This document shows, piece by piece, positions 1 through 64,000 of a stretch of DNA of 64,000 nucleotides. The position numbers were made by a program, and so were the translations under genes. Within the stretch, counting starts at the first letter, position 1, and each line of letters opens with the position of its first letter. A model generated the notes under the pieces. The model saw nothing but the letters and a program-made list of their open reading frames with translations, was not told the DNA's origin and searched no databases. Location of the stretch: IMG/VR virus record IMGVR_UViG_3300028735_000004, positions 32,001 to 96,000 of that record. One strand, 5' to 3'. The stretch is from a virus. Lineage: Duplodnaviria > Caudoviricetes.

Positions 1-1088
1 AAAATATTGAAGATATTAAAGTAGGTGAAAAAGTTATCAATATGAATGGAAAGCCGGTAAAAGTTAAAAACATATTTAATAATGAAATTAAAAATGTAAT
101 GAAGTTAAGAAACTCAATTTATTATGAAGATATGTTTTTTACCTCAAATCACGAATTTTATATAGGGGACTTATCATCTTCTTTAGTTGATACAGTTGGT
201 TATGCTAAAACTTTAGATAAATTAACAAAGAGTGGTCAATCTAAATATAAATGGAAGGCTTTAAAAGATATTAATAAAGCATCTTTTTTAATGCCTAAAA
301 ATATTGATTTTAATTTACCGGAAACATTTAATATAGAAATTCAAAAAAGATGTGGAGGAAACGGAAGATGGAAAGATGATATTAAATATAAAAAAGATGT
401 CTCTTTAAAACCATCATATGAAGTAGGTTATTTATTTGGAACCTTTCTTGGAGATGGACACGCTTTTGTTAATACCAATGGTAGTAGTAAAATAGGTAAT
501 GTTAGCTGGTATTTTCACAAAAATGAAACTCATATTGTAAAGAAAGTAAGTAAATATCTTAAGAAGATTTTCAATAAATCTCCCAAAATAACCGATAATA
601 AAAATATTAAAACAATAAGATTTTATTACAAACCGCTTGCAGATTATCTTGCTACTTTTGGAAAGAAAGATAAAAAACATTTACCTGAAAATTTATTAGT
701 AAATAATAAAAAATATCTTCAAGGTTTATTAGATGGATTAGTTGATAGTAATGGATATATTGAAGAAAATGGAAGAGTTAATTTAAGTAATACATCTAAA
801 CAAATAATTGAACTTTTCAATATAACAAACTATCTATTAACGGGTGTATTCCCAAATAATCAAAAAACTAAAATTACTGCCGGTGGCCTTAAAAATTGTA
901 ATATCGATAATGTTAAACAATCATACATATCAAGAATTAATACAACCGGAGCTAAACGACTTTCTAAAAATTATCAAGTATCAAAAATATTAGAAATGTC
1001 AGAAACAGATTTAGAACTTCCTACATATGACATCGAAGTAGATTGTGATACTCATAGTTTTATTGCTAATAATGCTATAGTTCATAAT
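1..1088 (+). mobile_element. Intein with LAGLIDADG homing endonuclease in IMPDH/GMPR (5' partial)
   Basis: Ends TYDIEVDCDTHSFIANNAIVHN with +1 Ser. LAGLIDADG-like motifs are LFGTFLGDG and GLLDGLVDSNG. Confidence 0.92.
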
Positions 1089-1583
1089 TCTATCTGCACT
1101 ACTCGTATGATGACCGGAAACGGCATACCAACATTATCATCTCTTGTTGATGCTAAAAAAGCCAAGGACGATTTTGAAAAAGCAACTGATAAAAAGGTAT
1201 TTATATTATCAGACGGCGGTGCAAAAAATTCTGGAGATGTTGTAAAAGCATTATGTTTTGCCGATATGGTTATGACCGGAAATCTTCTGGCTGGATCTGA
1301 TGAATGTCCTGGAGATATATTACTTGTTAATGGTGAAACATATAAAGCATATCACGGCTCGTCAACTCATCGTGGTAATAGAACGGAAGGTGTTAAAGCA
1401 ACTGTTAAAGCTAAAGGGCCAGTAAAAGATATCATCCAATCAATAGTTGAGGGGGTTCAATCTGGGTGCTCATATCAAGGCGTTAATAATCTTGTTGATT
1501 TAAAAAAATCTCCCGAGTTTGTTAAAATTACTCACGCTGGAATGATTGAGAGCGGATCTCACGATGTTATTGTGAAAGGTTGA
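1..1583 (+). CDS. IMP dehydrogenase / GMP reductase family protein interrupted by an intein (5' partial)
   Basis: The frame is open from the window start (NIEDIKVGEKVINMNG). The C-extein begins SICTTRMMTGNG (catalytic Cys loop), followed by SDGG..SGDVVKAL, MVMTGNLLAG and GVQSGCSYQG. Confidence 0.9.
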   Translation, partial: NIEDIKVGEKVINMNGKPVKVKNIFNNEIKNVMKLRNSIYYEDMFFTSNHEFYIGDLSSSLVDTVGYAKTLDKLTKSGQSKYKWKALKDINKASFLMPKNIDFNLPETFNIEIQKRCGGNGRWKDDIKYKKDVSLKPSYEVGYLFGTFLGDGHAFVNTNGSSKIGNVSWYFHKNETHIVKKVSKYLKKIFNKSPKITDNKNIKTIRFYYKPLADYLATFGKKDKKHLPENLLVNNKKYLQGLLDGLVDSNGYIEENGRVNLSNTSKQIIELFNITNYLLTGVFPNNQKTKITAGGLKNCNIDNVKQSYISRINTTGAKRLSKNYQVSKILEMSETDLELPTYDIEVDCDTHSFIANNAIVHNSICTTRMMTGNGIPTLSSLVDAKKAKDDFEKATDKKVFILSDGGAKNSGDVVKALCFADMVMTGNLLAGSDECPGDILLVNGETYKAYHGSSTHRGNRTEGVKATVKAKGPVKDIIQSIVEGVQSGCSYQGVNNLVDLKKSPEFVKITHAGMIESGSHDVIVKG

Positions 1584-2476
1584 CAATGAATATTGATGAA
1601 CAAAATTATTTAAATCTTCTTAAACATATATTAGATAATGGTGAAGATAGGCAAGATCGAACCGGTGTTGGAACTAAAGCGGTATTTGGTAAGACATTAC
1701 GTTTCGATTTATCTAATAATACTTTGCCAATTTTAACCACAAGACGAATTTTCTTCAGGGGAATAGTAGAAGAATTATTATTTTTTATACGAGGAGAGAC
1801 TGATACTAAAAAATTAGAAGAGAAAGGTATTAATATTTGGAAAGGAAATACTTCAAGAGAATTTTTAGATAAAAGAGGATTATCTTACTTACCAGAAGGA
1901 TCTTATGGTAAGGCATACGGATATCAATGGAGAAGATTTAATGGCAATTCTCCAGGTGATGTTAATTTCTCGCCTAAAAATACAATTGGTGGAACAGATC
2001 AAATTACACAGGTATTACAAAATTTAAAAAATAATCCACAAGATAGAAGACATTTGGTGGTAGCCTGGAATCCATCACAACTGCACGAAATGGCTTTACC
2101 TCCCTGCCATTATAGTATGCAGTTCTATGTTTCAAATAATAATGAATTATTTTGTTTATTTAATATGCGCAGTGTTGATAGTTTTTTGGGATTACCATTC
2201 AATATTGCTTCATATGCATTATTAACTCATATATTTGCTAAACATTTAGGGTATAAGGCAAAAGAAGTTATTTGGGTTGGAGGAGATACTCATATATATT
2301 CCAATCATATTAATCAAATTAAAGAACAAATTCAAAGAACTCCGTATGAATTTCCTAAAATAAAAATTAAAAAAGATATTACTTCCATTGATGATATAGA
2401 AAATTTATCTTTTGAAGATTTTGAATTGGTGGGGTATAATCATCATCCTGCTATTAAGGCGGAAATGGCAATTTAA
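1580..2476 (+). CDS. thyA: Thymidylate synthase
   Basis: DRTGVGT, YGYQWRRF, MALPPCH, RSVDSFLGLPFNIASY and GDTHIYSNH motifs. Likely ATG at 1586. Confidence 0.97.
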   Translation: MTMNIDEQNYLNLLKHILDNGEDRQDRTGVGTKAVFGKTLRFDLSNNTLPILTTRRIFFRGIVEELLFFIRGETDTKKLEEKGINIWKGNTSREFLDKRGLSYLPEGSYGKAYGYQWRRFNGNSPGDVNFSPKNTIGGTDQITQVLQNLKNNPQDRRHLVVAWNPSQLHEMALPPCHYSMQFYVSNNNELFCLFNMRSVDSFLGLPFNIASYALLTHIFAKHLGYKAKEVIWVGGDTHIYSNHINQIKEQIQRTPYEFPKIKIKKDITSIDDIENLSFEDFELVGYNHHPAIKAEMAI

Positions 2477-2799
2477 TGTTTAAATCAATAGAATATATTA
2501 AATTCTTAAAAAAAGAAAATAATGTTTATTACGATCTATATAAAATAATAGATGATGATTTTGAAGGAGAATATATTGGGGCGACCGGTCCGCCGCGCGC
2601 GGGCGGTGCGGCGGCAGCAATTATCAATTGTTATTCTTCCAGAAATCTTAATGTAGCTAAAAATTTAATATTGTTTATGCAAAATTATCAAGAAAAATAT
2701 AATTATTATATTACAGATCAAATTTACTGGTATAAAAAATATATTCCTGGATTTGAACAATATCTTCCAGAGATAGAAAAATATTTGAGTTTAATATAA
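2476..2799 (+). CDS. Hypothetical protein containing a short GC-rich segment
   Basis: ORF coupled to thyA by a TAATG overlap, in an operon-like position before folA. Confidence 0.6.
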   Translation: MFKSIEYIKFLKKENNVYYDLYKIIDDDFEGEYIGATGPPRAGGAAAAIINCYSSRNLNVAKNLILFMQNYQEKYNYYITDQIYWYKKYIPGFEQYLPEIEKYLSLI

Positions 2800-2809
2800 A
2801 GGATTTAAT

Positions 2810-3307
2810 ATGAAGCAATATACAGGTGGACACATTATTTATTTAATCGCAGCAATATCACAAAATGGAATACTTGGGGTAGATAACACTATTCCTTGGA
2901 AACATAAAGAAGATATGCAAAGATTTAAAAAATTAACCACTTCATCAACAGTGATTATGGGCCGTAAGACTTTTGAATCAATTGGAAAACCTTTGCCCAA
3001 TCGAAATAATATAGTTGTTTCTAAAAATGCTTATGAAGGAACACAACAAGCAAGTTCTTTAAAAGAAGCAATAGAATTATCAACATTTTATTCCTGCCCA
3101 AAAACATATTTAATTGGTGGCGCATCTATCTATGAAGAGGGTATGGAATACGCCGAAGAAATTGATTTAACAATAGTTCCGGAAGTCATTGATGCTTCTC
3201 AATACAAAGAAGTTGCAAAATTTCCATGGATTAACCCAACTAAATGGTTTATAAGAACAATGCATCAGAATAATCAATTGATGCATATACAATATGTTAA
3301 GATTTAG
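2810..3307 (+). CDS. folA: Dihydrofolate reductase
   Basis: IAAISQNGILG..IPW..EDMQRFK, VIMGRKTFESIGKPLPNRNNIVVS and LIGGASIY. Confidence 0.96.
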   Translation: MKQYTGGHIIYLIAAISQNGILGVDNTIPWKHKEDMQRFKKLTTSSTVIMGRKTFESIGKPLPNRNNIVVSKNAYEGTQQASSLKEAIELSTFYSCPKTYLIGGASIYEEGMEYAEEIDLTIVPEVIDASQYKEVAKFPWINPTKWFIRTMHQNNQLMHIQYVKI

Positions 3308-3930
3308 GATAACAAATCCATAATCTTCTATATTCTCCACCTATATTATATGTATTAGATATTTCCCAATCATATCTATAAAAATCTGCATTTAGAAGTG
3401 GTGTTTTTTGTATTTCAAAATCAAAACCAGCATTAGAAAGAAGTTTTTCTATTCTTGATTGTGAAGAAGTTGATGCAAAACCAGAAAAACTCTGATCATA
3501 TGCTTTTGTAGGATCTGGATCTGTATGACGTAAAAAATAATCTGTATCTGTATCAATACATTTAGTTTCTAAAATAAGAACATCTTTCAACACTTTACGC
3601 AAACATTTTATATGAGTTTCGTGATCTGTAAGATGATAAAGCAAACCGGTATCTAAAACAAAATCAAATTGACTAAGATTGTCGAAATTTGCATCTAAAT
3701 CTTGACAAATAAAATTAATATAAGGATGTCTTTTTTTTCCTTCTTCAATATTGGTGTATCTGGCATCAACTGATGTGATATCAGCTCCTATTAATCGAAA
3801 CATTTCGCCTAAATCACCAAAGCCACATCCCAATTCTAACATTCTTTTATTTTTAAAAAATCTTGACCAAATTTATTAATAATAAATCATATCTACTTTT
3901 GCGCCACGGAATATAATGATTATCAAACAT
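3297..3930 (-). CDS. Class I SAM-dependent methyltransferase with frameshifted 5' end
   Basis: MLELGCGFG motif I, SVDAR, FDFVLDTGLLYHL. An upstream ATG at 3930 directly follows the stop of the previous gene but is out of frame with the 3297-3842 ORF. Confidence 0.75.
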
Positions 3931-4341
3931 TTAATACCTATATTTCTTATTATGATTTCTATATGGATATTTAGAACATAGCCAACAAATTAATGTCCCA
4001 TCTTCCTGATTAGATTGAGCCATTGGATAAAATTCATTACATTTTTTACAAATAATACCATCGCTTTTTCTATAAAGATAATCAATAAATACATCGGAAA
4101 CTTTTATTATTTTAGAACCAATAAATTTTTTTGGAACATTATAATTTTGACAATATTTTTCTGATAATAATTCAAATGATCCTTTAATTATCAAATCTAT
4201 TGGAACATATAAAACATACTTACCATCATCTATTCCTATAATTTCAAACTTTTGTTTTGAATCAAATGTTTGTTTATAATGCTCTACAATTTCATTATTG
4301 CTTATCTTACAAACGATAATGTCTCCTGGCTTATAATCCAT
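3931..4341 (-). CDS. Hypothetical protein with C-terminal CxxC...CxxC zinc finger
   Basis: CKKCNEFY...ICWLCSK. Confidence 0.65.
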   Translation of the reverse strand: MDYKPGDIIVCKISNNEIVEHYKQTFDSKQKFEIIGIDDGKYVLYVPIDLIIKGSFELLSEKYCQNYNVPKKFIGSKIIKVSDVFIDYLYRKSDGIICKKCNEFYPMAQSNQEDGTLICWLCSKYPYRNHNKKYRY

Positions 4342-4363
4342 CTATATTTATATCAAAATAATA

Positions 4364-5314
4364 TTAGTTTGGATTTTCGTCCCAAGGCAAAACAAATCCA
4401 ATCGGTGCAAATAAACTTTCAAATATTAATTGACCTTTTTTAACTGATATGGCACCTACTCGTGATGCAGCTTCAGCGATCAAGAAAGCGGGCCAAACTG
4501 TATCTGGTGGTGAAACATTATATTGAACATCGACATATACATCTAAATTTTTAGATGGATCGTACGATCTGACATGTAATTCTTTTGGTTCTTTTCCATC
4601 AACCACTAAATTCCCCTCATAAGTATGATCTGGACTGGTGAATGGCGTTGGTTGATACCATTTCTTTTTATGAGAAATTGGACCCATATCAGGAGAAATA
4701 AATAACATTAATGCTAACCCAGTAGCAGTTCCAGCCTCCAAAATATAGAAACTTGGCTTTTCATCATCTTCATTTTTAAAACCAAGATATACCGCTATTG
4801 CTCCAAACCTTGAGTCTCCTAATCTTGCAGGAGTAATTAAATCTACTCTGGCTGGAACATATCCTAAATCTTCATCATATTTAAAAGCCAACTGCTCTAT
4901 TGACTGAAGTAAATGATCTTCGGGTTTAACGTCTCCGATAGCAGTTGTGATAGTCGTGGCTTCAGCATCTGTTTTGGCCACTGTAACTTTAACTAAAGGT
5001 AAATGTGCAGTAAAACTATGATGTGGATTTGATACTCTTGAATGTTTTGCTACTGCCACATAATATACAAAATTATCTTGAGGGCCGGCTTTTGGTAAAG
5101 CGGCATTTAAAGCATCAATCTCTGCTTGCGCTGGTCGTGGTAAAGTTAATATTTTTTGACAATTTTCATCATCAAAATTATTCCAAGTATTTAATATAAA
5201 ACCATCAATATGTTCTGGAGCAATAACAACTCTTGGATCAGGAAATGCTTTTTGCAATTTAGCGGCAACTTGATCATAAACTGTTTGTCCAACCAATTCT
5301 TTAACTGTTTTCAT
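4364..5314 (-). CDS. DUF1365-like protein
   Basis: Pattern H-S-R..P-H-H-S-F, VDLITPARLG..F..IAVY, YILEA, KKWYQPTPF resembles DUF1365. Likely start MKTVK at 5314 (ATGA overlap). Confidence 0.55.
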   Translation of the reverse strand: MKTVKELVGQTVYDQVAAKLQKAFPDPRVVIAPEHIDGFILNTWNNFDDENCQKILTLPRPAQAEIDALNAALPKAGPQDNFVYYVAVAKHSRVSNPHHSFTAHLPLVKVTVAKTDAEATTITTAIGDVKPEDHLLQSIEQLAFKYDEDLGYVPARVDLITPARLGDSRFGAIAVYLGFKNEDDEKPSFYILEAGTATGLALMLFISPDMGPISHKKKWYQPTPFTSPDHTYEGNLVVDGKEPKELHVRSYDPSKNLDVYVDVQYNVSPPDTVWPAFLIAEAASRVGAISVKKGQLIFESLFAPIGFVLPWDENPN

Positions 5315-5565
5315 TGACATTTCTCCGTGGTTTTTACTATTGCTGGACAACTTGTTTTAGCCGACATATCTTTATGAGAATAATAAACACATCTGTTGGT
5401 AGTTGGACAAAATCCACAATTACCTTCTGATGTGCATAATCCACAATTTACTTTAGTATCACAATATTTAACCCAATCTTCTTTAGGAGCATTAGGTCCG
5501 GGTCGTGATACAGTTGCGCAACTTGAAATTAAAATTATAGGTATTAGTGGTGCTAATTTTCTCAT
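5311..5565 (-). CDS. Small Cys-rich lipoprotein with a PSI-like module
   Basis: Signal peptide and lipobox ILISSC, then C..NCGLC...CGFC....RC...C...C spacing. Confidence 0.6.
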   Translation of the reverse strand: MRKLAPLIPIILISSCATVSRPGPNAPKEDWVKYCDTKVNCGLCTSEGNCGFCPTTNRCVYYSHKDMSAKTSCPAIVKTTEKCQ

Positions 5566-5576
5566 ATGATCATTAA

Positions 5577-6035
5577 TTAAAGTTTATTATATAAATATAC
5601 TGTAATACCATTTTGAATTAATTCTTTTTCTATCATATCGGCTAATTCAGGAATTTCCTCAATAGATGAAGAAGAAAAATGCAAACTTCCTTTATAATTC
5701 TTAGATAATGCTGATAATTTTTTAATGCATTTTTCTAATGCCGCACTATCAACTTTATCTTCATCGTTTTTACAGAGCCCATAAACAACCCATAAATCAC
5801 TCATAAGGGCGCTATCTGAGATTTCTCCTAATTTAAAATTAGTAAAAGATTGGGACCATAATTTAAAATCTTCTTTAACTTTTGGCCATTTTTTAGATAA
5901 TGATATATCTAATTTTTTATCAAATTTTTTATTTGAAGAACAAGGAATAAAAACCATTCTCAAACCAACAAACTCTGGCATTAAAATGGTTTCATCTTTT
6001 ATTTTTAATCTACCTGGTTGTACAAATTTATTCAT
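5577..6035 (-). CDS. Divergent macrodomain-like (Appr-1-p processing/TARG1-like) protein
   Basis: Length and pattern SKKWP..KEDF..W..FKLGEI..LWVVYGLCK..ALEKCIKKL..SLHF..ITVYLY. Confidence 0.5.
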   Translation of the reverse strand: MNKFVQPGRLKIKDETILMPEFVGLRMVFIPCSSNKKFDKKLDISLSKKWPKVKEDFKLWSQSFTNFKLGEISDSALMSDLWVVYGLCKNDEDKVDSAALEKCIKKLSALSKNYKGSLHFSSSSIEEIPELADMIEKELIQNGITVYLYNKL

Positions 6036-6061
6036 TTTTACCTCAAAGTATATATAACAAA

Positions 6062-6721
6062 TTATATTTTTTCTATAAATTTAGATAATTTTATTTGTTC
6101 AATATTGTTATTTGTTTTTATCATATATTTATTAATTGATGAATATAATGATGTTTGCTTATCTAATGCATTTATAAAATCTTCGTGATCTGGAACTAAT
6201 GTCATAAATGTAGATGATAAATTAAAATGATACTTTGATAAGAAAGAAGAAACAATAATATTTAAATTAGATTTTTCGAGTATATAATCTATACAATTAT
6301 TTTTAGCAGAATGAGCTTCCCAAATATGATAATAAAATTGTTTAAGTCTTATTGTATCTTTATCTTTTTTATCCATTGCGTAATATAAACATAATGGGCT
6401 CAATTGATATAAATTTATATTTAATTCTATAGCGATCAATGATACATATGGTTCTAAATCAGAAATAATTAAATCTGGATTATAAGAAGATATTTCATTT
6501 CTTAACAATTTATAATTTGAATTTTTAATAGAAAAATCAGAATGTGGCTTACTGAAATTCAATAGGGCCTCTAAATTCCAATAACAATTATCACAATAAT
6601 TAGAATACCCAGCTATTTTAATTTCTATGTCTTGTCTATTCGATAATTGTAATGAATGCAAGAAATTTATTAAATTATACTTAGATGTAGGTCTATTATC
6701 AGCAGCATAAACAATCTTCAT
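6062..6721 (-). CDS. Glycosyltransferase-like protein (N-terminal GT-B-type domain only)
   Basis: MKIVYAA start and YNPDLIISDLEPYVSLIA, as in MJ1255-like GTs. Too short for a full GT-B. Confidence 0.45.
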   Translation of the reverse strand: MKIVYAADNRPTSKYNLINFLHSLQLSNRQDIEIKIAGYSNYCDNCYWNLEALLNFSKPHSDFSIKNSNYKLLRNEISSYNPDLIISDLEPYVSLIAIELNINLYQLSPLCLYYAMDKKDKDTIRLKQFYYHIWEAHSAKNNCIDYILEKSNLNIIVSSFLSKYHFNLSSTFMTLVPDHEDFINALDKQTSLYSSINKYMIKTNNNIEQIKLSKFIEKI

Positions 6722-7056
6722 TTAACTATTTGTTTTAATTTATTTTTGATACCGTGAAGAGATTTAATTCCACTTTTAGCTTCTTTTAGCAAAAAGGAAA
6801 AACCTTCATATGTTCTTAAATAATCTCTTTCTTTTTTTGATAATTTATTTCCATCTAATACAAAAACTACTTTATCGTTTTCAAACACTTTCCAACTTTC
6901 ACCTTTTGCGTTAGAAAATGTTCTTTTAACTCTAACCATTTTTGATGCAGTATTTTTTTCTTCATCAAATAATTCATAAGCAAATCTACTTAAAATAATT
7001 TTGCCATTAACTTCTTTACCATCATAATCATAAGTATCATAATCTTTAGCGGACAT
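6718..7056 (-). CDS. Hypothetical protein
   Basis: Coupled ORF with ATGA overlap to the next gene. Confidence 0.65.
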   Translation of the reverse strand: MSAKDYDTYDYDGKEVNGKIILSRFAYELFDEEKNTASKMVRVKRTFSNAKGESWKVFENDKVVFVLDGNKLSKKERDYLRTYEGFSFLLKEAKSGIKSLHGIKNKLKQIVK

Positions 7057-7058
7057 AT

Positions 7059-8267
7059 TTACCTCAATAAAGTATCAACTCCCATCACACCAGTAATCAT
7101 AGCGGATAGTATTCCATTAAATCCAGCGGCTTCTCCTGCGCAAACCATATTTTCTAAATCTGTTGATAAATCTTGACCTATATTAATTTTTGGAACATAT
7201 GGTAAAATCGTAGGGGCGTAGAAATAACCTTTTGTTTTTAAGTCTGGAACTATATTAGCAAACTTTTCTACTTCGGCAGGTATCCAATCATATTCTGGTA
7301 AAATAGAAAATTTACTTTTATACGATAGCAAGGTAGAAATCCGTTCTTTTGATATTCTATCGTTTGCTAAAATAAAAGATAACTTTCCAATTCGATCAGT
7401 TTGTTCATAACCAGAAGATGGAAAATATCGATGTCCTATAAAATTAAAAGAAACTTTATCGGATTTCCATCTTGCTTCATTAGATCTAAAAGAAGAGATA
7501 GTTAAATCAATATGATCTTCTGGTATTACCGTTCCGTTCCAACAAAATGGACCAATTTCTAAATTATCTCCAGTTATTTTACAATTAGATTTATTAAATT
7601 CTTTCATATGAGAAGTTGGCATTTCAATTTTTATACCAAACTTAGCATAATCATTATTTTCTATTAAACCAAAATCAGAATAAAATTTAGAAACCCATCG
7701 CCATCCGCTTCTACCAACACACATTAAAATTTTCTTACAATAAAATTCGCCTTTTTGCGTATTGATAATAAAATGTTTTTTTTGTTTATTAATTGAATGC
7801 ACTTCGTTATCAAAACTTAAATGTAAATTATCACGATCTTCAATTGTAGATGCTATATCTTTAATTATTAAATGAATATCTCTTGGATATAATTGAATAA
7901 AATCATTTAATATTATTTCGAAATTATTTTTTTTAAGTTTTTTTTCTAAAGATGAATAAAGCTCTTTGTCTTTAACTACTTTTAACTTTAAGAATTTATT
8001 TAAATAATTATTTATATATTTGTAAGTTGATTTTACTTTTTTATTATTTAAAATATTTGATAATTCATTAATATTATCTAAATATAACTTACCATCACTT
8101 GTTGGAAAACATCCGAGAAATCCTTCTAATGCTCTTCTTCTTTTTAATGGCGCCTTACCTAAATCAAATAATACCGTTTTAACATCTTTATATTCTGTAG
8201 CAACTTTATATGCAGCAAAACTTCCAGCAACACCACTACCTATAATAGCCAAGTCATAAATTTCCAT
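7059..8267 (-). CDS. FAD-dependent oxidoreductase
   Basis: YDLAIIGSGVAG Rossmann motif, GFLGCFPTSDGKL, MCVGRSG and C-terminal MVCAGEAAGFNGILSAMITG. Confidence 0.85.
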   Translation of the reverse strand: MEIYDLAIIGSGVAGSFAAYKVATEYKDVKTVLFDLGKAPLKRRRALEGFLGCFPTSDGKLYLDNINELSNILNNKKVKSTYKYINNYLNKFLKLKVVKDKELYSSLEKKLKKNNFEIILNDFIQLYPRDIHLIIKDIASTIEDRDNLHLSFDNEVHSINKQKKHFIINTQKGEFYCKKILMCVGRSGWRWVSKFYSDFGLIENNDYAKFGIKIEMPTSHMKEFNKSNCKITGDNLEIGPFCWNGTVIPEDHIDLTISSFRSNEARWKSDKVSFNFIGHRYFPSSGYEQTDRIGKLSFILANDRISKERISTLLSYKSKFSILPEYDWIPAEVEKFANIVPDLKTKGYFYAPTILPYVPKINIGQDLSTDLENMVCAGEAAGFNGILSAMITGVMGVDTLLR

Positions 8268-8335
8268 ATGTTTCCTTATAAAGAATTTATAACTACTATA
8301 TCATTAAAAAATAAAATAAAATAAAAAAATATTAA

Positions 8336-9019
8336 TTAGATAACTATTTTAAGCAAACGATCTATCTTGTCTTGTAAATCTTTTTGATAAGATGGCTTTT
8401 CCCCATTGCATATTTTATCACTTAATTCATAAAAATATTTTTGCACATCATTAAATGGCCACATAAAATAATAATAAGATGTTTTAAATTGTTTTACATA
8501 AGATGGTATGTAATATGTTTTTAGAAATTCAGGTAATACTTGTGTTCCAAATTGTTTTTGATCAAAATAAGCATTACAATACAATGAATACGAATACGCT
8601 TTCTTCTCAAAATACATTCTAAAAAACGCAGGAATAGGCGCTGCTAACAATAGTAGTAATAAGAACCATAAACTAACAAAAGATAATGGAAGTGCTAATA
8701 ATGCTAAAATTTGTGGAGAAAGATATAATAAAGAAAATAATACTTTAGAATATTTATTTGCGTCATATATATGAACTAACTCGTTAAGAAGTACAACTAT
8801 ATTACCTTTGACATTTTTGTTTATAAATTCTTGTGATGGAAAATAAACGTTGCTTCCTATAGTTGTAATGTAATTAGTCATAAAAGATCTGTTAAAAAAT
8901 AATAGAAATGATAAAAATTTCATAAAAACAGATTGATCTTTAAATTTTATTTTTAAATCTGGAAATTCTTTTTTACACTCTTCGACAAAATTGGTCCAAT
9001 CAGTTGTTGTCAAATTCAT
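8336..9019 (-). CDS. Membrane protein with a zincin-like (N)ExxH motif
   Basis: YITTIGSNVYFP..VVLLNELVH, then hydrophobic helices and a downstream FEKKAY glutamate. Confidence 0.6.
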   Translation of the reverse strand: MNLTTTDWTNFVEECKKEFPDLKIKFKDQSVFMKFLSFLLFFNRSFMTNYITTIGSNVYFPSQEFINKNVKGNIVVLLNELVHIYDANKYSKVLFSLLYLSPQILALLALPLSFVSLWFLLLLLLAAPIPAFFRMYFEKKAYSYSLYCNAYFDQKQFGTQVLPEFLKTYYIPSYVKQFKTSYYYFMWPFNDVQKYFYELSDKICNGEKPSYQKDLQDKIDRLLKIVI

Positions 9020-9028
9020 TTTATACCT

Positions 9029-9403
9029 TTACTTAAAGATCTCTGCGTGCACCTGCATTGTAAGATCTGCACCAGCGTCATTATCAAATCTTGCAACAAT
9101 GGTACCGCTACTATTAACAATAGCAAAAGTTCCAGTTACAGAACCTATAGTTTGTCTTGCGGTTATATTTACCGATGTAACAGAAGGCGAAGAACCACCT
9201 TTAATAATAGCGGCAATTCTTTGAGCAGACATATCACCGTTAGTACTATTATTTTGTATTAAAAAATCTACCACTACCCAATACATCTTGTCTGGAACTA
9301 CAGTTGCATCAAATAAATTTACATTTAAAGTTGTTGTTCCAGATTCAACGCCAACAATTCTATGATAAGTTCCAGCGGTTTTGTTATCGAATAATGCTAC
9401 CAT
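9029..9403 (-). CDS. Small beta-rich tail-fibre-associated protein
   Basis: Last gene of the fibre cluster, with Thr/Val/Gly-rich composition. Confidence 0.55.
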   Translation of the reverse strand: MVALFDNKTAGTYHRIVGVESGTTTLNVNLFDATVVPDKMYWVVVDFLIQNNSTNGDMSAQRIAAIIKGGSSPSVTSVNITARQTIGSVTGTFAIVNSSGTIVARFDNDAGADLTMQVHAEIFK

Positions 9404-9410
9404 ATTAACC

Positions 9411-11297
9411 TCAGGCTGCTGCTATTGTAGTTACAGTTCCACTTGTTCCTCTATATTTTAAAGCCCCGTCCTCAACATATAAAATTCCTCCGCCAACAGA
9501 ATTCGCAGATGGAACAGTAGTAGCATTAGCAATAAATATTACACCATCTCCAGTTGAAGATGGCATTTGTGTTGAAGTTAAGTTAGATAACAGGCATAAA
9601 GATAATACTCTTTGCCCAGAGACAACTTCCGTAGCTTCAACCATTGTTTCAGTAGTATTATGAAGTTGTATTCTAACACCACCTTTTAATCCAGTTCCAG
9701 TCTTGGCACCACCTCTTAACTGAAGAATTCCGCCGTTATTATTTGAGCCACCAGCAGATTGGGCTTGAACTGTTAAATTAGTTGTTGTTGATGAAGCATC
9801 ATTTTGTTTGATTGTTGGAGATGAAACTGAAGTATTAAACGAAACAGTCGAAACCCCAAAACCAATTTCATTATTAATAACATAAAATGCAGTTTGAGCA
9901 CCAGTTCCAATATAAACGGCACCAGTTGTTGCTCTACCATATAATCTAACATTACTTACTGCATTGCTATATGATGAGTCAGTTCCAATAAATAACTCAT
10001 CGCTCGTATTAGTTTCAAGTATTGGTAAGTCAGCAGAGTTGCTATTATTTCTAGCTCTAATAATTTTAGTATTGTTTGGGGTTCTTATATAACCATCTGT
10101 TGCTGAATTTGGAATAAATTCTAAAGGCGCGCCGAGGGTTGTTTTTCCGTTAGTTACCTTGATATTTTGAGTTGAATTATAAATTAAAGTAGTATCGCCG
10201 GAAACAACGCTGTGAGTAATGCCATAAGTAGAACTGCCTATATATAAAGTACCGGTTGTTGTTACTGTTCCGGATGTAACAAAGGATAATGTATTTGATG
10301 AGGCAGTAAATGTGGCTTTATCTGCACCACCGCCTGCCGCACGCCAATGTTGAACTGCACTGTCTAAATAGACGCCGGTATTATTATTTATGATAACCCA
10401 GGATGGATTTATGCTTAAAAATGAAGATGATGTTGAATAACTGCCGGAAGAAATTTGAACTTCTCCATCCGAACCTCCGCCTACCCCATCTCCAGATTCT
10501 AATACTAAATTACCACCATTAAATGTACTAGCGCCGTCTTGACCGTGTATCTTAAGTATATTTCCAGATCCAGTTAGATGTTGTGGTATATAAATCCAAG
10601 AATTAGATGAATTATTAGCAAATGCAAAATATTGATTAGATGGCTCGCTAAATATCCTTGCAAGTTCAACTGGAGCATCAGGATTTTTAGCAAATAAGAC
10701 ATAACCATCATTTCCGGACCCTGATTTTATTCCAGAAATTAATTTTACAGTACCACCATTAGTATTTCCTGACACTGCATTTGCGGATTCTAAACTGATG
10801 TGTTGACCACCGGCAAATAATGGATAATTAAGTATTCTTGCATCAGATCCTGTAAAAAATTGTGCCGCAGGGAGTCCCCAATACCAAGCACCTCCAGAAC
10901 TAATTCCTGCCCAATATACACCGCTAATACCATACATTATATTAGCACCAGAAGCCTTGGTGTATAAATTTGCAACTGTAGAATCGTCACCTATTGTTAA
11001 ATGATTAGATGTATCCCATTTAAGTAAGGCTGCATCAGAAGCATCTGTTCTTCTGGCCCCAATTAATGTAACATTGGCGCTCTCAAAATTTAATTTACCA
11101 TTAGAAGATGTTGTTCCAGAACCAAATTTTAAATAAGAAGAAGGTATACTGACAACTCCTGATAATCCAGTTAAATTACCAATTGTTGGAGCCGCCGCAG
11201 TAGTACCAGTACCATTAAGATCTCCAGCCAATCTAACTATACCATTAGATATTGTTGTTGCGTCTGCTACTGTTACTGGTGGTAATTTATAAGTCAT
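9411..11297 (-). CDS. Tail fibre protein
   Basis: DATTISNGIVRLAGDL fibre motif, Gly/Ser/Thr-rich, repeated GG-x-L-x-L-x-SG modules, C-terminal GGILYVEDGALKYRG. Confidence 0.8.
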   Translation of the reverse strand: MTYKLPPVTVADATTISNGIVRLAGDLNGTGTTAAAPTIGNLTGLSGVVSIPSSYLKFGSGTTSSNGKLNFESANVTLIGARRTDASDAALLKWDTSNHLTIGDDSTVANLYTKASGANIMYGISGVYWAGISSGGAWYWGLPAAQFFTGSDARILNYPLFAGGQHISLESANAVSGNTNGGTVKLISGIKSGSGNDGYVLFAKNPDAPVELARIFSEPSNQYFAFANNSSNSWIYIPQHLTGSGNILKIHGQDGASTFNGGNLVLESGDGVGGGSDGEVQISSGSYSTSSSFLSINPSWVIINNNTGVYLDSAVQHWRAAGGGADKATFTASSNTLSFVTSGTVTTTGTLYIGSSTYGITHSVVSGDTTLIYNSTQNIKVTNGKTTLGAPLEFIPNSATDGYIRTPNNTKIIRARNNSNSADLPILETNTSDELFIGTDSSYSNAVSNVRLYGRATTGAVYIGTGAQTAFYVINNEIGFGVSTVSFNTSVSSPTIKQNDASSTTTNLTVQAQSAGGSNNNGGILQLRGGAKTGTGLKGGVRIQLHNTTETMVEATEVVSGQRVLSLCLLSNLTSTQMPSSTGDGVIFIANATTVPSANSVGGGILYVEDGALKYRGTSGTVTTIAAA

Positions 11298-11319
11298 AAC
11301 CTATTATAATACCTTTTTA

Positions 11320-11691
11320 TTATCTAATATATCTATGTGTGATAATAATATTTGCTAAAGGTGAAACTCCACATTTTGTACCAGAATAATATAAGCCAGT
11401 TAAATCAGGAGATCCGCTAACTGTCCAAGTACGATAAGTTAATGAACTACAATCGACATCAGTTCCTCTCATAACATAATAAATAATTGGGCCAACATTA
11501 ATATTATCTAAAGGTGATTGAGAATAAGAGGAGTAAAGATCAAAAACAATTGGAGAATATATATCTTGTATTACACTAACTGCATTATCATAAGTTCCTC
11601 TAACAATAGTATAATAACCATCGTATCCTATTGCTGGAGAAACAAAATTAGAAACGCTTAAAAATTCAGATGTAGAACCAAGATCTACCAT
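11320..11691 (-). CDS. Small putative virion protein
   Basis: Within the fibre operon and carries a DGY motif. Confidence 0.55.
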   Translation of the reverse strand: MVDLGSTSEFLSVSNFVSPAIGYDGYYTIVRGTYDNAVSVIQDIYSPIVFDLYSSYSQSPLDNINVGPIIYYVMRGTDVDCSSLTYRTWTVSGSPDLTGLYYSGTKCGVSPLANIIITHRYIR

Positions 11692-11700
11692 TTATTACCT

Positions 11701-13086
11701 TTATGGAACTGGTACGGAAGATCCGTCCCAAGGAGATAACGCAACAGAAGCGGTATTTGCAGAAGTTATAGCAATAAATACAACACTTTGTTTGTTATCA
11801 AAAGTGTCTAATCTGTTGCCAGCGGGTAATATTAACAAATCTCTAATTCTTCCTTTAATAAAATAATCTGCGGCAACACGATAAGCCAAAATGCATTTTT
11901 CTGCAACATATGGTTTAATAGTTGCTGGATAATTAGATAATCTTAAAGGATTAGATAGACCTCCAAGAGAAATCGTAGGACTTCCAGAACTTCCTATACA
12001 ATACATAGTTAATGCAACCCCAGTATCATAAGAAGCTGTATAACCATCTCTGCTACGATTTCCGCACCAAATTAAGCTTGATGCCGAAGTTATATCCGCC
12101 CAAACCAGTGGCCCTGAACCAGAATTAGGATTTAAAGCCGTTATCGTTGATGTTGGGGTGTAATTTGCTTGAGTAACTGCCGGAGATGATAAAATCAATA
12201 TAGCATAAGGATCGACGTCACCCGGTTCAGTATCATCTAATCTAAAAAATCCAAAATTAATACTTTGACCATTTGTTAAAGTATGGGCAAACCACCAGGA
12301 ACCATTGGCCGATGTTCCGGCAGAAGGAACGGCATTGGCGGCACTAAATTGAGAGTTGGTGCCAGCAGGAAGATTGGTTATAAATGTTTGATGATTTACG
12401 CTTCCAGCTGCACCTCTGACAACCATTCCTTTTGATGGAAAACCGTTTCCTGTTCCACCTGCTCCCGGAGGCACCGTAGCTGTACATCCGGCCTGAGTTG
12501 CTAAATAAGAAAATAATTGGGTACTTTCGCCAGATGCATCGGCACATATATAATAAACGGTCCCGGTGGTACTATTCGCAGAATTTTTAGAAAACATAAA
12601 TTCTCGTTTAAATTCTTTATTTGAACTTACTGTAATTGTCGCTCCACTAATAGCACCGGTTAAAGTTCCAGTACCATTAAATGTACCCGTTCTTGGCATC
12701 ACAACTGCCCAACCTTGATTTATTTCAGAATTCCATACATATCCCAATAACTCTCCGGTTGCGCTTGTTCCGGTTTGAGTTACACCCTCTCCTCTTAACG
12801 GAGTTCCAGTTGGTGCTGCATTCATTACAAATTTAAATGTAGACGGGCCTTGCATAACAATCCAGGCGGCAGCGGAAGTAAGACCTGATGGATAAGTATC
12901 ATTTAATGGGTTAGCATTCGTTCCCCAGCTATCATTATTATTAGTTCCAGCAGAAGTTTTTGTTGTTCCGTCGCTATGAGCCACAGTATTCCAACCGGCA
13001 GCTTTCATAACTCTTGTCATCTTCCAAACCATATTGAAATAATTAGTTCCACCCCAATTATAATTTGCTGCTATTGCATTAGCCAT
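11701..13086 (-). CDS. Putative virion/tail structural protein
   Basis: Gly/Thr/Ala-rich 461 aa ORF in the fibre operon. Confidence 0.65.
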   Translation of the reverse strand: MANAIAANYNWGGTNYFNMVWKMTRVMKAAGWNTVAHSDGTTKTSAGTNNNDSWGTNANPLNDTYPSGLTSAAAWIVMQGPSTFKFVMNAAPTGTPLRGEGVTQTGTSATGELLGYVWNSEINQGWAVVMPRTGTFNGTGTLTGAISGATITVSSNKEFKREFMFSKNSANSTTGTVYYICADASGESTQLFSYLATQAGCTATVPPGAGGTGNGFPSKGMVVRGAAGSVNHQTFITNLPAGTNSQFSAANAVPSAGTSANGSWWFAHTLTNGQSINFGFFRLDDTEPGDVDPYAILILSSPAVTQANYTPTSTITALNPNSGSGPLVWADITSASSLIWCGNRSRDGYTASYDTGVALTMYCIGSSGSPTISLGGLSNPLRLSNYPATIKPYVAEKCILAYRVAADYFIKGRIRDLLILPAGNRLDTFDNKQSVVFIAITSANTASVALSPWDGSSVPVP

Positions 13087-13095
13087 TATTCACCT

Positions 13096-14298
13096 TTATA
13101 CAATCATCCATTTTGTTCCATTATATACTAAATTAACCGCAGAATAATTAGTTGAAATAGTATAAGTAGATATGGTATCAATTAACTTGCCATTACCATT
13201 TATGATAATATTATACGCACTTGCACTGCCGTTAGCATCTTTAATTATATAAGATTTGCCAGTGGCGGGAGATGCCGGTAATGTAATAGTAATGCTTGAT
13301 GCTAAAGTACCAACAGATATTATGTAATCTGTTGTAAGAGCGATATAATTCGATGTAACAACTGTGAAGTTCAAAAGATTAACTGGAGTAATAGTTGCAT
13401 CAGCTGCATAAACTTTAATTCTTGACATAGAGCATAATACGCCATCATTGGCGGCTGGAGATACATTCTGTATTCTTATCTGTGTTTCATATTTAGCATT
13501 ATACGCAGGTAAAGAAACTAATACGGTTTTATAATCAGAATATGAAGATGTTGTTGTTAAAGTAGATCCAGACACAACATAACCGTCTGTAATATTATAT
13601 AATCTAATCTCTGCTGTTTGACCAGCAGTTGCCTCAAAAATTACCTCAAATTTAAATGTAGTTCCTATTGGATAATCGGCCGCATTCACTACTACAGAGC
13701 CAATACGCATAAAAGTGTTGGAACCAGTACCGATATTAGAAAAAGTGCCAGAAGAAATATAAAGATACTGATAACCATCTCCTACTGAAAATTGGCTTGT
13801 AAAATCTGATGGCGTCCAGCTTGAACCATCATATTGCAAAAATTGATTTAATGTAGGTGGTGTAGATGATACTGGAGTATTTTGAATTCTAATGACTGTT
13901 TGAGAAGTTAATGTTCCCGATAAATCTCCAGAAAAACTTAGACTTGATGGAGCCCAATTAGTTCCATTATAACTTAATACTTGGCCTATAACTGGAGGTG
14001 TTGCTGAAATTGGATGATTTTGAATGCCAATTACTGTTTGAGAAAATCCACTACTATACAAATCTCCAGCAAAAATAACTCCAGTCGTTTGTAAATTATA
14101 TATTAATTTATCAATAAAATCTAATCTTTCTCTAACTGTACCGTATGTTCCACTTGGTTTAACACCCAATTCTGCTTCAACCGAAATTATGGCATCCCTT
14201 AATTGATTAATAACATCTGCTGTCAAAGAAGTGATATTATTAACAACTTTTGGTAAAGTGGCACTATTATCTATACCTAATGGATAAACGGTTGCCAT
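13096..14298 (-). CDS. Tail fibre protein (paralogue of 14298-16202)
   Basis: Likely start MATVYP at 14298 (TAATG overlap). F(A/S)GDL..QTVI..P..GQVL.YNG..W.P repeats and a C-terminal ITLPASPATGKSYIIKD domain. Confidence 0.8.
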   Translation of the reverse strand: MATVYPLGIDNSATLPKVVNNITSLTADVINQLRDAIISVEAELGVKPSGTYGTVRERLDFIDKLIYNLQTTGVIFAGDLYSSGFSQTVIGIQNHPISATPPVIGQVLSYNGTNWAPSSLSFSGDLSGTLTSQTVIRIQNTPVSSTPPTLNQFLQYDGSSWTPSDFTSQFSVGDGYQYLYISSGTFSNIGTGSNTFMRIGSVVVNAADYPIGTTFKFEVIFEATAGQTAEIRLYNITDGYVVSGSTLTTTSSYSDYKTVLVSLPAYNAKYETQIRIQNVSPAANDGVLCSMSRIKVYAADATITPVNLLNFTVVTSNYIALTTDYIISVGTLASSITITLPASPATGKSYIIKDANGSASAYNIIINGNGKLIDTISTYTISTNYSAVNLVYNGTKWMIV

Positions 14299-16202
14299 TA
14301 TACCACGCTCCATTGGCTTCCGGTATAAACTAATGATACAGAAGCATAATTAACATTTATTATGAAAGTGGCAGACCCATCTATATTTTTGCCGTTTCCA
14401 TCAACAGTAATATTATTTGTTTGAGATCCTCCGGCAGTATCTTTTACATAAATTACTCTTCCTGTTTGTGGTGATGATGGTAAATATATTGTTATAGGTG
14501 CGCCTAAAGTTCCAACTGAAATTAAGTATTCGGTATTTGAAATATTATAATTAGAAGTTGTTGAAACTATATTAACAACTCCGGTTAATGGAGACCAATA
14601 GCCATCTTGATAGATATATAATCCAGATGCAGCATAACCATCTTTTCTAAGATATATAGAACCTTGTTGTGGCGTACCAAAAGGAACTCCGGTACCACTG
14701 CTAATTGTAGGTTGAGGATTAGCAAGACCTCCAACACCAAAATATACAGCGTTTAAATAACCATCTTGTAATCTTGCGCCTTCGACAGATGCGTTAAATA
14801 AAGATACATATCCGTCAGCTCCAGAACCAGTTTTAGCTCCTGATTTTAGATTTAAAGAGCCGCCATTATTATTTGATCCACCTGCACTTTGGGCAAAAAT
14901 ACTAAAATTTGTACCAGATGATGATGAATGAACTTTTTGACCTATACTTGGAGTAGTAACAGCATCGTGAATTTCAATTTGCGGAGTAGAGCCACTTGTT
15001 AAAGGCCAAAACCTTAATACTTCTTGAGCAGACCAATTTAAAAAGTTTAAATAAGCAGAGGTATATATACTTGCACCCTGATATGAATTTAAAGATATAT
15101 TATATCCATCTACTTGAGTAGCCCAACCATAAGATGGGTTATAATCTCCAAATAAAAGAGATCTGGAAGATTGAGAGATAATATTTACTTCACTTGCTAA
15201 AGAAGCGGTAGAAAATCCTTTCCACAAACTTTTAGCAGATCCATAATATTTTGTTTTAATATATCCGTCAGTTGGATATGAAGAAGGATTTCCGTTAAAA
15301 TCTAATAGAATTGCTTTATACGCACCAATGTATTGATTAGTGTTATCAATCTTTAATGTTTTAAGAGAATTATTTGTATCAGCAAAATTTACTGTCCTGG
15401 TTTGAATATATCCGTCATTGGGTGCGGATAAAAATACCTCATACCCAATTATACATGTAGCCCATCCGGTAGATAAATTATCATCACCTATATATAATCC
15501 ACCAACATCATCTTGAGAAATAATATTTGCATTTCCAAAAGCATTAACTCCTCCCCACATAACTTGACGAGAAAAGATATTATCATTTCTCGGGCTTTGA
15601 ATGGCCGGAGTTGTGCCGTCATAGACAACGGTATCACCAGGCAATTGTAATGGATATATTGAAGCCGTTGTTGCCGGAGCCCACTGATAACCATCATATT
15701 TTAAAATTTGATTTAATGTGGGGGACGTTGATGATACGGCAACTCCTTGAAGTTTAACTACGCTTGGATTGGGGTAAGTGCCACCAAGATCTCCACCTGC
15801 AGAGCCTGATGGAGTTGTAGATAAAGTAGTAGGAACCCACTGAGATCCATTATATTGTAAAACCTGACCGTTTGTAGGAGTGGTGGGTGATATTAATTTT
15901 CCCCTCAATCCTATAACAGATTGGAAAGTATCTATGCCAGTTAAATCTCCAGCAAAAGTAATATTAGAGCCGCCGCCGCCTCCACCACCACCTGAAATTG
16001 ATGCTATTAATAATTCCATAGCATCTAATCTATGTCTTACGGTGGTATAAAGACCGGAGGGTTTAACTCCTAATTCACCTTCAATTGCAACAATAGCATC
16101 TCTTAATCTATTAATAATCTCTGCATTAATATTTGTGATACTATCGAATACTATTGGTAATGTAATAGTATCATCTATACTTTGAGGATATACGGTTGCC
16201 AT
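14298..16202 (-). CDS. Tail fibre protein
   Basis: Same N- and C-terminal domains as 13096-14298, AGGDLGGTYPNPSV motif, eight DGY motifs. Confidence 0.82.
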   Translation of the reverse strand: MATVYPQSIDDTITLPIVFDSITNINAEIINRLRDAIVAIEGELGVKPSGLYTTVRHRLDAMELLIASISGGGGGGGGSNITFAGDLTGIDTFQSVIGLRGKLISPTTPTNGQVLQYNGSQWVPTTLSTTPSGSAGGDLGGTYPNPSVVKLQGVAVSSTSPTLNQILKYDGYQWAPATTASIYPLQLPGDTVVYDGTTPAIQSPRNDNIFSRQVMWGGVNAFGNANIISQDDVGGLYIGDDNLSTGWATCIIGYEVFLSAPNDGYIQTRTVNFADTNNSLKTLKIDNTNQYIGAYKAILLDFNGNPSSYPTDGYIKTKYYGSAKSLWKGFSTASLASEVNIISQSSRSLLFGDYNPSYGWATQVDGYNISLNSYQGASIYTSAYLNFLNWSAQEVLRFWPLTSGSTPQIEIHDAVTTPSIGQKVHSSSSGTNFSIFAQSAGGSNNNGGSLNLKSGAKTGSGADGYVSLFNASVEGARLQDGYLNAVYFGVGGLANPQPTISSGTGVPFGTPQQGSIYLRKDGYAASGLYIYQDGYWSPLTGVVNIVSTTSNYNISNTEYLISVGTLGAPITIYLPSSPQTGRVIYVKDTAGGSQTNNITVDGNGKNIDGSATFIINVNYASVSLVYTGSQWSVV

Positions 16203-16259
16203 TTAAACCAAAATTTTAGCAGTACTACATAAATGCCAGAATTTTAGTATGAATAGTAA

Positions 16260-16697
16260 TTAAGATAAAATCATTAATTTTTCAAATTTTTCAATAATAT
16301 CTCGTACTATATCAAATTCTATATTATGTATATAATATCTTCTTCCCATAATCATACGGTTTTGAGAAATATAATATACATCAAAAGAACGAATATTAGG
16401 TTTAGTTAAAAATTGCGACATATCACCGTAAACAGTAGAGTTGGATTGTTTATTAAGAATTCTTATCGGAACAGAAACAGAAATCTTCTCATCAAAATCT
16501 AAATTCTTTTTGCATAACCTTTGAAAATTATTGCTTATTTGATAACAATATCCTAATGTTATTTCATTAACATAAAAATGATCTTTAAGGCGTGTTTCCA
16601 ATAAATCAAATAATATATTTATGTTGCTATTATATAATTTAATAGATTTAATACTGTTAATATATTTTTGTAAATTAATATCTTTATGTATTTGCAT
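16260..16697 (-). CDS. Hypothetical protein
   Basis: AT-rich ORF in the operon orientation. Confidence 0.55.
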   Translation of the reverse strand: MQIHKDINLQKYINSIKSIKLYNSNINILFDLLETRLKDHFYVNEITLGYCYQISNNFQRLCKKNLDFDEKISVSVPIRILNKQSNSTVYGDMSQFLTKPNIRSFDVYYISQNRMIMGRRYYIHNIEFDIVRDIIEKFEKLMILS

Positions 16698-16860
16698 TTA
16701 ATTGATTAAATAAATTAATTAAATTATCTTTAGATATTTCTACGCTATTTACAATTAATTTATTATTAATATTTTTAACACCAATACTAACAATAACCGT
16801 ATCAGATTTATTTGACGGTGATATTTCCAAATAACTTTTATCTTCTAAAACAATTTTCAT
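16684..16860 (-). CDS. Small hypothetical protein missing from the ORF track (MKIVLEDKSYLEISPS...LNANT, 58 aa)
   Basis: Read manually. ATGA overlap with 16857-17042, and it fills the gap exactly. Confidence 0.65.
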   Translation of the reverse strand: MKIVLEDKSYLEISPSNKSDTVIVSIGVKNINNKLIVNSVEISKDNLINLFNQLNANT

Positions 16861-17042
16861 ATCAATGATTTAAATACAACAATTTCTTTATTGTTTTGTT
16901 TTATTTTAATATTTTTAAACTTATTTCTCGGTAAATTAGCGCCGAAGGTTAATGCATCATAAAAATTATCAAAAATAATCCATTCGTTTAATATTGGATG
17001 TTTATTATCTATATATTCAACATCTACTATAAATTTACTCAT
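16857..17042 (-). CDS. Small hypothetical protein
   Basis: Coupled ORF downstream of map. Confidence 0.55.
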   Translation of the reverse strand: MSKFIVDVEYIDNKHPILNEWIIFDNFYDALTFGANLPRNKFKNIKIKQNNKEIVVFKSLI

Positions 17043-17047
17043 AACAC

Positions 17048-17836
17048 TTACCTTGTTAAATTAATTACTTTACCATTTTGATTTATAAAAATAGTATCTT
17101 CAAAATGAGCGCCCACATCTTCAGTATAAACAGTCCATTTATCCGTGTCAATAGTGGTTTTATCGCTCACCGTTTCTGGAACCAATAATGGCTCAATCGC
17201 AAATAACATACCTGCTTGAAATCTTACACCTTCACTTGGCAATGATTTATTAGACACAAATGGATGATCGTGAATTTTATTTCTCGAAATTCCGTGGCCG
17301 CCATATTGTTGTATAACTTTAAAGCCTTCTTTTTGAGCAGTTTTATGTACAGAATATCCAATACTTCCGAGACGCTTGCCTATTTCTATAGCATTAATTG
17401 CATTTAATAAACATTGTTCGGTTGTTTTTATTAATTTTTCGTATTTAGTATTCCCAACACTAAATGTTCTTGCGCTATCAACCATTGCATCTTCAAATGT
17501 TATACCGAAATCAAAAGTTATTATATCTCCGTCATTTAACTTATAATCAGATGGTATTCCGTGCACTAATTGTTTATTAACACTTATACATACTGCTTCA
17601 GGAAAACCTTTATAATTTTTAAAAGTTGGAGAGCATTTTGATTTAGATATTTCATTTTCAACAAATCTACTCATTTCTAATGTTGAAATATTTTCTTTAT
17701 TTTCAACAAAAGATTTTAAAGTATTCATTTGTTTTTTTAACACATCTGCAGCATATGATAATTTTTCTAAAAATATATCTTGCTCCAGAGGCACCACAAA
17801 TGTATCTTTAATTACATTATTTAGAATTTTCATCAA
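17048..17836 (-). CDS. map: Methionine aminopeptidase type I
   Basis: FPEAVCISVNKQLVHGIP, DFG..VDSARTF, GGHGI, FAIEP and HFEDT. The five metal ligands appear to be present. Confidence 0.93.
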   Translation of the reverse strand: MMKILNNVIKDTFVVPLEQDIFLEKLSYAADVLKKQMNTLKSFVENKENISTLEMSRFVENEISKSKCSPTFKNYKGFPEAVCISVNKQLVHGIPSDYKLNDGDIITFDFGITFEDAMVDSARTFSVGNTKYEKLIKTTEQCLLNAINAIEIGKRLGSIGYSVHKTAQKEGFKVIQQYGGHGISRNKIHDHPFVSNKSLPSEGVRFQAGMLFAIEPLLVPETVSDKTTIDTDKWTVYTEDVGAHFEDTIFINQNGKVINLTR

Positions 17837-18089
17837 TAGTTGCTGCTTGAATAAATTTTGCTAATACTTGAGTTGGATCTTCTGTTGAAGTTCTTGACCA
17901 AACTAAAGTTTCTTCAGTTATGGAAGAAACATCCAGATCTAAAACTTCATCGAGAAGCGCCTTATTTAACTCTGATATTTTAGCAACGCATTTATTTTGC
18001 TCTTCTTTGGATAAAGAAACTGATATATCTTCTAAAATTTCTTTTAGAAAAGATCTTATTTGTATTAAAGAAATAATTTTTTCAAACAT
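17817..18089 (-). CDS. Hypothetical protein
   Basis: Coupled small ORF. Confidence 0.55.
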   Translation of the reverse strand: MFEKIISLIQIRSFLKEILEDISVSLSKEEQNKCVAKISELNKALLDEVLDLDVSSITEETLVWSRTSTEDPTQVLAKFIQAATIDENSK

Positions 18090-18090
18090 A

Positions 18091-18318
18091 TTATTTCCTT
18101 ATTATTTGGCCTTGCTCAGATATCTCGTCGTTTTCTCCCATTTTGTGATGAAGATAAATTCTAAGAAGAACCGCATTATATTGCGCTTCTGCAGCTTCAT
18201 TTTGAGCGAGCGCGGTTTTGGCATTTGCTAAAGCTAATTCTCTTTTAACTCTTGCTTGGTCTAAGGCTTTTTTCTCTTCTTCTGTAATTGTTTCTGGCAT
18301 ACTAACTTGATCTGACAT
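18091..18318 (-). CDS. Small helical hypothetical protein
   Basis: GGAGG Shine-Dalgarno upstream. Confidence 0.65.
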   Translation of the reverse strand: MSDQVSMPETITEEEKKALDQARVKRELALANAKTALAQNEAAEAQYNAVLLRIYLHHKMGENDEISEQGQIIRK

Positions 18319-18375
18319 AATTCCTCCGTGATGATTATTTATATATCAATCATCCAAAAGTTTGCTTTAATAAAA

Positions 18376-20898
18376 TTATAATATTAAAGCAGCTTCTGTT
18401 GCAAGGGGAGATCTTTCACCCTTTGTAAAAGTAATATGTCCGGCAAGATTAGAGTTTTTAAATTTCTCTACAACATAACTTAAACCATTATTTGTTGCAT
18501 CTAAATAATTATTATCTATTTGTTGAATATCTCCGGTAAGAATTATCTTACTGCCGTTTCCAGCCCTTGTGAGGATAGTTTTCATTTCATCTTTAGATAA
18601 ATTTTGCGATTCATCTATAAGAATAATTGAATTAGGTATGCTACGACCACGAATGTAAGCAATTGCCTCCATCTGAACCTGATCTGCAAATGGACCTAAT
18701 TTATCAAGCCAATTTCCATTTTTCTTACCTTTAGAGGCCAATAGAAAATCAAAAGCATCTATGATTGGTGTCATATAAGGCATTAATTTGTCATCTATGG
18801 AGCCAGGCAAATAACCTATATCATTTCCGACTACTTGAATTGGTCGATAGATAATAAAATTATCATATTGTTTTTTATTAATTAATAAATCTAAAGCGCA
18901 AGCAACAGAGACAATTGTATTATGAGTTATAATACAGTTATTTGTCATATATAAATGATCTTTATCATCTATCATTATACACTGGGCTTGTTTTTTACCA
19001 ATTAATTCAATATTAGTAATATATCTTATTGGATAAGATTTAGTTCTATTTTTAACCCTATTTAATTTTCTTTTTAGTTTAAAAGGTTTAATTTCATTTG
19101 GTAAAACTATCCTTAATCTATAACAATCTTTACAATATTTTTTTACCCCATCATCTTTAGTGTAATATGATTTTTTAATACCTAATGATGCAGTTCCTCC
19201 AAGACTTTCAACTAACCATCTTGCATCTTCAGCAAGTTGTTTACTCGTTGTATAAAATTCAATACTTCCAGATGATGATATGGTTCCATCAGTATCTAAC
19301 AGTCCTTGTAATAATTCTATTCTATCAGATATTGAAGAATATTTATATTCGTTTGGAATAAATTTTCCATCAGATTTTTGCATCCATAAATTAACACTTT
19401 TAAGATAATTAACCAACACATTGGTGCTATTTTTATCTAAATATTTCCAATTATTGTTAATATATGACTTATTTTTAATTAATGATTTATATAACATACT
19501 TTTTGAACATTCAAAATTTATAACAGCATCTTCTACAGAATTATAAATAACTTCATTACCATTAATATCAGTAGATGATATTTTTTTAGCATTTTTAACT
19601 TTATTATTTGCACCGATTATTGGATAATTATATTTTTTTATAGAGTTAAATTTTATCTTTAAATTAATTTCATTTAACTCATTATTAACATTCTGTGTTA
19701 TTTCCTCATCATTGCTTGTTAAATTTAAATTATATCTAAATGAACCGTCTCCCAATAAAACACCAAAGGTATATGGTTTAACAGGTAGATTTTTTTTCTC
19801 AAATTCTATAGGTTTAGTTATGGGTATACTGTGATTTTTTTTACCTCTATACATAAGAGTTTGAGATATTTCTTTAGTAGTTCTAACTTTACCTTCTTTT
19901 TTATTATCTCTCTCTACAGATGTTTTAGTTAACCACAAATGATCCTCGCAGCATTCAGTAGATGTTCCATCACTAAATGTAATTTTATAAATATCTTTTT
20001 CTCCTTGTGGAAATATACCGATTATAGCGGCAGATTTACCGTTTGGAGTAGATACTAAATCACCTACTTTAAAATCCCCCATTTTTTTAAAACCAGTTGG
20101 AGTTAAAATTATAGCATCTAATGGTTGTGCCTTACCAGAACCAGCCATTCCTATTAAACTAACAAGCGGAATATTTGGATCCATTAATAAATCAGCTGCG
20201 TATAATTGTTCTTTATTTCTTAATGATAATCCCCACGGTTCAATTGAATCTACTCTTTGAATGACATCATCAAGAATTAATCGTCCTGAACAAATATTCT
20301 TACCTTTATCATCTTGAAATAAAACGAATTGATGAGGAAATAATTCTAAGCCGTGCTCCTTCATATCAATAAATTGTTTATTTAACAATTCTCTTCCGGC
20401 AGTTTCATTTTTAATAACTACACATCCAGTATACATATCATCGGATTGTATCTTATCTTTCTCATAATCTTGAGCAGTTAATCCAAATGCTCTTGCTCTT
20501 GTTCGTAAATTTATATCCTTAGAAACTAAAATAACTTTTTGATTTGGATTTTGATCTCTAATGGCAATTGCACATCCTAAAATTTTTGAATCACCATAAG
20601 TAGGATCTATACCAACAGCACTGTATCCAGATATATCTATTTTTAGTGTTATACCATTTTCTATATCAATACCTGTATGTAAATCACCTTGACCAGAAAT
20701 ATCGTCTAACAATCTAATTGCTACTCGTGCATTTTTTCCTGCTTCATTTGGTAATTTTTTTATTTTATCTAATTCTTCTAAAATGATAATTGGTAGAATA
20801 ACTATATTATCTCTAAAGTCCTTAAAAGCTTGTGGGTGGTATGCTAAAACAGATGTATCTAAAACAAAAATTTTTTTATCGCTCATTATTTTTCTCAA
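18376..20898 (-). CDS. phoH: PIN-domain PhoH-family ATPase interrupted by an intein
   Basis: FVLDTSVL PIN motif. Walker A GMAGSGK|T is split by the intein. IRGRSIPNSIILIDESQN and LTGDIQQID follow. Confidence 0.92.
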   Translation of the reverse strand: MRKIMSDKKIFVLDTSVLAYHPQAFKDFRDNIVILPIIILEELDKIKKLPNEAGKNARVAIRLLDDISGQGDLHTGIDIENGITLKIDISGYSAVGIDPTYGDSKILGCAIAIRDQNPNQKVILVSKDINLRTRARAFGLTAQDYEKDKIQSDDMYTGCVVIKNETAGRELLNKQFIDMKEHGLELFPHQFVLFQDDKGKNICSGRLILDDVIQRVDSIEPWGLSLRNKEQLYAADLLMDPNIPLVSLIGMAGSGKAQPLDAIILTPTGFKKMGDFKVGDLVSTPNGKSAAIIGIFPQGEKDIYKITFSDGTSTECCEDHLWLTKTSVERDNKKEGKVRTTKEISQTLMYRGKKNHSIPITKPIEFEKKNLPVKPYTFGVLLGDGSFRYNLNLTSNDEEITQNVNNELNEINLKIKFNSIKKYNYPIIGANNKVKNAKKISSTDINGNEVIYNSVEDAVINFECSKSMLYKSLIKNKSYINNNWKYLDKNSTNVLVNYLKSVNLWMQKSDGKFIPNEYKYSSISDRIELLQGLLDTDGTISSSGSIEFYTTSKQLAEDARWLVESLGGTASLGIKKSYYTKDDGVKKYCKDCYRLRIVLPNEIKPFKLKRKLNRVKNRTKSYPIRYITNIELIGKKQAQCIMIDDKDHLYMTNNCIITHNTIVSVACALDLLINKKQYDNFIIYRPIQVVGNDIGYLPGSIDDKLMPYMTPIIDAFDFLLASKGKKNGNWLDKLGPFADQVQMEAIAYIRGRSIPNSIILIDESQNLSKDEMKTILTRAGNGSKIILTGDIQQIDNNYLDATNNGLSYVVEKFKNSNLAGHITFTKGERSPLATEAALIL
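18919..20130 (-). mobile_element. Class 3 (Ala1, WCT-type) intein with LAGLIDADG endonuclease
   Basis: Begins AQPLDAIILTPTG. Block B EDHLW, block F AQCIMID, ends IITHN with +1 Thr. Endonuclease motifs GVLLGDG and GLLDTDG. Confidence 0.9.
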
Positions 20899-21244
20899 AT
20901 ATTGTCCAAAAGTTAATGTCCATCTCTAAGTATATTTTTTTTCTATCATCTATTTCCGATAAATCCTCCTTTAATTTAAATTTAGGTTTATAAAATTCTG
21001 CTATTAAATCAGATCCAACATAAACTTTTAATCCACCATCCATATCATCTATAACAGACATATTGTAATGTTCTAATACTTTTCTATATTTTATTTTTTC
21101 CTCTACAGAAACTAAAAAACCCTCAGAATTCCATTCAAAAGGAATATCAAGGGTTTCAAATAACATCCGAACAAATTTAAATTGTTCTTCTGTTTGAATT
21201 TTGTCAGTATCTTCGTTTCTATTTAAAAGTATGGTATATTGCAC
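20876..21244 (-). CDS. Hypothetical protein
   Basis: ORF between nrdJ and phoH. Confidence 0.65.
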   Translation of the reverse strand: MQYTILLNRNEDTDKIQTEEQFKFVRMLFETLDIPFEWNSEGFLVSVEEKIKYRKVLEHYNMSVIDDMDGGLKVYVGSDLIAEFYKPKFKLKEDLSEIDDRKKIYLEMDINFWTIFEKNNER

Positions 21245-21277
21245 ACTTAAAGAAATACAATATTATTAGTTTAAATT

Positions 21278-24200
21278 TTAACACTTACTATAGCCACAAC
21301 TCTTACAGCTTAAACAACCTTCTTGATATGTTAAGCCGCCTTCTGTTTTGCAGGATGGGCACATTTTTTCGGAAGAAGTTGTTCCATCTTTTATATAAGA
21401 TTTTAATACTCTTGCCATTACTTTTGAGAAAGAAGTAATATCGGAATATTTATCTTTTTGTAGTTGTTCAACTATAAAGTTAATTGGAACACCGTGGCGC
21501 AAACTTAATGAGATTGCTCTTGACAAAGATCCATAATTTGGATTTTCAAAGATACTTGCTATATCATTAATTTTCATTTCCTCATCATCTTTACCAACAA
21601 TTAAATTATAAGTTGTAATACCATCTATCTTACCATTCTTAACAATTTGTCCATTTTTATGTTTATTTGGAATATCAACATATTTAGATAATCCACCGAA
21701 TACTTCATATGGCTTACCATTTAACATACCTATAAAGAATGTCCAACTTTCTCCTTGAATTTTTGCTTTTTTAATTTCACATTCCAATACTTCTGGACGC
21801 TTGGGTGCCATAACATAATTGATATCTTGAGGACGACCAGCTTTATCTTTTGCATTTTGTTTATTATGGGTTTCTTCACTTACCAATACGCCGGTTCTAC
21901 ATCCATCTCTATATACAGTAAAACCTTTGCATCCACTTTCCCAAGCTCTCATATACACATCAGAAACTAATTCTTTAGTCGCTGAATTAGGAAGATTGCA
22001 AGTTTTAGAAATTGAATGATCAATATATTTTTGTGCTGCTGCTTGAATATCAACTGATGCTACCCAATCAATTTCGTTTGATGTTGCACCAGCATATGGA
22101 GATTTGCTTATATCTGTTTCTCCAGTAATATCCATCCAGTTTTTAACACCGTGATGATAAACAGTAAATTCTTGCCATTTATCACCCATATGATCTACGA
22201 AATCCACGCGCGCAAATTTATCAGATGGGTTAATTTTTTTACGACGAATATAAGATAACAAAAATGCTGGTTCAATTCCAGATGTTGTTTGAGTTAAAGT
22301 TGAAACACTTCCGGTTGGAGCAGTAGTTGTTAAAGCAATATTTCTACGACCGTAATTTTTCCATAACTCTAAAACATCATCTCCACATTCGGATAATAAT
22401 TTATTTAAATATTTATGATCTTTTTCTTTATTATAATTAAAAACCGGAAATGCACCTCTTTCTTTTGCCATTATACAAGATGATGTGTGCGCTCCAATTG
22501 CCAGATGTTTATAAATTTTTTCAGTCATTTTAATTGATTCTTTAGATCCATAAACAATTCCTAAAGCAGCTAAAGTATCGCCGAGAGCCGTAATACCCAG
22601 ACCAGTTCTTCTTCCTCCTTTATTTGCTTTTAGTATTTTTTTCCATAAATTAAGCTCTACGGCTTTTACTTCAATCTCTTCCGGATCTTCTTCAACTTTC
22701 TTAATAATTGATTCTATTTTTTCAATCTCAAGATCAATTAAATCATCCATAAGTCTTTGTGCTTTAATAGTATGTTCTTTAAATAAATCAAAATTAAATT
22801 TTGCTTTTGATGTAAAAGGTTTATCAACATAAGATAATAAATTAAGAACCATTAATCTGCAAGCATCATATGCACTTAAAACAATCTCCCCACAGTTTTT
22901 TATACATAATCCGGATGAAGTAATAAAATTATTATCATCATAAGATGTAATTATGTGATAATTATGATTATCATCTACAGTAATATTATAAACATCTTCA
23001 TAACCATAAAATTCAACAGAAACTACTTTATGATTATTTGCTACTTGATTTTTAAAATTAGCGAAACTACCAAATCTTGCTTTATTACCTAAATATGTAG
23101 GCAATCCATTTTCTTTTGCGTAATTAAACCAATTTTTATAAGTTAATTTGCCTTGTTCTTTAAATATTTTTTTACCATGTTCAATAAGATCGTTATTAGA
23201 TATATTTATCCATTTAGGATTTTTTTCTCCAGGATGAGATGCAAAATTATGCTTCCATTCATCACTCATTCTATGATATGGATTGTTATCTCCTATCATT
23301 TTTTCAGAATGTAATTTTTGATGCTCATTGTGTGTCATAATTTGCAAATTATCTATACAATCATTATAACTATTAAAATCTTTATGATGAATAGCATATT
23401 GTGTAGTATCAATATTTTGATTATAAAATTCATAAATTAATCTACATTGACTACGATTTCTTCTTGCCCCTCCGGACATCTTCTCTCCGGTATTAGAAAT
23501 CTGTCTATATCCATTAGAATTAAAAGAATAAAATGGAAATACAGATGTTCCAGGAGTTAAATCTTTTAATTTAATGTATTGTAAATTTTTAGTAAGAATT
23601 TTGTGATTTGGAGTTGCTATTAATATAGAACCGTCATCTAATACAAGTTTCCAAACTTCAGATTTTTCACCAGTTTTTCTTGGATTTCTTCCCATTTTTA
23701 TTTCTACTTTACCAGTTTGTAAATTAGTGGAATAAACCGGAACATCTTTACCTTCTTTAGCAAGAGTTTCAATAGATACGGCGTTTCTACCATCAGCAAC
23801 TGCTATTAAAGTAGAGCCGACAATGCAAGGATTCGTTGAGATGCTTTTGTACCCCTCCTCAGAATAAATATCAGCCGGAGTGTCTTCTTCTACTTTTGAC
23901 CAAAACAATAAACCAGGTTCAGCAGATGCCCACGCAGAATCGATAATTTGATCCCATATTTCTTTTGCTTTTACGATTTTAGTTATTTTTGCTTCCTCTG
24001 GATTTTTATCTACCGGCCATCTTAATGTATATTCTTGATCTTTTTTGACGGCATTCATAAATTCATCATTAAGTTTTATTGAAATATTAGCGCCTGTTAC
24101 TTTTTTTAAATCTCTTTTAATATTAATAAAAGTTTCTATTTCTGGATGATTGACTGATATGGTAATCATTTCTGCACCACGGCGTCCATTCATAGCAACT

Positions 24201-24721
24201 TCTCTACAAGTATTGCTGAATCTTTCCATAAATACACCAATACCATCTGTAGTTTTGGCAGCATTAGAAGTTAACATTCCTTTTGGTCTAATACCAGAAA
24301 TATCTAAACCACAACCTCCTCTTCTTTTAAATACTTGGGCTAATTCCTGATCGGCCAACATTATGCCACCGTAAGAATCTAATTTTTCAGAATGAACTCC
24401 TTGAATAACAAAACAATTGCTTAAACTTTGTAATTGATAATTATTTGCAATTGCTGACATCGGACTTCCCTGAGGAACAATATATTTAAAACCATCTAAT
24501 AAATTAAATATTTCATCTTCGCTCATAGGATTGGGATAATTTAATTCAATACGAGCAAATTCTTTCGCGAGCCTTTTATGCATATCTTTTGGAGTTAATT
24601 CCAAATACTCTCCATTATTATTTTGAAGAGCATATTTATCAACGAATACTTTTGCGGCTAACTCATCTCCCTTGAAGTATTCTACTGATGCATTAAAAGC
24701 TTGATCGTATGTATATGTCAT
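21278..24721 (-). CDS. nrdJ: Class II (B12-dependent) ribonucleotide reductase interrupted by an intein
   Basis: LSNCFVI, RRGAEM, TNP|CGE, RRTGLGITALGD, TTAPTGSVS, SISKTCNLP, KGFTVYRDGCR and a C-terminal zinc ribbon. Likely ATG at 24721 after GGAG. Confidence 0.93.
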   Translation of the reverse strand: MTYTYDQAFNASVEYFKGDELAAKVFVDKYALQNNNGEYLELTPKDMHKRLAKEFARIELNYPNPMSEDEIFNLLDGFKYIVPQGSPMSAIANNYQLQSLSNCFVIQGVHSEKLDSYGGIMLADQELAQVFKRRGGCGLDISGIRPKGMLTSNAAKTTDGIGVFMERFSNTCREVAMNGRRGAEMITISVNHPEIETFINIKRDLKKVTGANISIKLNDEFMNAVKKDQEYTLRWPVDKNPEEAKITKIVKAKEIWDQIIDSAWASAEPGLLFWSKVEEDTPADIYSEEGYKSISTNPCIVGSTLIAVADGRNAVSIETLAKEGKDVPVYSTNLQTGKVEIKMGRNPRKTGEKSEVWKLVLDDGSILIATPNHKILTKNLQYIKLKDLTPGTSVFPFYSFNSNGYRQISNTGEKMSGGARRNRSQCRLIYEFYNQNIDTTQYAIHHKDFNSYNDCIDNLQIMTHNEHQKLHSEKMIGDNNPYHRMSDEWKHNFASHPGEKNPKWINISNNDLIEHGKKIFKEQGKLTYKNWFNYAKENGLPTYLGNKARFGSFANFKNQVANNHKVVSVEFYGYEDVYNITVDDNHNYHIITSYDDNNFITSSGLCIKNCGEIVLSAYDACRLMVLNLLSYVDKPFTSKAKFNFDLFKEHTIKAQRLMDDLIDLEIEKIESIIKKVEEDPEEIEVKAVELNLWKKILKANKGGRRTGLGITALGDTLAALGIVYGSKESIKMTEKIYKHLAIGAHTSSCIMAKERGAFPVFNYNKEKDHKYLNKLLSECGDDVLELWKNYGRRNIALTTTAPTGSVSTLTQTTSGIEPAFLLSYIRRKKINPSDKFARVDFVDHMGDKWQEFTVYHHGVKNWMDITGETDISKSPYAGATSNEIDWVASVDIQAAAQKYIDHSISKTCNLPNSATKELVSDVYMRAWESGCKGFTVYRDGCRTGVLVSEETHNKQNAKDKAGRPQDINYVMAPKRPEVLECEIKKAKIQGESWTFFIGMLNGKPYEVFGGLSKYVDIPNKHKNGQIVKNGKIDGITTYNLIVGKDDEEMKINDIASIFENPNYGSLSRAISLSLRHGVPINFIVEQLQKDKYSDITSFSKVMARVLKSYIKDGTTSSEKMCPSCKTEGGLTYQEGCLSCKSCGYSKC
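22895..23827 (-). mobile_element. Intein with HNH endonuclease inserted before the thiyl-radical Cys of NrdJ
   Basis: Starts CIVGSTLIAVADG, block B ATPNHKIL, HNH motif IHHKDFNSYNDCIDNL..H, ends GLCIKN with +1 Cys. Confidence 0.9.
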
Positions 24722-24791
24722 TTTTTCTCCGTTTAGATACAAAAATCCCTACTTCATAAAATATATTTATAATATTATTATGAAAATATTT

Positions 24792-25421
24792 TTAAAGTTT
24801 AATTTTTTGTTTTATGATGCTCATTGCTGTATCAATTGCTTTTACACAATGAGATCTTGATAGATTTAATTTTTTGCAAATCTTATTAATGGACATTGGT
24901 TTGTCGCCATCTATTCCAAAAGCATAATTTAATATTGTTTTTTGATCTGCTGATAAAAATTTCATTGCTTCTTGAATTGCTTTTTGCACTTGAGCTTGTT
25001 CTAAATTTTTATCTGGACAAAATCTATTTTCAATAATAGTTGGCAAGATGCTTTCCTTATGGGGAGTATTTTCTTTTGCAAATTTTAAAGGAAATCTAAT
25101 AGTTGTATGTAAATTAGCGCTTCTTGCAATTCTTGTTTCAATATATTTATGTCCCCACCAGAAAAATGAACCTTTTGATGGATCATAATTTTCCATAGCC
25201 TTAATTAAAGCTTCATACCCCTCTTGATTTAAATCCTCATAATTCGGAAAATTTTTATATCTTCCGGTGCGCATTGTAATTAAATATTTAAATTTTTCTA
25301 CACATAAACTATGGTGTTTTTTATATTTTTTAATAATATTTTTATCATTTGTTTGTTTAACTTCATTTCTTAAGTGTATCAATTCATTAATTAAATTATT
25401 TGCTTCTTTTTCTGTTAACAT
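24792..25421 (-). CDS. Phage sigma-70 family RNA polymerase sigma factor
   Basis: YEDLNQEGYEALIKAMENYDPSKG (region 2) and C-terminal HTH SINKICKKLNLSRSHC (region 4). Confidence 0.85.
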   Translation of the reverse strand: MLTEKEANNLINELIHLRNEVKQTNDKNIIKKYKKHHSLCVEKFKYLITMRTGRYKNFPNYEDLNQEGYEALIKAMENYDPSKGSFFWWGHKYIETRIARSANLHTTIRFPLKFAKENTPHKESILPTIIENRFCPDKNLEQAQVQKAIQEAMKFLSADQKTILNYAFGIDGDKPMSINKICKKLNLSRSHCVKAIDTAMSIIKQKIKL

Positions 25422-25525
25422 ACATAAACCTCTTAATTTATTGCAAAAATAAAAAATAATAAATATATTATAAGTATAATATTAACTTGCTGCTTACTGG
25501 TATAAATTATACTTTAATATTACTA

Positions 25526-25660
25526 TTAATTTACATCTTCTTCTAACATCTCTATAATTGATTCGAGAGAAGAATGAATGATTTCAATATCTTTAATTGA
25601 TAATAAAAATCGTAAAATTTTTATTATTTTAATTAATTTAGCGTCATCTATATTTGACAT
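25526..25660 (-). CDS. Small hypothetical protein missing from the ORF track (MSNIDDAKLIKII...EEDVN, 44 aa)
   Basis: Read manually. The ATG directly follows the stop of 25661-25855. Confidence 0.55.
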   Translation of the reverse strand: MSNIDDAKLIKIIKILRFLLSIKDIEIIHSSLESIIEMLEEDVN

Positions 25661-25855
25661 TTACTTAGAATATTTATCTTTAGCCCAACATCCGCCTATT
25701 AAGATAAAATTAGATTTAGATATCAATCTTTTTGGGACTGATTTTACATCTTTTTCTAAGCAATGGGGGCACTGTTCTAATGGTGGATCTTTTATTGATT
25801 GTTGTACTTCAAATTCTGTGTTGCAAGTCTCACAAACATAATCATAATATGGCAT
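25661..25855 (-). CDS. FmdB-family zinc-ribbon protein
   Basis: MPYYDYVCETC..FEVQQSI..CPHC..RLIS..F.L.GG.W. Confidence 0.85.
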   Translation of the reverse strand: MPYYDYVCETCNTEFEVQQSIKDPPLEQCPHCLEKDVKSVPKRLISKSNFILIGGCWAKDKYSK

Positions 25856-25864
25856 ATGTCAACC

Positions 25865-26173
25865 TCATAGTAAATTCAAATATTTAGATATTATTTCTTT
25901 TCCGTCATAAACACTTAATACTTTAACAAAATTAGTTTCAGATATATTTTTTTGATATTTAATTATACAAAAATTATCAGCGATATGAGTTGTTTTGTTT
26001 AATTCATTTAATAATGAATTTTTTAATTTAGAATAAAAAATATCTTTATCGCCACTTTCTCCGTGCTTTAAACATAAAAGATTGTTTAATTCTTTATTTT
26101 TATCATAAGATTTATTAAACAAAAACTTATCAACAATTGAATAATAAATATTATTGTTTAATTTGACTTTCAT
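25865..26173 (-). CDS. Hypothetical protein
   Basis: AT-rich ORF between two FmdB-like genes. Confidence 0.5.
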   Translation of the reverse strand: MKVKLNNNIYYSIVDKFLFNKSYDKNKELNNLLCLKHGESGDKDIFYSKLKNSLLNELNKTTHIADNFCIIKYQKNISETNFVKVLSVYDGKEIISKYLNLL

Positions 26174-26475
26174 CTAAACTTTCCATCGTATTTAGGGCCG
26201 ATGATATTGGCCATTAATTTTTCGTTTTTATAAACTTCTTTTTTAAATGACGCTATATCTTGTTTTAATTTTTCTTTTGATTCTTGAGCCCCTAATTCTA
26301 CTTTACCCTTACCAGACCCACCACTTATTAACTTTTTTACAGGAATACCAGGCGTTCCTTCTTTTTCGCAATGAGGACAAAAATTAATTTCTGCTTTGAT
26401 AGAATGAAATTCCTCAAATTCTCCGTGATTTTTTTCTTTATCTGGATTTAAACATTTGTATTCATAAGTTGGCAT
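26170..26475 (-). CDS. FmdB-family zinc-ribbon protein (C..H/CxxC variant)
   Basis: MPTYEYKC....HGEFEEFHSI..CPHC..KKLIS. Confidence 0.78.
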   Translation of the reverse strand: MPTYEYKCLNPDKEKNHGEFEEFHSIKAEINFCPHCEKEGTPGIPVKKLISGGSGKGKVELGAQESKEKLKQDIASFKKEVYKNEKLMANIIGPKYDGKFR

Positions 26476-27173
26476 TATTTTTCCCTATTAATCCAATCAC
26501 TTTCCCATATTGATATAACCTTGTATCCAGCTTTTTTCAAAATTTTTTCTTTTTTAATTGTTCTTTTATACAATTCTCCGAAGGTAGTGCCGGTTTTGCT
26601 ATTTATTTCGTTTTTATCATATATTTTAGGATTTCCGTGCCAAAAATCCCCGTAAAATTCATAAACTGTATTGGTTTTAGAATCAAATCCATCTACTTTA
26701 TATTTTTTATTATTTATCTCTAATATTGTTTGCCTATTTTTCTTTGGTATTTTTAATGAATTCAACCATAATGTTTCTATTTTAGATATAGATTTATTTG
26801 AACATCTTGGACATCCTTTGCCTCTTAAATGATTTCTGGCAATTTGTTCAAACACCCCATGAATTAAGCATTTTATATTAACTTTTTTATGAGCAGATAA
26901 ATAATTTACCAAACTATAATCATATTTATTTTTATGAATTTTTTGAGCCGCGTTAATAAACTGACTATTTGTTTTTCTTTTAGTGCCATAGCATTTAGGG
27001 CATCCGTGACCCGCCAAATGATCTTTTGCTATCTGCTCAAATAATTTATGTTTTTTACATCCAATTAAAATTCTGGATCTTACGCCTTTATACACTACGA
27101 AAGTATAAATGTATTGATTTTTATGAATTATATTCGCTCTTTCAATAAATTCTTTTTGAGTTATTTTTTTCAT
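26475..27173 (-). CDS. Putative homing endonuclease (two C..H..CxxC zinc modules plus PD-(D/E)xK/Vsr-like nuclease)
   Basis: Repeated CxxHG.F.Q....HL.G.GCPKC modules, then KVDG..VYEFYGDFWHG..GYKVISIWE. Confidence 0.75.
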   Translation of the reverse strand: MKKITQKEFIERANIIHKNQYIYTFVVYKGVRSRILIGCKKHKLFEQIAKDHLAGHGCPKCYGTKRKTNSQFINAAQKIHKNKYDYSLVNYLSAHKKVNIKCLIHGVFEQIARNHLRGKGCPRCSNKSISKIETLWLNSLKIPKKNRQTILEINNKKYKVDGFDSKTNTVYEFYGDFWHGNPKIYDKNEINSKTGTTFGELYKRTIKKEKILKKAGYKVISIWESDWINREK

Positions 27174-28540
27174 TAATCACTTAAATAAGAACTAATATCG
27201 TCTGGATTTGATCCTTCAACAAATTGTTTATCTATCATAGCGCAACAAGATAAATCTTTATGAAGCTTAAATGCACCAAGCTCTGTTCTACGAGATTTGA
27301 TTAAATGAAGGCTTACATCCGTACATTCTTGTTCATTTTTACGCTTTTCTATTTGAATAACGAAGTTTGCGTTGTGGGCTATCTGTTTGCTTCTTGAAAT
27401 ACGATGCAATCCTATGGCAGTTTCTCCAGGCTTTGGTTGTCCTATATTGTTTAACTGAAATGCACTTAACATAACAACATCGTGCACCCTACCAAATTCG
27501 TGAAGTTGCTCACTAATTTTTGCATATTTTAACCAATCCTCTGTTTCGGTACCTTCATAATCCATTAAACCCAAATAATCGACTACAACAACAGATGGTT
27601 TTCTTCTACGCATACAAACATCATTAAATATTAATTCTATAGTTTCAATGGTTGCGCCACGAGGTACATCAACAATTTCTAAATCATAAGGATATCGATC
27701 TATAAATTTAAGCGCCTCTGACATTTTTGAACTTTCTTCATCATCTAATTTGGCGTCTCTAATTTTTTTCTGAGGAACCATAGCCAATCTTGAAACCATA
27801 CGATCTTGACAATCTTCTAAAGGCATCTCTAAAGAAAAATATAATACATCACAACCTTCTTTAAAATTTTGCTCCATCTCTATAGTGTTGCCCTGAAGCC
27901 ACATATTGATAGCCATATTCATCAATAACATAGATTTACCGGAGCCGGTTTCGCCACCTATCAGCATTAACTCCCCGTTCCTTAAGCCTCCTAATGTAAA
28001 ATCTAACCAGCTCAAGCCAGTCAATGTACCGATACCAAAATTAGGATTTTCTAATTTAGCTCGATATCGCATTTTAAAATCTCTCAAACCTTCTTTTAAG
28101 GTAGATTGATTATATGCTTTAACACTATCTAATCCTTTAATATTTTGTAAAGTATTTTGAATTTCATTGACATTTTTACTAATATTGATTTCGTTAGATA
28201 AACTCTCTCTTAATTTATTTAATAACTGCTCTGAAAATCGATTTTTAAATTTTTCAAGATCATGCACATATTCGGTGTCATCGTATTGAACTTTATCTAA
28301 CTGATCTAAAATATCATTTATATATTTAATAAATGTTTCATTTTTTGACGCTAAGGCTTTTTCTTTTAAAATTCTATTTGTTGGAACATTTTTATATATT
28401 CTTAAATAGTCAATTACAGTTTTTGCAAATCTTAAATATTTGGGTGCAAATATATTTTCTTTAAATTGACTGGCAAACTCCAAACCATATTTTTTGTTTG
28501 TTGTTAATACTTTAAGAATAACTAAATCTAAGTCGTGCAT
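27173..28540 (-). CDS. dnaB: DnaB-like replicative helicase
   Basis: GGETGSGKS Walker A, YFSLEM, VVVVDYLGL, LSAFQLN and ISRSKQIAHNA. Confidence 0.88.
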   Translation of the reverse strand: MHDLDLVILKVLTTNKKYGLEFASQFKENIFAPKYLRFAKTVIDYLRIYKNVPTNRILKEKALASKNETFIKYINDILDQLDKVQYDDTEYVHDLEKFKNRFSEQLLNKLRESLSNEINISKNVNEIQNTLQNIKGLDSVKAYNQSTLKEGLRDFKMRYRAKLENPNFGIGTLTGLSWLDFTLGGLRNGELMLIGGETGSGKSMLLMNMAINMWLQGNTIEMEQNFKEGCDVLYFSLEMPLEDCQDRMVSRLAMVPQKKIRDAKLDDEESSKMSEALKFIDRYPYDLEIVDVPRGATIETIELIFNDVCMRRRKPSVVVVDYLGLMDYEGTETEDWLKYAKISEQLHEFGRVHDVVMLSAFQLNNIGQPKPGETAIGLHRISRSKQIAHNANFVIQIEKRKNEQECTDVSLHLIKSRRTELGAFKLHKDLSCCAMIDKQFVEGSNPDDISSYLSD

Positions 28541-28558
28541 TATGCCTCGTATATATAC

Positions 28559-29599
28559 TTACTGTTTAATACTTTTAATATCTAATTTATCATTATATAA
28601 TGTAATAATCCACTTTCCAATTCCTTTAACAATATCTCTATCTTTTGTTTCAATAAAAATTTTAGCAATTTCGTGTTTTAAAATTGGAATATCGACTTGA
28701 GCATTTGGTTCTGAACTTTGTGGATCCATTAACGAAATAGTAGGATTTTTACCATCATTATTATAACTCAATAAAGTATATTTATTTTTAATTAAATAAT
28801 CCTTTATTAATTCTTTAAACTTATTGTTTGCCTGAGAAATTGCAACCCTATGATCTTTTGCAAAAACTGGTATAATCTCAACTCTTGACATTAAGCTTTC
28901 TATACTGCCTTTTATGGGACCATCAAAAGCCTCTACTGGATTTGGCGAATTACTACACAAAATAGTCGGAAGTTTATTTTGAGATCTGTTTCTTAAAATA
29001 TGCTCAAGTGTTTTTCCAAATAAATCGGCAGTATTTGCTGTTCCAATATAACGACTATCAAATTCATCTATGACGAGAAAATCTATAGTCATCAATTCTC
29101 TTCTTGCCGCATTAACCTCATCATCATATGTGGTTAAAATATTAACAATATCAGTTAATGTTGTATATAGACAAAGATAATTTTTATGACAAGCTTTTTT
29201 AAGAATAGATGTAGATGTTAGTGTTTTACCTACTCCGTGTGGACCCGCAAGACATATAGATTTTCCATCCATATATACTTTATCTAAATCTTTAACTGTA
29301 TCTAAATAAATTTTTAATAATTCTTTTGGCCCAACAAAATCCTTTACATCTTCAAGATTATTTGGCATAGAAAGGTGCCAATACTCTAAAGGTATATTAC
29401 TTTCAAAATATCTTGTAAAGGCCGTTATTTTTACGCCACAATCTGGACAAACGCCTTCATTTACCTGTTCTATTGTTTTGAACTTTTTTGCCGAACAATT
29501 TTTGCAACTCTGAACCAAGTCCAATATCTTGTTGTGCAACTTGCGATCCGGTATGTTGCATAGCGCCTTCGCTCTTGATATTAATAAACGGTAATCCAT
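28559..29599 (-). CDS. DnaC/IstB-like AAA+ helicase loader
   Basis: N-terminal CxxC..CxxC, GPHGVGKT, FLVIDEF, RSQNKLPTILCSN. Lies next to dnaB. Confidence 0.82.
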   Translation of the reverse strand: MDYRLLISRAKALCNIPDRKLHNKILDLVQSCKNCSAKKFKTIEQVNEGVCPDCGVKITAFTRYFESNIPLEYWHLSMPNNLEDVKDFVGPKELLKIYLDTVKDLDKVYMDGKSICLAGPHGVGKTLTSTSILKKACHKNYLCLYTTLTDIVNILTTYDDEVNAARRELMTIDFLVIDEFDSRYIGTANTADLFGKTLEHILRNRSQNKLPTILCSNSPNPVEAFDGPIKGSIESLMSRVEIIPVFAKDHRVAISQANNKFKELIKDYLIKNKYTLLSYNNDGKNPTISLMDPQSSEPNAQVDIPILKHEIAKIFIETKDRDIVKGIGKWIITLYNDKLDIKSIKQ

Positions 29600-29933
29600 A
29601 TTCTACTTTCCTAAGTCCGTCAGGTTGATGAGTTTTTAATTTTTGTTCTATCTCTGCTTTTTCTAATTCTATATATTGTTTTTTAAGTTCCGCTAATTTT
29701 GGAATATCTTCTGGTTTGACTGCTTTTTCTTGTATTTTATCTATTTGTTGAACAACATAATCAAATATTTTATAAAACATAACATCATCTAATGTTTTAT
29801 TAATAACTATAGTAGATGCGTTTGATAACGATTTCAAAATACTTTTATTATCTGACCAACTTATAACTTCTCCAGATAATTGAACTCCATTTTTAAAAAC
29901 AACTAAAACTTGCTGGCCTTGTTTTGGTGTCAT
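29457..29933 (-). CDS. Hypothetical protein with Sm/Hfq-like N-terminal strand pattern
   Basis: QQVLVVFKNGVQLSGEVISW, followed by a coiled-coil region. Confidence 0.55.
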   Translation of the reverse strand: MTPKQGQQVLVVFKNGVQLSGEVISWSDNKSILKSLSNASTIVINKTLDDVMFYKIFDYVVQQIDKIQEKAVKPEDIPKLAELKKQYIELEKAEIEQKLKTHQPDGLRKVEYGLPFINIKSEGAMQHTGSQVAQQDIGLGSELQKLFGKKVQNNRTGK

Positions 29934-30541
29934 TTTAAAGTATCCAAAATATTTAAATCAAAACCATTTAAAATCAATTCATCAAATAGTTTTTGATATG
30001 GTTTTGCCGAAGAATAATCATTGCCTTTTTTAAGAAAGGCAAGATCTCCGTATGTAATTATATCAGCGTTGTATTTATCTATAATTTGTTTATATTTAAT
30101 AGATATCTTGGTGGTCCGATCTATTTTATTTTGCATTAAAAATTTAAACTTATAATCATTCACCAAATCTAAATTAGTCAAATATCCTATTGATGTAATA
30201 CGCTTTTTTCTTTCTTTAACTTTATCTTGAAATATCCAATCAATATAATTTTTTAATACTTGTGGATCCCTACTAATCATACTCGCAAGTTTTTTAAATT
30301 GAAATACCTCATATGATTTTGAAGGAGCTGTATTATTAAATTTAAATGTATAATCTAAATTATAATATTCTTTATACTTTAAACAAAAATAACCAATAAT
30401 ATGAGTTAAGCTCCATTCTGATAAAGGTTTTTCTTTTATTTCGGAAAATTGTTGAAAAAACTTTTGATATGCCGGTGATATTTGTTCGTTTAATGATAAA
30501 TTCATTTTTTTATCTTTCATCTTTAATCCAATGAACCTCAA
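29930..30541 (-). CDS. Hypothetical protein in the replication cluster
   Basis: Coupled ORF between the helicase and the loader. Confidence 0.65.
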   Translation of the reverse strand: MRFIGLKMKDKKMNLSLNEQISPAYQKFFQQFSEIKEKPLSEWSLTHIIGYFCLKYKEYYNLDYTFKFNNTAPSKSYEVFQFKKLASMISRDPQVLKNYIDWIFQDKVKERKKRITSIGYLTNLDLVNDYKFKFLMQNKIDRTTKISIKYKQIIDKYNADIITYGDLAFLKKGNDYSSAKPYQKLFDELILNGFDLNILDTLK

Positions 30542-31997
30542 AACCAGGCTCTGAAGAATAAATTTTATATCTAATTTTAGAGTGATTTCTTAAATATTTT
30601 GCATCATCAAAAAAATCAACTATTGCTACTTGATTTTTACCAGGATATTTTCTGATAACTCTACCTACTCTTTGTAATGCTTTAACTGTGCTCTTGCCAC
30701 CACTTGCTAAAATTAATCCAGATAGACTTGGAACATCTACGCCAATATCATATATCCTTGAAGCTATCACAACATCAATTTCTTTATTTAGTAATTTTTG
30801 TTTTATCTCATCTCGTGTTTGACTATCATCTTTACCAGATAGTAGCGCACATTTCAAATGAGGAGATATAAGTTTATATAAAATATCTCCGTGCTTAATT
30901 GTATTAAAAAGCACAAGAGTTTGATATCCTTTTTCTTTAAGTTTAATTGCATATTTTAAAATTAAACCATTTCTTTGCATATTTTCAACTATATAATTTT
31001 GATATACAGATTGATAAGTGCGTCCTTCCGGATCTAATAATGGAGCTACTTTAACAAATCTAATAACTGGTTTTGCTAAAAATTTTCTATTAATTAATAT
31101 CGAGGCTGGAATATCCATTATATATTTTCCAAGAATAGCCTCAATCATTAAATCTTGATTGTCATCTCGCCAAGGAGTTCCACTTAAACCATAGATATGT
31201 TCTGGATTAGAATATTTATAAATTTTTTGAATTGTATCACAGGCACAAATATGACACTCGTCTAAAAGATGCACTTTAACTTCTTTTAACATTTTTAAAA
31301 TATCTGCATATTTTGTTTTATCAACTTTTTCATCTTCATCATTGTCAAGAAGAATATCTTTCTTTTTAATACCGAGAGCTTGGCCTACTGTCCAAATACT
31401 TGCTATATTAAATTTGGCAATTTTGCATTGACCATCGCCTATTATACCAACCTGATCTTCTCCAAAAATTTCAACAAATAATTGATAAAATTGATATAAT
31501 AAATCTTTACCGATAACATATAAAATTGTTGATTTACCAAAATGCGCTGTCATTAATGCGGCAATTAAACTTTTGCCTGCTCCAGTGGCCGCCCTAATAA
31601 TTCCACGATCATATTGTTTTATTTTATCTAACACTTGCAGCTGATAATCATAAGGCTCTTTACCTATTGATTTTAATTTATCAGTAATATTTAATGGTAT
31701 GCCTACACTTTTGGGTTTTGAAATGTTCAAAACCTGAACCTCCCTACCATTTTCTTTATAAAAATCAATAACCCTTTCGAGCAAGCCGGATGGAAAAACT
31801 AATTTATTAGTTAATATTCTCTTAATGCCATCCCATTTATAAAATTTTCCATCTGGGCCATAAGTTCCCCTAAATGCTGGTGTATATTCTGCGCCTGCAA
31901 CTTTAAAAGAAAGATGTTTATCTAAAGATTTAAGAAAACTCCAATCTTTTTCTCCATCTATTTTGCAATATTTATTATTAACTAATATAGTAGCCAT
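30510..31997 (-). CDS. Superfamily II DExD/H helicase (UvsW/XPB-like)
   Basis: AATGAGKS, LLDECH, GLSGTP, GVDVPSL and QRVGRVIR. Confidence 0.92.
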   Translation of the reverse strand: MATILVNNKYCKIDGEKDWSFLKSLDKHLSFKVAGAEYTPAFRGTYGPDGKFYKWDGIKRILTNKLVFPSGLLERVIDFYKENGREVQVLNISKPKSVGIPLNITDKLKSIGKEPYDYQLQVLDKIKQYDRGIIRAATGAGKSLIAALMTAHFGKSTILYVIGKDLLYQFYQLFVEIFGEDQVGIIGDGQCKIAKFNIASIWTVGQALGIKKKDILLDNDEDEKVDKTKYADILKMLKEVKVHLLDECHICACDTIQKIYKYSNPEHIYGLSGTPWRDDNQDLMIEAILGKYIMDIPASILINRKFLAKPVIRFVKVAPLLDPEGRTYQSVYQNYIVENMQRNGLILKYAIKLKEKGYQTLVLFNTIKHGDILYKLISPHLKCALLSGKDDSQTRDEIKQKLLNKEIDVVIASRIYDIGVDVPSLSGLILASGGKSTVKALQRVGRVIRKYPGKNQVAIVDFFDDAKYLRNHSKIRYKIYSSEPGFEVHWIKDER

Positions 31998-32247
31998 TAT
32001 TTATCTCTATTCACTAAATAATCACTTTCCCAAATTGAAATAATATTATATCCAATTTTTTTAACATCTTTTCTTTTTCCAAAGTGGCAGCATATAATTC
32101 TTTAAAAGCAATATTACATTTTTTATTTATTTTATTACTATCAAAAACTTTAGGATTTACGTGCCAATAGTCGCCATAAAATTCATAAATAGTGTTGGTT
32201 TCTGGCACATAAGCATTGATAAATTTTGAAGTAGATCTTTCAATCAT
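31997..32247 (-). pseudogene. Truncated, frameshifted remnant of a nuclease paralogous to 26475-27173
   Basis: IYEFYGDYWHVNPK matches the C-terminus of the paralogue. Adding one base in the T7 run at 32056-32062 restores GYNIISIWESDYLVNRDK and a TAATG overlap with the helicase. Confidence 0.8.
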
Positions 32248-33236
32248 TTAAATAAAGAAAATAATTTCTTAATTAAATCAAAAATAAAACCCAATGGATT
32301 AAATGCATTCTTCATCAACAATGCATCAACATTATCTTCCGAATGAGATACCGCTTCTCTTGGTATCTCTAAAGGAATGCCTATTTCCTCAAGTTCTACT
32401 GGTGAAAATTGAGACTCTGTTTTTGTTGGCCCTGGAGTTTCTTTATATAATTTTTCCAATACCGCCCAGACCTCTTTAGAACAAGCATCGTAAGAATACA
32501 AGGAAATAGGAAGATCTGGATATGCTTTAACAAACTTGGCAACATCTTCTGGATTTAATACGGAAGGAGCTTTCGGTGCCATTGGTCCTTTGCCGTAAGT
32601 ATTTCCAATTGGCCATACTGGTTTTGCAGATTGTGGATTTTTTTGATTAAATTTAACCCACTCATTATTGGTCCAAGATACTATTTTATCAACAGGACGG
32701 CCTATCTCTGCCCAATAACTTTGTGGCATTACCGCATCCATATATTTCCCGAAACCAATATACGGAAAATCTAAATGATACGAGACGATAGGGAAAGGGG
32801 CGTGCGCTATAAAAACATCTCCAACTTGCTTTCGGAGTTCAACCATATATTGTTCGGCAATTTGATTTGCATTTTTTGCCATTTGCCATTCGATCTCTGC
32901 GTTAATAATTAAACCGTCCGCCCCATCATCTATGCATCCTTTAAGTACGGGGATTTCTTTCTGCCATACTTCAGGTTTTGAATAAACCCATACATAAACT
33001 TTAATATCATTATCATGGCAAAGTTTAACAATTTTTTTAGCATTTTCGTTATTAAATTGTTGATATCTTGTAGTCTCTCCACATTTAATAGCCAGCCATT
33101 TAACGCCAGTTTTTTTACACCGATCAATTATTTTATCCCAATTGCCATTGTCGCAATTTTTAATTTGCCAGATCCACATACCTAAACCAGATGGTGCTAT
33201 TTTCATTTTTACCTTATATCCTATATATCTTGCCAA
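32244..33236 (-). CDS. TIM-barrel glycoside hydrolase-like protein, putative endolysin
   Basis: GMWIWQ..GVKWLAIK, YVWVY, GLIINAE, DAVMPQSYW, PVWPIG and a C-terminal amphipathic helix. Confidence 0.6.
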   Translation of the reverse strand: MARYIGYKVKMKIAPSGLGMWIWQIKNCDNGNWDKIIDRCKKTGVKWLAIKCGETTRYQQFNNENAKKIVKLCHDNDIKVYVWVYSKPEVWQKEIPVLKGCIDDGADGLIINAEIEWQMAKNANQIAEQYMVELRKQVGDVFIAHAPFPIVSYHLDFPYIGFGKYMDAVMPQSYWAEIGRPVDKIVSWTNNEWVKFNQKNPQSAKPVWPIGNTYGKGPMAPKAPSVLNPEDVAKFVKAYPDLPISLYSYDACSKEVWAVLEKLYKETPGPTKTESQFSPVELEEIGIPLEIPREAVSHSEDNVDALLMKNAFNPLGFIFDLIKKLFSLFK

Positions 33237-34120
33237 GTTTTGTTTTCAACTATTAATTTTATAGTTCTTCTGCTAACATTAAATTGTTTTGATAAAATTG
33301 TTTTATTTTTGACAATTGGCCATAATTTTCTAATTTTTAACACATCTTCTTCAGTTAATTTATTACTTGGCGCTCCGGAACCTTTATATTTATTTTTACG
33401 CATCATAATGTCTCTATCAATAATTAACTTTTTAGATAAATTTGTGTCTAAATTTAGATTTTTCCAAGTTCGACCAGATAACATATCCCAGATCAAAAAT
33501 TTAGAAACATTGAATTTTTTAGAAGTTTCAAATATAGAAACATTATTATTAATAAAATAATTATAAATATCAATAATTTTACTTTCAGTTAATTTGGCTC
33601 CGGGTTTTCTTTTAATGGGGTGTTTATTTAATTCTGACCAACATTTACCTCTTATTATTCTATTGACTGTTGATTTAGATACATTGTATGTTTGTTTAAT
33701 ATCACTCACTTTAGCGCCACAATTATATGCTTCTAATATTTCTAATACTTGTTTTTTTGATAACTTTGCGGTATTTATTTTTTCTTTTTGTTTCGTGGTG
33801 TATTTATACCCAGAAATACCTTCACCGCCATCTGTTAAATTATAGCCATATTTATTACCGTATTTTTTAACATTAGTTTTATATAAACTAATGTAATAAA
33901 TTTCTCTATTAGTTAATTCATCTTGTATTAAATTTTCTTCCAAAATTTCAAATTTAAAATTATCTATGCCATATTTTTTGATAGCCTTATGAATCAAAGA
34001 TTTTTTAATATCTTTTTTAGATGTGTAAATATGTTTATACCATCTTTTTTTATAATCAGATGTTTTGCCAATATAAATTTTATTATTTAATAAATTGGTA
34101 ATTTTATAAACACAATTCAT
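33221..34120 (-). CDS. GIY-YIG homing endonuclease with three C-terminal HTH repeats
   Basis: CVYKITNLLNNKIYIGKT, REIYYI, GYNLTDGGEG and three KL(S/T)....I...FNVS...I...W modules. Confidence 0.9.
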   Translation of the reverse strand: MNCVYKITNLLNNKIYIGKTSDYKKRWYKHIYTSKKDIKKSLIHKAIKKYGIDNFKFEILEENLIQDELTNREIYYISLYKTNVKKYGNKYGYNLTDGGEGISGYKYTTKQKEKINTAKLSKKQVLEILEAYNCGAKVSDIKQTYNVSKSTVNRIIRGKCWSELNKHPIKRKPGAKLTESKIIDIYNYFINNNVSIFETSKKFNVSKFLIWDMLSGRTWKNLNLDTNLSKKLIIDRDIMMRKNKYKGSGAPSNKLTEEDVLKIRKLWPIVKNKTILSKQFNVSRRTIKLIVENKTWQDI

Positions 34121-34138
34121 AAATCAAATACCTAATAC

Positions 34139-34411
34139 TCAATTACTTTTTGGAACGCACATAAATTTTAACATAATTATTGCGTTCAATTCTTTTTGAC
34201 GCTGATTAAATTCAATTATAGCAGGTTCCATATTATTTATTTCACATATGTCAGTGGCTAAATCAACCGCTTTTCTTTTAAGCGTTTCAGTATCATCCCC
34301 AATTCCAGATAGAACATATATATTTTTATGTTCGGCGTCTTGGGCGACATTATATTGGAATGTTGGAGCACAACTGAATAGTAATGTTGAAATTAATAAA
34401 CTTACTCTCAT
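34139..34411 (-). CDS. Small lipoprotein
   Basis: Likely start MRVSLLISTLLFSC (lipobox) at 34411, just after the tubulin stop. Has two further Cys. Confidence 0.65.
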   Translation of the reverse strand: MRVSLLISTLLFSCAPTFQYNVAQDAEHKNIYVLSGIGDDTETLKRKAVDLATDICEINNMEPAIIEFNQRQKELNAIIMLKFMCVPKSN

Positions 34412-34412
34412 A

Positions 34413-35774
34413 TCAACCTTTTCTACGATCAACCACACCTGTTGTAAATTTACCGAATGTAGAGGATTTTGCTGCAATCTTATTCTTTATTTCTTGAACT
34501 TTTGATACTGTTTCATCTTTGCCACTATCTAAATTCAAAGTTAAATTTCGTTGCTCGTCTTTAGTTTTTACTGTTTGCGTTAAAGTTTGAGCTTCTTTCT
34601 TTAGTTGTTCTACACGGCTCATAGGCAAACCTAAACCAGAAAACATAGAATAAACTTTTACACAATCTTCTGTATCTTCAGTTGTATAAACTCCTTTAAA
34701 AATACCTTTTGGAGTTCCACAATGATCTGAAATCATAGCTGTGGCATAATTAACTGCAACTGAAGGTATTTTTTTCCACACTTCTTTATTTGCAGTTAAT
34801 AATACGCCTACATATTTTGCTTGCTTAAGATCAAAACCACTTGCAAGAAGATTAGAGTTAAGATTTTCTACAACCGCTTCTGCTATTGCGGTTTCATCAG
34901 AATAATTTGAAACTTTAATTTCTCCATAAGTAGTTAAACCTTCACCGTCAATTAAAATTTTTGCTAATTCTGTTGGGTCTAATGGTTTAACATTAGATGG
35001 CATTGAAGATAATTTATTAAATACATCTAAAGGTTCTACGATTGCGCGGTTAGCAACATTATAGAAATCCATTTGACCAACATCGCTAAATAAACTTTCA
35101 ATCTTAGCATTATCAACTACAACAAGATTTGCTATTCGTTTTGTTTGAGCAAATTTTGTTAATTTAGATAAAGTTTCTAATGCATTATGTTTTGTTTGTG
35201 CATCCTCGGATTCCATAGGAAGAACCGTCATAACCATTAGTGGTTTTCCTGTTGATGTCAGAAGATCAACAATCGTTTCACAAGAGCCTGCACCAGAACC
35301 GCCACCTAAACTTAAACAAAACACTAAAACTTGAGCATCTGCAAGTTGATTATTGACCAACTCCATTATCTTATCTTTGTGAGCCTCTGCTGCAGCTTTA
35401 CCTAAGTCTAATTCTCGCGCAGCTCCACCTAAACCGAATTCTAATAATAATTTATTTGTTTCTGGAAGATTTAAAAATTTAAGATCTTGAGTAGCGGTAT
35501 TAACGGCAACTGCGTCATATCCTAAACGATAAAAAGTTTCAGCCAATCTGCCACCAGCCTGACCAGATCCAATAACTCCAAAATTTATACTTTTTTCAGA
35601 TTTTACAACTACTTTTGCAGGCATTTCATCCTCTTCTTTTTTTGCTAATTTTTTGCGCAATTCTGCTAATTTATCATTATCTATATCACTCATTTTATTT
35701 TTTTCCTTTTTATCTTCTAAATCATCAATAATATTTTCTTTTGGTAAATCTTCTATAAAAGTTTTAGATGTCAT
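34413..35774 (-). CDS. Tubulin/FtsZ-superfamily GTPase (PhuZ/CetZ-like)
   Basis: GSGQAGG (T1), AVNTA, GLGGAA, LGGGSGAG signature, VDN and LDPTEL (T7-like). GGTGAGG Shine-Dalgarno upstream. Confidence 0.92.
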   Translation of the reverse strand: MTSKTFIEDLPKENIIDDLEDKKEKNKMSDIDNDKLAELRKKLAKKEEDEMPAKVVVKSEKSINFGVIGSGQAGGRLAETFYRLGYDAVAVNTATQDLKFLNLPETNKLLLEFGLGGAARELDLGKAAAEAHKDKIMELVNNQLADAQVLVFCLSLGGGSGAGSCETIVDLLTSTGKPLMVMTVLPMESEDAQTKHNALETLSKLTKFAQTKRIANLVVVDNAKIESLFSDVGQMDFYNVANRAIVEPLDVFNKLSSMPSNVKPLDPTELAKILIDGEGLTTYGEIKVSNYSDETAIAEAVVENLNSNLLASGFDLKQAKYVGVLLTANKEVWKKIPSVAVNYATAMISDHCGTPKGIFKGVYTTEDTEDCVKVYSMFSGLGLPMSRVEQLKKEAQTLTQTVKTKDEQRNLTLNLDSGKDETVSKVQEIKNKIAAKSSTFGKFTTGVVDRRKG

Positions 35775-35848
35775 TTATACCTCACCAGCAAATATATCCT
35801 TATCTAAATTTATTTATTTTAAACCATATTATTATTTTGTATTTATTT

Positions 35849-36067
35849 ATGCTTAAAGGCTCTATTTTTAAATACTTCTTAGAATCAATGGATATTATTA
35901 AAAGTAATATGGCTAAGAGAATAATGTATAGTATTATACTAAGTCTTGCGACTCCTACAGAAATATATCACACTTCCGGAATTGTAGATTATAAAGCATT
36001 AAAAGCCGATACTGAAGGCATTGATGAACTTGTGAAATATGGTATAAAGCCTGCATTCACGAATTAA
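35849..36067 (+). CDS. Hypothetical ORF in an oppositely oriented cassette (uncertain)
   Basis: ATG at 35849 is in frame with track ORF 35768-36067. No recognisable motif. Confidence 0.3.
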   Translation: MLKGSIFKYFLESMDIIKSNMAKRIMYSIILSLATPTEIYHTSGIVDYKALKADTEGIDELVKYGIKPAFTN

Positions 36068-36073
36068 TACATT

Positions 36074-36700
36074 ATGGTGAGCAAGAAGATTATTATGAGG
36101 GTAATAAAGAAAGAGCTAATAAATCCAATCGATGTATATAAAGAAGTGGAAGATATTCTAACTGAAAGTGGAGATATTCATCGCTTCAAAGATTGGACTA
36201 CTAAAATTAGAAATAATTCAGAATATCATAAACAAAATCATAAAGAAAGACAAATTAATAAAGAGAAAATTGATATTAAAAAAACTCTATATAATCAATT
36301 TGTTAAACTAAATAATATACTTGATATTATAGATTATAATTTTAATATCATTAATAATAAAGAAGATTTAAAAACTAAATTTACTCAATATAAAAGATAT
36401 GAAGGTATTTATCTTCCAACTGTTGAAATAAATTATATAATATATGATATTGTGCAAACAATTAAAACAAGATCGTCAATTTATGACACAAAAAACGATG
36501 ATATAAGTGAATTATACTACTCTATAGAATTATATAATATATTAATAGAAAAATCAGGTATTAATTTATATGGGTTATTCAGCAAATATATGTATGAAGA
36601 AATGTCTACCGAAGGTATAACAAAATTAGAACAAGCATATAAAGAATACAATAAATTAATTAACGAATTCAGATATAAAATTGAATTTGCTTTAAGTTAA
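36074..36700 (+). CDS. Hypothetical protein on the opposite strand
   Basis: 208 aa ORF in very AT-rich DNA with no competing minus-strand ORF. Confidence 0.6.
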   Translation: MVSKKIIMRVIKKELINPIDVYKEVEDILTESGDIHRFKDWTTKIRNNSEYHKQNHKERQINKEKIDIKKTLYNQFVKLNNILDIIDYNFNIINNKEDLKTKFTQYKRYEGIYLPTVEINYIIYDIVQTIKTRSSIYDTKNDDISELYYSIELYNILIEKSGINLYGLFSKYMYEEMSTEGITKLEQAYKEYNKLINEFRYKIEFALS

Positions 36701-36708
36701 TTTAAACA

Positions 36709-37674
36709 TTATTTTCTAAACCACCACTGATTATTCATATACCACTCGCAAACTCCACCTATAGCTTCTTTAAACTTAAATTCTGGCTTCCATCCAAGTG
36801 CTCTTAACTTAGATGCATCAACAGAATATCTAAAATCGTGTCCTGGTCTTGGATCTTTAATATGAGTAATTAAAGAATGCCCATCACCGACAGCATTACA
36901 TACCATTTGAACAACTTCAATATTTCTATATTCTTGATTTGCGGAAATATTATATGTTTCATTAATTACATCTGAATTTAATATTTTTAATAAACCGGCG
37001 CAATTATCAAAAACATGTGTCCAATCTCTTATTTGTAAGCCTTGACCATAAATTGGTATAGGTTCTTTATTAATAATACTTTTAATTATTCTTGGTATTA
37101 ATTTATTTGATGTTTGTCTTGGACCATAGTTATTTGAAGATCTTGTTATCAAATATTGCAAGCCAAATGTGTTATGTGCCGCTTTAACAAGCAATTCGCC
37201 AGCCGCTTTTGATGCGCTGTATGGATTTTGAGGATCAATTGGATTATTTTCGGTCCAAGAAGCATCGTGTTCTGATTTTAACATACCGTATATTTCATCC
37301 GTAGATACATAAACAAATTTTTCTATTTTATGCTTTAATGAAGCCTCAATTATTACTTGAGTGCCAACTACATTATGCTCTACGAAAATACCAGGATCTT
37401 TTATAGAAGCATCTACCGAGCTTTCTGCAGCACCGTGAATAACAATATCTGGTTTTTCAAATTCAAAAATATTATTAATAATATGTCTGTCTCTAATATC
37501 AGCCAAATAAAAAGTATGATTTTTATTTGAATATATATTATTTAAGTCAGCAGGATTATTTACTCTATCAATGCTAATAAACTCATAGGGATATTTTTCA
37601 TATATTGCCTTACGAATAAAATTACTATAAATAAATCCACAACTTCCGGTAATTAAAATTTTTTTCTTACTCAT
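36709..37674 (-). CDS. rmlB: dTDP-glucose 4,6-dehydratase-like NDP-sugar dehydratase
   Basis: ITGSCGFI, HGAAESSVD, STDEIYG, YSASKA, SNNYGPRQ and RPGHDFRY. Confidence 0.9.
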   Translation of the reverse strand: MSKKKILITGSCGFIYSNFIRKAIYEKYPYEFISIDRVNNPADLNNIYSNKNHTFYLADIRDRHIINNIFEFEKPDIVIHGAAESSVDASIKDPGIFVEHNVVGTQVIIEASLKHKIEKFVYVSTDEIYGMLKSEHDASWTENNPIDPQNPYSASKAAGELLVKAAHNTFGLQYLITRSSNNYGPRQTSNKLIPRIIKSIINKEPIPIYGQGLQIRDWTHVFDNCAGLLKILNSDVINETYNISANQEYRNIEVVQMVCNAVGDGHSLITHIKDPRPGHDFRYSVDASKLRALGWKPEFKFKEAIGGVCEWYMNNQWWFRK

Positions 37675-37688
37675 TATTCCTCATATCT

Positions 37689-37697
37689 ATTATATCA
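37689..37697 (-). promoter_or_regulatory. Extended -10 element TGATATAAT upstream of the rmlB-like gene
   Basis: Exact TGnTATAAT followed by a GAGG RBS. Confidence 0.45.
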
Positions 37698-38525
37698 TCA
37701 TTTATATAAATTATATTTTGGATCTTGATATTTTTCAGCTTCTTTAACATCAATGTGTTTGTGCCAATGTGTTATAAATGTTTTAATATTGTGGTTCATA
37801 AATAATTTATTAACTGGATTAACTTTTAAACTTCCACTTTCTTCGTGATAGATATTAGTTTGACCACAATTAACTATTTTTTTACCAAGAAGATATTTAA
37901 TTCTGAAGCTCATATCTATATCTTCAAAGGCCCAAATATAATCTTCACAAAAGCCTTTATTACCAGATTTATTAGTAAAACAATTTTCAAATACATCTGA
38001 CTTCATTAAAGCGACAGCACCAGTTACGGCCGGAAAAATTCTATTCTGCCTGTCCCTATCTTCTTCTTTTTGATTTAATCTGAAATGATATGGTAATCCT
38101 CTGGAAGACATTGAGCATAATACTCCGGCGTGTTGAATTTTATCCGTATCAAAATAATTTAATTTAGCTCCAACTTGACCAACCGAGGGATCCTTTTCAA
38201 TAATATTAATCATATTTTTTAAAGAAGTTCGATCGTTAAATTGAATATCATTATTTAATGTTAAAATTAAATCATTTGACTTGGATGCTGCTTCTTTAAA
38301 TAAGAAATTCATACCTTGTGCATAACTATCTCTATTATGAGGATATGAAATTGGTATAATGTTTTGATTATTCCAAGATTTTATTTCTTCTATAGATCCG
38401 TCTGTAGAAGCATTATCTTTGATTAACCATTTAAAATCAACATTTTCTAACGCTGGTAATAAAGAGTTTTTCAATCTAATTAATTTATTTTTACCCTGCC
38501 AATTTAATGTAAGTAAGTATAACAT
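37698..38525 (-). CDS. Glycosyltransferase family 2
   Basis: LTLNWQG, KDNASTDGS, LNND, AVTGAVAL, FEDIDMS and YHEES. Likely start at 38525. Confidence 0.9.
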   Translation of the reverse strand: MLYLLTLNWQGKNKLIRLKNSLLPALENVDFKWLIKDNASTDGSIEEIKSWNNQNIIPISYPHNRDSYAQGMNFLFKEAASKSNDLILTLNNDIQFNDRTSLKNMINIIEKDPSVGQVGAKLNYFDTDKIQHAGVLCSMSSRGLPYHFRLNQKEEDRDRQNRIFPAVTGAVALMKSDVFENCFTNKSGNKGFCEDYIWAFEDIDMSFRIKYLLGKKIVNCGQTNIYHEESGSLKVNPVNKLFMNHNIKTFITHWHKHIDVKEAEKYQDPKYNLYK

Positions 38526-38526
38526 T

Positions 38527-39525
38527 TTATAACCCCACTTGAATGCCAGCGCCAACTGATACTGCGCCATCAAAACCAACTTGAACTTGAGGGGCAACAT
38601 ATGTATTACGAATAACTTTTGGTATATGTTGTCCAACATTGTACGCAGCCGGAACAATTACGACTTGTGGTTGTTTTGATACTATATCATAACCCATACC
38701 TAATTGTAAAAATGACCAATCAGGACTATCGTTATATTTACCGTAAGTCATAAAACCAAATGTTGCATTGGGTGTAAATTCACCATTAACTCCTGGTTTA
38801 GCGGTTTGTATATTAATACCACCGCCTGCACCGATATAAAGTCTTGGATTCCAGAATTTAAATTTTGCTCCAGGATATTCTTGAATTAATTTCGCATTAT
38901 TAATATTTACTGGATATTCTTTACCGTCTACACTAACTGAAAATTTATTATAAATATACTGCTTGCCTTCTTCATCTTTGCCTATAACATTAACCATATT
39001 ATAAGATCTTTGTTTTACGCTAACATCCCAAGGTTTTTCTTTCCAGGCGCTAAAACTAACTGATCCGATAGGTACTGATGTTTCATTAAATTTCTCAGAT
39101 AATTCTAAATTTTGTTTGTTTTTCAAATAACCATATAGATCTACTGAGCAAGATGTAGGTTCAACCGGATCTGGTCGAGGATCTGTGCTTGTAGAAGGTA
39201 TATTTGTTCCAGATTGAGCTCTACTATATACAATTGTTTTATTTACTGCAACAACTGAAGCGTTCAATTTGCCTAAATCTTGCCTTATCACATTAAGATT
39301 TACATTATTTTCTTTAATAAATTCATCCATATCCTTTTTAGTAGCGTATTGGGACATAGATCTAACTATGTGATCGTTTAATTGTTTTTGTTCTACGATG
39401 CTTTCATTTATTGCTGCTTGTCGTGAAATAATTTGTTGTTGGAAATAAATTATAAAACCTAATCCACATAAAATTAAAACAAACGACAATACTACAATTA
39501 TTATATGTTTTAAAGATATTGTCAT
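38527..39525 (-). CDS. Membrane-anchored protein: N-terminal TM, coiled coil, C-terminal amphipathic beta strands
   Basis: IIIVVLSFVLILCGLGFIIYF TM segment. C-terminus LYIGAGGG..LQLGMGYD..VSVGAGIQVGL. AAGGAG Shine-Dalgarno. Confidence 0.75.
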   Translation of the reverse strand: MTISLKHIIIVVLSFVLILCGLGFIIYFQQQIISRQAAINESIVEQKQLNDHIVRSMSQYATKKDMDEFIKENNVNLNVIRQDLGKLNASVVAVNKTIVYSRAQSGTNIPSTSTDPRPDPVEPTSCSVDLYGYLKNKQNLELSEKFNETSVPIGSVSFSAWKEKPWDVSVKQRSYNMVNVIGKDEEGKQYIYNKFSVSVDGKEYPVNINNAKLIQEYPGAKFKFWNPRLYIGAGGGINIQTAKPGVNGEFTPNATFGFMTYGKYNDSPDWSFLQLGMGYDIVSKQPQVVIVPAAYNVGQHIPKVIRNTYVAPQVQVGFDGAVSVGAGIQVGL

Positions 39526-39547
39526 TTTAGTACTCCTTTAGCCCCAT

Positions 39548-39575
39548 ACTATAACTCTGGTACCAAAGATGTCAA
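39548..39575 (-). promoter_or_regulatory. Sigma-70-type promoter TTGACA-16 nt-TATAGT
   Basis: Minus strand reads ttgaca tctttggtaccagagt tatagt, directly upstream of the AAGGAG RBS of 38527-39525. Confidence 0.75.
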
Positions 39576-39580
39576 TACTT

Positions 39581-40722
39581 TTATTTTTTCCATACATTAT
39601 AATAAATTTCTTTAATATCAATATTATTTAAATTTAATTGTAAATTAAATACTTTAGATTGATTCTCAATAAGGCTACATAAATCTTCCAATTTTGTTCT
39701 ATAAAATAATGATGGTATAATGAATAATTTTATATTATATTTTTTGCATAATTTTATTTTTAACCTGTCTCTTTTTTTTAAATCCTCAAATTCTTTATTT
39801 GTTTTAAAAAATTTTCCTATCATCTCATAGTGTTGCTCACCTTGATGCTCAAAAGCAATTTTTAATTTTTCACAAAATCCATCTAACTGTAGTAAATAAC
39901 CAGTATTATGATTTTTTAACCATACCGGAAAACATTTTGGAAATTTTTCATCAAAAATTTTTTCAAATAGCAATCTGCATATTTCTTCTGATAAAAATTT
40001 ATTAGAACATTCTGGACACCACATATTTTTACTAACAATATTATTAGGCTTAATTTAAATTTATGATTATTTTTACATTCCCATTCAATTTTCTGGCCGG
40101 AGTTATAATATATATTAGAAATTAATTTACCTCCAAAATTAAATGCTATTTGTTGCAAATCATTAATTGATAATTTTGCATTACCAGCACATTTGGGGCA
40201 CCATTTGTTTTTTTTGATATTATTAGGAGTAGCTGACCAAATATGATTTTCAGAACATTTCCATAACAATTTATTATTCACCCCATTATAAATATCAGAT
40301 AAACAATCACCGTTTTTATTTTTCGCAAGTACCTTCATATCATCAATTGATAACTTTGCATTACCTGCGCATTTTGGACACCATATATTTCTATATATAA
40401 TCGAATCATATATAGCATACCATTTATGACCAAATTTACATTCCCATAATATTTTATCTTTACAATTTTTAACTGTATTGGATAAACATTTTCATTCTTT
40501 TAGTGAAGCAAAATATCTCAATTCGTCAATATTGATTTTGCCTTTTTTATTACAACTGGGGCACCATTCTCCGTTTTTTAATTTATAATAATTTTTACTA
40601 AAAGTATGATTAAATTTACATTTTATTAAAACTTTTTCATTATATTTAATATTATCTTTTATATCTGATAATAACTCTCCACCGTTATTAGATATAATTT
40701 CTATTATTTTGAAACTTTCCAT
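39581..40722 (-). pseudogene. Degenerate homing endonuclease (repeated zinc-ribbon modules plus PD-(D/E)xK nuclease)
   Basis: Three track ORFs join through an in-frame TGA at 40492-40494 and a one-base frameshift near 40045. Repeats G.CLS...WEC..H.W...WCPKC and nuclease LQLDGFCEKLKIAFEHQGEQH. Confidence 0.82.
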
Positions 40723-41405
40723 TTGTTTATAAAAATCTTTCTCGCTTCTGTATATAATTTATTAGTGTTCAATTGAGAACTTGATATTTTTCCAAAATGT
40801 ATAACTGGAATTTGTACTAATTTAAATTTAAATTTTAATTTTTTGCTCCTAAAACCCATATCCGTATCTTCAAAATAAGCAATACCAAACTCTTCAGAAA
40901 ATGGTCCAATATAATTATTTATTATTAATTTATTAAATGTTCTTTTATTTCCAGCCAAGCACCAACCGCTCATATAATTAATATCTTTTTTAGAATCATT
41001 GGTTTCATATAAAAATTGAAAAGTTTTAGGATCTACCTTTCCACCAGTAGGACCAACGAGCGTATCTTCTTCTAATTCATTAATTAATAAATCTGTCCAA
41101 TTATTATGATTACATTTGACTCTAATATCATTATTTAAAAACAATACATTAGCATAGTGAGAAGCATTATAACCTCTATTACAGGCTTGTGCAAACCCAT
41201 AATTTTTATCATTTCTAATATAAATAATATTATAATGATCTTTCATAAAACTTCTAACAACTTCTTCTGTATTATCTTTGCTATCATTATCTATAATGAT
41301 TATTTCATTCTTATCTTTATCTAATTGACATAAATCTTGAAGACAACTTTTAGTAAAATTAGATTTATTAAATACTGGAATACAAATGCTTAACCGATCG
41401 GTCAT
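40704..41405 (-). CDS. Glycosyltransferase family 2
   Basis: SICIPVFN, IIDNDSKD, GFAQACN, FLNND, GWCL and YFEDTDMG. Confidence 0.92.
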   Translation of the reverse strand: MTDRLSICIPVFNKSNFTKSCLQDLCQLDKDKNEIIIIDNDSKDNTEEVVRSFMKDHYNIIYIRNDKNYGFAQACNRGYNASHYANVLFLNNDIRVKCNHNNWTDLLINELEEDTLVGPTGGKVDPKTFQFLYETNDSKKDINYMSGWCLAGNKRTFNKLIINNYIGPFSEEFGIAYFEDTDMGFRSKKLKFKFKLVQIPVIHFGKISSSQLNTNKLYTEARKIFINKWKVSK

Positions 41406-42073
41406 TTTATTAATTCCCAAATAAATTGATAAACATTACCATAAGGTTTTTTCTTTAAAAAATCAACAACTTCAGCTGGCAAATTATCATATGAATTATT
41501 AAACTCAGTATGTTCTGGCTCAACTCTTGTATCTTGCATTTCTTTTATTTTAAAACCACATCTTTTAATCATACTTTTTAAAGTTTTATATGTAAAAAAT
41601 CTAATGTGAGTATTATCACATAAGCCCAAATTACGATATTCAAAATTATTATTCAATAAGTCTATTATAACCGCGTTGTGAGCTATATTCGGTATAGATA
41701 TTAAAACAGAACCTTTATCTTTAATAAATTCTTTTGCTTCCATTAACACCTTTTCAGGATCATATAAATGTTCTAAAACATCTGCAAAAATAATATAATC
41801 AAAATCTTTAGGTAAAGTTTTCCAACTAAAATCTTCAATATCAGATCCTACAAAATTATAATTAGCATCAGCAAACTGTAATGCTTCAGACCCAGCATCT
41901 ATATCTTGCTCTACTATTACAACATTACAATTTAACTGCTCTTTCATATATTTTGTCATTCGACCGTGAGCGGAACCAAATTCCAAAACTTTAGAGTTAG
42001 GTTTTATCTTTTGTAATATCAAAGATGCAGAACTACCATCATTAATATCTAATGTAAAATTATATTTACTCAT
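41402..42073 (-). CDS. Class I SAM-dependent methyltransferase of the type found in glycan clusters
   Basis: VLEFGSAHG, FDYIIFADVLEHL, LISIPN and HIRFFT. Confidence 0.88.
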   Translation of the reverse strand: MSKYNFTLDINDGSSASLILQKIKPNSKVLEFGSAHGRMTKYMKEQLNCNVVIVEQDIDAGSEALQFADANYNFVGSDIEDFSWKTLPKDFDYIIFADVLEHLYDPEKVLMEAKEFIKDKGSVLISIPNIAHNAVIIDLLNNNFEYRNLGLCDNTHIRFFTYKTLKSMIKRCGFKIKEMQDTRVEPEHTEFNNSYDNLPAEVVDFLKKKPYGNVYQFIWELIK

Positions 42074-43191
42074 ACTTCTTTAGATAATTGTAAAATTTGT
42101 TGAGTGATATTATTCCAATTATATTTTTGAATAACATCTTGCTGTTGTAATTTGACTTTTTGTTTTAAATCATTTAGGTTATTTACAGCATATTGTAATT
42201 TATTAGCGGCATCGTTAATATCTGGAACAAACCATAAGGAAGGTTTGCTTTGCCAATACATCGATTTTGGATTTGCTTTCTCAATAGATCCATCAACTAA
42301 CAATGAATTAGTGTTGTTTAAAAAATCCAATTGACCCCCATAATTAGAGCAAACATTAACTAAACCAAATGCTAATGCCTCTAAACCCGGCATATAAAAA
42401 CCTTCACAATGATTTAAGCTAAACAAAATATCACAAGATTTATACAAACCTTCTATATCTGGAATAAATTCTTTTATCACTTTAATCTCTGCGTGATTTT
42501 TATATTTTTGTTGAAATGTTTTAAATATAGAGTTAAATGATACATCAAATGGTAATTTAGGCTCTTTATCAACAACTTTTAATATTAAACAAACATCATC
42601 TTTATTTGTAAAAGCCTTGCCGAATGCTTCTAAAGCCCCTGGAAGATTTTTTCGTAAATGTGGCTGAGCAATATTTAATAATATTTTCGTTTGTTTATTT
42701 GTTTTTATTTGAAGTGGTTGGGTTGTCTCAAATTTATCGACATTAACACCGTGAGGTATAACTATAATTTTTTCTTCAGGTACACCACTATCTATAAATG
42801 TTTGTTTAACGAAATTAGATGGTGCTAAAATTCTATGACAATATTTATAATTTTTTGCAAAACCATCTGGAAGGGAATTTTTCCCAGCCCACTCCCAAGC
42901 CCAAATACCAAATTTTTTAGACTTTTGGCTATGATTTAAATATACTGGAAAATTTTTCATAGCCGTATAACTTAACTCTAAATCATAATCATTGTCAAAA
43001 TTCTCAACTAAATATGGTTTTAAATCATCTGGAAAATGAAGCAAGCCATTGGTGGATTGCAAATGCACAGTGTGATTTTGATGTATTAAGCTACGAGCAA
43101 TATTTTGCCCAATAATACTCCAAGAATGCAATTCGCCTAAAAATTGTTGAATAGATATTTTCACACAAAGATTTATATCCTTGTATAACAA
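42070..43191 (-). CDS. Glycosyltransferase family 4 (GT-B)
   Basis: WAWE, LAPSNF, IPHGV and EGFYMPGLEALAFG..SNYGGQLDF. Confidence 0.92.
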   Translation of the reverse strand: MLYKDINLCVKISIQQFLGELHSWSIIGQNIARSLIHQNHTVHLQSTNGLLHFPDDLKPYLVENFDNDYDLELSYTAMKNFPVYLNHSQKSKKFGIWAWEWAGKNSLPDGFAKNYKYCHRILAPSNFVKQTFIDSGVPEEKIIVIPHGVNVDKFETTQPLQIKTNKQTKILLNIAQPHLRKNLPGALEAFGKAFTNKDDVCLILKVVDKEPKLPFDVSFNSIFKTFQQKYKNHAEIKVIKEFIPDIEGLYKSCDILFSLNHCEGFYMPGLEALAFGLVNVCSNYGGQLDFLNNTNSLLVDGSIEKANPKSMYWQSKPSLWFVPDINDAANKLQYAVNNLNDLKQKVKLQQQDVIQKYNWNNITQQILQLSKEV

Positions 43192-43205
43192 TATTTATTA
43201 AAATA

Positions 43206-45851
43206 TTATGATACAGTTAATGTATTGGTGCCTTGAGAGGACGAATAACAATTGGTTGGATTATATACCGCTCTAATAGTAAATATTCCAACATCATAGT
43301 CCCAAGGCGAAACGGTAATTGAGGCATAACTTGCAACTAATGTAGCTGAACTAATAAATACTTCTGGACCCGCCGGGTCTCCACCTATTGTTAATTGTTG
43401 ATAATAAAAATCAACAGTTCCATCAGGAGATCCTCCAGAAACATAGGCAGTAAATGTTGTTGTTCCGTGAATTGATATAAACATAGGATCAATTGTTAAA
43501 GTCGTTGTAGTTGAAGTTGGTGAATTAACCTGATATTCAGTAATAGTATCATTGCTGGTATTATAATTACTATCTCCTTGATAATAAGCCTTAATGCGCC
43601 AAGTTCCTGCCGGCACTATACTGTTGCTAATATTGCAGGTCGCCCCTCCAACCGACGGAACAAGTGTAGCTGAACCAATCGTAATTTCAGGAGTGCCCAC
43701 ACGAGGTGCGTATTTAAATATAACCGTTCCGGATGGAGTTCCTGAGCCTGGAAAATTTACAGATACATCAGCGGTGTATGTTGTATTAGAGCCAGCACAT
43801 CCGACACCAGGAGATGCAGATAAAGACACAGAAGTGTTTGCTTTATTCACAGTTTGTACAATAGGATCTGATGTTTTTGGACCAAATATACCGTCTCCAA
43901 GGTATGAAGCAGTTATATTAAATGTTCCGGCGCCAAAAAAAGTAATAGATCCATTACCAATACCCGCTAATAAAGAAGAGGTGGCGACCACAGTTCCATT
44001 TTTTTTAAATTGAACATTTCCGGTAGGAGTTCCATAAATACTTGAGACAGTTGCAATATAATTAATAGTTTCTCCAACTACAGATGGATTTGGATCCGCT
44101 ATCGCTTTTTCAATTGTTATAGATGTTCCATATCCAATTACTTGATGAACTAATGTAGAAGAATATGCCGGCAAATAATTATTATCACCGTAATAAATTG
44201 CTGACAAATAATATGTTCCAGCTGATAAAAATACAGGATTATAATTTAATTGACCTGAAGATAAAGTGCCAGAATACAATGCATCATATCCATCTTTAAA
44301 GAAAATCACATCACCTGTCGGGGTAGCAACAGAGCCGACCACATAAGCACTAAATGTTAAAGTATCGCCTAATTCAGATGGATTAGTGCCTAATGTTTGA
44401 TATAATAAAATAGTTGAAACTGATTTATAAATATCGTGATATAATTCTTGAGATAATCCATTATGATTGCTATCTCCAGAATAAATCGCTGTAAATAAAT
44501 GCGTTCCAGCATTAAAATCATAACCAGAAATAGATGCAGTAGCAACTCCATCGATATTGGACAGAATTGCAGAACCAATTAAATAATATCCGTCATAAAA
44601 ATTAATGCTACCAGAAGGAACGCTACCATAATCACCAGAAACTTTACATAATAAATATATATTAGAGCCATAACCAGATGGATTTGATCCAGGAATGCTA
44701 AAATCTAAATATACTCCGGCTTTACTAACCGTGTAATTTAATGTGGCTGTTTTTGTTTCAAAAACCTCAGTGCCTCTATATATCGCTCTTAAATAATGAG
44801 ATCCTGTAGATAATGAAGAAATTGATAATTCAGTATATCCATCAGATAAATATCCACTACCAAGAAAAGTATAATACCCATCATAAAAATCAACAATTCC
44901 ATCAGGAACCGATGTTGATGTTAATGTTGCATTTAATGTTATAAGTTGATTATAATAAGAAGAAGTTGGAGATGCGGTTAATGTCATACTTACTGGAGTA
45001 TAAACCGGATCTGTAATAACTTGACTTAAAATATTAGAAGTATTAGTTAAATGATTTCTGCTGCCTAAATAAACTGCTGTAATATAATGAGTACCTATAT
45101 CAGCAATTTTAGTAGTGAATACAACTGTACCAGAACCGTCTAATGTTCCAGTTGCTAATAATGTAGTATAGCCATCATAAAAACTTACTCTTCCTTGTGG
45201 TATTCCATAAGAAGAAGATACTTGTGCTGAAAAATTAACTAATTGATTATTGCCGGCCGGATTTAGATTGGATGTTAAATTTACTGTTGTTGAGATTGGT
45301 GAAATTAATTGAGATATTGGTAAAGTAATACTTGGACCATAAAAATCATTACCTACATAATACGCTTTAACTTCATATAATCCGCCTTCAAGGAAAACAT
45401 CTCCGGAATTAGCTACACCTAAATTATTTAACTCTACTTCCTTAATTTCTAAATTATTTGAATAAAATTTTACACGACCTTGAGGAATAGATCCGTCTGC
45501 AGATAATACAGTTGCAGTAAAATTAACAAACTCTCCATAATTAATTGAAAAGTTAGAGCTAATTAATGAAATTGAGGTAGAAATTGGAGTTCTACTAACC
45601 ACATTTTCTATAACAATTGAAGATACGCTTGTGTTGAAGCGGCCCTGACCATCATATTCGGCGATAATATTATTATTTCCTGGATTTAAATCAGATACTT
45701 CTAATTCTGCTTCTCCCCTGGAATTTAATTTTACCCTACCTATTTCTACATTACCATTTTTAAAAACAACAAATCCTTTGGGAATAACAGGAGTATCCAA
45801 AGATATTACTTTGGCTTTTACTTTTACCTTATCTCCTTGTTTAATAACCAT
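43206..45851 (-). CDS. Virion protein of tandem bacterial Ig-like (group 3) repeats
   Basis: About nine roughly 95 aa repeats of T..TL.S..NP...G..V.F.A.V....P.G.V.F.DG....G...L....H...A.Y.G. Confidence 0.88.
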   Translation of the reverse strand: MVIKQGDKVKVKAKVISLDTPVIPKGFVVFKNGNVEIGRVKLNSRGEAELEVSDLNPGNNNIIAEYDGQGRFNTSVSSIVIENVVSRTPISTSISLISSNFSINYGEFVNFTATVLSADGSIPQGRVKFYSNNLEIKEVELNNLGVANSGDVFLEGGLYEVKAYYVGNDFYGPSITLPISQLISPISTTVNLTSNLNPAGNNQLVNFSAQVSSSYGIPQGRVSFYDGYTTLLATGTLDGSGTVVFTTKIADIGTHYITAVYLGSRNHLTNTSNILSQVITDPVYTPVSMTLTASPTSSYYNQLITLNATLTSTSVPDGIVDFYDGYYTFLGSGYLSDGYTELSISSLSTGSHYLRAIYRGTEVFETKTATLNYTVSKAGVYLDFSIPGSNPSGYGSNIYLLCKVSGDYGSVPSGSINFYDGYYLIGSAILSNIDGVATASISGYDFNAGTHLFTAIYSGDSNHNGLSQELYHDIYKSVSTILLYQTLGTNPSELGDTLTFSAYVVGSVATPTGDVIFFKDGYDALYSGTLSSGQLNYNPVFLSAGTYYLSAIYYGDNNYLPAYSSTLVHQVIGYGTSITIEKAIADPNPSVVGETINYIATVSSIYGTPTGNVQFKKNGTVVATSSLLAGIGNGSITFFGAGTFNITASYLGDGIFGPKTSDPIVQTVNKANTSVSLSASPGVGCAGSNTTYTADVSVNFPGSGTPSGTVIFKYAPRVGTPEITIGSATLVPSVGGATCNISNSIVPAGTWRIKAYYQGDSNYNTSNDTITEYQVNSPTSTTTTLTIDPMFISIHGTTTFTAYVSGGSPDGTVDFYYQQLTIGGDPAGPEVFISSATLVASYASITVSPWDYDVGIFTIRAVYNPTNCYSSSQGTNTLTVS

Positions 45852-48800
45852 TATGTTAAGATAATTAGGGTATCATTACCACAGTTGAAAGTTTCTGGAG
45901 TTAATTCAAGTATGTTTTGTGTTTTGCTTGCAGAAACAAATAATGGTTTATTGTTCCAACCTGCTTTTTTAAGATAAACAGTGATATTTAATTTTGTGCT
46001 TAAGGTTTGAAGTGTAAAATCATCAAACAAATTAGCAAAATTTAAATATAATAAACCGGTTTGATGGTCTAAATAAATACCCATTCTACCATCAACTATT
46101 GGACCGCTCATATTATCACAATAATACCCATCCAATAATGGAGAATTAGATTGTAATGAAACCGATATTCTAACCTGATCCTTAAGTAATGCATCCGATT
46201 CTACTACGGAACAATCCGCAAATTTCATAGAATTATATCCAAGTCGAGTTTTACCGTTTCCATCTTGATTGCATATAAAGTCAGCAAATAAGTTTATATA
46301 TTTTTCTTCAACAATCGCTGATGCAGGTAATTCTAAAGTAATTTGACCAACTTCAAAATCTACTTTATAGAAATAACCATCAGATCTTAAAATTTCTCCA
46401 CCTAAGTTCATAACCAAATTGTTAGGTATAAAGAAATCATTTTTGCCAGGATCAAATGCCTCTATAAATGGATAAATATCGCTTGACTTTCCGCTTACAT
46501 TACAGGTATTTATGTTATGACCACTTTGATATGTAAATGCAACTGGAACCATTCTTACATTTGGACTTGTTGTAATATAATAATCATTCCAAGATAATTG
46601 TTTTACTATATTAAATGCAACCGGACTTGTTAAAAGATCTTGGCCATATAAAGAGAAGCCTAAATTATAACCGTCTGCTAAAATATCTGGAACAATATGT
46701 ATTAATGAACTTCTATTATTTATGCTTGAACTATAATCATCATCTCTGTCGGTGAATTGTTCTAATGTTAATTTCAAAACATTAAACTTAGTACCAATTT
46801 TATTGGCAGGAGAGGATGTAGCGGGAAATGGAGGGTTTTTATAAATATAATCAGTTAGTAAGCTTGTATCTACGCTGCTTACGATCATATCTCCATTGAT
46901 ATCAGCCTTATACGCCTGCAATATTACTTCTGGACTATAATATAATTTTTTAATAGTAATATTATTTGGATCAAGTAATGCGGTAATACTAAATGAACCT
47001 ATATTTTTTGGATTAATAGCAGTAGGAATATGAACTTTTAAAGTAGATAAATTAGATAAAGCAGAAAAATTGGTTGATGCACTTGCAAAATTAGCCAAGG
47101 TGCCATCTAAAACATTTACGGTTAAAATACCATCAGTACCGCTTGCTACAACATTTACTCCATCTAATACTTGGAATGTAAGGGGACCATCATCAACGAA
47201 ATAATTAGTTAGAGAAATATAATCTTGTTGTGTTGGTACGGATGTTAAATTTACACCTAATAAATTTTGTGCTATCGCTAAATCATTTTCATCAACAACA
47301 CCATCATCATTTAAATCACCGTATGTTAATGAAATTAATTCACTTCTACAAATTCTATAAAAATTTGTAGGATTAGATATGTTAGGAATAAATTTTGCGT
47401 TATTTAAATTGCCATTTAAGAATTCTGTTACTAAATTTAAAACATCTAAATCATATCGCGGATCTGTAGGATCGTCTATAATTTTAATTAATAATTCGTT
47501 TTTAACTATACAGTATTCTCTTAAATAAGCCGATATAGCGGCCGATAATGCATTATAAGATTTGACATTTTTATCTGAAACAGTGCCTAAAATCAATGGA
47601 TCTGATGTTTGAGTTAATTTTAATAACTCACTATCTTTAATTAAAGATAAGGACGGTTCATATTGTTTAATACTATCTATTGTATTGCCAGTTCTTGCAT
47701 CTTGAACAGGCACGCTTGTATTTTCAACAGCAGAAAGATGAGCGTAATATACATCGTTTCTGACAAAGGATACATTATCTAAACAATAATCAATATTTAC
47801 ACCAGTATTATTATCTAATTTAACTTTCGGTACAGAAACACCCACACCTGCATCATAAGCCTGACCATCTGAAATTTTAACTGCATCAGACCATACTTGA
47901 AACCATAAACTTTCTTCAGAAACATCTACCCAATCATTACCATCAAATAATGTTAATCTGCTTTCTGAAAAAATATTTTCTCCGACAGCAAATTTAATAC
48001 TACACTTATTTGCCGAACCTGCTCTTTTAACGGTTATTACATAATATTTATCTGCAGATATAGCGGTTCCTGCACCAACCGCAGTATTACTGAAAATAAA
48101 ATCAACAGGTTGTGGAACAGTATCTAATACAACTCCACGATCTGCTAAACTATTATAATTAAAACTTAATTGTGCTAAAGGAATATTTGATGGTGGGAAA
48201 TCTATTGCTAATGTCGGTGATATTTCAACCGGACAATCTAATACAGATTGCAATGGATATAAACTAACTATTAAATCACCATTCCATACTAAATCTGCTG
48301 GATTAGATGAATTATCTACGGACATCAATAAGGTAATTTTTTGAATATTACTATTTGATGCTAAAAATTTTTGACCTATTTGAGAAACTACATCATTTTC
48401 TGCCAATTCTCTTAATTGTCTATATCCAGTTTTAATATTTAAGGTATCTAAATTATAACTTGGTAAGGCTTGTTGTAGCATACTTGATAATGAACCGCCT
48501 CCAGAAACAAAGAAATCTCTAAAAAATAAATTTGGTTCTACATCTTGCGCTAACATTAAACTATCTCGAGAAATAGTTAATGGATTAGTTTCTTTAATAA
48601 CAATTCTGCCACCCAAATTAAAAGATAAATTAGCGTCCCCAATGAAATCATTAAAAAATACTTTTAATACTCTAACATAATGGTTTTTAGAAAATTGTTT
48701 TTCATTTGTATGAAACACAAATCTATCATACTGTAATGTATTTTCAAAATTTAAACCTATAATTAATACTTTAACTGTTCTTTTACCAGTAGCCAAAGAT

Positions 48801-49075
48801 CCAGATAATTCAACTTCTAATTGAGATCCTTGATTTTGATCTCTGGGCTGATTTTGAAAATCTATACCCTTGCCATCTAATACGCCAGAAACCAATAAAG
48901 AATCAAATAATTGTTTTTGAGATAATACATCTGGAACTACACCGGATCCAAAATGATTATTAATAATTCCAGTTTGAATTTGATTGTTATAACTTTGTTC
49001 AGTTAATAAATCAGCATCATCAATATTTTGACCATTAAACCATTTATTTTGTGGAGCTGATACCGGTATTCTCAT
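45851..49075 (-). CDS. Large putative baseplate/tail structural protein with dockerin-like Ca-binding motifs
   Basis: In the baseplate operon. GDLNDDGVVDENDL and ADINGDMIVSSVDT motifs. Confidence 0.7.
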   Translation of the reverse strand: MRIPVSAPQNKWFNGQNIDDADLLTEQSYNNQIQTGIINNHFGSGVVPDVLSQKQLFDSLLVSGVLDGKGIDFQNQPRDQNQGSQLEVELSGSLATGKRTVKVLIIGLNFENTLQYDRFVFHTNEKQFSKNHYVRVLKVFFNDFIGDANLSFNLGGRIVIKETNPLTISRDSLMLAQDVEPNLFFRDFFVSGGGSLSSMLQQALPSYNLDTLNIKTGYRQLRELAENDVVSQIGQKFLASNSNIQKITLLMSVDNSSNPADLVWNGDLIVSLYPLQSVLDCPVEISPTLAIDFPPSNIPLAQLSFNYNSLADRGVVLDTVPQPVDFIFSNTAVGAGTAISADKYYVITVKRAGSANKCSIKFAVGENIFSESRLTLFDGNDWVDVSEESLWFQVWSDAVKISDGQAYDAGVGVSVPKVKLDNNTGVNIDYCLDNVSFVRNDVYYAHLSAVENTSVPVQDARTGNTIDSIKQYEPSLSLIKDSELLKLTQTSDPLILGTVSDKNVKSYNALSAAISAYLREYCIVKNELLIKIIDDPTDPRYDLDVLNLVTEFLNGNLNNAKFIPNISNPTNFYRICRSELISLTYGDLNDDGVVDENDLAIAQNLLGVNLTSVPTQQDYISLTNYFVDDGPLTFQVLDGVNVVASGTDGILTVNVLDGTLANFASASTNFSALSNLSTLKVHIPTAINPKNIGSFSITALLDPNNITIKKLYYSPEVILQAYKADINGDMIVSSVDTSLLTDYIYKNPPFPATSSPANKIGTKFNVLKLTLEQFTDRDDDYSSSINNRSSLIHIVPDILADGYNLGFSLYGQDLLTSPVAFNIVKQLSWNDYYITTSPNVRMVPVAFTYQSGHNINTCNVSGKSSDIYPFIEAFDPGKNDFFIPNNLVMNLGGEILRSDGYFYKVDFEVGQITLELPASAIVEEKYINLFADFICNQDGNGKTRLGYNSMKFADCSVVESDALLKDQVRISVSLQSNSPLLDGYYCDNMSGPIVDGRMGIYLDHQTGLLYLNFANLFDDFTLQTLSTKLNITVYLKKAGWNNKPLFVSASKTQNILELTPETFNCGNDTLIILT

Positions 49076-49106
49076 TTTTATCTCTTTATTATATATATCT
49101 TAAAAA

Positions 49107-52100
49107 TCATTTGTATATGATAAAACTTCTAGAGTTAGCTGGTTTTAATTTTTTAACTAAAATTTCTAATATTTCTTGTAATTTATCATTTTGACTAATT
49201 AATTTAAATGAATCAAATACTGTGATAGTAAAATCAAATAAACCTATCTCATCGTTGCGCAATTTAGCGAAATCTTCAACTTTTTCAATTACTTTATCAA
49301 AGTCTAAAAGTAAAGTTGTATATAAATCTTCGACAACCGGCAACACTATCTCGGTATTAGAACTGTAATTTACATCTAATGATTCGCCATAAGGCATATA
49401 TAAAGGCCTTGATACATTACTAATTCTTAAATTATCTATTAAGGCAAATGCACCATTTTTACCACTATGATCTGTTCCAATATAAAATTCATTTATAGTA
49501 TCTTTAAAGGTAATTGAAGAAATAATGCTTGATTCTCCAACATAAGATGAGCCCATAACTACACCTTGACCTAATAGTAAGCCGCTTCCAAATAAAACAT
49601 TGCCTCTTTCATATCCATCTACAAATAATCTAATTTCATCTTTACCTAATCCGCCATTAACTTTGTAAGATGCCTTTACTCTATGCCAAGAGTTTCTGGT
49701 CCAGAAAATAGGTGCTCTAATTTGGTAATCTAATGAATCGGCTCTTATATTAAAATTAATATATCCAGATGGATCTTTATATATAGAAATTCGATCTCCA
49801 TTTGTACCAGTTGGTTCATAACTTACTATTACCGGTGTATTTGGGCTTGGTAGTGGTTTTCTTAAATAAATAGTTTGTTTATCACTGGAAATAGTTCCGT
49901 TAATAAAGTAATCATAATCTTTATCACCGTAAAGTAATTTGACACTAACAATTTTTGATGCCCTACCTTTAATTTTAACTTCCACATTATTTACGCTTGT
50001 GGTTTTTTCTGATACTACCGAAGATGCGTCAAAGTAGAAACGATATGCTATATCGTTCCAGGAATCAAACAATGTATTAATCCAAAACTCTATAGTTCCT
50101 TCATTTTTGTTTAAAATTCCAAGATTTTCGAATTTCAAAGGAGCATTAGTAAAACAAATACTTTGATTAAATTTATCATTTACTTTCTCAGAAGCCTGAA
50201 TGTATTGATGGTTTGAAGTAATGTAAAAATCAGCCTTATTAACGAATGGTTTTTCATCAAATGTAGAATAAAAAATCAAATTCGATGTTAATTTAGGAGG
50301 TTTAACCGAATTATAATGTTTGGTAATAGTTTCTTTTGAAGAACTAACTACCTCTCCAATTCTAACATCACTATACATAGCAGAAGATATTCTTACTTCA
50401 TCTAAAATCCCACCTAATTGATTTTTTTCATCATAACTGGATCCAAGATAAAAATAAGGAATGTTAGATTTAAATGGTATTGTTAAATATGTATAATAAT
50501 CAAACTCATACATTCCTTTAGTTAGAATATATGGAATGCCAGCAAACCTATCTTCTTCAAATGTAAAGAAGCCGTTTTGTAATCCACTACTATAAGTATG
50601 TAAATTCAAAACTTCATATACGCCATCGGTAAATGTGGTTAATGGTAATGGATAAGAAGATGACAATTGAGATAAAGTTAAACTCATTCTATCAGAAGAA
50701 ACTCCAGTTATATTATAGAAACCGGCAACTGCAGACGGAGATATTATTCTTAAATAATTACCAATTAAAGTATCTGAAAAATGAGCGTTTTCGTCTCTAA
50801 CTACATATCCATCTGATCCATCATTATAAAGAGTATTACCTACAGAAACTTGATAACTAAATCTAATGACTGGAGAAACTATCTCATATCCATCAGCAAG
50901 ATATGCCGTATTTATATCTTTATATGTAATAGCATTCGCTTCTTTAACCGCTAATAATAAACAGTCTTTGGAAGTATCTATTGGTTTGCAATTAACTTGT
51001 ACTGTATTAACTAATAAAAATAAATTAGAAGTATTAAGAGAGCCAACATCAGTAAAAGTTAAAGTTTCGATAACATTTTCTTGCAATCCAGAAATTGGAT
51101 TTAATCTAATGCCATCTATATTAACGCTAACTGATGTGCTAAAATCTATATTGGTGCCATTAATTTCTACAGTTAAAAATCTTCCGCTGTCTGTATTAGA
51201 TGGCTGATCCGTTTTTAAATTATTAGAATTGAATACACCGAATGATAAGGTGGAATTGCTTGGTCCTATTGCTGTTCTATCTAATAATACTTTATAAATT
51301 TTAACATCATTTAAAGAAACGGGTGGAGGTAATCTTGTCGGTATTACATTAGCATTATTACCCCAAATATAATATTTTTGTTTTAACCTTCTATTATTAA
51401 TACCTAATGTATTAATTAATACTATATCGTTAATTAGTGCTTTATCTCTAATTGTCAAAACCGCGTTATAATAACCATCTGTGCTTTCACTTATTTCGTA
51501 CGCTGGATGCAAGGCTCTAACGCCTGGTATTTCTTCATCTTCATTTTTATAAATATAAAAATTGGTGCCAGAAAAAGATGATGGAAGAGTGTCATTTATA
51601 ATTAACGAATTGGCTGATACACTTAAAATAGTATAGACATCACTTAAACCATCTATTTTAATTAAATATCCTGGATTAATTTTAGAGCTTATAAAATTAG
51701 ATGATGAAGAATAAACAATGCTGGCGCCAATAGTACCTTGCAAATCATTATTAGTTAAGCTTGTGTGTAATAAAGAAACAGCAATATTGGGATAAATATC
51801 AATAGGAGTTTTAACACTGAATGATGTTTTATTTACTGAAAACTTACCATTCTGTATTGTTAATGGCATAACAGATGCTAATGTTAAATTATTTCCATTA
51901 ACAAATGTAATATTATATCCAGTAGTTGAAAAACCCTCTTCTTCTATATATAAAGTATCACCAATATTAATGCCATAAGCACCAAAATTAATTGATGAAT
52001 TAACGATATTAGATCCGAAAGTTGTCGATAAATCAGTAGATGAAACAATATTATTATTAATGAAACCTATTATTTGTTCCGGATTAATAGTTCTATATTT

Positions 52101-55100
52101 TTCGTGCAGATATGGTTTAAGTTTTTCACCATATTTAAAAATATTTGGAACCTCTTGTCCATCAACAAATAAATGAATTTCGTCTCTTCCGGTTTTTGCG
52201 TTGAGTTTCCAAGATGTGGCAACAAAATGTTTTTCTCCGGCTTTCCAGGCAGAGATATCAGAACTAATTAAATAAGATGTTTTATTGCTATCGAAAATTT
52301 TGAAATTTAAATATCCGGTCTCATCTTTAAATAAAGAAATTCTATTTTTATTTTCATTTTCGGCATAATCTAAAATATAATGAGTTGTATCAGCCAAAAA
52401 TGTTATTTCTTGCTGAGGATTAATATCATTGGTTATTTTGTAATTTATTTTGCTAACAGATGTGAATAAACTTCCAGAATATGGTTTCGAAACTGAAGTA
52501 AATTTTGAATCATAAAATTTACCGTTAGTTTCTATTGTAATATCATAATTTTTTACAATATACCCATCATCATATCCGTCTTGAATAGCAAGATACCATC
52601 TGGAAAAATCGCCAGATAAATCTTTATCGTAGTAAATAAATACACCATCTTTATATTTATTAGGAGTCCCATCAACTCTATCGTTTTTATTTAATTTAAT
52701 AACATATTTATTATTTTCGACAACATATGACGGGTGATATTCGGCCGCTCCTATAAAAATTTGATTTTCTGGTAAAGGAACACCATTTTTTAAAATAGAA
52801 ATTGTTAAATCTGCTAAATTATCTAAACCGTTCCATTCAGGTATAATCCAACTCTCAAATGTTCCTTCTTCTATTTTTAAATTTCCTGCTATTGGTAATT
52901 TAATATATTCATCACTATTTTTAATTAAAACTCCACTACCATATTTAGATGGCAAAAGATTTAAATCGCCGGATGTTATAATTTCTTCTTGAGATAATAA
53001 ATTATATCCTAATGACCAATTAGTAAAAGCTGATTCTTTAACTTCGGCCGGAGTATGAGATATAATTGATGCAATATTTTTGATTGCAGTTAATGATGGA
53101 CCACTAATAAATGATTGCATTGCTGCAATTAAACAATCTCTATATCTTTCCCTATCAAACAATGTATCAAAAGTGGAAAGTATTGGGATATCGATTAATA
53201 AACCGAAATTCTTTAATAATGCATCTCTTAAAGCACCAACTTTATAACTTACATAATAATCTTCATTAGGATTAAGAGCAGAACTATTTCTAAAATCTAA
53301 AACATTATCTCCATATTCATAACTAATAACAATTTCATCTGCCAAATAAGTATAATCTATATAAAAATCACCTTTATTATAATCAATTACCAAAGAAGAT
53401 AAATCGTTAATAGTAAATGAATAATTAACTACTACATAATCTCCGTTTTGAGGATTATTAATTCCGGATAAAACTAAAGTCAAATTATTGCCAAGTACAT
53501 AAGATCCAGAATTATCCCATAATTCATATCCATCAGAAGCTTTAATTACGCTTATATTTAAAGATATATTTGGTGATAAATAATATAATGGATTATTTAA
53601 TGTAATATAGTATTGATATCCATCATATTGAACTATTTGATATTCTTCAAAATCAAGAGAAGATACGCTTACTATTTTACCAGAAGCTGACGCCGCATTA
53701 GCAAAATTTATTGGCTGTATATTATTATATAAATCATTTAATTCATATAATCCTCTAATATACTTAACATTATTGCTAACGCCTGGTACAAATTCAGAAT
53801 TATCAAAAGATCCTATTTTATTATTTAATAATACATAAGGATACAATTGATCGTTATTTAAAAATCTTTCATTTAAATATTCCAAATTTTCAACATATGC
53901 AGATCCGTCAAAGATATCAGAATAAGCAAAAGTTTTTTCTTTTTGAGAAATTGAGCTAAATTGATAATATAAATCTTCTACACTTAATATGTGAGGGTAT
54001 TGTGTATTGATATAAGATCGTTTATAAGAAACAGAGCCAATATTAAAATCTTGATTTATATCTACTGCGCAATAAATTACACCATTTTTATAATCAACTT
54101 GATAATAACCAACTTGATTTAATCTTGTCAAATTATCAGTTTCAGATATAAAATTATCAAAATACAACTCATTAACAAAAATATTTAAATCTGAAAAATT
54201 AACAGTAGAGTTTTCTGAAAAACCTAAACCGTCTTCACTTGAACCAACTATATTATTATTATTTAATAAAATTTTAAATATTTTTATATTAGGATCAACA
54301 GTAGTAATTATAGTGTTAATAAATAAAGTTTCGTTAGAGACATAATCAAACGAAGCCCTTTCTCTAACTAATGATTGAATGTTTGGTGGTATATTATAAG
54401 AAAAATATATTTTATCATTATTAAATCTTACAAATTTATATAATTCTCCAGAAGTTTCATTATATATTCTAAATACATTTGTAATAGGACTATTTTGTGC
54501 TTTAAGTGCATTTAAGGCAATTAAATTATTTCCTATTCTTTCGTTTAAAGCCTCTTTATGTATATTTGCAATATAATCAATATCTTTAGCCAACACATTT
54601 TCAAAACTAAAACTAATGTCAGCTGATATTTCTTTTAAATTTCCGTTAGGTAATGAAACTAACTCTAACAAGCTTTCGTCATAAACATAATCGATATCTT
54701 CTTTAAAGGAATATTTGTAATTATATACTATTACTGGTGGAGTAGCTCCAGTACCAGACATTTCTTGACTTTCACCATATACATATACAGTTCCGGTTTC
54801 ATAATCTATCGCATATTCCCCAACACGAGATGGCAAATAATCAACTCTATAAGGTATCTCATATAAAAATGCCGGATGTTTTACATTAGAGTTTGGAGGA
54901 GCACTTAAATTATAAAAAACCACATCTCCAACACTACCAATCTTACCATTTGCTTTAGTGATTGGAGCGTGTTTTAAATTGAAAATATTCTTTAACGGAG
55001 GGAGAGTTTCTCTGCCGGAAGATAAAACGGTGCTAACCTCAATCGTTGTAGGATCTATAGAAATAGATGTATCTTTATATTGATATTTAACCGAAATATT

Positions 55101-56063
55101 AAAAATATTTTCTAAAGAAAAATTGGTGTCATTTAAAATTAAATCACTTATTTTTACTTGATTATTTTTTAAAAGTAAATAAGTAAAAGCATATTGGCTA
55201 TCATATTTTGATTCAAGTAATTGGTAGCCGTATTTTTCTATATCGTAAGTATATGGAGATTTATCAGTATAATTAAAAACTATACTATTTACTTTTGTAA
55301 TAAATTTTTTATTTAAACTTAATACAAATGTTTTTAAATTAAAAAATCCGTTTTTATTTTCTGAGGCCGTCTTTAAATCTTCAGAATAATCAATTCCTTG
55401 TAAAGTAATTGGATCAATTGGAAAATCATCAAAAGATAATGTTTTTGACAATTTTGTGCCAGTTAATTGTTTTCCAACTCTTATTATTTCGTAAGCGCCC
55501 TCTTCTGATAATCTATCAAATGGACCTCTACCTCTTGTCTTTTTTTCATCTTTAATTTCTACCGAGAGATAGTTTTCATTCTTAACTTGCCTAATATCGT
55601 ATAAACCTTTAGAAAGATTTATCGCTAAACTATCTATATATTTACTAATTACTGAAGTATTATCGGTGTTATAAATACTGTCTCGTAAATAATTATTTAT
55701 ATTAGTTTTTATAACATTATCATTTTCTACTGGACCAATAATTAAATACCTGTTAGTAATACCATCTTCAAATAATAAAGCATCTCCGTTTAAAGATTTA
55801 AATTTACTGTCAGATGTTGAATTAAAAGTTAAGAAAAATGCTGCAGATGGTGTTAAAGGATAGGAATTAATAGTTAGAATATCATCAACTACTGATACGC
55901 TTAAAACACCGGGATTATCTACACCTGGCGTCTGAGAAACAATGCTTACATTAGAGGTATCTATACTTAAAGCCAATTTTTCAGTAAATCTGGCTTTAAT
56001 TTCAGTATTACTTACTATTTCTACACCTATTAAACGAAGATTTTTCAAATTAAACACTCTCAA
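49107..56063 (-). CDS. Giant baseplate-wedge-like protein (2318 aa) with LamG/concanavalin-like domains
   Basis: Follows baseplate J. DRERYRDCL..GPSLTAIK and terminal KLKPANSR resemble gpI-type wedge proteins. Two EGT(F/I)E.W...LFVDG...ID..RIS LamG-like sets. TTG start (56063 or 56048). Confidence 0.72.
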   Translation of the reverse strand: MRVFNLKNLRLIGVEIVSNTEIKARFTEKLALSIDTSNVSIVSQTPGVDNPGVLSVSVVDDILTINSYPLTPSAAFFLTFNSTSDSKFKSLNGDALLFEDGITNRYLIIGPVENDNVIKTNINNYLRDSIYNTDNTSVISKYIDSLAINLSKGLYDIRQVKNENYLSVEIKDEKKTRGRGPFDRLSEEGAYEIIRVGKQLTGTKLSKTLSFDDFPIDPITLQGIDYSEDLKTASENKNGFFNLKTFVLSLNKKFITKVNSIVFNYTDKSPYTYDIEKYGYQLLESKYDSQYAFTYLLLKNNQVKISDLILNDTNFSLENIFNISVKYQYKDTSISIDPTTIEVSTVLSSGRETLPPLKNIFNLKHAPITKANGKIGSVGDVVFYNLSAPPNSNVKHPAFLYEIPYRVDYLPSRVGEYAIDYETGTVYVYGESQEMSGTGATPPVIVYNYKYSFKEDIDYVYDESLLELVSLPNGNLKEISADISFSFENVLAKDIDYIANIHKEALNERIGNNLIALNALKAQNSPITNVFRIYNETSGELYKFVRFNNDKIYFSYNIPPNIQSLVRERASFDYVSNETLFINTIITTVDPNIKIFKILLNNNNIVGSSEDGLGFSENSTVNFSDLNIFVNELYFDNFISETDNLTRLNQVGYYQVDYKNGVIYCAVDINQDFNIGSVSYKRSYINTQYPHILSVEDLYYQFSSISQKEKTFAYSDIFDGSAYVENLEYLNERFLNNDQLYPYVLLNNKIGSFDNSEFVPGVSNNVKYIRGLYELNDLYNNIQPINFANAASASGKIVSVSSLDFEEYQIVQYDGYQYYITLNNPLYYLSPNISLNISVIKASDGYELWDNSGSYVLGNNLTLVLSGINNPQNGDYVVVNYSFTINDLSSLVIDYNKGDFYIDYTYLADEIVISYEYGDNVLDFRNSSALNPNEDYYVSYKVGALRDALLKNFGLLIDIPILSTFDTLFDRERYRDCLIAAMQSFISGPSLTAIKNIASIISHTPAEVKESAFTNWSLGYNLLSQEEIITSGDLNLLPSKYGSGVLIKNSDEYIKLPIAGNLKIEEGTFESWIIPEWNGLDNLADLTISILKNGVPLPENQIFIGAAEYHPSYVVENNKYVIKLNKNDRVDGTPNKYKDGVFIYYDKDLSGDFSRWYLAIQDGYDDGYIVKNYDITIETNGKFYDSKFTSVSKPYSGSLFTSVSKINYKITNDINPQQEITFLADTTHYILDYAENENKNRISLFKDETGYLNFKIFDSNKTSYLISSDISAWKAGEKHFVATSWKLNAKTGRDEIHLFVDGQEVPNIFKYGEKLKPYLHEKYRTINPEQIIGFINNNIVSSTDLSTTFGSNIVNSSINFGAYGINIGDTLYIEEEGFSTTGYNITFVNGNNLTLASVMPLTIQNGKFSVNKTSFSVKTPIDIYPNIAVSLLHTSLTNNDLQGTIGASIVYSSSSNFISSKINPGYLIKIDGLSDVYTILSVSANSLIINDTLPSSFSGTNFYIYKNEDEEIPGVRALHPAYEISESTDGYYNAVLTIRDKALINDIVLINTLGINNRRLKQKYYIWGNNANVIPTRLPPPVSLNDVKIYKVLLDRTAIGPSNSTLSFGVFNSNNLKTDQPSNTDSGRFLTVEINGTNIDFSTSVSVNIDGIRLNPISGLQENVIETLTFTDVGSLNTSNLFLLVNTVQVNCKPIDTSKDCLLLAVKEANAITYKDINTAYLADGYEIVSPVIRFSYQVSVGNTLYNDGSDGYVVRDENAHFSDTLIGNYLRIISPSAVAGFYNITGVSSDRMSLTLSQLSSSYPLPLTTFTDGVYEVLNLHTYSSGLQNGFFTFEEDRFAGIPYILTKGMYEFDYYTYLTIPFKSNIPYFYLGSSYDEKNQLGGILDEVRISSAMYSDVRIGEVVSSSKETITKHYNSVKPPKLTSNLIFYSTFDEKPFVNKADFYITSNHQYIQASEKVNDKFNQSICFTNAPLKFENLGILNKNEGTIEFWINTLFDSWNDIAYRFYFDASSVVSEKTTSVNNVEVKIKGRASKIVSVKLLYGDKDYDYFINGTISSDKQTIYLRKPLPSPNTPVIVSYEPTGTNGDRISIYKDPSGYINFNIRADSLDYQIRAPIFWTRNSWHRVKASYKVNGGLGKDEIRLFVDGYERGNVLFGSGLLLGQGVVMGSSYVGESSIISSITFKDTINEFYIGTDHSGKNGAFALIDNLRISNVSRPLYMPYGESLDVNYSSNTEIVLPVVEDLYTTLLLDFDKVIEKVEDFAKLRNDEIGLFDFTITVFDSFKLISQNDKLQEILEILVKKLKPANSRSFIIYK

Positions 56064-59000
56064 TATTAATTATAATATTATTTGCTAAAAAATATTCATT
56101 TTTTTGAGCAGTAATAGTTAAAACTTGACCAACCTCTCCTGTTTTATTAAAATATATTACCCGAGAACGACTTACTCCAGCTACAGATTGAGCTACACTT
56201 ATTAGATCTGAACTATTAATTGTATCACCAAGCACATTTGTATTTATAGCATTGGTAATTTGATCTTTTACATTCTGAACCACAGTTGTAGATGAGCTAA
56301 GGAAATCTGCTTTAATAACTATATTCATAGTAAGATCTATACTTAATGCATTTGCTGATTTTACTAAAACATCAGCATTAATGGGACGGCTACTTTCAAC
56401 TGTTAATGTAGTATCTCCAATTAATCTGTTATAATTATATCGTATAGTAATTCTTTCATTTTGTTTTGGCGCCAAATAATCATAAAATACCTTATATCTC
56501 GATCCTGTAGCAGGTTGATTAAAATAAGATAATGTAAATTTTGTAGATAAAGATGAGGAAAACCCTCCAGATATGTAGAATTTTTCTATAAATGCAAAAT
56601 TTTTATTTGTATATAACGATCCATTTCTTGTAAATTGAATATCTTCATACTGGTTATCTAATATATAGTAGAATGTAATTCTAAACTTATCTCCAATTTT
56701 AGGCTCGTTAGCAATATTTTTTGCTGTTGAAGGTAATATGAACTCAAAATTATTCAATGAAACATCATTTAATACTTCATCAGAATAATACACATTATTC
56801 TTGATTTTACTACCAATTAAATCATAATCATTTAATACTGATAAAACCTCATCATTTGTAGAAACTGAAACTTTTTCTAAATTAGTAATTCTAACTAATG
56901 ATAAATAAGATGATAACGAAGATACGGAGGACAAACCAAGATATTTCTTTAACGCCTCAATAACATTTTGTTTTAATCCATTATTGACTGCGGTAAATAC
57001 AATATCTGAAACTTTATTTAAAGTTTTACCCCTAACTGTTAAAATACCAGAGTTATTAATTTGATCTGACACAATAAGATTTAATTTAGATGGAGCTTGT
57101 CTTAAAGGTTTAGATCTAAAAAATAAAACATAAACTCTATCTCCAACTGACGCTAAAGTATCTTTTGGTAAATATAGTTTATAATTATTAAAATCAATAG
57201 AACAACTATAAGTCCATAAATCTTTACCATCTGCAATTCTAATAACTGAAATTTGACTTATATCTAAGTTTTCTAAATTATTTGCTATAACAATACTATT
57301 ATTTGTTAAATCATAACTAATAATATCATACATAGCATTATTAAACGGATATAAAGAATTTTTAATATTAACTTTCTTACCTAAAATATTCGAAATTGAA
57401 CTAAGAATTAAAGTGGGAGCATAAAATGAGGCTTGTCTATCGTTTATCAATGGAACTAAATAACCGTCTGTTCCAGAAAGTATAGATAAATTAGTAGTAG
57501 GATCAATTATGTCAAATGATACTGATGTTTCCGCTGTAAATTGATAAAATGGTATAAAAAATTTATCGGCAGAAAAATCATAATCTAATAACTGAATATC
57601 TCCTCTAATAAATGAATTTGCAAAAGTAAATGGCTGAGTTCTTCTTAAATCATCTGAATAATAAAGAACTAATACATTTTGTCCTATCGCCGGTGAGTTA
57701 AGACCGCCTAATATAATTTGATATGTATTATTTGTATCTGTAGTAATGGTGCCTTTATTATTTGCGTTCCATAATTCAACATTATCAATTAATCTTATTA
57801 TAGAAACAATATGTTTGTCAGTAATATTATAATCTGTTGATTTTGCGTTTAATGTAATAAAAAATTCATTAAATGCATTTTGCTGTATTACTTGATTTTC
57901 TTTAATTAAGGTGTTGTTAGCAAAATTATTTAAAAACCCAACAGTAGAATTGGTTATAAACCCATTACCCAATCTGCTTAAAGGCATATTAGCAATACCG
58001 CATACCAAAGCATCCTGTGTATTAGCAATATAATTAACCTTAATCATATAAGATGAAATTGTGGAGCTAAAATTAGAGACAGGAATAGTTATTTGGTTAT
58101 TAATAAAATTACCATTAATATTATTTACTTTAAAAACATCAGTTGTATTATAAAATACAGTAAGTCTTGTATTTTCGGTTGCTGCAGTATCTGTTGGTAA
58201 AATAATCGTAATATTATATTTAATTTGAGATCCAACAACAACTCTGTCATTAAAGAATACCCCATCACCTTCAGATGTATTATAAACCTCTAAATCAGTG
58301 TTTTGTAATTTTATGCTATCTATATTTAATAACTCAGAATTTAAAGCGTATAAATTAACCGCTAATCTTCCAGTAAAAGTGCCAGAAGAAACAACTGTAG
58401 TAATACCATCGATTTGATTAAATAAATTTGTAGAAATAACCGAATTAATATTATGTTTTACTGTTCCAACATAAAAAGTATTATCATTGTTTAATTCAAA
58501 CAAAACATCTTCTTGTCTGATTTGATTTGATAGACCCCAATCAACGCTATCTTCTACCGATCTTAAATTATCATTAAATGTAATACCGTCATAATCACTA
58601 TATCTATCATAATCTACAACCCAAGTATAATCTACCTGCAAAATATCACTTGATGATGGTAATGTGTTTCCGGAGATCTTAATTCTTCCAGTGGTATTTA
58701 GTGTGCCATCACCATCTGGGTTTTGATCCGTAATTAAATATCTCTCTCCGGTATTAGTATTAAAAACTCTTGTTATTGATGTCGCCGGAGTGTGTAATAA
58801 CTGAACTACAGATCTATCAGATGATACCTGGCTATTTTCATTAGTAATTAAAATATTTTGTTGAATTTTAGGTATAGCCAACACATCAGTAAATGTTAAG
58901 TTATCTTGTCCTGCAAATTTACCTTTAACTTTATCTTCTTGATATAATGATATACGATCTGATACCCATTTGAATTTATCAAACCCCCAAGGGCTACCGC

Positions 59001-60129
59001 CGTATAATCCTTCATCTTTAATTAATTCATAATTTCCAGAAACTCTACCAAGACTATCAACACTTTTAGGAACAAAATTATTTCCACTTAATGATCCTGA
59101 AACTTCAACTATTTCTTGTACTGGTTGCGCTGGTAAAACTGAATTTGCTATATTATCTATTCTTTTTCTATTAATAGTTTTATTAACATCATCTGCTATT
59201 TGCCCAAGAATATAATCATTTTTATCATCAGCTGGGTTATTATTATTACTTTTGTCTTGATAAATAAAACTATCTATATATTCAGCAATTCTATTTCCTA
59301 ATATGATAATATCTACCTTACCGCCTTGACCTTCTGACAATATTGTATAACTGCCGTCGTTATTCTTTTTAACTACCGTTCCATCTCTTGTCATTAATGG
59401 ATCGCCTGGCTCAATTACTAATGCATCTAATACGCTTGGATCCGATAAAGCAGTATTTCTATATCCTAAGCTGGTTCCAATATTTGAACCACTAAAAATT
59501 GCTAAAACTCTATTTCTAAAAGTAGCATCATCTTCTTGATCTGAGCCACCAAAAAATGGCAATGGGTTCATTACATTAGAAACGCCAGAAATAAAAGTTT
59601 TATTAATACTGTATTTAGATATATTGCCGGATGAACCAGGAGCTGTTGCCTGAACCGCAACTTCAACAGCATATTGATCTGAAATATTTAAGAAATCTAA
59701 ATCTGCTTGATATTTAGCGGCAAGAGATCTATAAGCATTTAAAGAGTTAGGATTAACTGTTATTGAGTTTAAAATAGCAAAAGTTGCTCCATTTGAAGCA
59801 TAAACCAAATCACCTTTAACCAAAGATACTGTGGCCGGAATAGAACTAAATGTAAAAATAACTGTTCCAGAGGATTTAACGGAACTTTTCCTGGTGGCAC
59901 CGAAATTTTTGGCTAATTTATCTAAATCACTACCGCTAACTAATCGTAAGGATTGTAAGTTTGATATTTTAGATAATTCGTCATATAGCAAGGATAATTG
60001 GCTTGCTGGCATTTCAACAAATAAATCTCTAATAACACTACCTGGGTTAAGCGTAGCATCTGGCTGAACTGTTTTAAAATAATCTAATAAATTTAAAATT
60101 ATTTCATTAGCACTACGAATATTTACCAT
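56050..60129 (-). CDS. Baseplate J-like (gp6-like) wedge protein with a large insertion
   Basis: PGSVIRDL, GSDLDKLAKNFGATRK, VAVQATAPGSSGNI and GGSDQEDDATFRNR. Confidence 0.88.
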   Translation of the reverse strand: MVNIRSANEIILNLLDYFKTVQPDATLNPGSVIRDLFVEMPASQLSLLYDELSKISNLQSLRLVSGSDLDKLAKNFGATRKSSVKSSGTVIFTFSSIPATVSLVKGDLVYASNGATFAILNSITVNPNSLNAYRSLAAKYQADLDFLNISDQYAVEVAVQATAPGSSGNISKYSINKTFISGVSNVMNPLPFFGGSDQEDDATFRNRVLAIFSGSNIGTSLGYRNTALSDPSVLDALVIEPGDPLMTRDGTVVKKNNDGSYTILSEGQGGKVDIIILGNRIAEYIDSFIYQDKSNNNNPADDKNDYILGQIADDVNKTINRKRIDNIANSVLPAQPVQEIVEVSGSLSGNNFVPKSVDSLGRVSGNYELIKDEGLYGGSPWGFDKFKWVSDRISLYQEDKVKGKFAGQDNLTFTDVLAIPKIQQNILITNENSQVSSDRSVVQLLHTPATSITRVFNTNTGERYLITDQNPDGDGTLNTTGRIKISGNTLPSSSDILQVDYTWVVDYDRYSDYDGITFNDNLRSVEDSVDWGLSNQIRQEDVLFELNNDNTFYVGTVKHNINSVISTNLFNQIDGITTVVSSGTFTGRLAVNLYALNSELLNIDSIKLQNTDLEVYNTSEGDGVFFNDRVVVGSQIKYNITIILPTDTAATENTRLTVFYNTTDVFKVNNINGNFINNQITIPVSNFSSTISSYMIKVNYIANTQDALVCGIANMPLSRLGNGFITNSTVGFLNNFANNTLIKENQVIQQNAFNEFFITLNAKSTDYNITDKHIVSIIRLIDNVELWNANNKGTITTDTNNTYQIILGGLNSPAIGQNVLVLYYSDDLRRTQPFTFANSFIRGDIQLLDYDFSADKFFIPFYQFTAETSVSFDIIDPTTNLSILSGTDGYLVPLINDRQASFYAPTLILSSISNILGKKVNIKNSLYPFNNAMYDIISYDLTNNSIVIANNLENLDISQISVIRIADGKDLWTYSCSIDFNNYKLYLPKDTLASVGDRVYVLFFRSKPLRQAPSKLNLIVSDQINNSGILTVRGKTLNKVSDIVFTAVNNGLKQNVIEALKKYLGLSSVSSLSSYLSLVRITNLEKVSVSTNDEVLSVLNDYDLIGSKIKNNVYYSDEVLNDVSLNNFEFILPSTAKNIANEPKIGDKFRITFYYILDNQYEDIQFTRNGSLYTNKNFAFIEKFYISGGFSSSLSTKFTLSYFNQPATGSRYKVFYDYLAPKQNERITIRYNYNRLIGDTTLTVESSRPINADVLVKSANALSIDLTMNIVIKADFLSSSTTVVQNVKDQITNAINTNVLGDTINSSDLISVAQSVAGVSRSRVIYFNKTGEVGQVLTITAQKNEYFLANNIIINIESV

Positions 60130-60136
60130 TTTTGCC

Positions 60137-60571
60137 TTATGTTAGATTATTTGCCGTAAATCCGGTACTTACCAATTTAAAAGCTTTATTGAAAACTTTA
60201 ATTAAAACTTCTATTAGCCTTGGGTCTACATTGTTCCTAATTATAGATATATCACTAATTAGCGCTATTTGTTCTTGAGGAGATACTTTTTGCCCACTTA
60301 TAACCTGTAATTCTTGAAGTTTCTTTAAATTCTCTAAGGCATTCTGTAATTGGCTACTGGCAAGGGTAAATGATATATTGTCGTCTAATACTGATCCTAC
60401 TAAACTTTGACCAATAGCAGAGCCGTACCAAGGTTGATATAAATTACTACCAGCTTTTGTCAAACATATTTTTAATATATCTTGAACTAATTTGTCTTCA
60501 TTTGTCGTAGTAACCAGCTCACCACTATTAATAACTAAATCTCCAGCAGATATTTTTAAATCAAAAGACAT
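60137..60571 (-). CDS. gp25/GPW-like baseplate wedge protein
   Basis: DLKI..GDL...KLVQDILKICLT..GS..YQPWYGS. Immediately upstream of baseplate J. Confidence 0.8.
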   Translation of the reverse strand: MSFDLKISAGDLVINSGELVTTTNEDKLVQDILKICLTKAGSNLYQPWYGSAIGQSLVGSVLDDNISFTLASSQLQNALENLKKLQELQVISGQKVSPQEQIALISDISIIRNNVDPRLIEVLIKVFNKAFKLVSTGFTANNLT

Positions 60572-60584
60572 AATTAACCTTAAC

Positions 60585-60593
60585 ATTATACCA
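60585..60593 (-). promoter_or_regulatory. Extended -10 element TGGTATAAT upstream of the gp25-like gene
   Basis: Exact TGnTATAAT in a short intergenic gap. Confidence 0.45.
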
Positions 60594-60623
60594 AATTATT
60601 AGAAAAATTTAAAATAAATATAA

Positions 60624-62213
60624 TTATTGGTTAAACTGAGGATCTGTATAATATTTTTGAACTATTTTATATATTTCGGCGGCTTTTTTCTCAAAACTTT
60701 TAAGTGCATCATTTACGCTTAATCTATTTACATTTGTTGCAGAAATTAAAGAAGTATATCTTTTAAAAGCATCGTCATCAATTAATCCTAATAAAACGCT
60801 TAAGTCAGAACCCCATAAAGCAGCTTGTATTACGAAAATATCAATTAATCCAAGACCACTAAACTCTCCCAAAAGCATTTCTATTTCTTGAAAAGCATTT
60901 ATTCCATCAAGACCAATTTTATTGCGTTTTTTAACAAGTTTATCTAATTGATCGGCGTAAAAATCATCAATATTATGAGTTTCTCCAAGAATTATATCAT
61001 CTATATTAGCAAAAGAAAATTTACCTAAATCGTTATTTTTTCTGCCAATTTTTAACTGAATGTCAGCCAAAATCTTCTTGTTTTTTAATTCTGCAATATT
61101 TTTTTCAATTTCTTTATTTCTGACAGTATCTCCATAATCAACATCATTTAAAGTTAAACCATATTCTGGACCAAATTTATTATTCGGTATTGGTTGAAAA
61201 TTAATTTTAATATTAGTATTATTAATAATATGTATATTTGAAATTAACGATTTAACCAATGCTCTAATTATATTTAAGAATTTTTTTAATATAATAAGAT
61301 CTGCTTTGTTTAAATCTTGTAATAAAACAGCTCTAATAGTTTCCTTTTCATCATCCAATGTTGAACTGTTTTGAGTAATTGCATTTAACGCATCATCAAT
61401 TACTTTATCCAAATTGTCAGTTGTTTCATCTTTAAAACTTGAATTATAATATTTAGTTTTAATTACCTTTTCAATGTATGGACGCCTAAGGATATCTGCT
61501 TCGCTTATCATAGCATCATTTTTAGATAAAAATGGCTTACAAATTAAATTTTTTAATGGAACTACTGTAAAATCAATTTTTGGATTAACGATAAATGGTT
61601 TAATAATATGTTTTGCTTTAAAATCCACTGTAATTTCACTTGACTTATCTTGAAATACTGATGTTTTAATAAAATTTTTGCTGGATACATTAAATAATTG
61701 GGCGCTAAATGCCTGAGGATCATTTAATTCAAGTATTTGATCTGAAAAATCTCTTACATAAATATTTGCCAAATTTAACGCCACTGCATTAATATCTTGT
61801 TTAGAAAAAATTTGAGAATATTTTTTATATATATCTTCTCTATCATTTAATAACTTAATAACATTTTTGTTTAAATTTCCCGCTATCTTAATATGTTTTT
61901 CGTATTTATCATTATCTAAATTAACATTTTTATCAAATCCTGGACTATAAAAATTATTATCTTTATCTACTATTGGAAATCCTATCATTCTGTAAAAAGC
62001 ATTACATCTGCTTTCTTGATAATCTGGAGAATACCTATCTCCGGCTCTTATTTCATCTATATTGTTAATGGTTAATGATCCAGATATATCATTTATATTT
62101 CTATGGCTTCTATAATTATCAATTTCAGACACTATTGTAGTAAATAAATTTTTTATATTTATATTTACAACATCCTGATCTTGATAATTAATTTTTTTAT
62201 CATTATTAACCAT
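60624..62213 (-). CDS. Hypothetical protein in the baseplate region
   Basis: 529 aa ORF coupled to its upstream gene. Confidence 0.7.
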   Translation of the reverse strand: MVNNDKKINYQDQDVVNINIKNLFTTIVSEIDNYRSHRNINDISGSLTINNIDEIRAGDRYSPDYQESRCNAFYRMIGFPIVDKDNNFYSPGFDKNVNLDNDKYEKHIKIAGNLNKNVIKLLNDREDIYKKYSQIFSKQDINAVALNLANIYVRDFSDQILELNDPQAFSAQLFNVSSKNFIKTSVFQDKSSEITVDFKAKHIIKPFIVNPKIDFTVVPLKNLICKPFLSKNDAMISEADILRRPYIEKVIKTKYYNSSFKDETTDNLDKVIDDALNAITQNSSTLDDEKETIRAVLLQDLNKADLIILKKFLNIIRALVKSLISNIHIINNTNIKINFQPIPNNKFGPEYGLTLNDVDYGDTVRNKEIEKNIAELKNKKILADIQLKIGRKNNDLGKFSFANIDDIILGETHNIDDFYADQLDKLVKKRNKIGLDGINAFQEIEMLLGEFSGLGLIDIFVIQAALWGSDLSVLLGLIDDDAFKRYTSLISATNVNRLSVNDALKSFEKKAAEIYKIVQKYYTDPQFNQ

Positions 62214-64000
62214 TAACTACCTGCATCCAAAGCAACATCACCCTCATCTCTTCTAACCGCAGCATCAGGTACAGAAGTAAGAACGAATGTATATAATAAT
62301 TCTTTAATAGACACTGATGGTAATTCGTTTATATTTGAAGGATTATTAAAAATACTAATATAGTTATTATTAAATGAAACTTTTATATTACCATTACCTG
62401 GTTCTGAACTGGTAATATTGGCTATAAAAGCACCATATCCATCATAAGCAAAATTTGATATCTCGCCTAAAGTAATATCTGCCTTTAATTTTTCCGCTAA
62501 TTGAGATGCGATACTTGAAGGTAATTTATTAATTAAAGTTGCACCATTATTATCTGCCAAAACAACTGATACTTGAATTGGAAGGGATGTAAATTGAATT
62601 GACGGATCTAATTCAAAATTACTTTTATAAGGGTTATATGCGTTTAATATAATGTCTAAAGCCGCTTGCTCTGTATCTTGTTGTAATTTACCTAAACAAT
62701 CTGTAATATCGGTTTGAAGCTTATCTGCAGTTTCGAGAGAGATATTTTCTCTAAAATTGTTAATAGCATTTAATACACATTGATTTGCTGCATCTATGTC
62801 GGGCAGCGGAATATTTTTAATAGCATTAAAATCTACATTTGAGAAAATAGTTGAATTTATTAAATTTTTATTCTGACTTACTTCTGGGATACATCCTGAA
62901 GTTATAAGTGATTCACCAATTAATACATAATGATTAATTTTAAACGAATACTCTACATCAGAGAATAAAATACCATCATTTACTAATGTTGGACTGGCTG
63001 AAATATTGTCTGGTAAATGAATTAATGTATTTAATGTTGCTTGATAACCGTCTGATGGAAGAACTTTCATTACCGTAGTTCCATCGTCCTCAAATACTAA
63101 ACCGCCTTCTAAAGAAACAGTTCCGTTATAGGGTGCAATTAAATTATTTTTATAATCTTTAACGCCATCTGTGGGTGGAGCTACCATTATGCAATTTTTA
63201 ATTCTTAAATATCTTGGTCCTAATAAATCTACTCTTCCAAATACAACTGGATCATAAAACACTCTAATATCAACAGTATATGGGGCTTGATCTGGCGGTG
63301 TATCTTTGCTGTAAAATTTAGTTAAAGGAAAGAAAATCTTTTGCTTTTCTAAATCTTGAGGATCGGTAATATTATTAAATTGCATCAATCCAGTTAATGC
63401 CGGATCATATAATTGCCAACTTTCATTTCGTAAAGAATTATAAATTGGTGGGAAGCCTGGAGGTAATGATAATCCTGAATCTACTCCAACTCTACTAAAA
63501 TATTGAAGAAATCCTGCCGAACCAACAATCTCTTTATTATTTTTAATAAAAGCAGGACAAACATCTGGGGTACAACAACCATCCGAAGAACTATCGCTGC
63601 AAGGAGGTAAGCTAAAATTAGCTAATCTTAAAGCATTGATTATTTGAAACAGTATTGCTACAACTCCTAATACTGCAAATAAATTTTGAAATAAACATAG
63701 TAAATCACCAATTTTTTTAGTAATTGCGAAAATACTATCATTATCTAATCTTTGAACTGCTTTACTTAAAATATCGATGTTTTGTTTGATTAAAAGAATA
63801 ATTGTTAATAATCTATCTAAAATATATGTTAATAATAACAATATTAATAATAAAATAGATAAAATCATTATTGGTAATGCAAATAATGGAAATAAAGCCA
63901 AAAATTCTGGCAAACAAACTCTAAAAAGTTTAGTTATTGCACTGGCTATTTTAAAAGGATTTGGTATGCTACAAACAACTTCAATTAAACATAATATTAA
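62213..64000 (-). CDS. Putative structural protein with hydrophobic helices, a Cys cluster and a C-terminal Ig-like domain (5' partial)
   Basis: The frame stays open to the window end (LIICLIEVVCSIPNPFKIASAITKLFRVCLPEF). Two DGY motifs. Confidence 0.75.
   Translation of the reverse strand, partial: LILCLIEVVCSIPNPFKIASAITKLFRVCLPEFLALFPLFALPIMILSILLLILLLLTYILDRLLTIILLIKQNIDILSKAVQRLDNDSIFAITKKIGDLLCLFQNLFAVLGVVAILFQIINALRLANFSLPPCSDSSSDGCCTPDVCPAFIKNNKEIVGSAGFLQYFSRVGVDSGLSLPPGFPPIYNSLRNESWQLYDPALTGLMQFNNITDPQDLEKQKIFFPLTKFYSKDTPPDQAPYTVDIRVFYDPVVFGRVDLLGPRYLRIKNCIMVAPPTDGVKDYKNNLIAPYNGTVSLEGGLVFEDDGTTVMKVLPSDGYQATLNTLIHLPDNISASPTLVNDGILFSDVEYSFKINHYVLIGESLITSGCIPEVSQNKNLINSTIFSNVDFNAIKNIPLPDIDAANQCVLNAINNFRENISLETADKLQTDITDCLGKLQQDTEQAALDIILNAYNPYKSNFELDPSIQFTSLPIQVSVVLADNNGATLINKLPSSIASQLAEKLKADITLGEISNFAYDGYGAFIANITSSEPGNGNIKVSFNNNYISIFNNPSNINELPSVSIKELLYTFVLTSVPDAAVRRDEGDVALDAGS

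Follow-up and report, generated by a model that had tools for sequence, protein, structure and literature searches.

The window analysed here is a 64,000-nt stretch of the genome of an uncultured huge phage. Its fibre and baseplate proteins contain the tripeptide Asp-Gly-Tyr (DGY) ∼16 times more often than expected by chance. The features concerned are:

9411..11297, minus strand: 628-aa fibre protein; two DGY (nt 10701-10709, 10089-10097); weak DUF5907 repeat match
11320..11691, minus strand: 123-aa fibre-cluster protein; one DGY (nt 11614-11622)
11701..13086, minus strand: 461-aa fibre-cluster protein; one DGY (nt 12040-12048); no match in family searches
13096..14313, minus strand: 405-aa fibre protein; two DGY (nt 13771-13779, 13579-13587); phrog_972, E 7.6e-10
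14298..16202, minus strand: 634-aa fibre protein; eight DGY out of 11 DG
36709..43191, minus strand: glycan module, directly downstream of the baseplate genes; no DGY; its genes are the next seven
36709-37674, minus strand: dTDP-glucose 4,6-dehydratase (RmlB; Pfam/NCBIfam)
37698-38657, minus strand: second family 2 glycosyltransferase (GT2; Pfam/NCBIfam)
38527-39525, minus strand: U332, a helix plus beta-barrel protein by fold analysis
39581-40338, minus strand: repeat-protein gene, frameshifted
40704-41420, minus strand: GT2 (Pfam/NCBIfam)
41402-42073, minus strand: methyltransferase (MTase), Methyltransf_23/UbiG type, not conserved
42070-43191, minus strand: GT4/GT-B (Pfam/NCBIfam)
43206..45851, minus strand: 881-aa Ig-like repeat protein; nine Big_3_5 repeats (Pfam Big_3_5, E 5e-108); five DGY
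45851..49075, minus strand: P1074, a 1074-aa baseplate-module protein; three DGY
49107..56063, minus strand: P2318, a 2318-aa baseplate or fibre-anchor protein with a Laminin_G_3 domain; eight DGY
56050..60129, minus strand: J-like baseplate wedge protein, 1359 aa (Pfam Baseplate_J, phrog_6); one DGY
60137..62213, minus strand: gp25-like baseplate protein (149 aa) and a 529-aa protein (phrog_2669, phrog_120)
62213..64000, minus strand: baseplate-module protein, open at the window edge; two DGY

The eight DGY of the 634-aa fibre protein stand at residues 170, 263, 312, 365, 463, 480, 521 and 533; four lie close together (nt 14598-14606, 14634-14642, 14757-14765 and 14808-14816), and the C-terminal 90 aa match phrog_972, 'tail fiber protein proximal subunit'. 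A motif that includes one DGY, 'SG.K.GSG.DGYV', is common to this protein and the 628-aa fibre protein. In some relatives DGY is found within tandem fibre repeats. A gene for an FAD-dependent oxidoreductase (7059-8267) adjoins the fibre cluster in the window and is conserved in the relatives G5, L003 and L097.

On the baseplate side, the Big_3_5 repeats score 354 bits against a Pfam gathering cut-off of 35.5, and four of the five DGY in this Ig-like protein occupy the same turn ('F[YK]DGY', repeats 3-6 of the repeat alignment). The single DGY of the J-like protein, at residue 888, is kept in eight of eight aligned orthologues. Orthologues of the protein at the window edge are about 700-730 aa long and carry 0-3 DGY. 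The gp25-like and 529-aa proteins (0 and 1 DG) are DGY-free; such proteins are designated 'inner' purely by gene order.

DGY occurs 33 times in the 12 tail ORFs against 2.05 expected (Poisson p 1.6e-28): 14 times in the five fibre ORFs (0.54 expected; p 1.4e-15) and 19 times in 43206-64000 (5+3+8+1+2). It is by far the top tripeptide among all those tested, the runner-up reaching p of about 1e-5. The composition-aware expectation, computed per protein, is 2.0; a first-order Markov model gives 6.9 (p 7e-13), and 1500 within-protein shuffles averaged 2.05 and never exceeded 7, so the excess persists. All window sites are internal, and all are in tail, baseplate and fibre proteins: the 43 other window ORFs contain no DGY despite 49 DG (Fisher p 3e-8), although 0 against 1.7 expected in the non-structural proteins is not, taken alone, a significant depletion. 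The structural genes covered by these counts are those of tail, baseplate and fibres, the head, capsid and tube genes lying outside the window. The preliminary description had arrived at the same picture, and our recount reproduces its totals and site coordinates exactly, together with its observations that Tyr follows eight of 11 DG in the 634-aa protein and that non-structural proteins contain no DGY; the one correction concerns the end of the ORF it gave as 13096-14298, the ATG of which is at 14313.

It is highly improbable that composition, codon bias or the repetition of homologous modules has created an artefactual excess. Homologous copies do exist: the four Big_3_5 sites and the two GSGxDGYV sites are such, and the sites in tandem fibre repeats of relatives may be read in the same way. 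Removal of three of the four 'F[YK]DGY' sites and one of the two 'GSGxDGYV' sites nevertheless shows that repeat homology accounts for at most 4 sites, leaving at least 29 independent DGY against 2 expected, so that the enrichment survives the correction. Nor is it a DNA repeat, a possibility already rejected in the preliminary description: within the tail genes GAYGGNTAY is found 33 times in frame and never out of frame, and the codons vary (GAT/GAC and GGT/GGA/GGC/GGG), Tyr being invariably TAT. An excess of GAC is a general feature of Asp preceding Gly and is not specific to DGY. The Markov, frame, flank and orthologue tests (the last two described below) together refute the artefact and support the view that the excess reflects protein-level selection rather than a DNA repeat, composition or hidden paralogy.

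Of particular interest is the strictness of the triplet. In the tail ORFs DG is followed by Tyr 33 times and never by Phe or Trp, and GY is preceded by Asp 33 times and never by Asn or Glu (DGF, DGW, NGY and EGY: 0 each); P(Y|DG) is 0.39 compared with 0.03 for Tyr after any other Gly. Such strictness suggests that the hydroxyl of Tyr and the carboxylate of Asp matter, and not simply an aromatic residue after a turn. YDG is also somewhat enriched (11 vs 2.0 expected), mostly as YDGY.

The structural setting of two of the 33 window sites was predicted from an AlphaFold2 model of Big_3_5 repeat 4 (pLDDT 95.3, all-beta; DSSP assignment), and both are placed at beta-hairpin turns. In the model D42 closes a strand and is followed by G43-Y44 in the loop; at the second site the loop contains D55-G56, and Y57 starts the strand after it, where it alternates with E59 and S61. 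The fold can do without DGY, which is present in only four of the nine Big_3_5 repeats. The turn itself appears, from sequence comparison, to be older than the Tyr: homologues from outside the clade of phages to which the window belongs have NGT, NGS, DGT or DGS at the same turn, as is mostly the case for site 170 of the 634-aa fibre protein, and in a Bacteroidota cell-surface homologue one of 12 DG is part of a DGY. In Big_3_5, LamG-like and fibre-repeat domains the DG of DGY sits in the same conserved Asp-Gly/Asn-Gly tight turn (for example 'F.DG...LG', 'FVDG' and 'VL.W..DG.W', respectively). The residue after the turn is variable in these families and mostly small or polar in the homologues examined; compared with these, the clade alone shifts that position to Tyr, and does so in many folds at once.

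Such a setting raises the possibility, which we regard as rather unlikely, that DGY is an unmodified functional turn, with exposed Asp and Tyr at hairpin tips forming a small lectin- or antibody-like contact, or with the turn stiffened by an Asp-Tyr hydrogen bond. In the lectin-like version many copies would provide weak, multivalent adhesion of the distal tail to host polysaccharide. Ig-like, LamG-like and fibre-repeat domains are typical glycan-binding scaffolds, DGY is limited to distal tail proteins, and the YDG excess suggests aromatic pairs across the turn. However, a generic sticky or stabilising turn should accept DGF, DGW, NGY and permutations, which number 0 to 5 against 33, and homologous domains outside the clade manage without the Tyr.

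DGY enrichment is a trait of a clade of uncultured huge phages, of which no cultured member was found. Pooled over the clade, P(Y|DG) is 0.29-0.41 in J, P1074 and P2318 (21 DGY among 72 DG in J orthologues, 211 among 582 in 42 orthologues of P1074, and 240 among 586 in 43 of P2318), compared with 0-0.03 in TubZ, helicase and GT orthologues; the enzyme and other controls give 0/37 for TubZ, 1/105 for UvsW, 0/35 for GT4 and 0/66 for U332. The structural blocks of the complete relative G5 contain 64 DGY against 5.4 expected, the remaining genome 18 against 15.7. As an outgroup, Bacillus phage G (a single data point) has Tyr after 2 of 40 DG, and its annotation lists no GT closer than 20 kb to the J gene.

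Individual sites turn over within the clade. The P1074 alignment (40 sequences including the window copy) has 31 DGY columns, 4 of them widely conserved; that of P2318 (20 sequences including the window copy) has 46, of which 25 are singletons. Vertically inherited orthologues gain sites independently, and whole triplets are swapped between them (DSL to DGY, NNA to DGY). The flanks of 301 non-redundant sites carry at most 0.14 bit per position. Site turnover, near-empty flanks, the presence of NGT, NGS or DGT in outside homologues and the location at turns together indicate that the DGY tripeptide itself is under continuing selection. An unmodified turn leaves unexplained why a single clade gained DGY in many unrelated folds: a three-residue signature arising independently in this way, and only in the outer tail of one clade, implies either a trans-acting reader or a shared surface function.

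We tentatively favour the former, with DGY a short recognition tag that is read most likely by the phage's own GT module. DGY would be kept by continuing selection at exposed beta-hairpin turns of outward-facing tail proteins; Asp-Gly would be the ordinary tight turn already present in many beta-sandwich and fibre folds, and the following Tyr the clade-specific part. The likeliest reader would be a soluble module of GT4, the two GT2 and the dTDP-glucose 4,6-dehydratase, which would act in the cytoplasm, either while the tail is being built or earlier; the Tyr hydroxyl would receive a glycan that includes deoxyhexose, and the distal tail would thereby become coated. The more specific proposal, that the phage encodes a cytoplasmic Tyr O-glycosylation system with DGY as acceptor sequon, coating distal tail, baseplate and fibres, is one we hold more loosely. 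Tyr O-glycosylation was among the options offered in the preliminary description and is, from sequence, the leading reading. The sequon or docking idea put forward there fits the strictness, turnover, empty flanks, beta-turns and adjoining GT module; the remainder we infer, namely that DGY has a reader, that the glycan would be accepted by Tyr and that proteins are among the substrates of the neighbouring GTs.

GT4 lies directly downstream of P1074 or the Big_3_5 protein in the window, in the relatives G1, G5 and G002 and in 44 further loci, and GT4, GT2 and RmlB adjoin baseplate genes in all 44 of the 44 clade loci, which were themselves retrieved with the GT4 alignment. The synteny of the glycan module, the MTase excepted, extends to G1, G5, G002 and these loci. 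DGY and the GT module are both present in every clade member sampled, so their association amounts to one phylogenetic event. Within the clade DGY density does not follow GT content: in L049 and L051, with their complete GT sets, Tyr follows only 21-23% of DG. This lack of correlation fits an unmodified turn, which needs no reader enzyme. The window GTs do not specifically resemble any known protein glycosyltransferase, their PDB matches being generic (GlgA, chondroitin synthase) or weak (GalT1, GmaR); phage GTs are known to act on DNA or host surface glycans (PMC12619734). U332, predicted to be membrane-anchored and beta-barrel-like, fits a role in the cell envelope or polysaccharide better than one in cytoplasmic protein glycosylation. 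In three near-complete relatives there was no match to GT8 (PF01501), GT41 (PF13844) or the Wzy_C oligosaccharyltransferase, the last of which was matched in control genomes; given the absence of Wzy_C, direct cytoplasmic transfer fits better than transfer en bloc.

The reader need not be a GT. A decoration, chaperone or assembly protein could dock on DGY, or the motif could be the target of other Tyr or Asp chemistry (phosphorylation, nucleotidylation, sulfation and oxidative Tyr cross-linking were considered), but this seems improbable. A reader of this kind would leave the same short-motif hallmarks (strict triplet, turnover, uninformative flanks), and a putative role might be assigned to the conserved oxidoreductase beside the fibre cluster; that protein, however, matches only generic flavoprotein families, below their cut-offs, and no candidate was identified. 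No Sulfotransfer_3 gene is present in three near-complete relatives. Tyrosinase gave no match, but the control for that search matched in no genome either, making the result uninformative.

Asp-Gly is the sequence most prone to isomerisation, and an MTase gene lies in the cluster adjacent to the baseplate genes. A further option in the preliminary description was accordingly that isoAsp forms at DGY and is serviced by this enzyme. The MTase is of the Methyltransf_23/UbiG type and not PCMT; it has no orthologue in G1, G5 or G002 and is found in four of 45 GT4 loci, with DGY throughout; and no PCMT-family gene is present in three near-complete relatives. The requirement for Tyr is also unaccounted for. 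This phyletic pattern largely refutes the isoAsp explanation, which we consider extremely unlikely.

No description of a phage DGY motif was found in the literature searched, as the preliminary description had supposed. If DGY is a sequon it would be, to our knowledge, the first Tyr-linked glycosylation sequon in any virus and the first strict Tyr glycosylation consensus. It would then allow virion glycan shields of uncultured huge phages to be predicted from sequence, and would provide a rare Tyr O-glycosylation consensus as well as a small portable tag of possible use in glyco-engineering. Should DGY instead prove to be an adhesive turn without modification, phage tails would have a minimal binding motif of a new kind.

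Known bacterial sequons include D-[ST]-[AILVMT] for O-glycosylation in Bacteroidota, D/E-X-N-X-S/T for PglB and N-X-S/T for HMW1C/NGT. Like DGY, these are motifs of three to five residues, often beginning with Asp, that are scattered over many unrelated surface proteins. They modify Ser, Thr or Asn, not Tyr as proposed here; those of Bacteroidota and PglB are extracytoplasmic and use lipid-linked glycans, and neither a Wzy_C oligosaccharyltransferase nor a GT41 gene is present in the three near-complete phage relatives.

Tyr O-glycosylation is known from the S-layers of Paenibacillus alvei and Thermoanaerobacter, where beta-Glc or beta-Gal is attached to Tyr and the glycans often include rhamnose made via the Rml pathway (PMC2943079). 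These proteins have two to four glycosylation sites each, for which the review reports no consensus motif, and a membrane O-oligosaccharyltransferase is presumed to transfer the glycan during secretion (PMC2943079). A repetitive surface protein, the (here proposed) Tyr acceptor and the presence of RmlB are common to the S-layer system and the phage; the O-oligosaccharyltransferase (Wzy_C) is not, being absent from three near-complete relatives.

Among phages the nearest parallel is with mycobacteriophages, the virions of which are glycosylated by phage-encoded glycosyltransferases (Freeman et al. 2023, Cell Host Microbe, as outlined in PMC12619734); according to that outline, the glycans were shown experimentally on C-terminal parts of capsid and tail-tube subunits. 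Phage-encoded GT genes and the virion exterior as (here proposed) target are shared, and in our clade the GT genes adjoin virion structural genes. The candidate sites differ: they are copies of a strict tripeptide dispersed among baseplate and fibre proteins, with Tyr as putative acceptor, and are predicted from sequence. The hosts of the clade are probably Bacteroidota.

The tail proteins of the window are encoded in two structural blocks on the minus strand, which carries nearly all of its genes, and a glycan module lies beside the second.

9411-16202, minus strand: fibre cluster, structural block 1 of 2
43206-64000, minus strand: baseplate block, structural block 2 of 2
36709-43191, minus strand: glycan module, directly downstream of the baseplate block

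The preliminary description reported an abundance of the tripeptide Asp-Gly-Tyr (DGY) in these tail proteins, and its counts and coordinates were all reproduced: the five fibre ORFs hold 14 and the baseplate block 19. The 33 occurrences in the 12 structural ORFs (9,156 aa) compare with 2.0 expected from composition (Poisson p = 1.6e-28) and 6.9 from a first-order Markov model (p = 7e-13); among 1500 within-protein shuffles the highest count was seven. The five fibre ORFs by themselves contain 14 against 0.54 expected (p = 1.4e-15). The runner-up tripeptide, YDG, overlaps DGY (p about 1e-5, composition test), and permuted orders of D, G and Y occur 2-11 times. The excess survives composition-aware tests and also correction for repeat homology, homologous copies accounting for at most four sites. 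It was further claimed that the motif is absent from non-structural proteins, and indeed in the remaining 43 ORFs (11,569 aa) there are 49 DG dipeptides and not one DGY (Fisher p = 3e-8). The observation is real and strong.

The motif is also strict. Within the structural ORFs, Tyr follows DG in 33 of 85 instances, and Phe and Trp in none; Asp precedes GY in 33 of 50, and Asn and Glu in none. The best fit, which we regard as rather probable, is that DGY is a surface tag read in trans. The main rival is an adhesive or structural turn that carries no modification; we consider it rather less probable, and the complete lack of Phe or Trp after DG and of Asn or Glu before GY, against 33 DGY, is evidence against it.

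The signal resides in protein rather than in DNA, as had been proposed: in the tail genes every one of the 33 matches at the DNA level falls in the reading frame and the other frames have none, which excludes a DNA-level motif, and synonymous codons vary. On the plus strand of the window the DNA motif has one match only. The codon GAC is more frequent for Asp in DGY than for other Asp residues (p = 0.003). Across all structural genes of the window, however, GAC is used two to three times as often for Asp directly before Gly (23-27% vs 9%), whatever residue follows. Since DGx is equally enriched, the GAC excess is a context effect, and an Asp codon signal specific to DGY was ruled out.

The baseplate block encodes a gp25-like protein, a 1359-aa Baseplate_J wedge, a 2318-aa protein with a LamG-like domain (P2318), the 1074-aa product of 45851-49075 (P1074) and an 881-aa protein made up of nine Big_3_5 Ig-like repeats. 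Residues 585-614 of P1074 make up a calcium-binding segment like that of type I dockerins, which scores 28 bits in Pfam against a cut-off of 22.9. For repeat 4 of the Big_3_5 protein, an AlphaFold2 model (pLDDT 95.3) was built from an alignment of 18 single repeats from the window protein and its orthologue in G1, a related genome. At the first DGY site of the model strand 37-42 closes with D42, and the loop is made of G43, Y44 and Y45; at the second, loop 53-56 ends with D55 and G56, and Y57 starts strand 57-62. In that strand Y57, E59 and S61 alternate on one side with L60 and I62 pointing the other way, which suggests that Y57 faces outward in the model. The expectation that DGY maps to turns is thus borne out for both predicted sites of this one model. 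Because only repeats 3-6 of the nine contain DGY (in the rest this turn reads NGN, SNN or KNG), the fold itself does not need the Tyr.

Individual sites turn over rapidly. An alignment of 40 P1074 sequences (mean identity 52%) has 31 distinct DGY columns, four of them widely conserved and 12 singletons; the P2318 alignment (20 sequences) has 46, of which 25 are singletons. The number per aligned protein ranges from 0 to 13 for P1074 and from 2 to 16 for P2318. Between the window and G1, a relative at 58-63% identity, only three of the eight P2318 sites are retained, and where a site is replaced it is often the entire triplet that differs (DSL to DGY, NNA to DGY, IIS to DGY). The flanks are unrelated, as first described, with at most 0.14 bit per position over 301 non-redundant sites and beta-branched and aromatic residues no more than mildly preferred. 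An excess that stays large while its positions change quickly implies that, to judge from these alignments, it is the tripeptide itself that is under current selection, and not ancestral positions.

The distribution of the motif among relatives was informative. Homologues of the 634-aa fibre (the 14298-16202 product) are mosaic fibre-like proteins from phage, Bacteroidota, Chlorobi and Bdellovibrio; pooled, they contain 87 DGY against 14.8 expected, an excess confined mostly to a few proteins. The contigs that encode the DGY-rich homologues (L001, L003, L093 and L097) have orthologues and synteny in common with the window and so belong to the same clade of uncultured huge phages. DGY/DG is 13/14, 14/20 and 19/21 in proteins of L001 and 12/15 and 11/13 in those of L093. 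At the turn of fibre site 170, homologues outside the clade have NGT, NGS, DGT or DGS, and in the nearest cellular homologue, from a Bacteroidota contig with T9SS-type neighbours, the ratio is 1/12. The window had no megablast match in a phage collection, and exact searches, with a 40-mer in viral_contigs and at protein level, likewise found nothing. Among cultured phages Bacillus phage G comes closest in its J protein (the Baseplate_J wedge), with 29% identity that is confined to the N-terminal domain, and the tail module of phage G has DGY/DG of 2/40. The same DGY pattern as in the window recurs in 13 loci found with the J protein and in 44 found with an alignment of the GT4 glycosyltransferase.

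DGY/DG in clade orthologues (pooled over de-duplicated sequences)
P1074: 211/582
P2318: 240/586
Baseplate J: 21/72
TubZ: 0/37
UvsW helicase: 1/105
GT4: 0/35
U332 (332-aa protein of the glycan module): 0/66

In G5, a complete 480-kb relative, the structural blocks contain 64 DGY against 5.4 expected and the remaining genome 18 against 15.7. On the strength of these comparisons the DGY excess is a trait of the clade, not of the fold. A 987-aa fibre with DGY/DG of 12/14 (L002, 4060-7023) lies on a 41-kb contig on which few of the other genes have homologues in the clade; it may be a DGY-rich fibre that moved horizontally or may mark a second lineage with the trait. The N-terminal repeats of the 634-aa fibre are most closely matched by a cellular protein of 1043 aa on a Bacteroidota-like contig (L096, 10001-15300). 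It adjoins PorP_SprF, Peptidase_S74 and CHU_C genes, a T9SS-type context, which may indicate that the host belongs to the Bacteroidota and that fibre modules have been exchanged with its surface proteins.

Not all presumed virion proteins contain the motif. Two large ORFs, one of about 900-1700 aa and the other of about 700 aa, lie upstream of the gp25-like gene and have no DGY among roughly 99 DG in 13 loci. In G5 these two come after the tape-measure gene; there the tape measure has no DG, a 1755-aa ORF has 0 DGY in 18 DG and a 1242-aa protease-related ORF 0 in 13. Neither Pfam nor PHROGs recognised the presumed hub and spike ORFs or those of the G5 head region, and no fold match bears the assignment out either; the contrast between outer and inner proteins is therefore drawn from gene order, which suggests that the DGY-free ORFs are inner tail or head-internal components.

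If DGY is a surface tag, a candidate reader is the glycan module, which encodes a GT4/GT-B enzyme, a methyltransferase (MTase), a GT2, a broken repeat-protein gene, U332, a second GT2 and a dTDP-glucose 4,6-dehydratase. The leading specific mechanism, which we put forward tentatively, is that this adjacent module would O-glycosylate the Tyr of DGY. A single-protein query returned no GT4 loci and the alignment query 45. In the window, in G1, G5 and G002 (another relative) and at 44 more loci of the clade, GT4 is the next gene downstream of P1074 or of the Big_3_5 protein; after it the usual order is GT2, U332, GT2, RmlB and TubZ. At a second G002 locus small fibre-like genes have as neighbours an RmlB paralogue and a large ORF that contains a GT. 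DGY and the GT module both occur in every clade member sampled. Within the clade DGY density shows no usable correlation with GT-gene content, a point in favour of the unmodified turn, and the window GTs resemble generic polysaccharide enzymes only. U332 (38527-39525, minus strand) is conserved in the clade, has no Pfam family and has almost exclusively viral homologues. Its AlphaFold2 model (pLDDT 90) starts with a long helix at the N-terminus and continues as a beta-barrel similar to those of outer-membrane proteins (AFDB E = 1e-11, low TM-score). This is not a GT fold and rules out U332 as a novel GT; it hints that the module has an envelope-directed function. The universality of both traits in the sample, the independence of density, the generic GTs and the U332 fold weaken the link between the module and DGY.

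It had also been proposed that Asp-Gly is an isoaspartate site for a methyltransferase. This is disfavoured because the MTase of the module is not conserved in the clade and PCMT is absent from three near-complete relatives, which likewise lack GT8, GT41, Sulfotransfer_3 and Wzy_C genes. A tyrosinase search of relatives gave no match, but neither did its control, and it is hence uninformative. The repeat-protein gene (39581-40338, minus strand) is split between two ORFs, 39916-40338 and 39581-40024, which overlap in different frames and together match one gene of about 385-410 aa found directly after GT4 in L057, L082, L086 and L091. The window copy appears to be frameshifted near 40000; this could reflect a pseudogene, an assembly error or recoding.

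None of the papers searched mentions a DGY motif together with phage. There are two known analogues of the DGY reading: phage-encoded virion glycosylation in mycobacteriophages, where capsid and tail tube carry it at their C-termini (Freeman 2023, as cited in PMC12619734), and Tyr O-glycosylation of S-layers, for which the review reports no consensus motif and presumes co-secretional occurrence (PMC2943079). Phage GTs can also act in DNA modification or host serotype conversion (PMC12619734). A recently described aquatic jumbo phage lineage infects Bacteroidota and counts four GT orthogroups in its core (PMC12619734); it may or may not overlap the DGY clade.

The window has a GC content of 29% and comes from a contig recorded at 243,941 bp. 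Its genes bear the stamp of a huge phage: they encode a TubZ-like tubulin, an intein-bearing ribonucleotide reductase, helicases similar to DnaB and UvsW, thymidylate synthase, and a PIN/PhoH protein and IMPDH each interrupted by LAGLIDADG sequences. The tubulin (TubZ/PhuZ-like, 34413-35774, minus strand) directly follows the glycan module and is 60-63% identical to its orthologues in G1, G5 and G002. A 402-aa FAD-dependent oxidoreductase (7059-8267, minus strand; Pyr_redox_2/HI0933-like, below family cut-offs) adjoins the fibre cluster, an arrangement also found in G5, L003 and L097. Selfish elements are numerous (21278-24742, 18376-20898, 3-1583 and 33221-34120) and include a free-standing GIY-YIG endonuclease; the intein of the reductase large subunit includes an HNH domain, and the PIN/PhoH and IMPDH orthologues in G5 and L097 are far shorter than the LAGLIDADG-bearing versions of the window.

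Follow-up and report, generated by a model that had tools for sequence, protein, structure and literature searches.

The tripeptide Asp-Gly-Tyr (DGY) occurs about 12–20 times more often than expected by chance in the outer baseplate and fibre proteins of an uncultured huge phage (Caudoviricetes) and of well over a hundred of its relatives. The excess characterizes a single large clade of huge phages, all of them uncultured. We found no published description of the motif, whose sequence behaviour suggests a surface mark that may serve for the attachment of sugars. The DNA analysed here is a 64,000-nt window, corresponding to positions 32,001–96,000 of the IMG/VR record IMGVR_UViG_3300028735_000004; all of the coordinates below refer to this window.

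DGY in the baseplate and fibre genes

Between positions 43206 and 64000, DGY is present exactly 19 times, as counted in a first-pass annotation of this DNA, always in frame on the minus strand and split 5/3/8/1/2 over the five open reading frames that it named. The contexts that it quoted for the Ig-repeat protein (FYDGYTT, FYDGYYT, LSDGYT, FYDGYYL and FKDGYD), the tandem QDGYDDGYI in the eight-site ORF and the use of all four Gly codons (GGT, GGA, GGG and GGC) were all verified; the Tyr codon is always TAT. The composition of these proteins predicts 1.5 occurrences (Poisson p = 6e-15) and a first-order Markov model predicts 4.6 (p = 4.5e-7), while 20,000 within-protein shuffles gave a mean of 1.48 and a maximum of 8. 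DGY is the strongest tripeptide outlier, about ten orders of magnitude ahead of the runner-up (p = 3e-5). Collapsing the four homologous Ig repeats into a single site, and likewise the tandem pair, leaves 15 DGY (p = 7e-11). Moreover, of the 35 matches to GAYGGNTAY in the DNA of the window, 33 fall on the coding strand in frame 0, which places the signal at the protein level and not in the DNA. A second cluster, beyond the region treated by the first-pass annotation, consists of 14 DGY in five fibre-like genes on the minus strand (9411..16202; 0.53 expected, p = 1e-15). Eight of these are encoded by 14298-16202, which matches a tail-fibre PHROG; 9411-11297 has a weak match to DUF5907 (E = 0.003, under the Pfam cut-off). 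The remaining approximately 40 ORFs of the window contain no DGY.

The proteins of the baseplate region that carry the motif, all encoded on the minus strand, have unrelated folds, as had been proposed: Ig-like, LamG and the C-terminal extension of baseplate J, to which Kelch and β-roll domains can be added in a relative. The first (43206..45851, 881 aa) is made of nine Big_3_5 (Ig-like) repeats (PF16640, nine stretches, E = 5e-108) with DGY at 45168-45176, 44874-44882, 44835-44843, 44586-44594 and 44286-44294. Repeats 3–6 have DGY at the homologous F-x-DG position, where repeats 1, 2 and 7 have NGN, SNN and NGT, respectively, and an orthologue with 37% identity (P0251) carries DGY in the same four repeats. 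It should be noted that DGY often coincides with a known conserved DG turn, in the G.V.F.DG pattern of Ig repeats or before Y.FGG in Kelch blades. The second protein, which we call N (45851..49075, 1074 aa), is a peripheral baseplate protein with dockerin-like calcium loops; its sites are at 46667-46675, 46373-46381 and 46124-46132. It has more than 280 homologues, every one on a huge-phage contig, and its fold matches phage baseplate and fibre proteins as well as lectin-like domains. The giant wedge protein W (49107..56063, 2318 aa) ends in a LamG domain (Laminin_G_3) and contains eight sites (53616-53624, 53526-53534, 52572-52580, 52560-52568, 51471-51479, 50886-50894, 50805-50813 and 49611-49619). 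The baseplate J-like protein (56050..60129, 1359 aa; Baseplate_J at residues 67–252, E = 2.5e-22) has a single DGY in its C-terminal extension (57460-57468), retained in all eight full-length relatives, which have two to four DGY, some of them in other columns. Finally, a protein whose 5′ end lies beyond the window (62213..64000) has two sites (63044-63052 and 62435-62443) and no match in Pfam or PHROG searches; its homologues in relatives have between zero and three. As inner-baseplate contrasts we used the gp25-like sheath initiator (60137-60586; Sheath_initiator, E = 3e-5, under the Pfam cut-off) and a 529-aa protein (60624-62213), both on the minus strand and both devoid of DGY.

The exposure of the sites was read from secondary structure and substitution patterns. 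In the AF2 model of protein N (pLDDT 84.5) the DGY at residues 899 and 982 are in inter-strand loops and that at residue 801 is in a short helix, and in the model of residues 780–1900 of protein W (pLDDT 78.6) six of seven sites are in inter-strand loops. Eight of the ten modelled sites are thus in inter-strand loops, where the Tyr occupies the loop-to-strand border. When alignment columns were mapped onto reference models, about a quarter fell in strands or helices and most sites in predicted loops or insertions of peripheral domains, which bears out the proposed location; we infer that the parts bearing DGY probably face outwards. DGY density had also been put forward as a predictor of structural genes. 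It is specific in this role but not sensitive, since it marks distal tail proteins only: in one relative (G002) a single DGY is found in the sheath, and none in the large proteins situated upstream of the baseplate.

Recurrent gain of a strict tripeptide

Relatives at 25–63% identity maintain the density of DGY, and the excess does not differ between GC contents of 25% and 49%. The 58 homologues of protein W have on average 7.6 DGY, against 0.51 expected, and the 59 aligned homologues of protein N have 4.5, against 0.2. The positions shift from one relative to another: the motif occupies 79 alignment columns in the W family, a number that no other tripeptide reaches; 40 of these columns are singletons and only four are common to at least half of the sequences. 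Only six of the 442 occurrences are in residues 1–780. Some sites deep inside conserved domains (W1162 and W2149) are invariant (58/58). Together with the 37 columns of the N family, this turnover upholds the claim of recurrent independent gain. In relative G002, DG is followed by Tyr 62 times out of 204 in the structural blocks, compared with 12 out of 298 (1.1×) in the other 342 ORFs.

The preference for Tyr is confined to the clade. Among 1,408 Big_3_5 repeats from 150 proteins outside it, Tyr follows the conserved G.V.F.DG in seven (0.5%, 0.2×), and the residue after DG is usually Ala, Thr, Ser or Gly. Kelch repeats outside the clade have a basic or polar residue after DG. The baseplates of T4, phage G and the outgroup huge phage LR745208 show no DGY excess. 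The first-pass annotation would have been refuted by Tyr at these positions in homologous domains elsewhere, and its view of Tyr as clade-specific is borne out by these figures.

The motif is strict in its three residues. In this phage Tyr follows DG in 33 of 85 cases and Phe or Trp in none, while GY is preceded by Asp in 33 of 50 cases and by Asn in none. Tyr after NG is absent here (0/55) and at 0.6× in G002, DGF and DGW are at or under background, and DGF, DGW and NGY are avoided. As Asp is not exchanged for Asn or Glu at the enriched sites, nor Tyr for Phe or Trp, the Tyr hydroxyl and the Asp carboxylate both matter. The residues found in place of Tyr are for the most part small or polar (Ser, Thr, Asn and Asp), and DGV, DGI or DGT are frequent at the sites in homologues lacking Tyr. 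Sites change as a whole tripeptide (DSA, DVN or NGV to DGY) and intermediates are rare. The idea that Tyr was selected after pre-existing DG turns therefore holds for convergent gain but not for the simple addition of Tyr, many sites having passed from D-x-z to DGY by two coupled changes. We found no conserved flank or extended context, the hydrophobicity of the flanks being at background only, and tandem DGYxDGY expansions are present. A calcium loop of the EF-hand/dockerin type (DxDxDG) was also considered and rejected: few sites fit it (for example NDGSDGY) and no pattern of Asp or Asn at −2/−4 from the Asp of DG exists beyond the tandem DGYxDGY.

A candidate reader and the alternatives

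A minimal, flank-free motif regained repeatedly in peripheral loops, with all three residues needed, is most economically explained by a reader acting in trans. DGY resembles a sequon in being a short fixed motif with obligatory side chains, placed in defined target proteins with positional turnover. We give a probability of roughly 0.4 to the reading of DGY as a site recognized in trans, most likely as a sequon for tyrosine glycosylation.

The best candidate reader is a glycosylation cluster located directly downstream of the baseplate genes on the same minus strand (36709..43191). From Pfam matches, it comprises a GT4 (42070-43191), a methyltransferase (41402-42073), a GT2 (40704-41420), a GT2-like protein (37698-38657) and an NDP-sugar epimerase/dehydratase (36709-37674). 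All of the related loci with enough downstream sequence, which span 24–63% identity and 25–49% GC, have a GT4 orthologue after the baseplate genes, usually with the two GT2 and the epimerase; we found no specific characterized relative of the GT4. In the two outgroups lacking the DGY excess, the 20 kb downstream of baseplate J were inspected: the annotation of phage G lists no glycosyltransferase there, and tblastn gave no homologue of the cluster in LR745208. The co-occurrence of the cluster and DGY in one clade represents a single evolutionary event, and among the relatives' loci we found no lineage that had lost one of the two traits. On the reading of DGY as a glycosylation sequon, the conserved GT4–GT2–GT2–epimerase enzymes (joined by the methyltransferase in this phage) would link a glycan to the hydroxyl of the Tyr in exposed D-G-Y turns while the proteins are still in the cytoplasm, either ahead of assembly or in its course. 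The distal tail would thereby receive a sugar coat, with attachment points that drift while their number stays, like sequons on viral envelope proteins. A narrower and more tentative proposal is that a phage-encoded system of tyrosine O-glycosylation, active in the cytoplasm and with DGY as its sequon, would coat the distal tail in this way throughout the clade. However, bacterial S-layer tyrosine O-glycosylation uses membrane oligosaccharyltransferases, a route different from one based on soluble GT4 and GT2 enzymes, and the cluster could glycosylate Ser/Thr, DNA or a polysaccharide instead.

We may wonder whether the turns act by themselves. Exposed Asp and Tyr could bind a ligand such as host capsule, S-layer or mat-matrix glycans with no enzyme reader, forming many weak adhesive contacts on the distal tail in the manner of Tyr/Asp/Gly-rich antibody loops or Hoc-like Ig domains. 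Intrinsic binding of this kind, which we regard as rather improbable, would suit the loops of peripheral, lectin-like, Ig-like and LamG domains, the tandem expansions, the fast positional turnover typical of host-range regions and the requirement for a Tyr hydroxyl and an Asp carboxylate, both typical of sugar-binding sites. Yet useful binding would be required of dozens of unrelated loops, spread over ten or more proteins, all through the same three context-free residues; Trp, which most commonly stacks on sugars, shows no enrichment after DG, and the invariance of W1162 and W2149 is more in keeping with a structural role or a tag than with adaptation to host range.

A purely structural role, unlikely in our view, would make D-G-Y a favoured hairpin-closing turn that stabilizes extracellular all-β proteins with neither reader nor ligand, the Asp acting as a cap, the Gly being left-handed and the Tyr opening the next strand. 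The inter-strand position of most modelled sites is as this would predict, and so are the DGV, DGI and DGT of Tyr-less homologous sites and the conserved DG turn that Big_3_5 and Kelch repeats already have. Turn propensity would, however, also allow N-G, Phe and β-branched residues, and NGY and DGF are avoided although they are one AT-favoured mutation away. Homologous Big_3_5 domains elsewhere disfavour Tyr at this position, the preference is absent from other myovirus baseplates and from the phage's own non-virion proteins, and the flanks are no more hydrophobic than background.

The motif-level evidence for glycosylation would serve equally for another reader in trans with DGY as its docking or acceptor site. 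Such a reader might phosphorylate or sulfate the Tyr, form a cross-link, or be the neighbouring methyltransferase, a decoration protein or a chaperone of assembly. Tyr-directed enzymes are generally favoured by acidic residues ahead of the Tyr, and a methyltransferase is indeed part of the cluster in this phage. It is present, though, in just four of 49 loci of relatives, and neither a kinase nor a sulfotransferase turned up close to the module in the window; we consider such a reader quite improbable. An artefact of chance, composition, AT-rich codon bias, a DNA-level motif or one copied repeat has a negligible probability: of the five sites in the Ig protein, four do belong to homologous repeats, and the genome is AT-rich, which raises Tyr, Asp and Asn, but the excess persists after collapse (15 versus 1.5), under the Markov model and over the whole GC range, nearly all of the DNA matches are in frame, and the rest of the genomes lack the excess.

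Known glycosylation systems and implications

If DGY is a glycosylation sequon, it has partial counterparts. The N-x-S/T glycan shields of enveloped viruses, read by a host oligosaccharyltransferase, keep their number of sites while positions turn over in surface loops; the minimal motif, stable number and moving positions are shared, but motif, chemistry, compartment and kind of virus differ. The general O-glycosylation sequon of Bacteroidetes is D-(S/T)-(A/I/L/V/M/T), with periplasmic transfer to exported proteins. It likewise has three residues, Asp first, a hydroxyl acceptor and many unrelated surface proteins as targets, but its acceptor is the Ser/Thr immediately after Asp, whereas here Gly intervenes, the hydroxyl is that of Tyr and the virion proteins are made in the cytoplasm. 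This system is discussed in PMC8698959, and the predicted hosts of related huge-phage lineages are Bacteroidota (PMC12619734). Bacteria are able to attach glycans to surface-array proteins through the Tyr hydroxyl, as is known from the S-layers of Paenibacillus alvei (SpaA) and Thermoanaerobacter (PMC2943079); these have few sites per protein, for which PMC2943079 does not mention a consensus sequence, and involve no phage. A similar genetic arrangement, with phage glycosyltransferases beside structural genes, is known from mycobacteriophages, for which virion glycosylation by phage-encoded glycosyltransferases was shown experimentally (Freeman et al., 2023, Cell Host Microbe 31:1216, PMC10527164; cited in PMC12619734). 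The outcome proposed here, a sugar coat on exposed virion proteins, would be similar. Their glycans are on the C-termini of capsid and tail-tube subunits, whereas the candidates here are D-G-Y turns of the distal baseplate and fibres, for which Tyr would be the acceptor. The capsid and tube genes of the present phage are beyond the window.

Whatever its function, DGY specifically marks distal tail proteins in a very large metagenomic clade whose genes are mostly unannotated, and it offers a clear example of convergence by recurrent, coupled changes of several residues, one that is open to experiment. If cytoplasmic tyrosine O-glycosylation proves true, it would constitute a protein-glycosylation code of a new kind, and no glycan shield would have been described on a phage tail before. 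If DGY is read by an enzyme at all, it would be a new and very simple protein-modification code, transferable to other proteins. Phages beyond the actinobacteriophages would then decorate their host-recognition apparatus, which would bear on host range, on evasion of recognition by hosts or grazers and on particle stability in mats and sediments.

DGY in the window and the genes that carry it

With a GC content of about 29%, the window is AT-rich, and its minus strand holds nearly all of its genes. When its ORFs are translated, the tripeptide Asp-Gly-Tyr (DGY) is found five times in the product of 43206-45851 (-), which consists of nine Big_3_5 Ig-like repeats, three times in a peripheral baseplate protein (45851-49075, -), eight times in the 2318 aa wedge protein, with a LamG domain at its C-terminus (49107-56063, -), once in the product of 56050-60129, which has an N-terminal Baseplate_J domain, and twice in that of 62213-64000. 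The first-pass annotation had given exactly these counts; the contexts that it quoted were all found, the tandem QDGYDDGYI among them, and all four Gly codons are indeed in use. The region that it had drawn, 43206-63913, is correct for the counts inside it and fails as a boundary of the phenomenon, as a second set of 14 DGY (0.5 expected) is located in five fibre-like genes at 9411-16202. The remaining ~40 ORFs of the window contain no DGY. 

The expected number of DGY is only 1.5 from composition and 4.6 from a first-order Markov model, while 20,000 within-protein shuffles gave a mean of 1.48 and a maximum of 8, which rules out composition or dipeptide bias as the cause. DGY is the top outlier among all tripeptides (p = 6e-15; the runner-up has p = 3e-5). 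A single repeat copied many times is also ruled out, since homologous repeats account for just four of the 19 sites; if these four Ig repeats are collapsed to a single site, and likewise the tandem pair, 15 are left (p = 7e-11). Moreover, of the 35 matches to the DNA pattern GAYGGNTAY in the window, 33 fall on the coding strand in frame 0; the signal therefore belongs to the protein, and a DNA-level motif is ruled out.

The structural setting was examined in AlphaFold2 models of the entire peripheral baseplate protein (pLDDT 84.5) and of residues 780-1900 of the wedge protein (pLDDT 78.6). In these models, eight of the ten DGY sites of the window are placed in loops that join two strands, the tyrosine being at the loop-to-strand border, and the tandem pair of the wedge protein falls within a nine-residue hairpin loop. 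For each family, about 60-70% of the DGY columns are in loops, loop insertions or loop-to-strand borders, compared with 54-56% of loops in the models overall. The tyrosine side chains are predicted to be exposed. Fold similarity links the model of the peripheral baseplate protein with baseplate and fibre proteins of phages and with lectin-like domains. This protein also contains dockerin type I-like EF-hand calcium loops (residues about 585-614; GDVNGDGxIDxxD, found twice in the consensus of the family), which may serve cohesin-like docking or form a Ca-dependent tail module. A sequence search of the Ig-repeat protein against the PDB gave no match.

Apart from the DGY and glycosyltransferase genes, the window carries replication and nucleotide-metabolism genes typical of huge phages. 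A gp25 sheath initiator-like ORF (60137-60586) matches below Pfam's cut-off. The large subunit of ribonucleotide reductase (21278-24742, -), with a C-terminal TSCPD domain, is split by an intein with an HNH endonuclease domain; a PIN-PhoH fusion (18376-20898, -) has an intein-like LAGLIDADG insertion, and an IMPDH-like ORF (3-1583, +) has a LAGLIDADG segment inside. A TubZ/PhuZ-like tubulin gene (34413-35774, -; Tubulin and TubZ-like_C) adjoins a GIY-YIG homing endonuclease (33221-34120). The fibre cluster is flanked by genes for an M24 methionine aminopeptidase (17048-17836, -) and a flavin-dependent oxidoreductase-like protein (7059-8267, -). Finally, the plus-strand ORFs 43594-44013 (139 aa) and 50866-51207 (113 aa), wholly within the minus-strand Ig and wedge genes, are probably spurious.

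Specificity of the three residues and their turnover among relatives

All three residues of the motif are specific. In the virion ORFs of the window, the residue after DG is Tyr in 33 of 85 cases (7.5x) and never Phe or Trp; the residue before GY is Asp in 33 of 50 and never Asn; and Tyr follows none of the 55 NG pairs. At 123 independent alignment columns the flanks of DGY show no conserved context, the sole signal being the tandem DGYxDGY. These flanks fit neither a Ca-binding DxDxDG loop nor a tyrosine corner. In the wedge homologues of two relatives (loci L002 and L003), a triple tandem, DGYSDGYSDGYS, is found at alignment column about 1170-1180, for which the window counterpart is DGYDDGY; DGY can be expanded through short in-frame duplication.

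The excess is present in all relatives, at 25-63% identity and with GC contents of 25-49%. The family of the peripheral baseplate protein (59 homologues) has a mean of 4.5 DGY for 0.2 expected, distributed over 37 columns, and that of the wedge protein (58 homologues) a mean of 7.6 for 0.51 expected. In the latter family the sites occupy 79 columns, 40 of them singletons and only four common to at least half of the sequences, and the first 780 residues hold just six of the 442 occurrences. Counted in columns, DGY tops every tripeptide, SSS included, with nine columns for DGF, none for DGW and eight for NGY. Columns change as units, DSA/DSQ, DVN/DAN, DEN/DDN, DIN/DVT or NG[VILM] being exchanged for DGY with rare intermediates. 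Where DG is kept and Tyr is lost, most replacements are small or polar residues (S, T, N, D); V and I also occur, and Phe hardly ever. As each of the avoided variants is one AT-favoured mutation away, selection must maintain the three residues of DGY after they have arisen, and they arise repeatedly. A diversity-generating retroelement target was rejected from the pattern of the sites, which are conserved, lie in at least ten genes and use all four Gly codons.

Limits of the excess within and outside the clade

One relative, G002, is available as a whole genome (359 kb, GC 38%) and contains 74 DGY compared with 14.7 expected, grouped in two structural blocks. Of the 204 DG pairs in these blocks, 62 have Tyr next (8.9x); Phe is found there at 0.7x, and Asn precedes GY at 0.4x. 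The 342 other ORFs, a clean internal control, have Tyr after 12 of 298 DG pairs (1.1x). Outside the virion blocks, and with two Kelch-like ORFs set aside, five DGY were counted for 10.3 expected (p = 0.06), a test for avoidance of DGY that is partly circular as the block borders were set after viewing the DGY map. One ORF of this genome (L017:9016-10266, corresponding to 69016-70266 in G002), remote from the tail genes, encodes a Kelch-repeat protein with five DGY, four at the blade DG turn and three of these reading DGY..[ML]FGG; a second LFGG-type protein, encoded at 52126-53055, has two DGY. The two may be virion proteins so far unrecognised; otherwise, DGY is not strictly virion-limited.

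Outside the clade, the distal virion proteins of T4 (9,188 aa) contain four DGY for about 1.9 expected, the tail and baseplate module of phage G two for about 2.2 expected, and the baseplate proteins of LR745208 (an uncultured phage of 485 kb, baseplate J 25% identical) one in about 5,200 aa; that myovirus baseplates and fibres share the excess in general is thereby ruled out. The same holds for the Big_3_5 domain: among 150 representative proteins from an exhaustive HMMER search, Tyr follows the conserved G.V.F.DG in seven of 1,408 repeats, the usual residue being A, T, S or G. The one exception in this list is an orthologue of the Ig-repeat protein (P0251), which is full-length, 37% identical to it and has DGY in the same four repeats. 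Tyrosine after DG in homologous domains from elsewhere, which would have contradicted the first-pass annotation, was thus looked for and proved to be rare, and the DGY excess is specific to the clade.

The neighbouring glycosylation cluster and the reading of DGY

Directly downstream of the baseplate genes and on the same strand (36709-43191, -) are genes for a GT4 glycosyltransferase, a methyltransferase, a GT2, a second GT2-like protein and an NDP-sugar epimerase/dehydratase. All related loci that extend far enough downstream have a GT4 orthologue (24-63% identical) right behind the final baseplate or Ig gene, as a rule with GT2, GT2 and epimerase after it. Of three loci seemingly without GT4, one has it just past the flank examined, and two are short fragments, the contigs of which stop short of where it would lie. 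In the outgroups, the 20 kb downstream of baseplate J contain no annotated glycosyltransferase in phage G and, by tblastn, no homologue of the cluster in LR745208. The association between cluster and DGY is complete, yet this contrast between ingroup and outgroup amounts to one evolutionary event. We found no specifically characterised relative of the GT4.

We tentatively favour, at a probability of roughly 40%, the view that DGY is read in trans, most likely as a tyrosine glycosylation sequon for the adjacent cluster, because the motif is minimal, context-free and needs the tyrosine hydroxyl, and because its density is kept while positions turn over, in one class of proteins and always alongside glycosyltransferases. 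Intrinsic adhesive loops are a less probable account of DGY, and a purely structural turn is slightly less probable again. The structural account is weakened in that NGY and DGF are avoided and that the preference is absent from homologous domains elsewhere and from the phage's own non-virion proteins.

If DGY is a sequon read in trans, the enzymes of the adjacent cluster would be its most likely readers and would glycosylate the tyrosine. A full-text literature search found no description of such an Asp-Gly-Tyr feature; the nearest precedents are the glycans linked to tyrosine in S-layers (PMC2943079) and the virion glycosylation of mycobacteriophages, as cited in PMC12619734. Whichever of these readings applies, our firm conclusion is that the motif is real and specific to this lineage, and that selection acts on it in the surface loops of the distal virion proteins.
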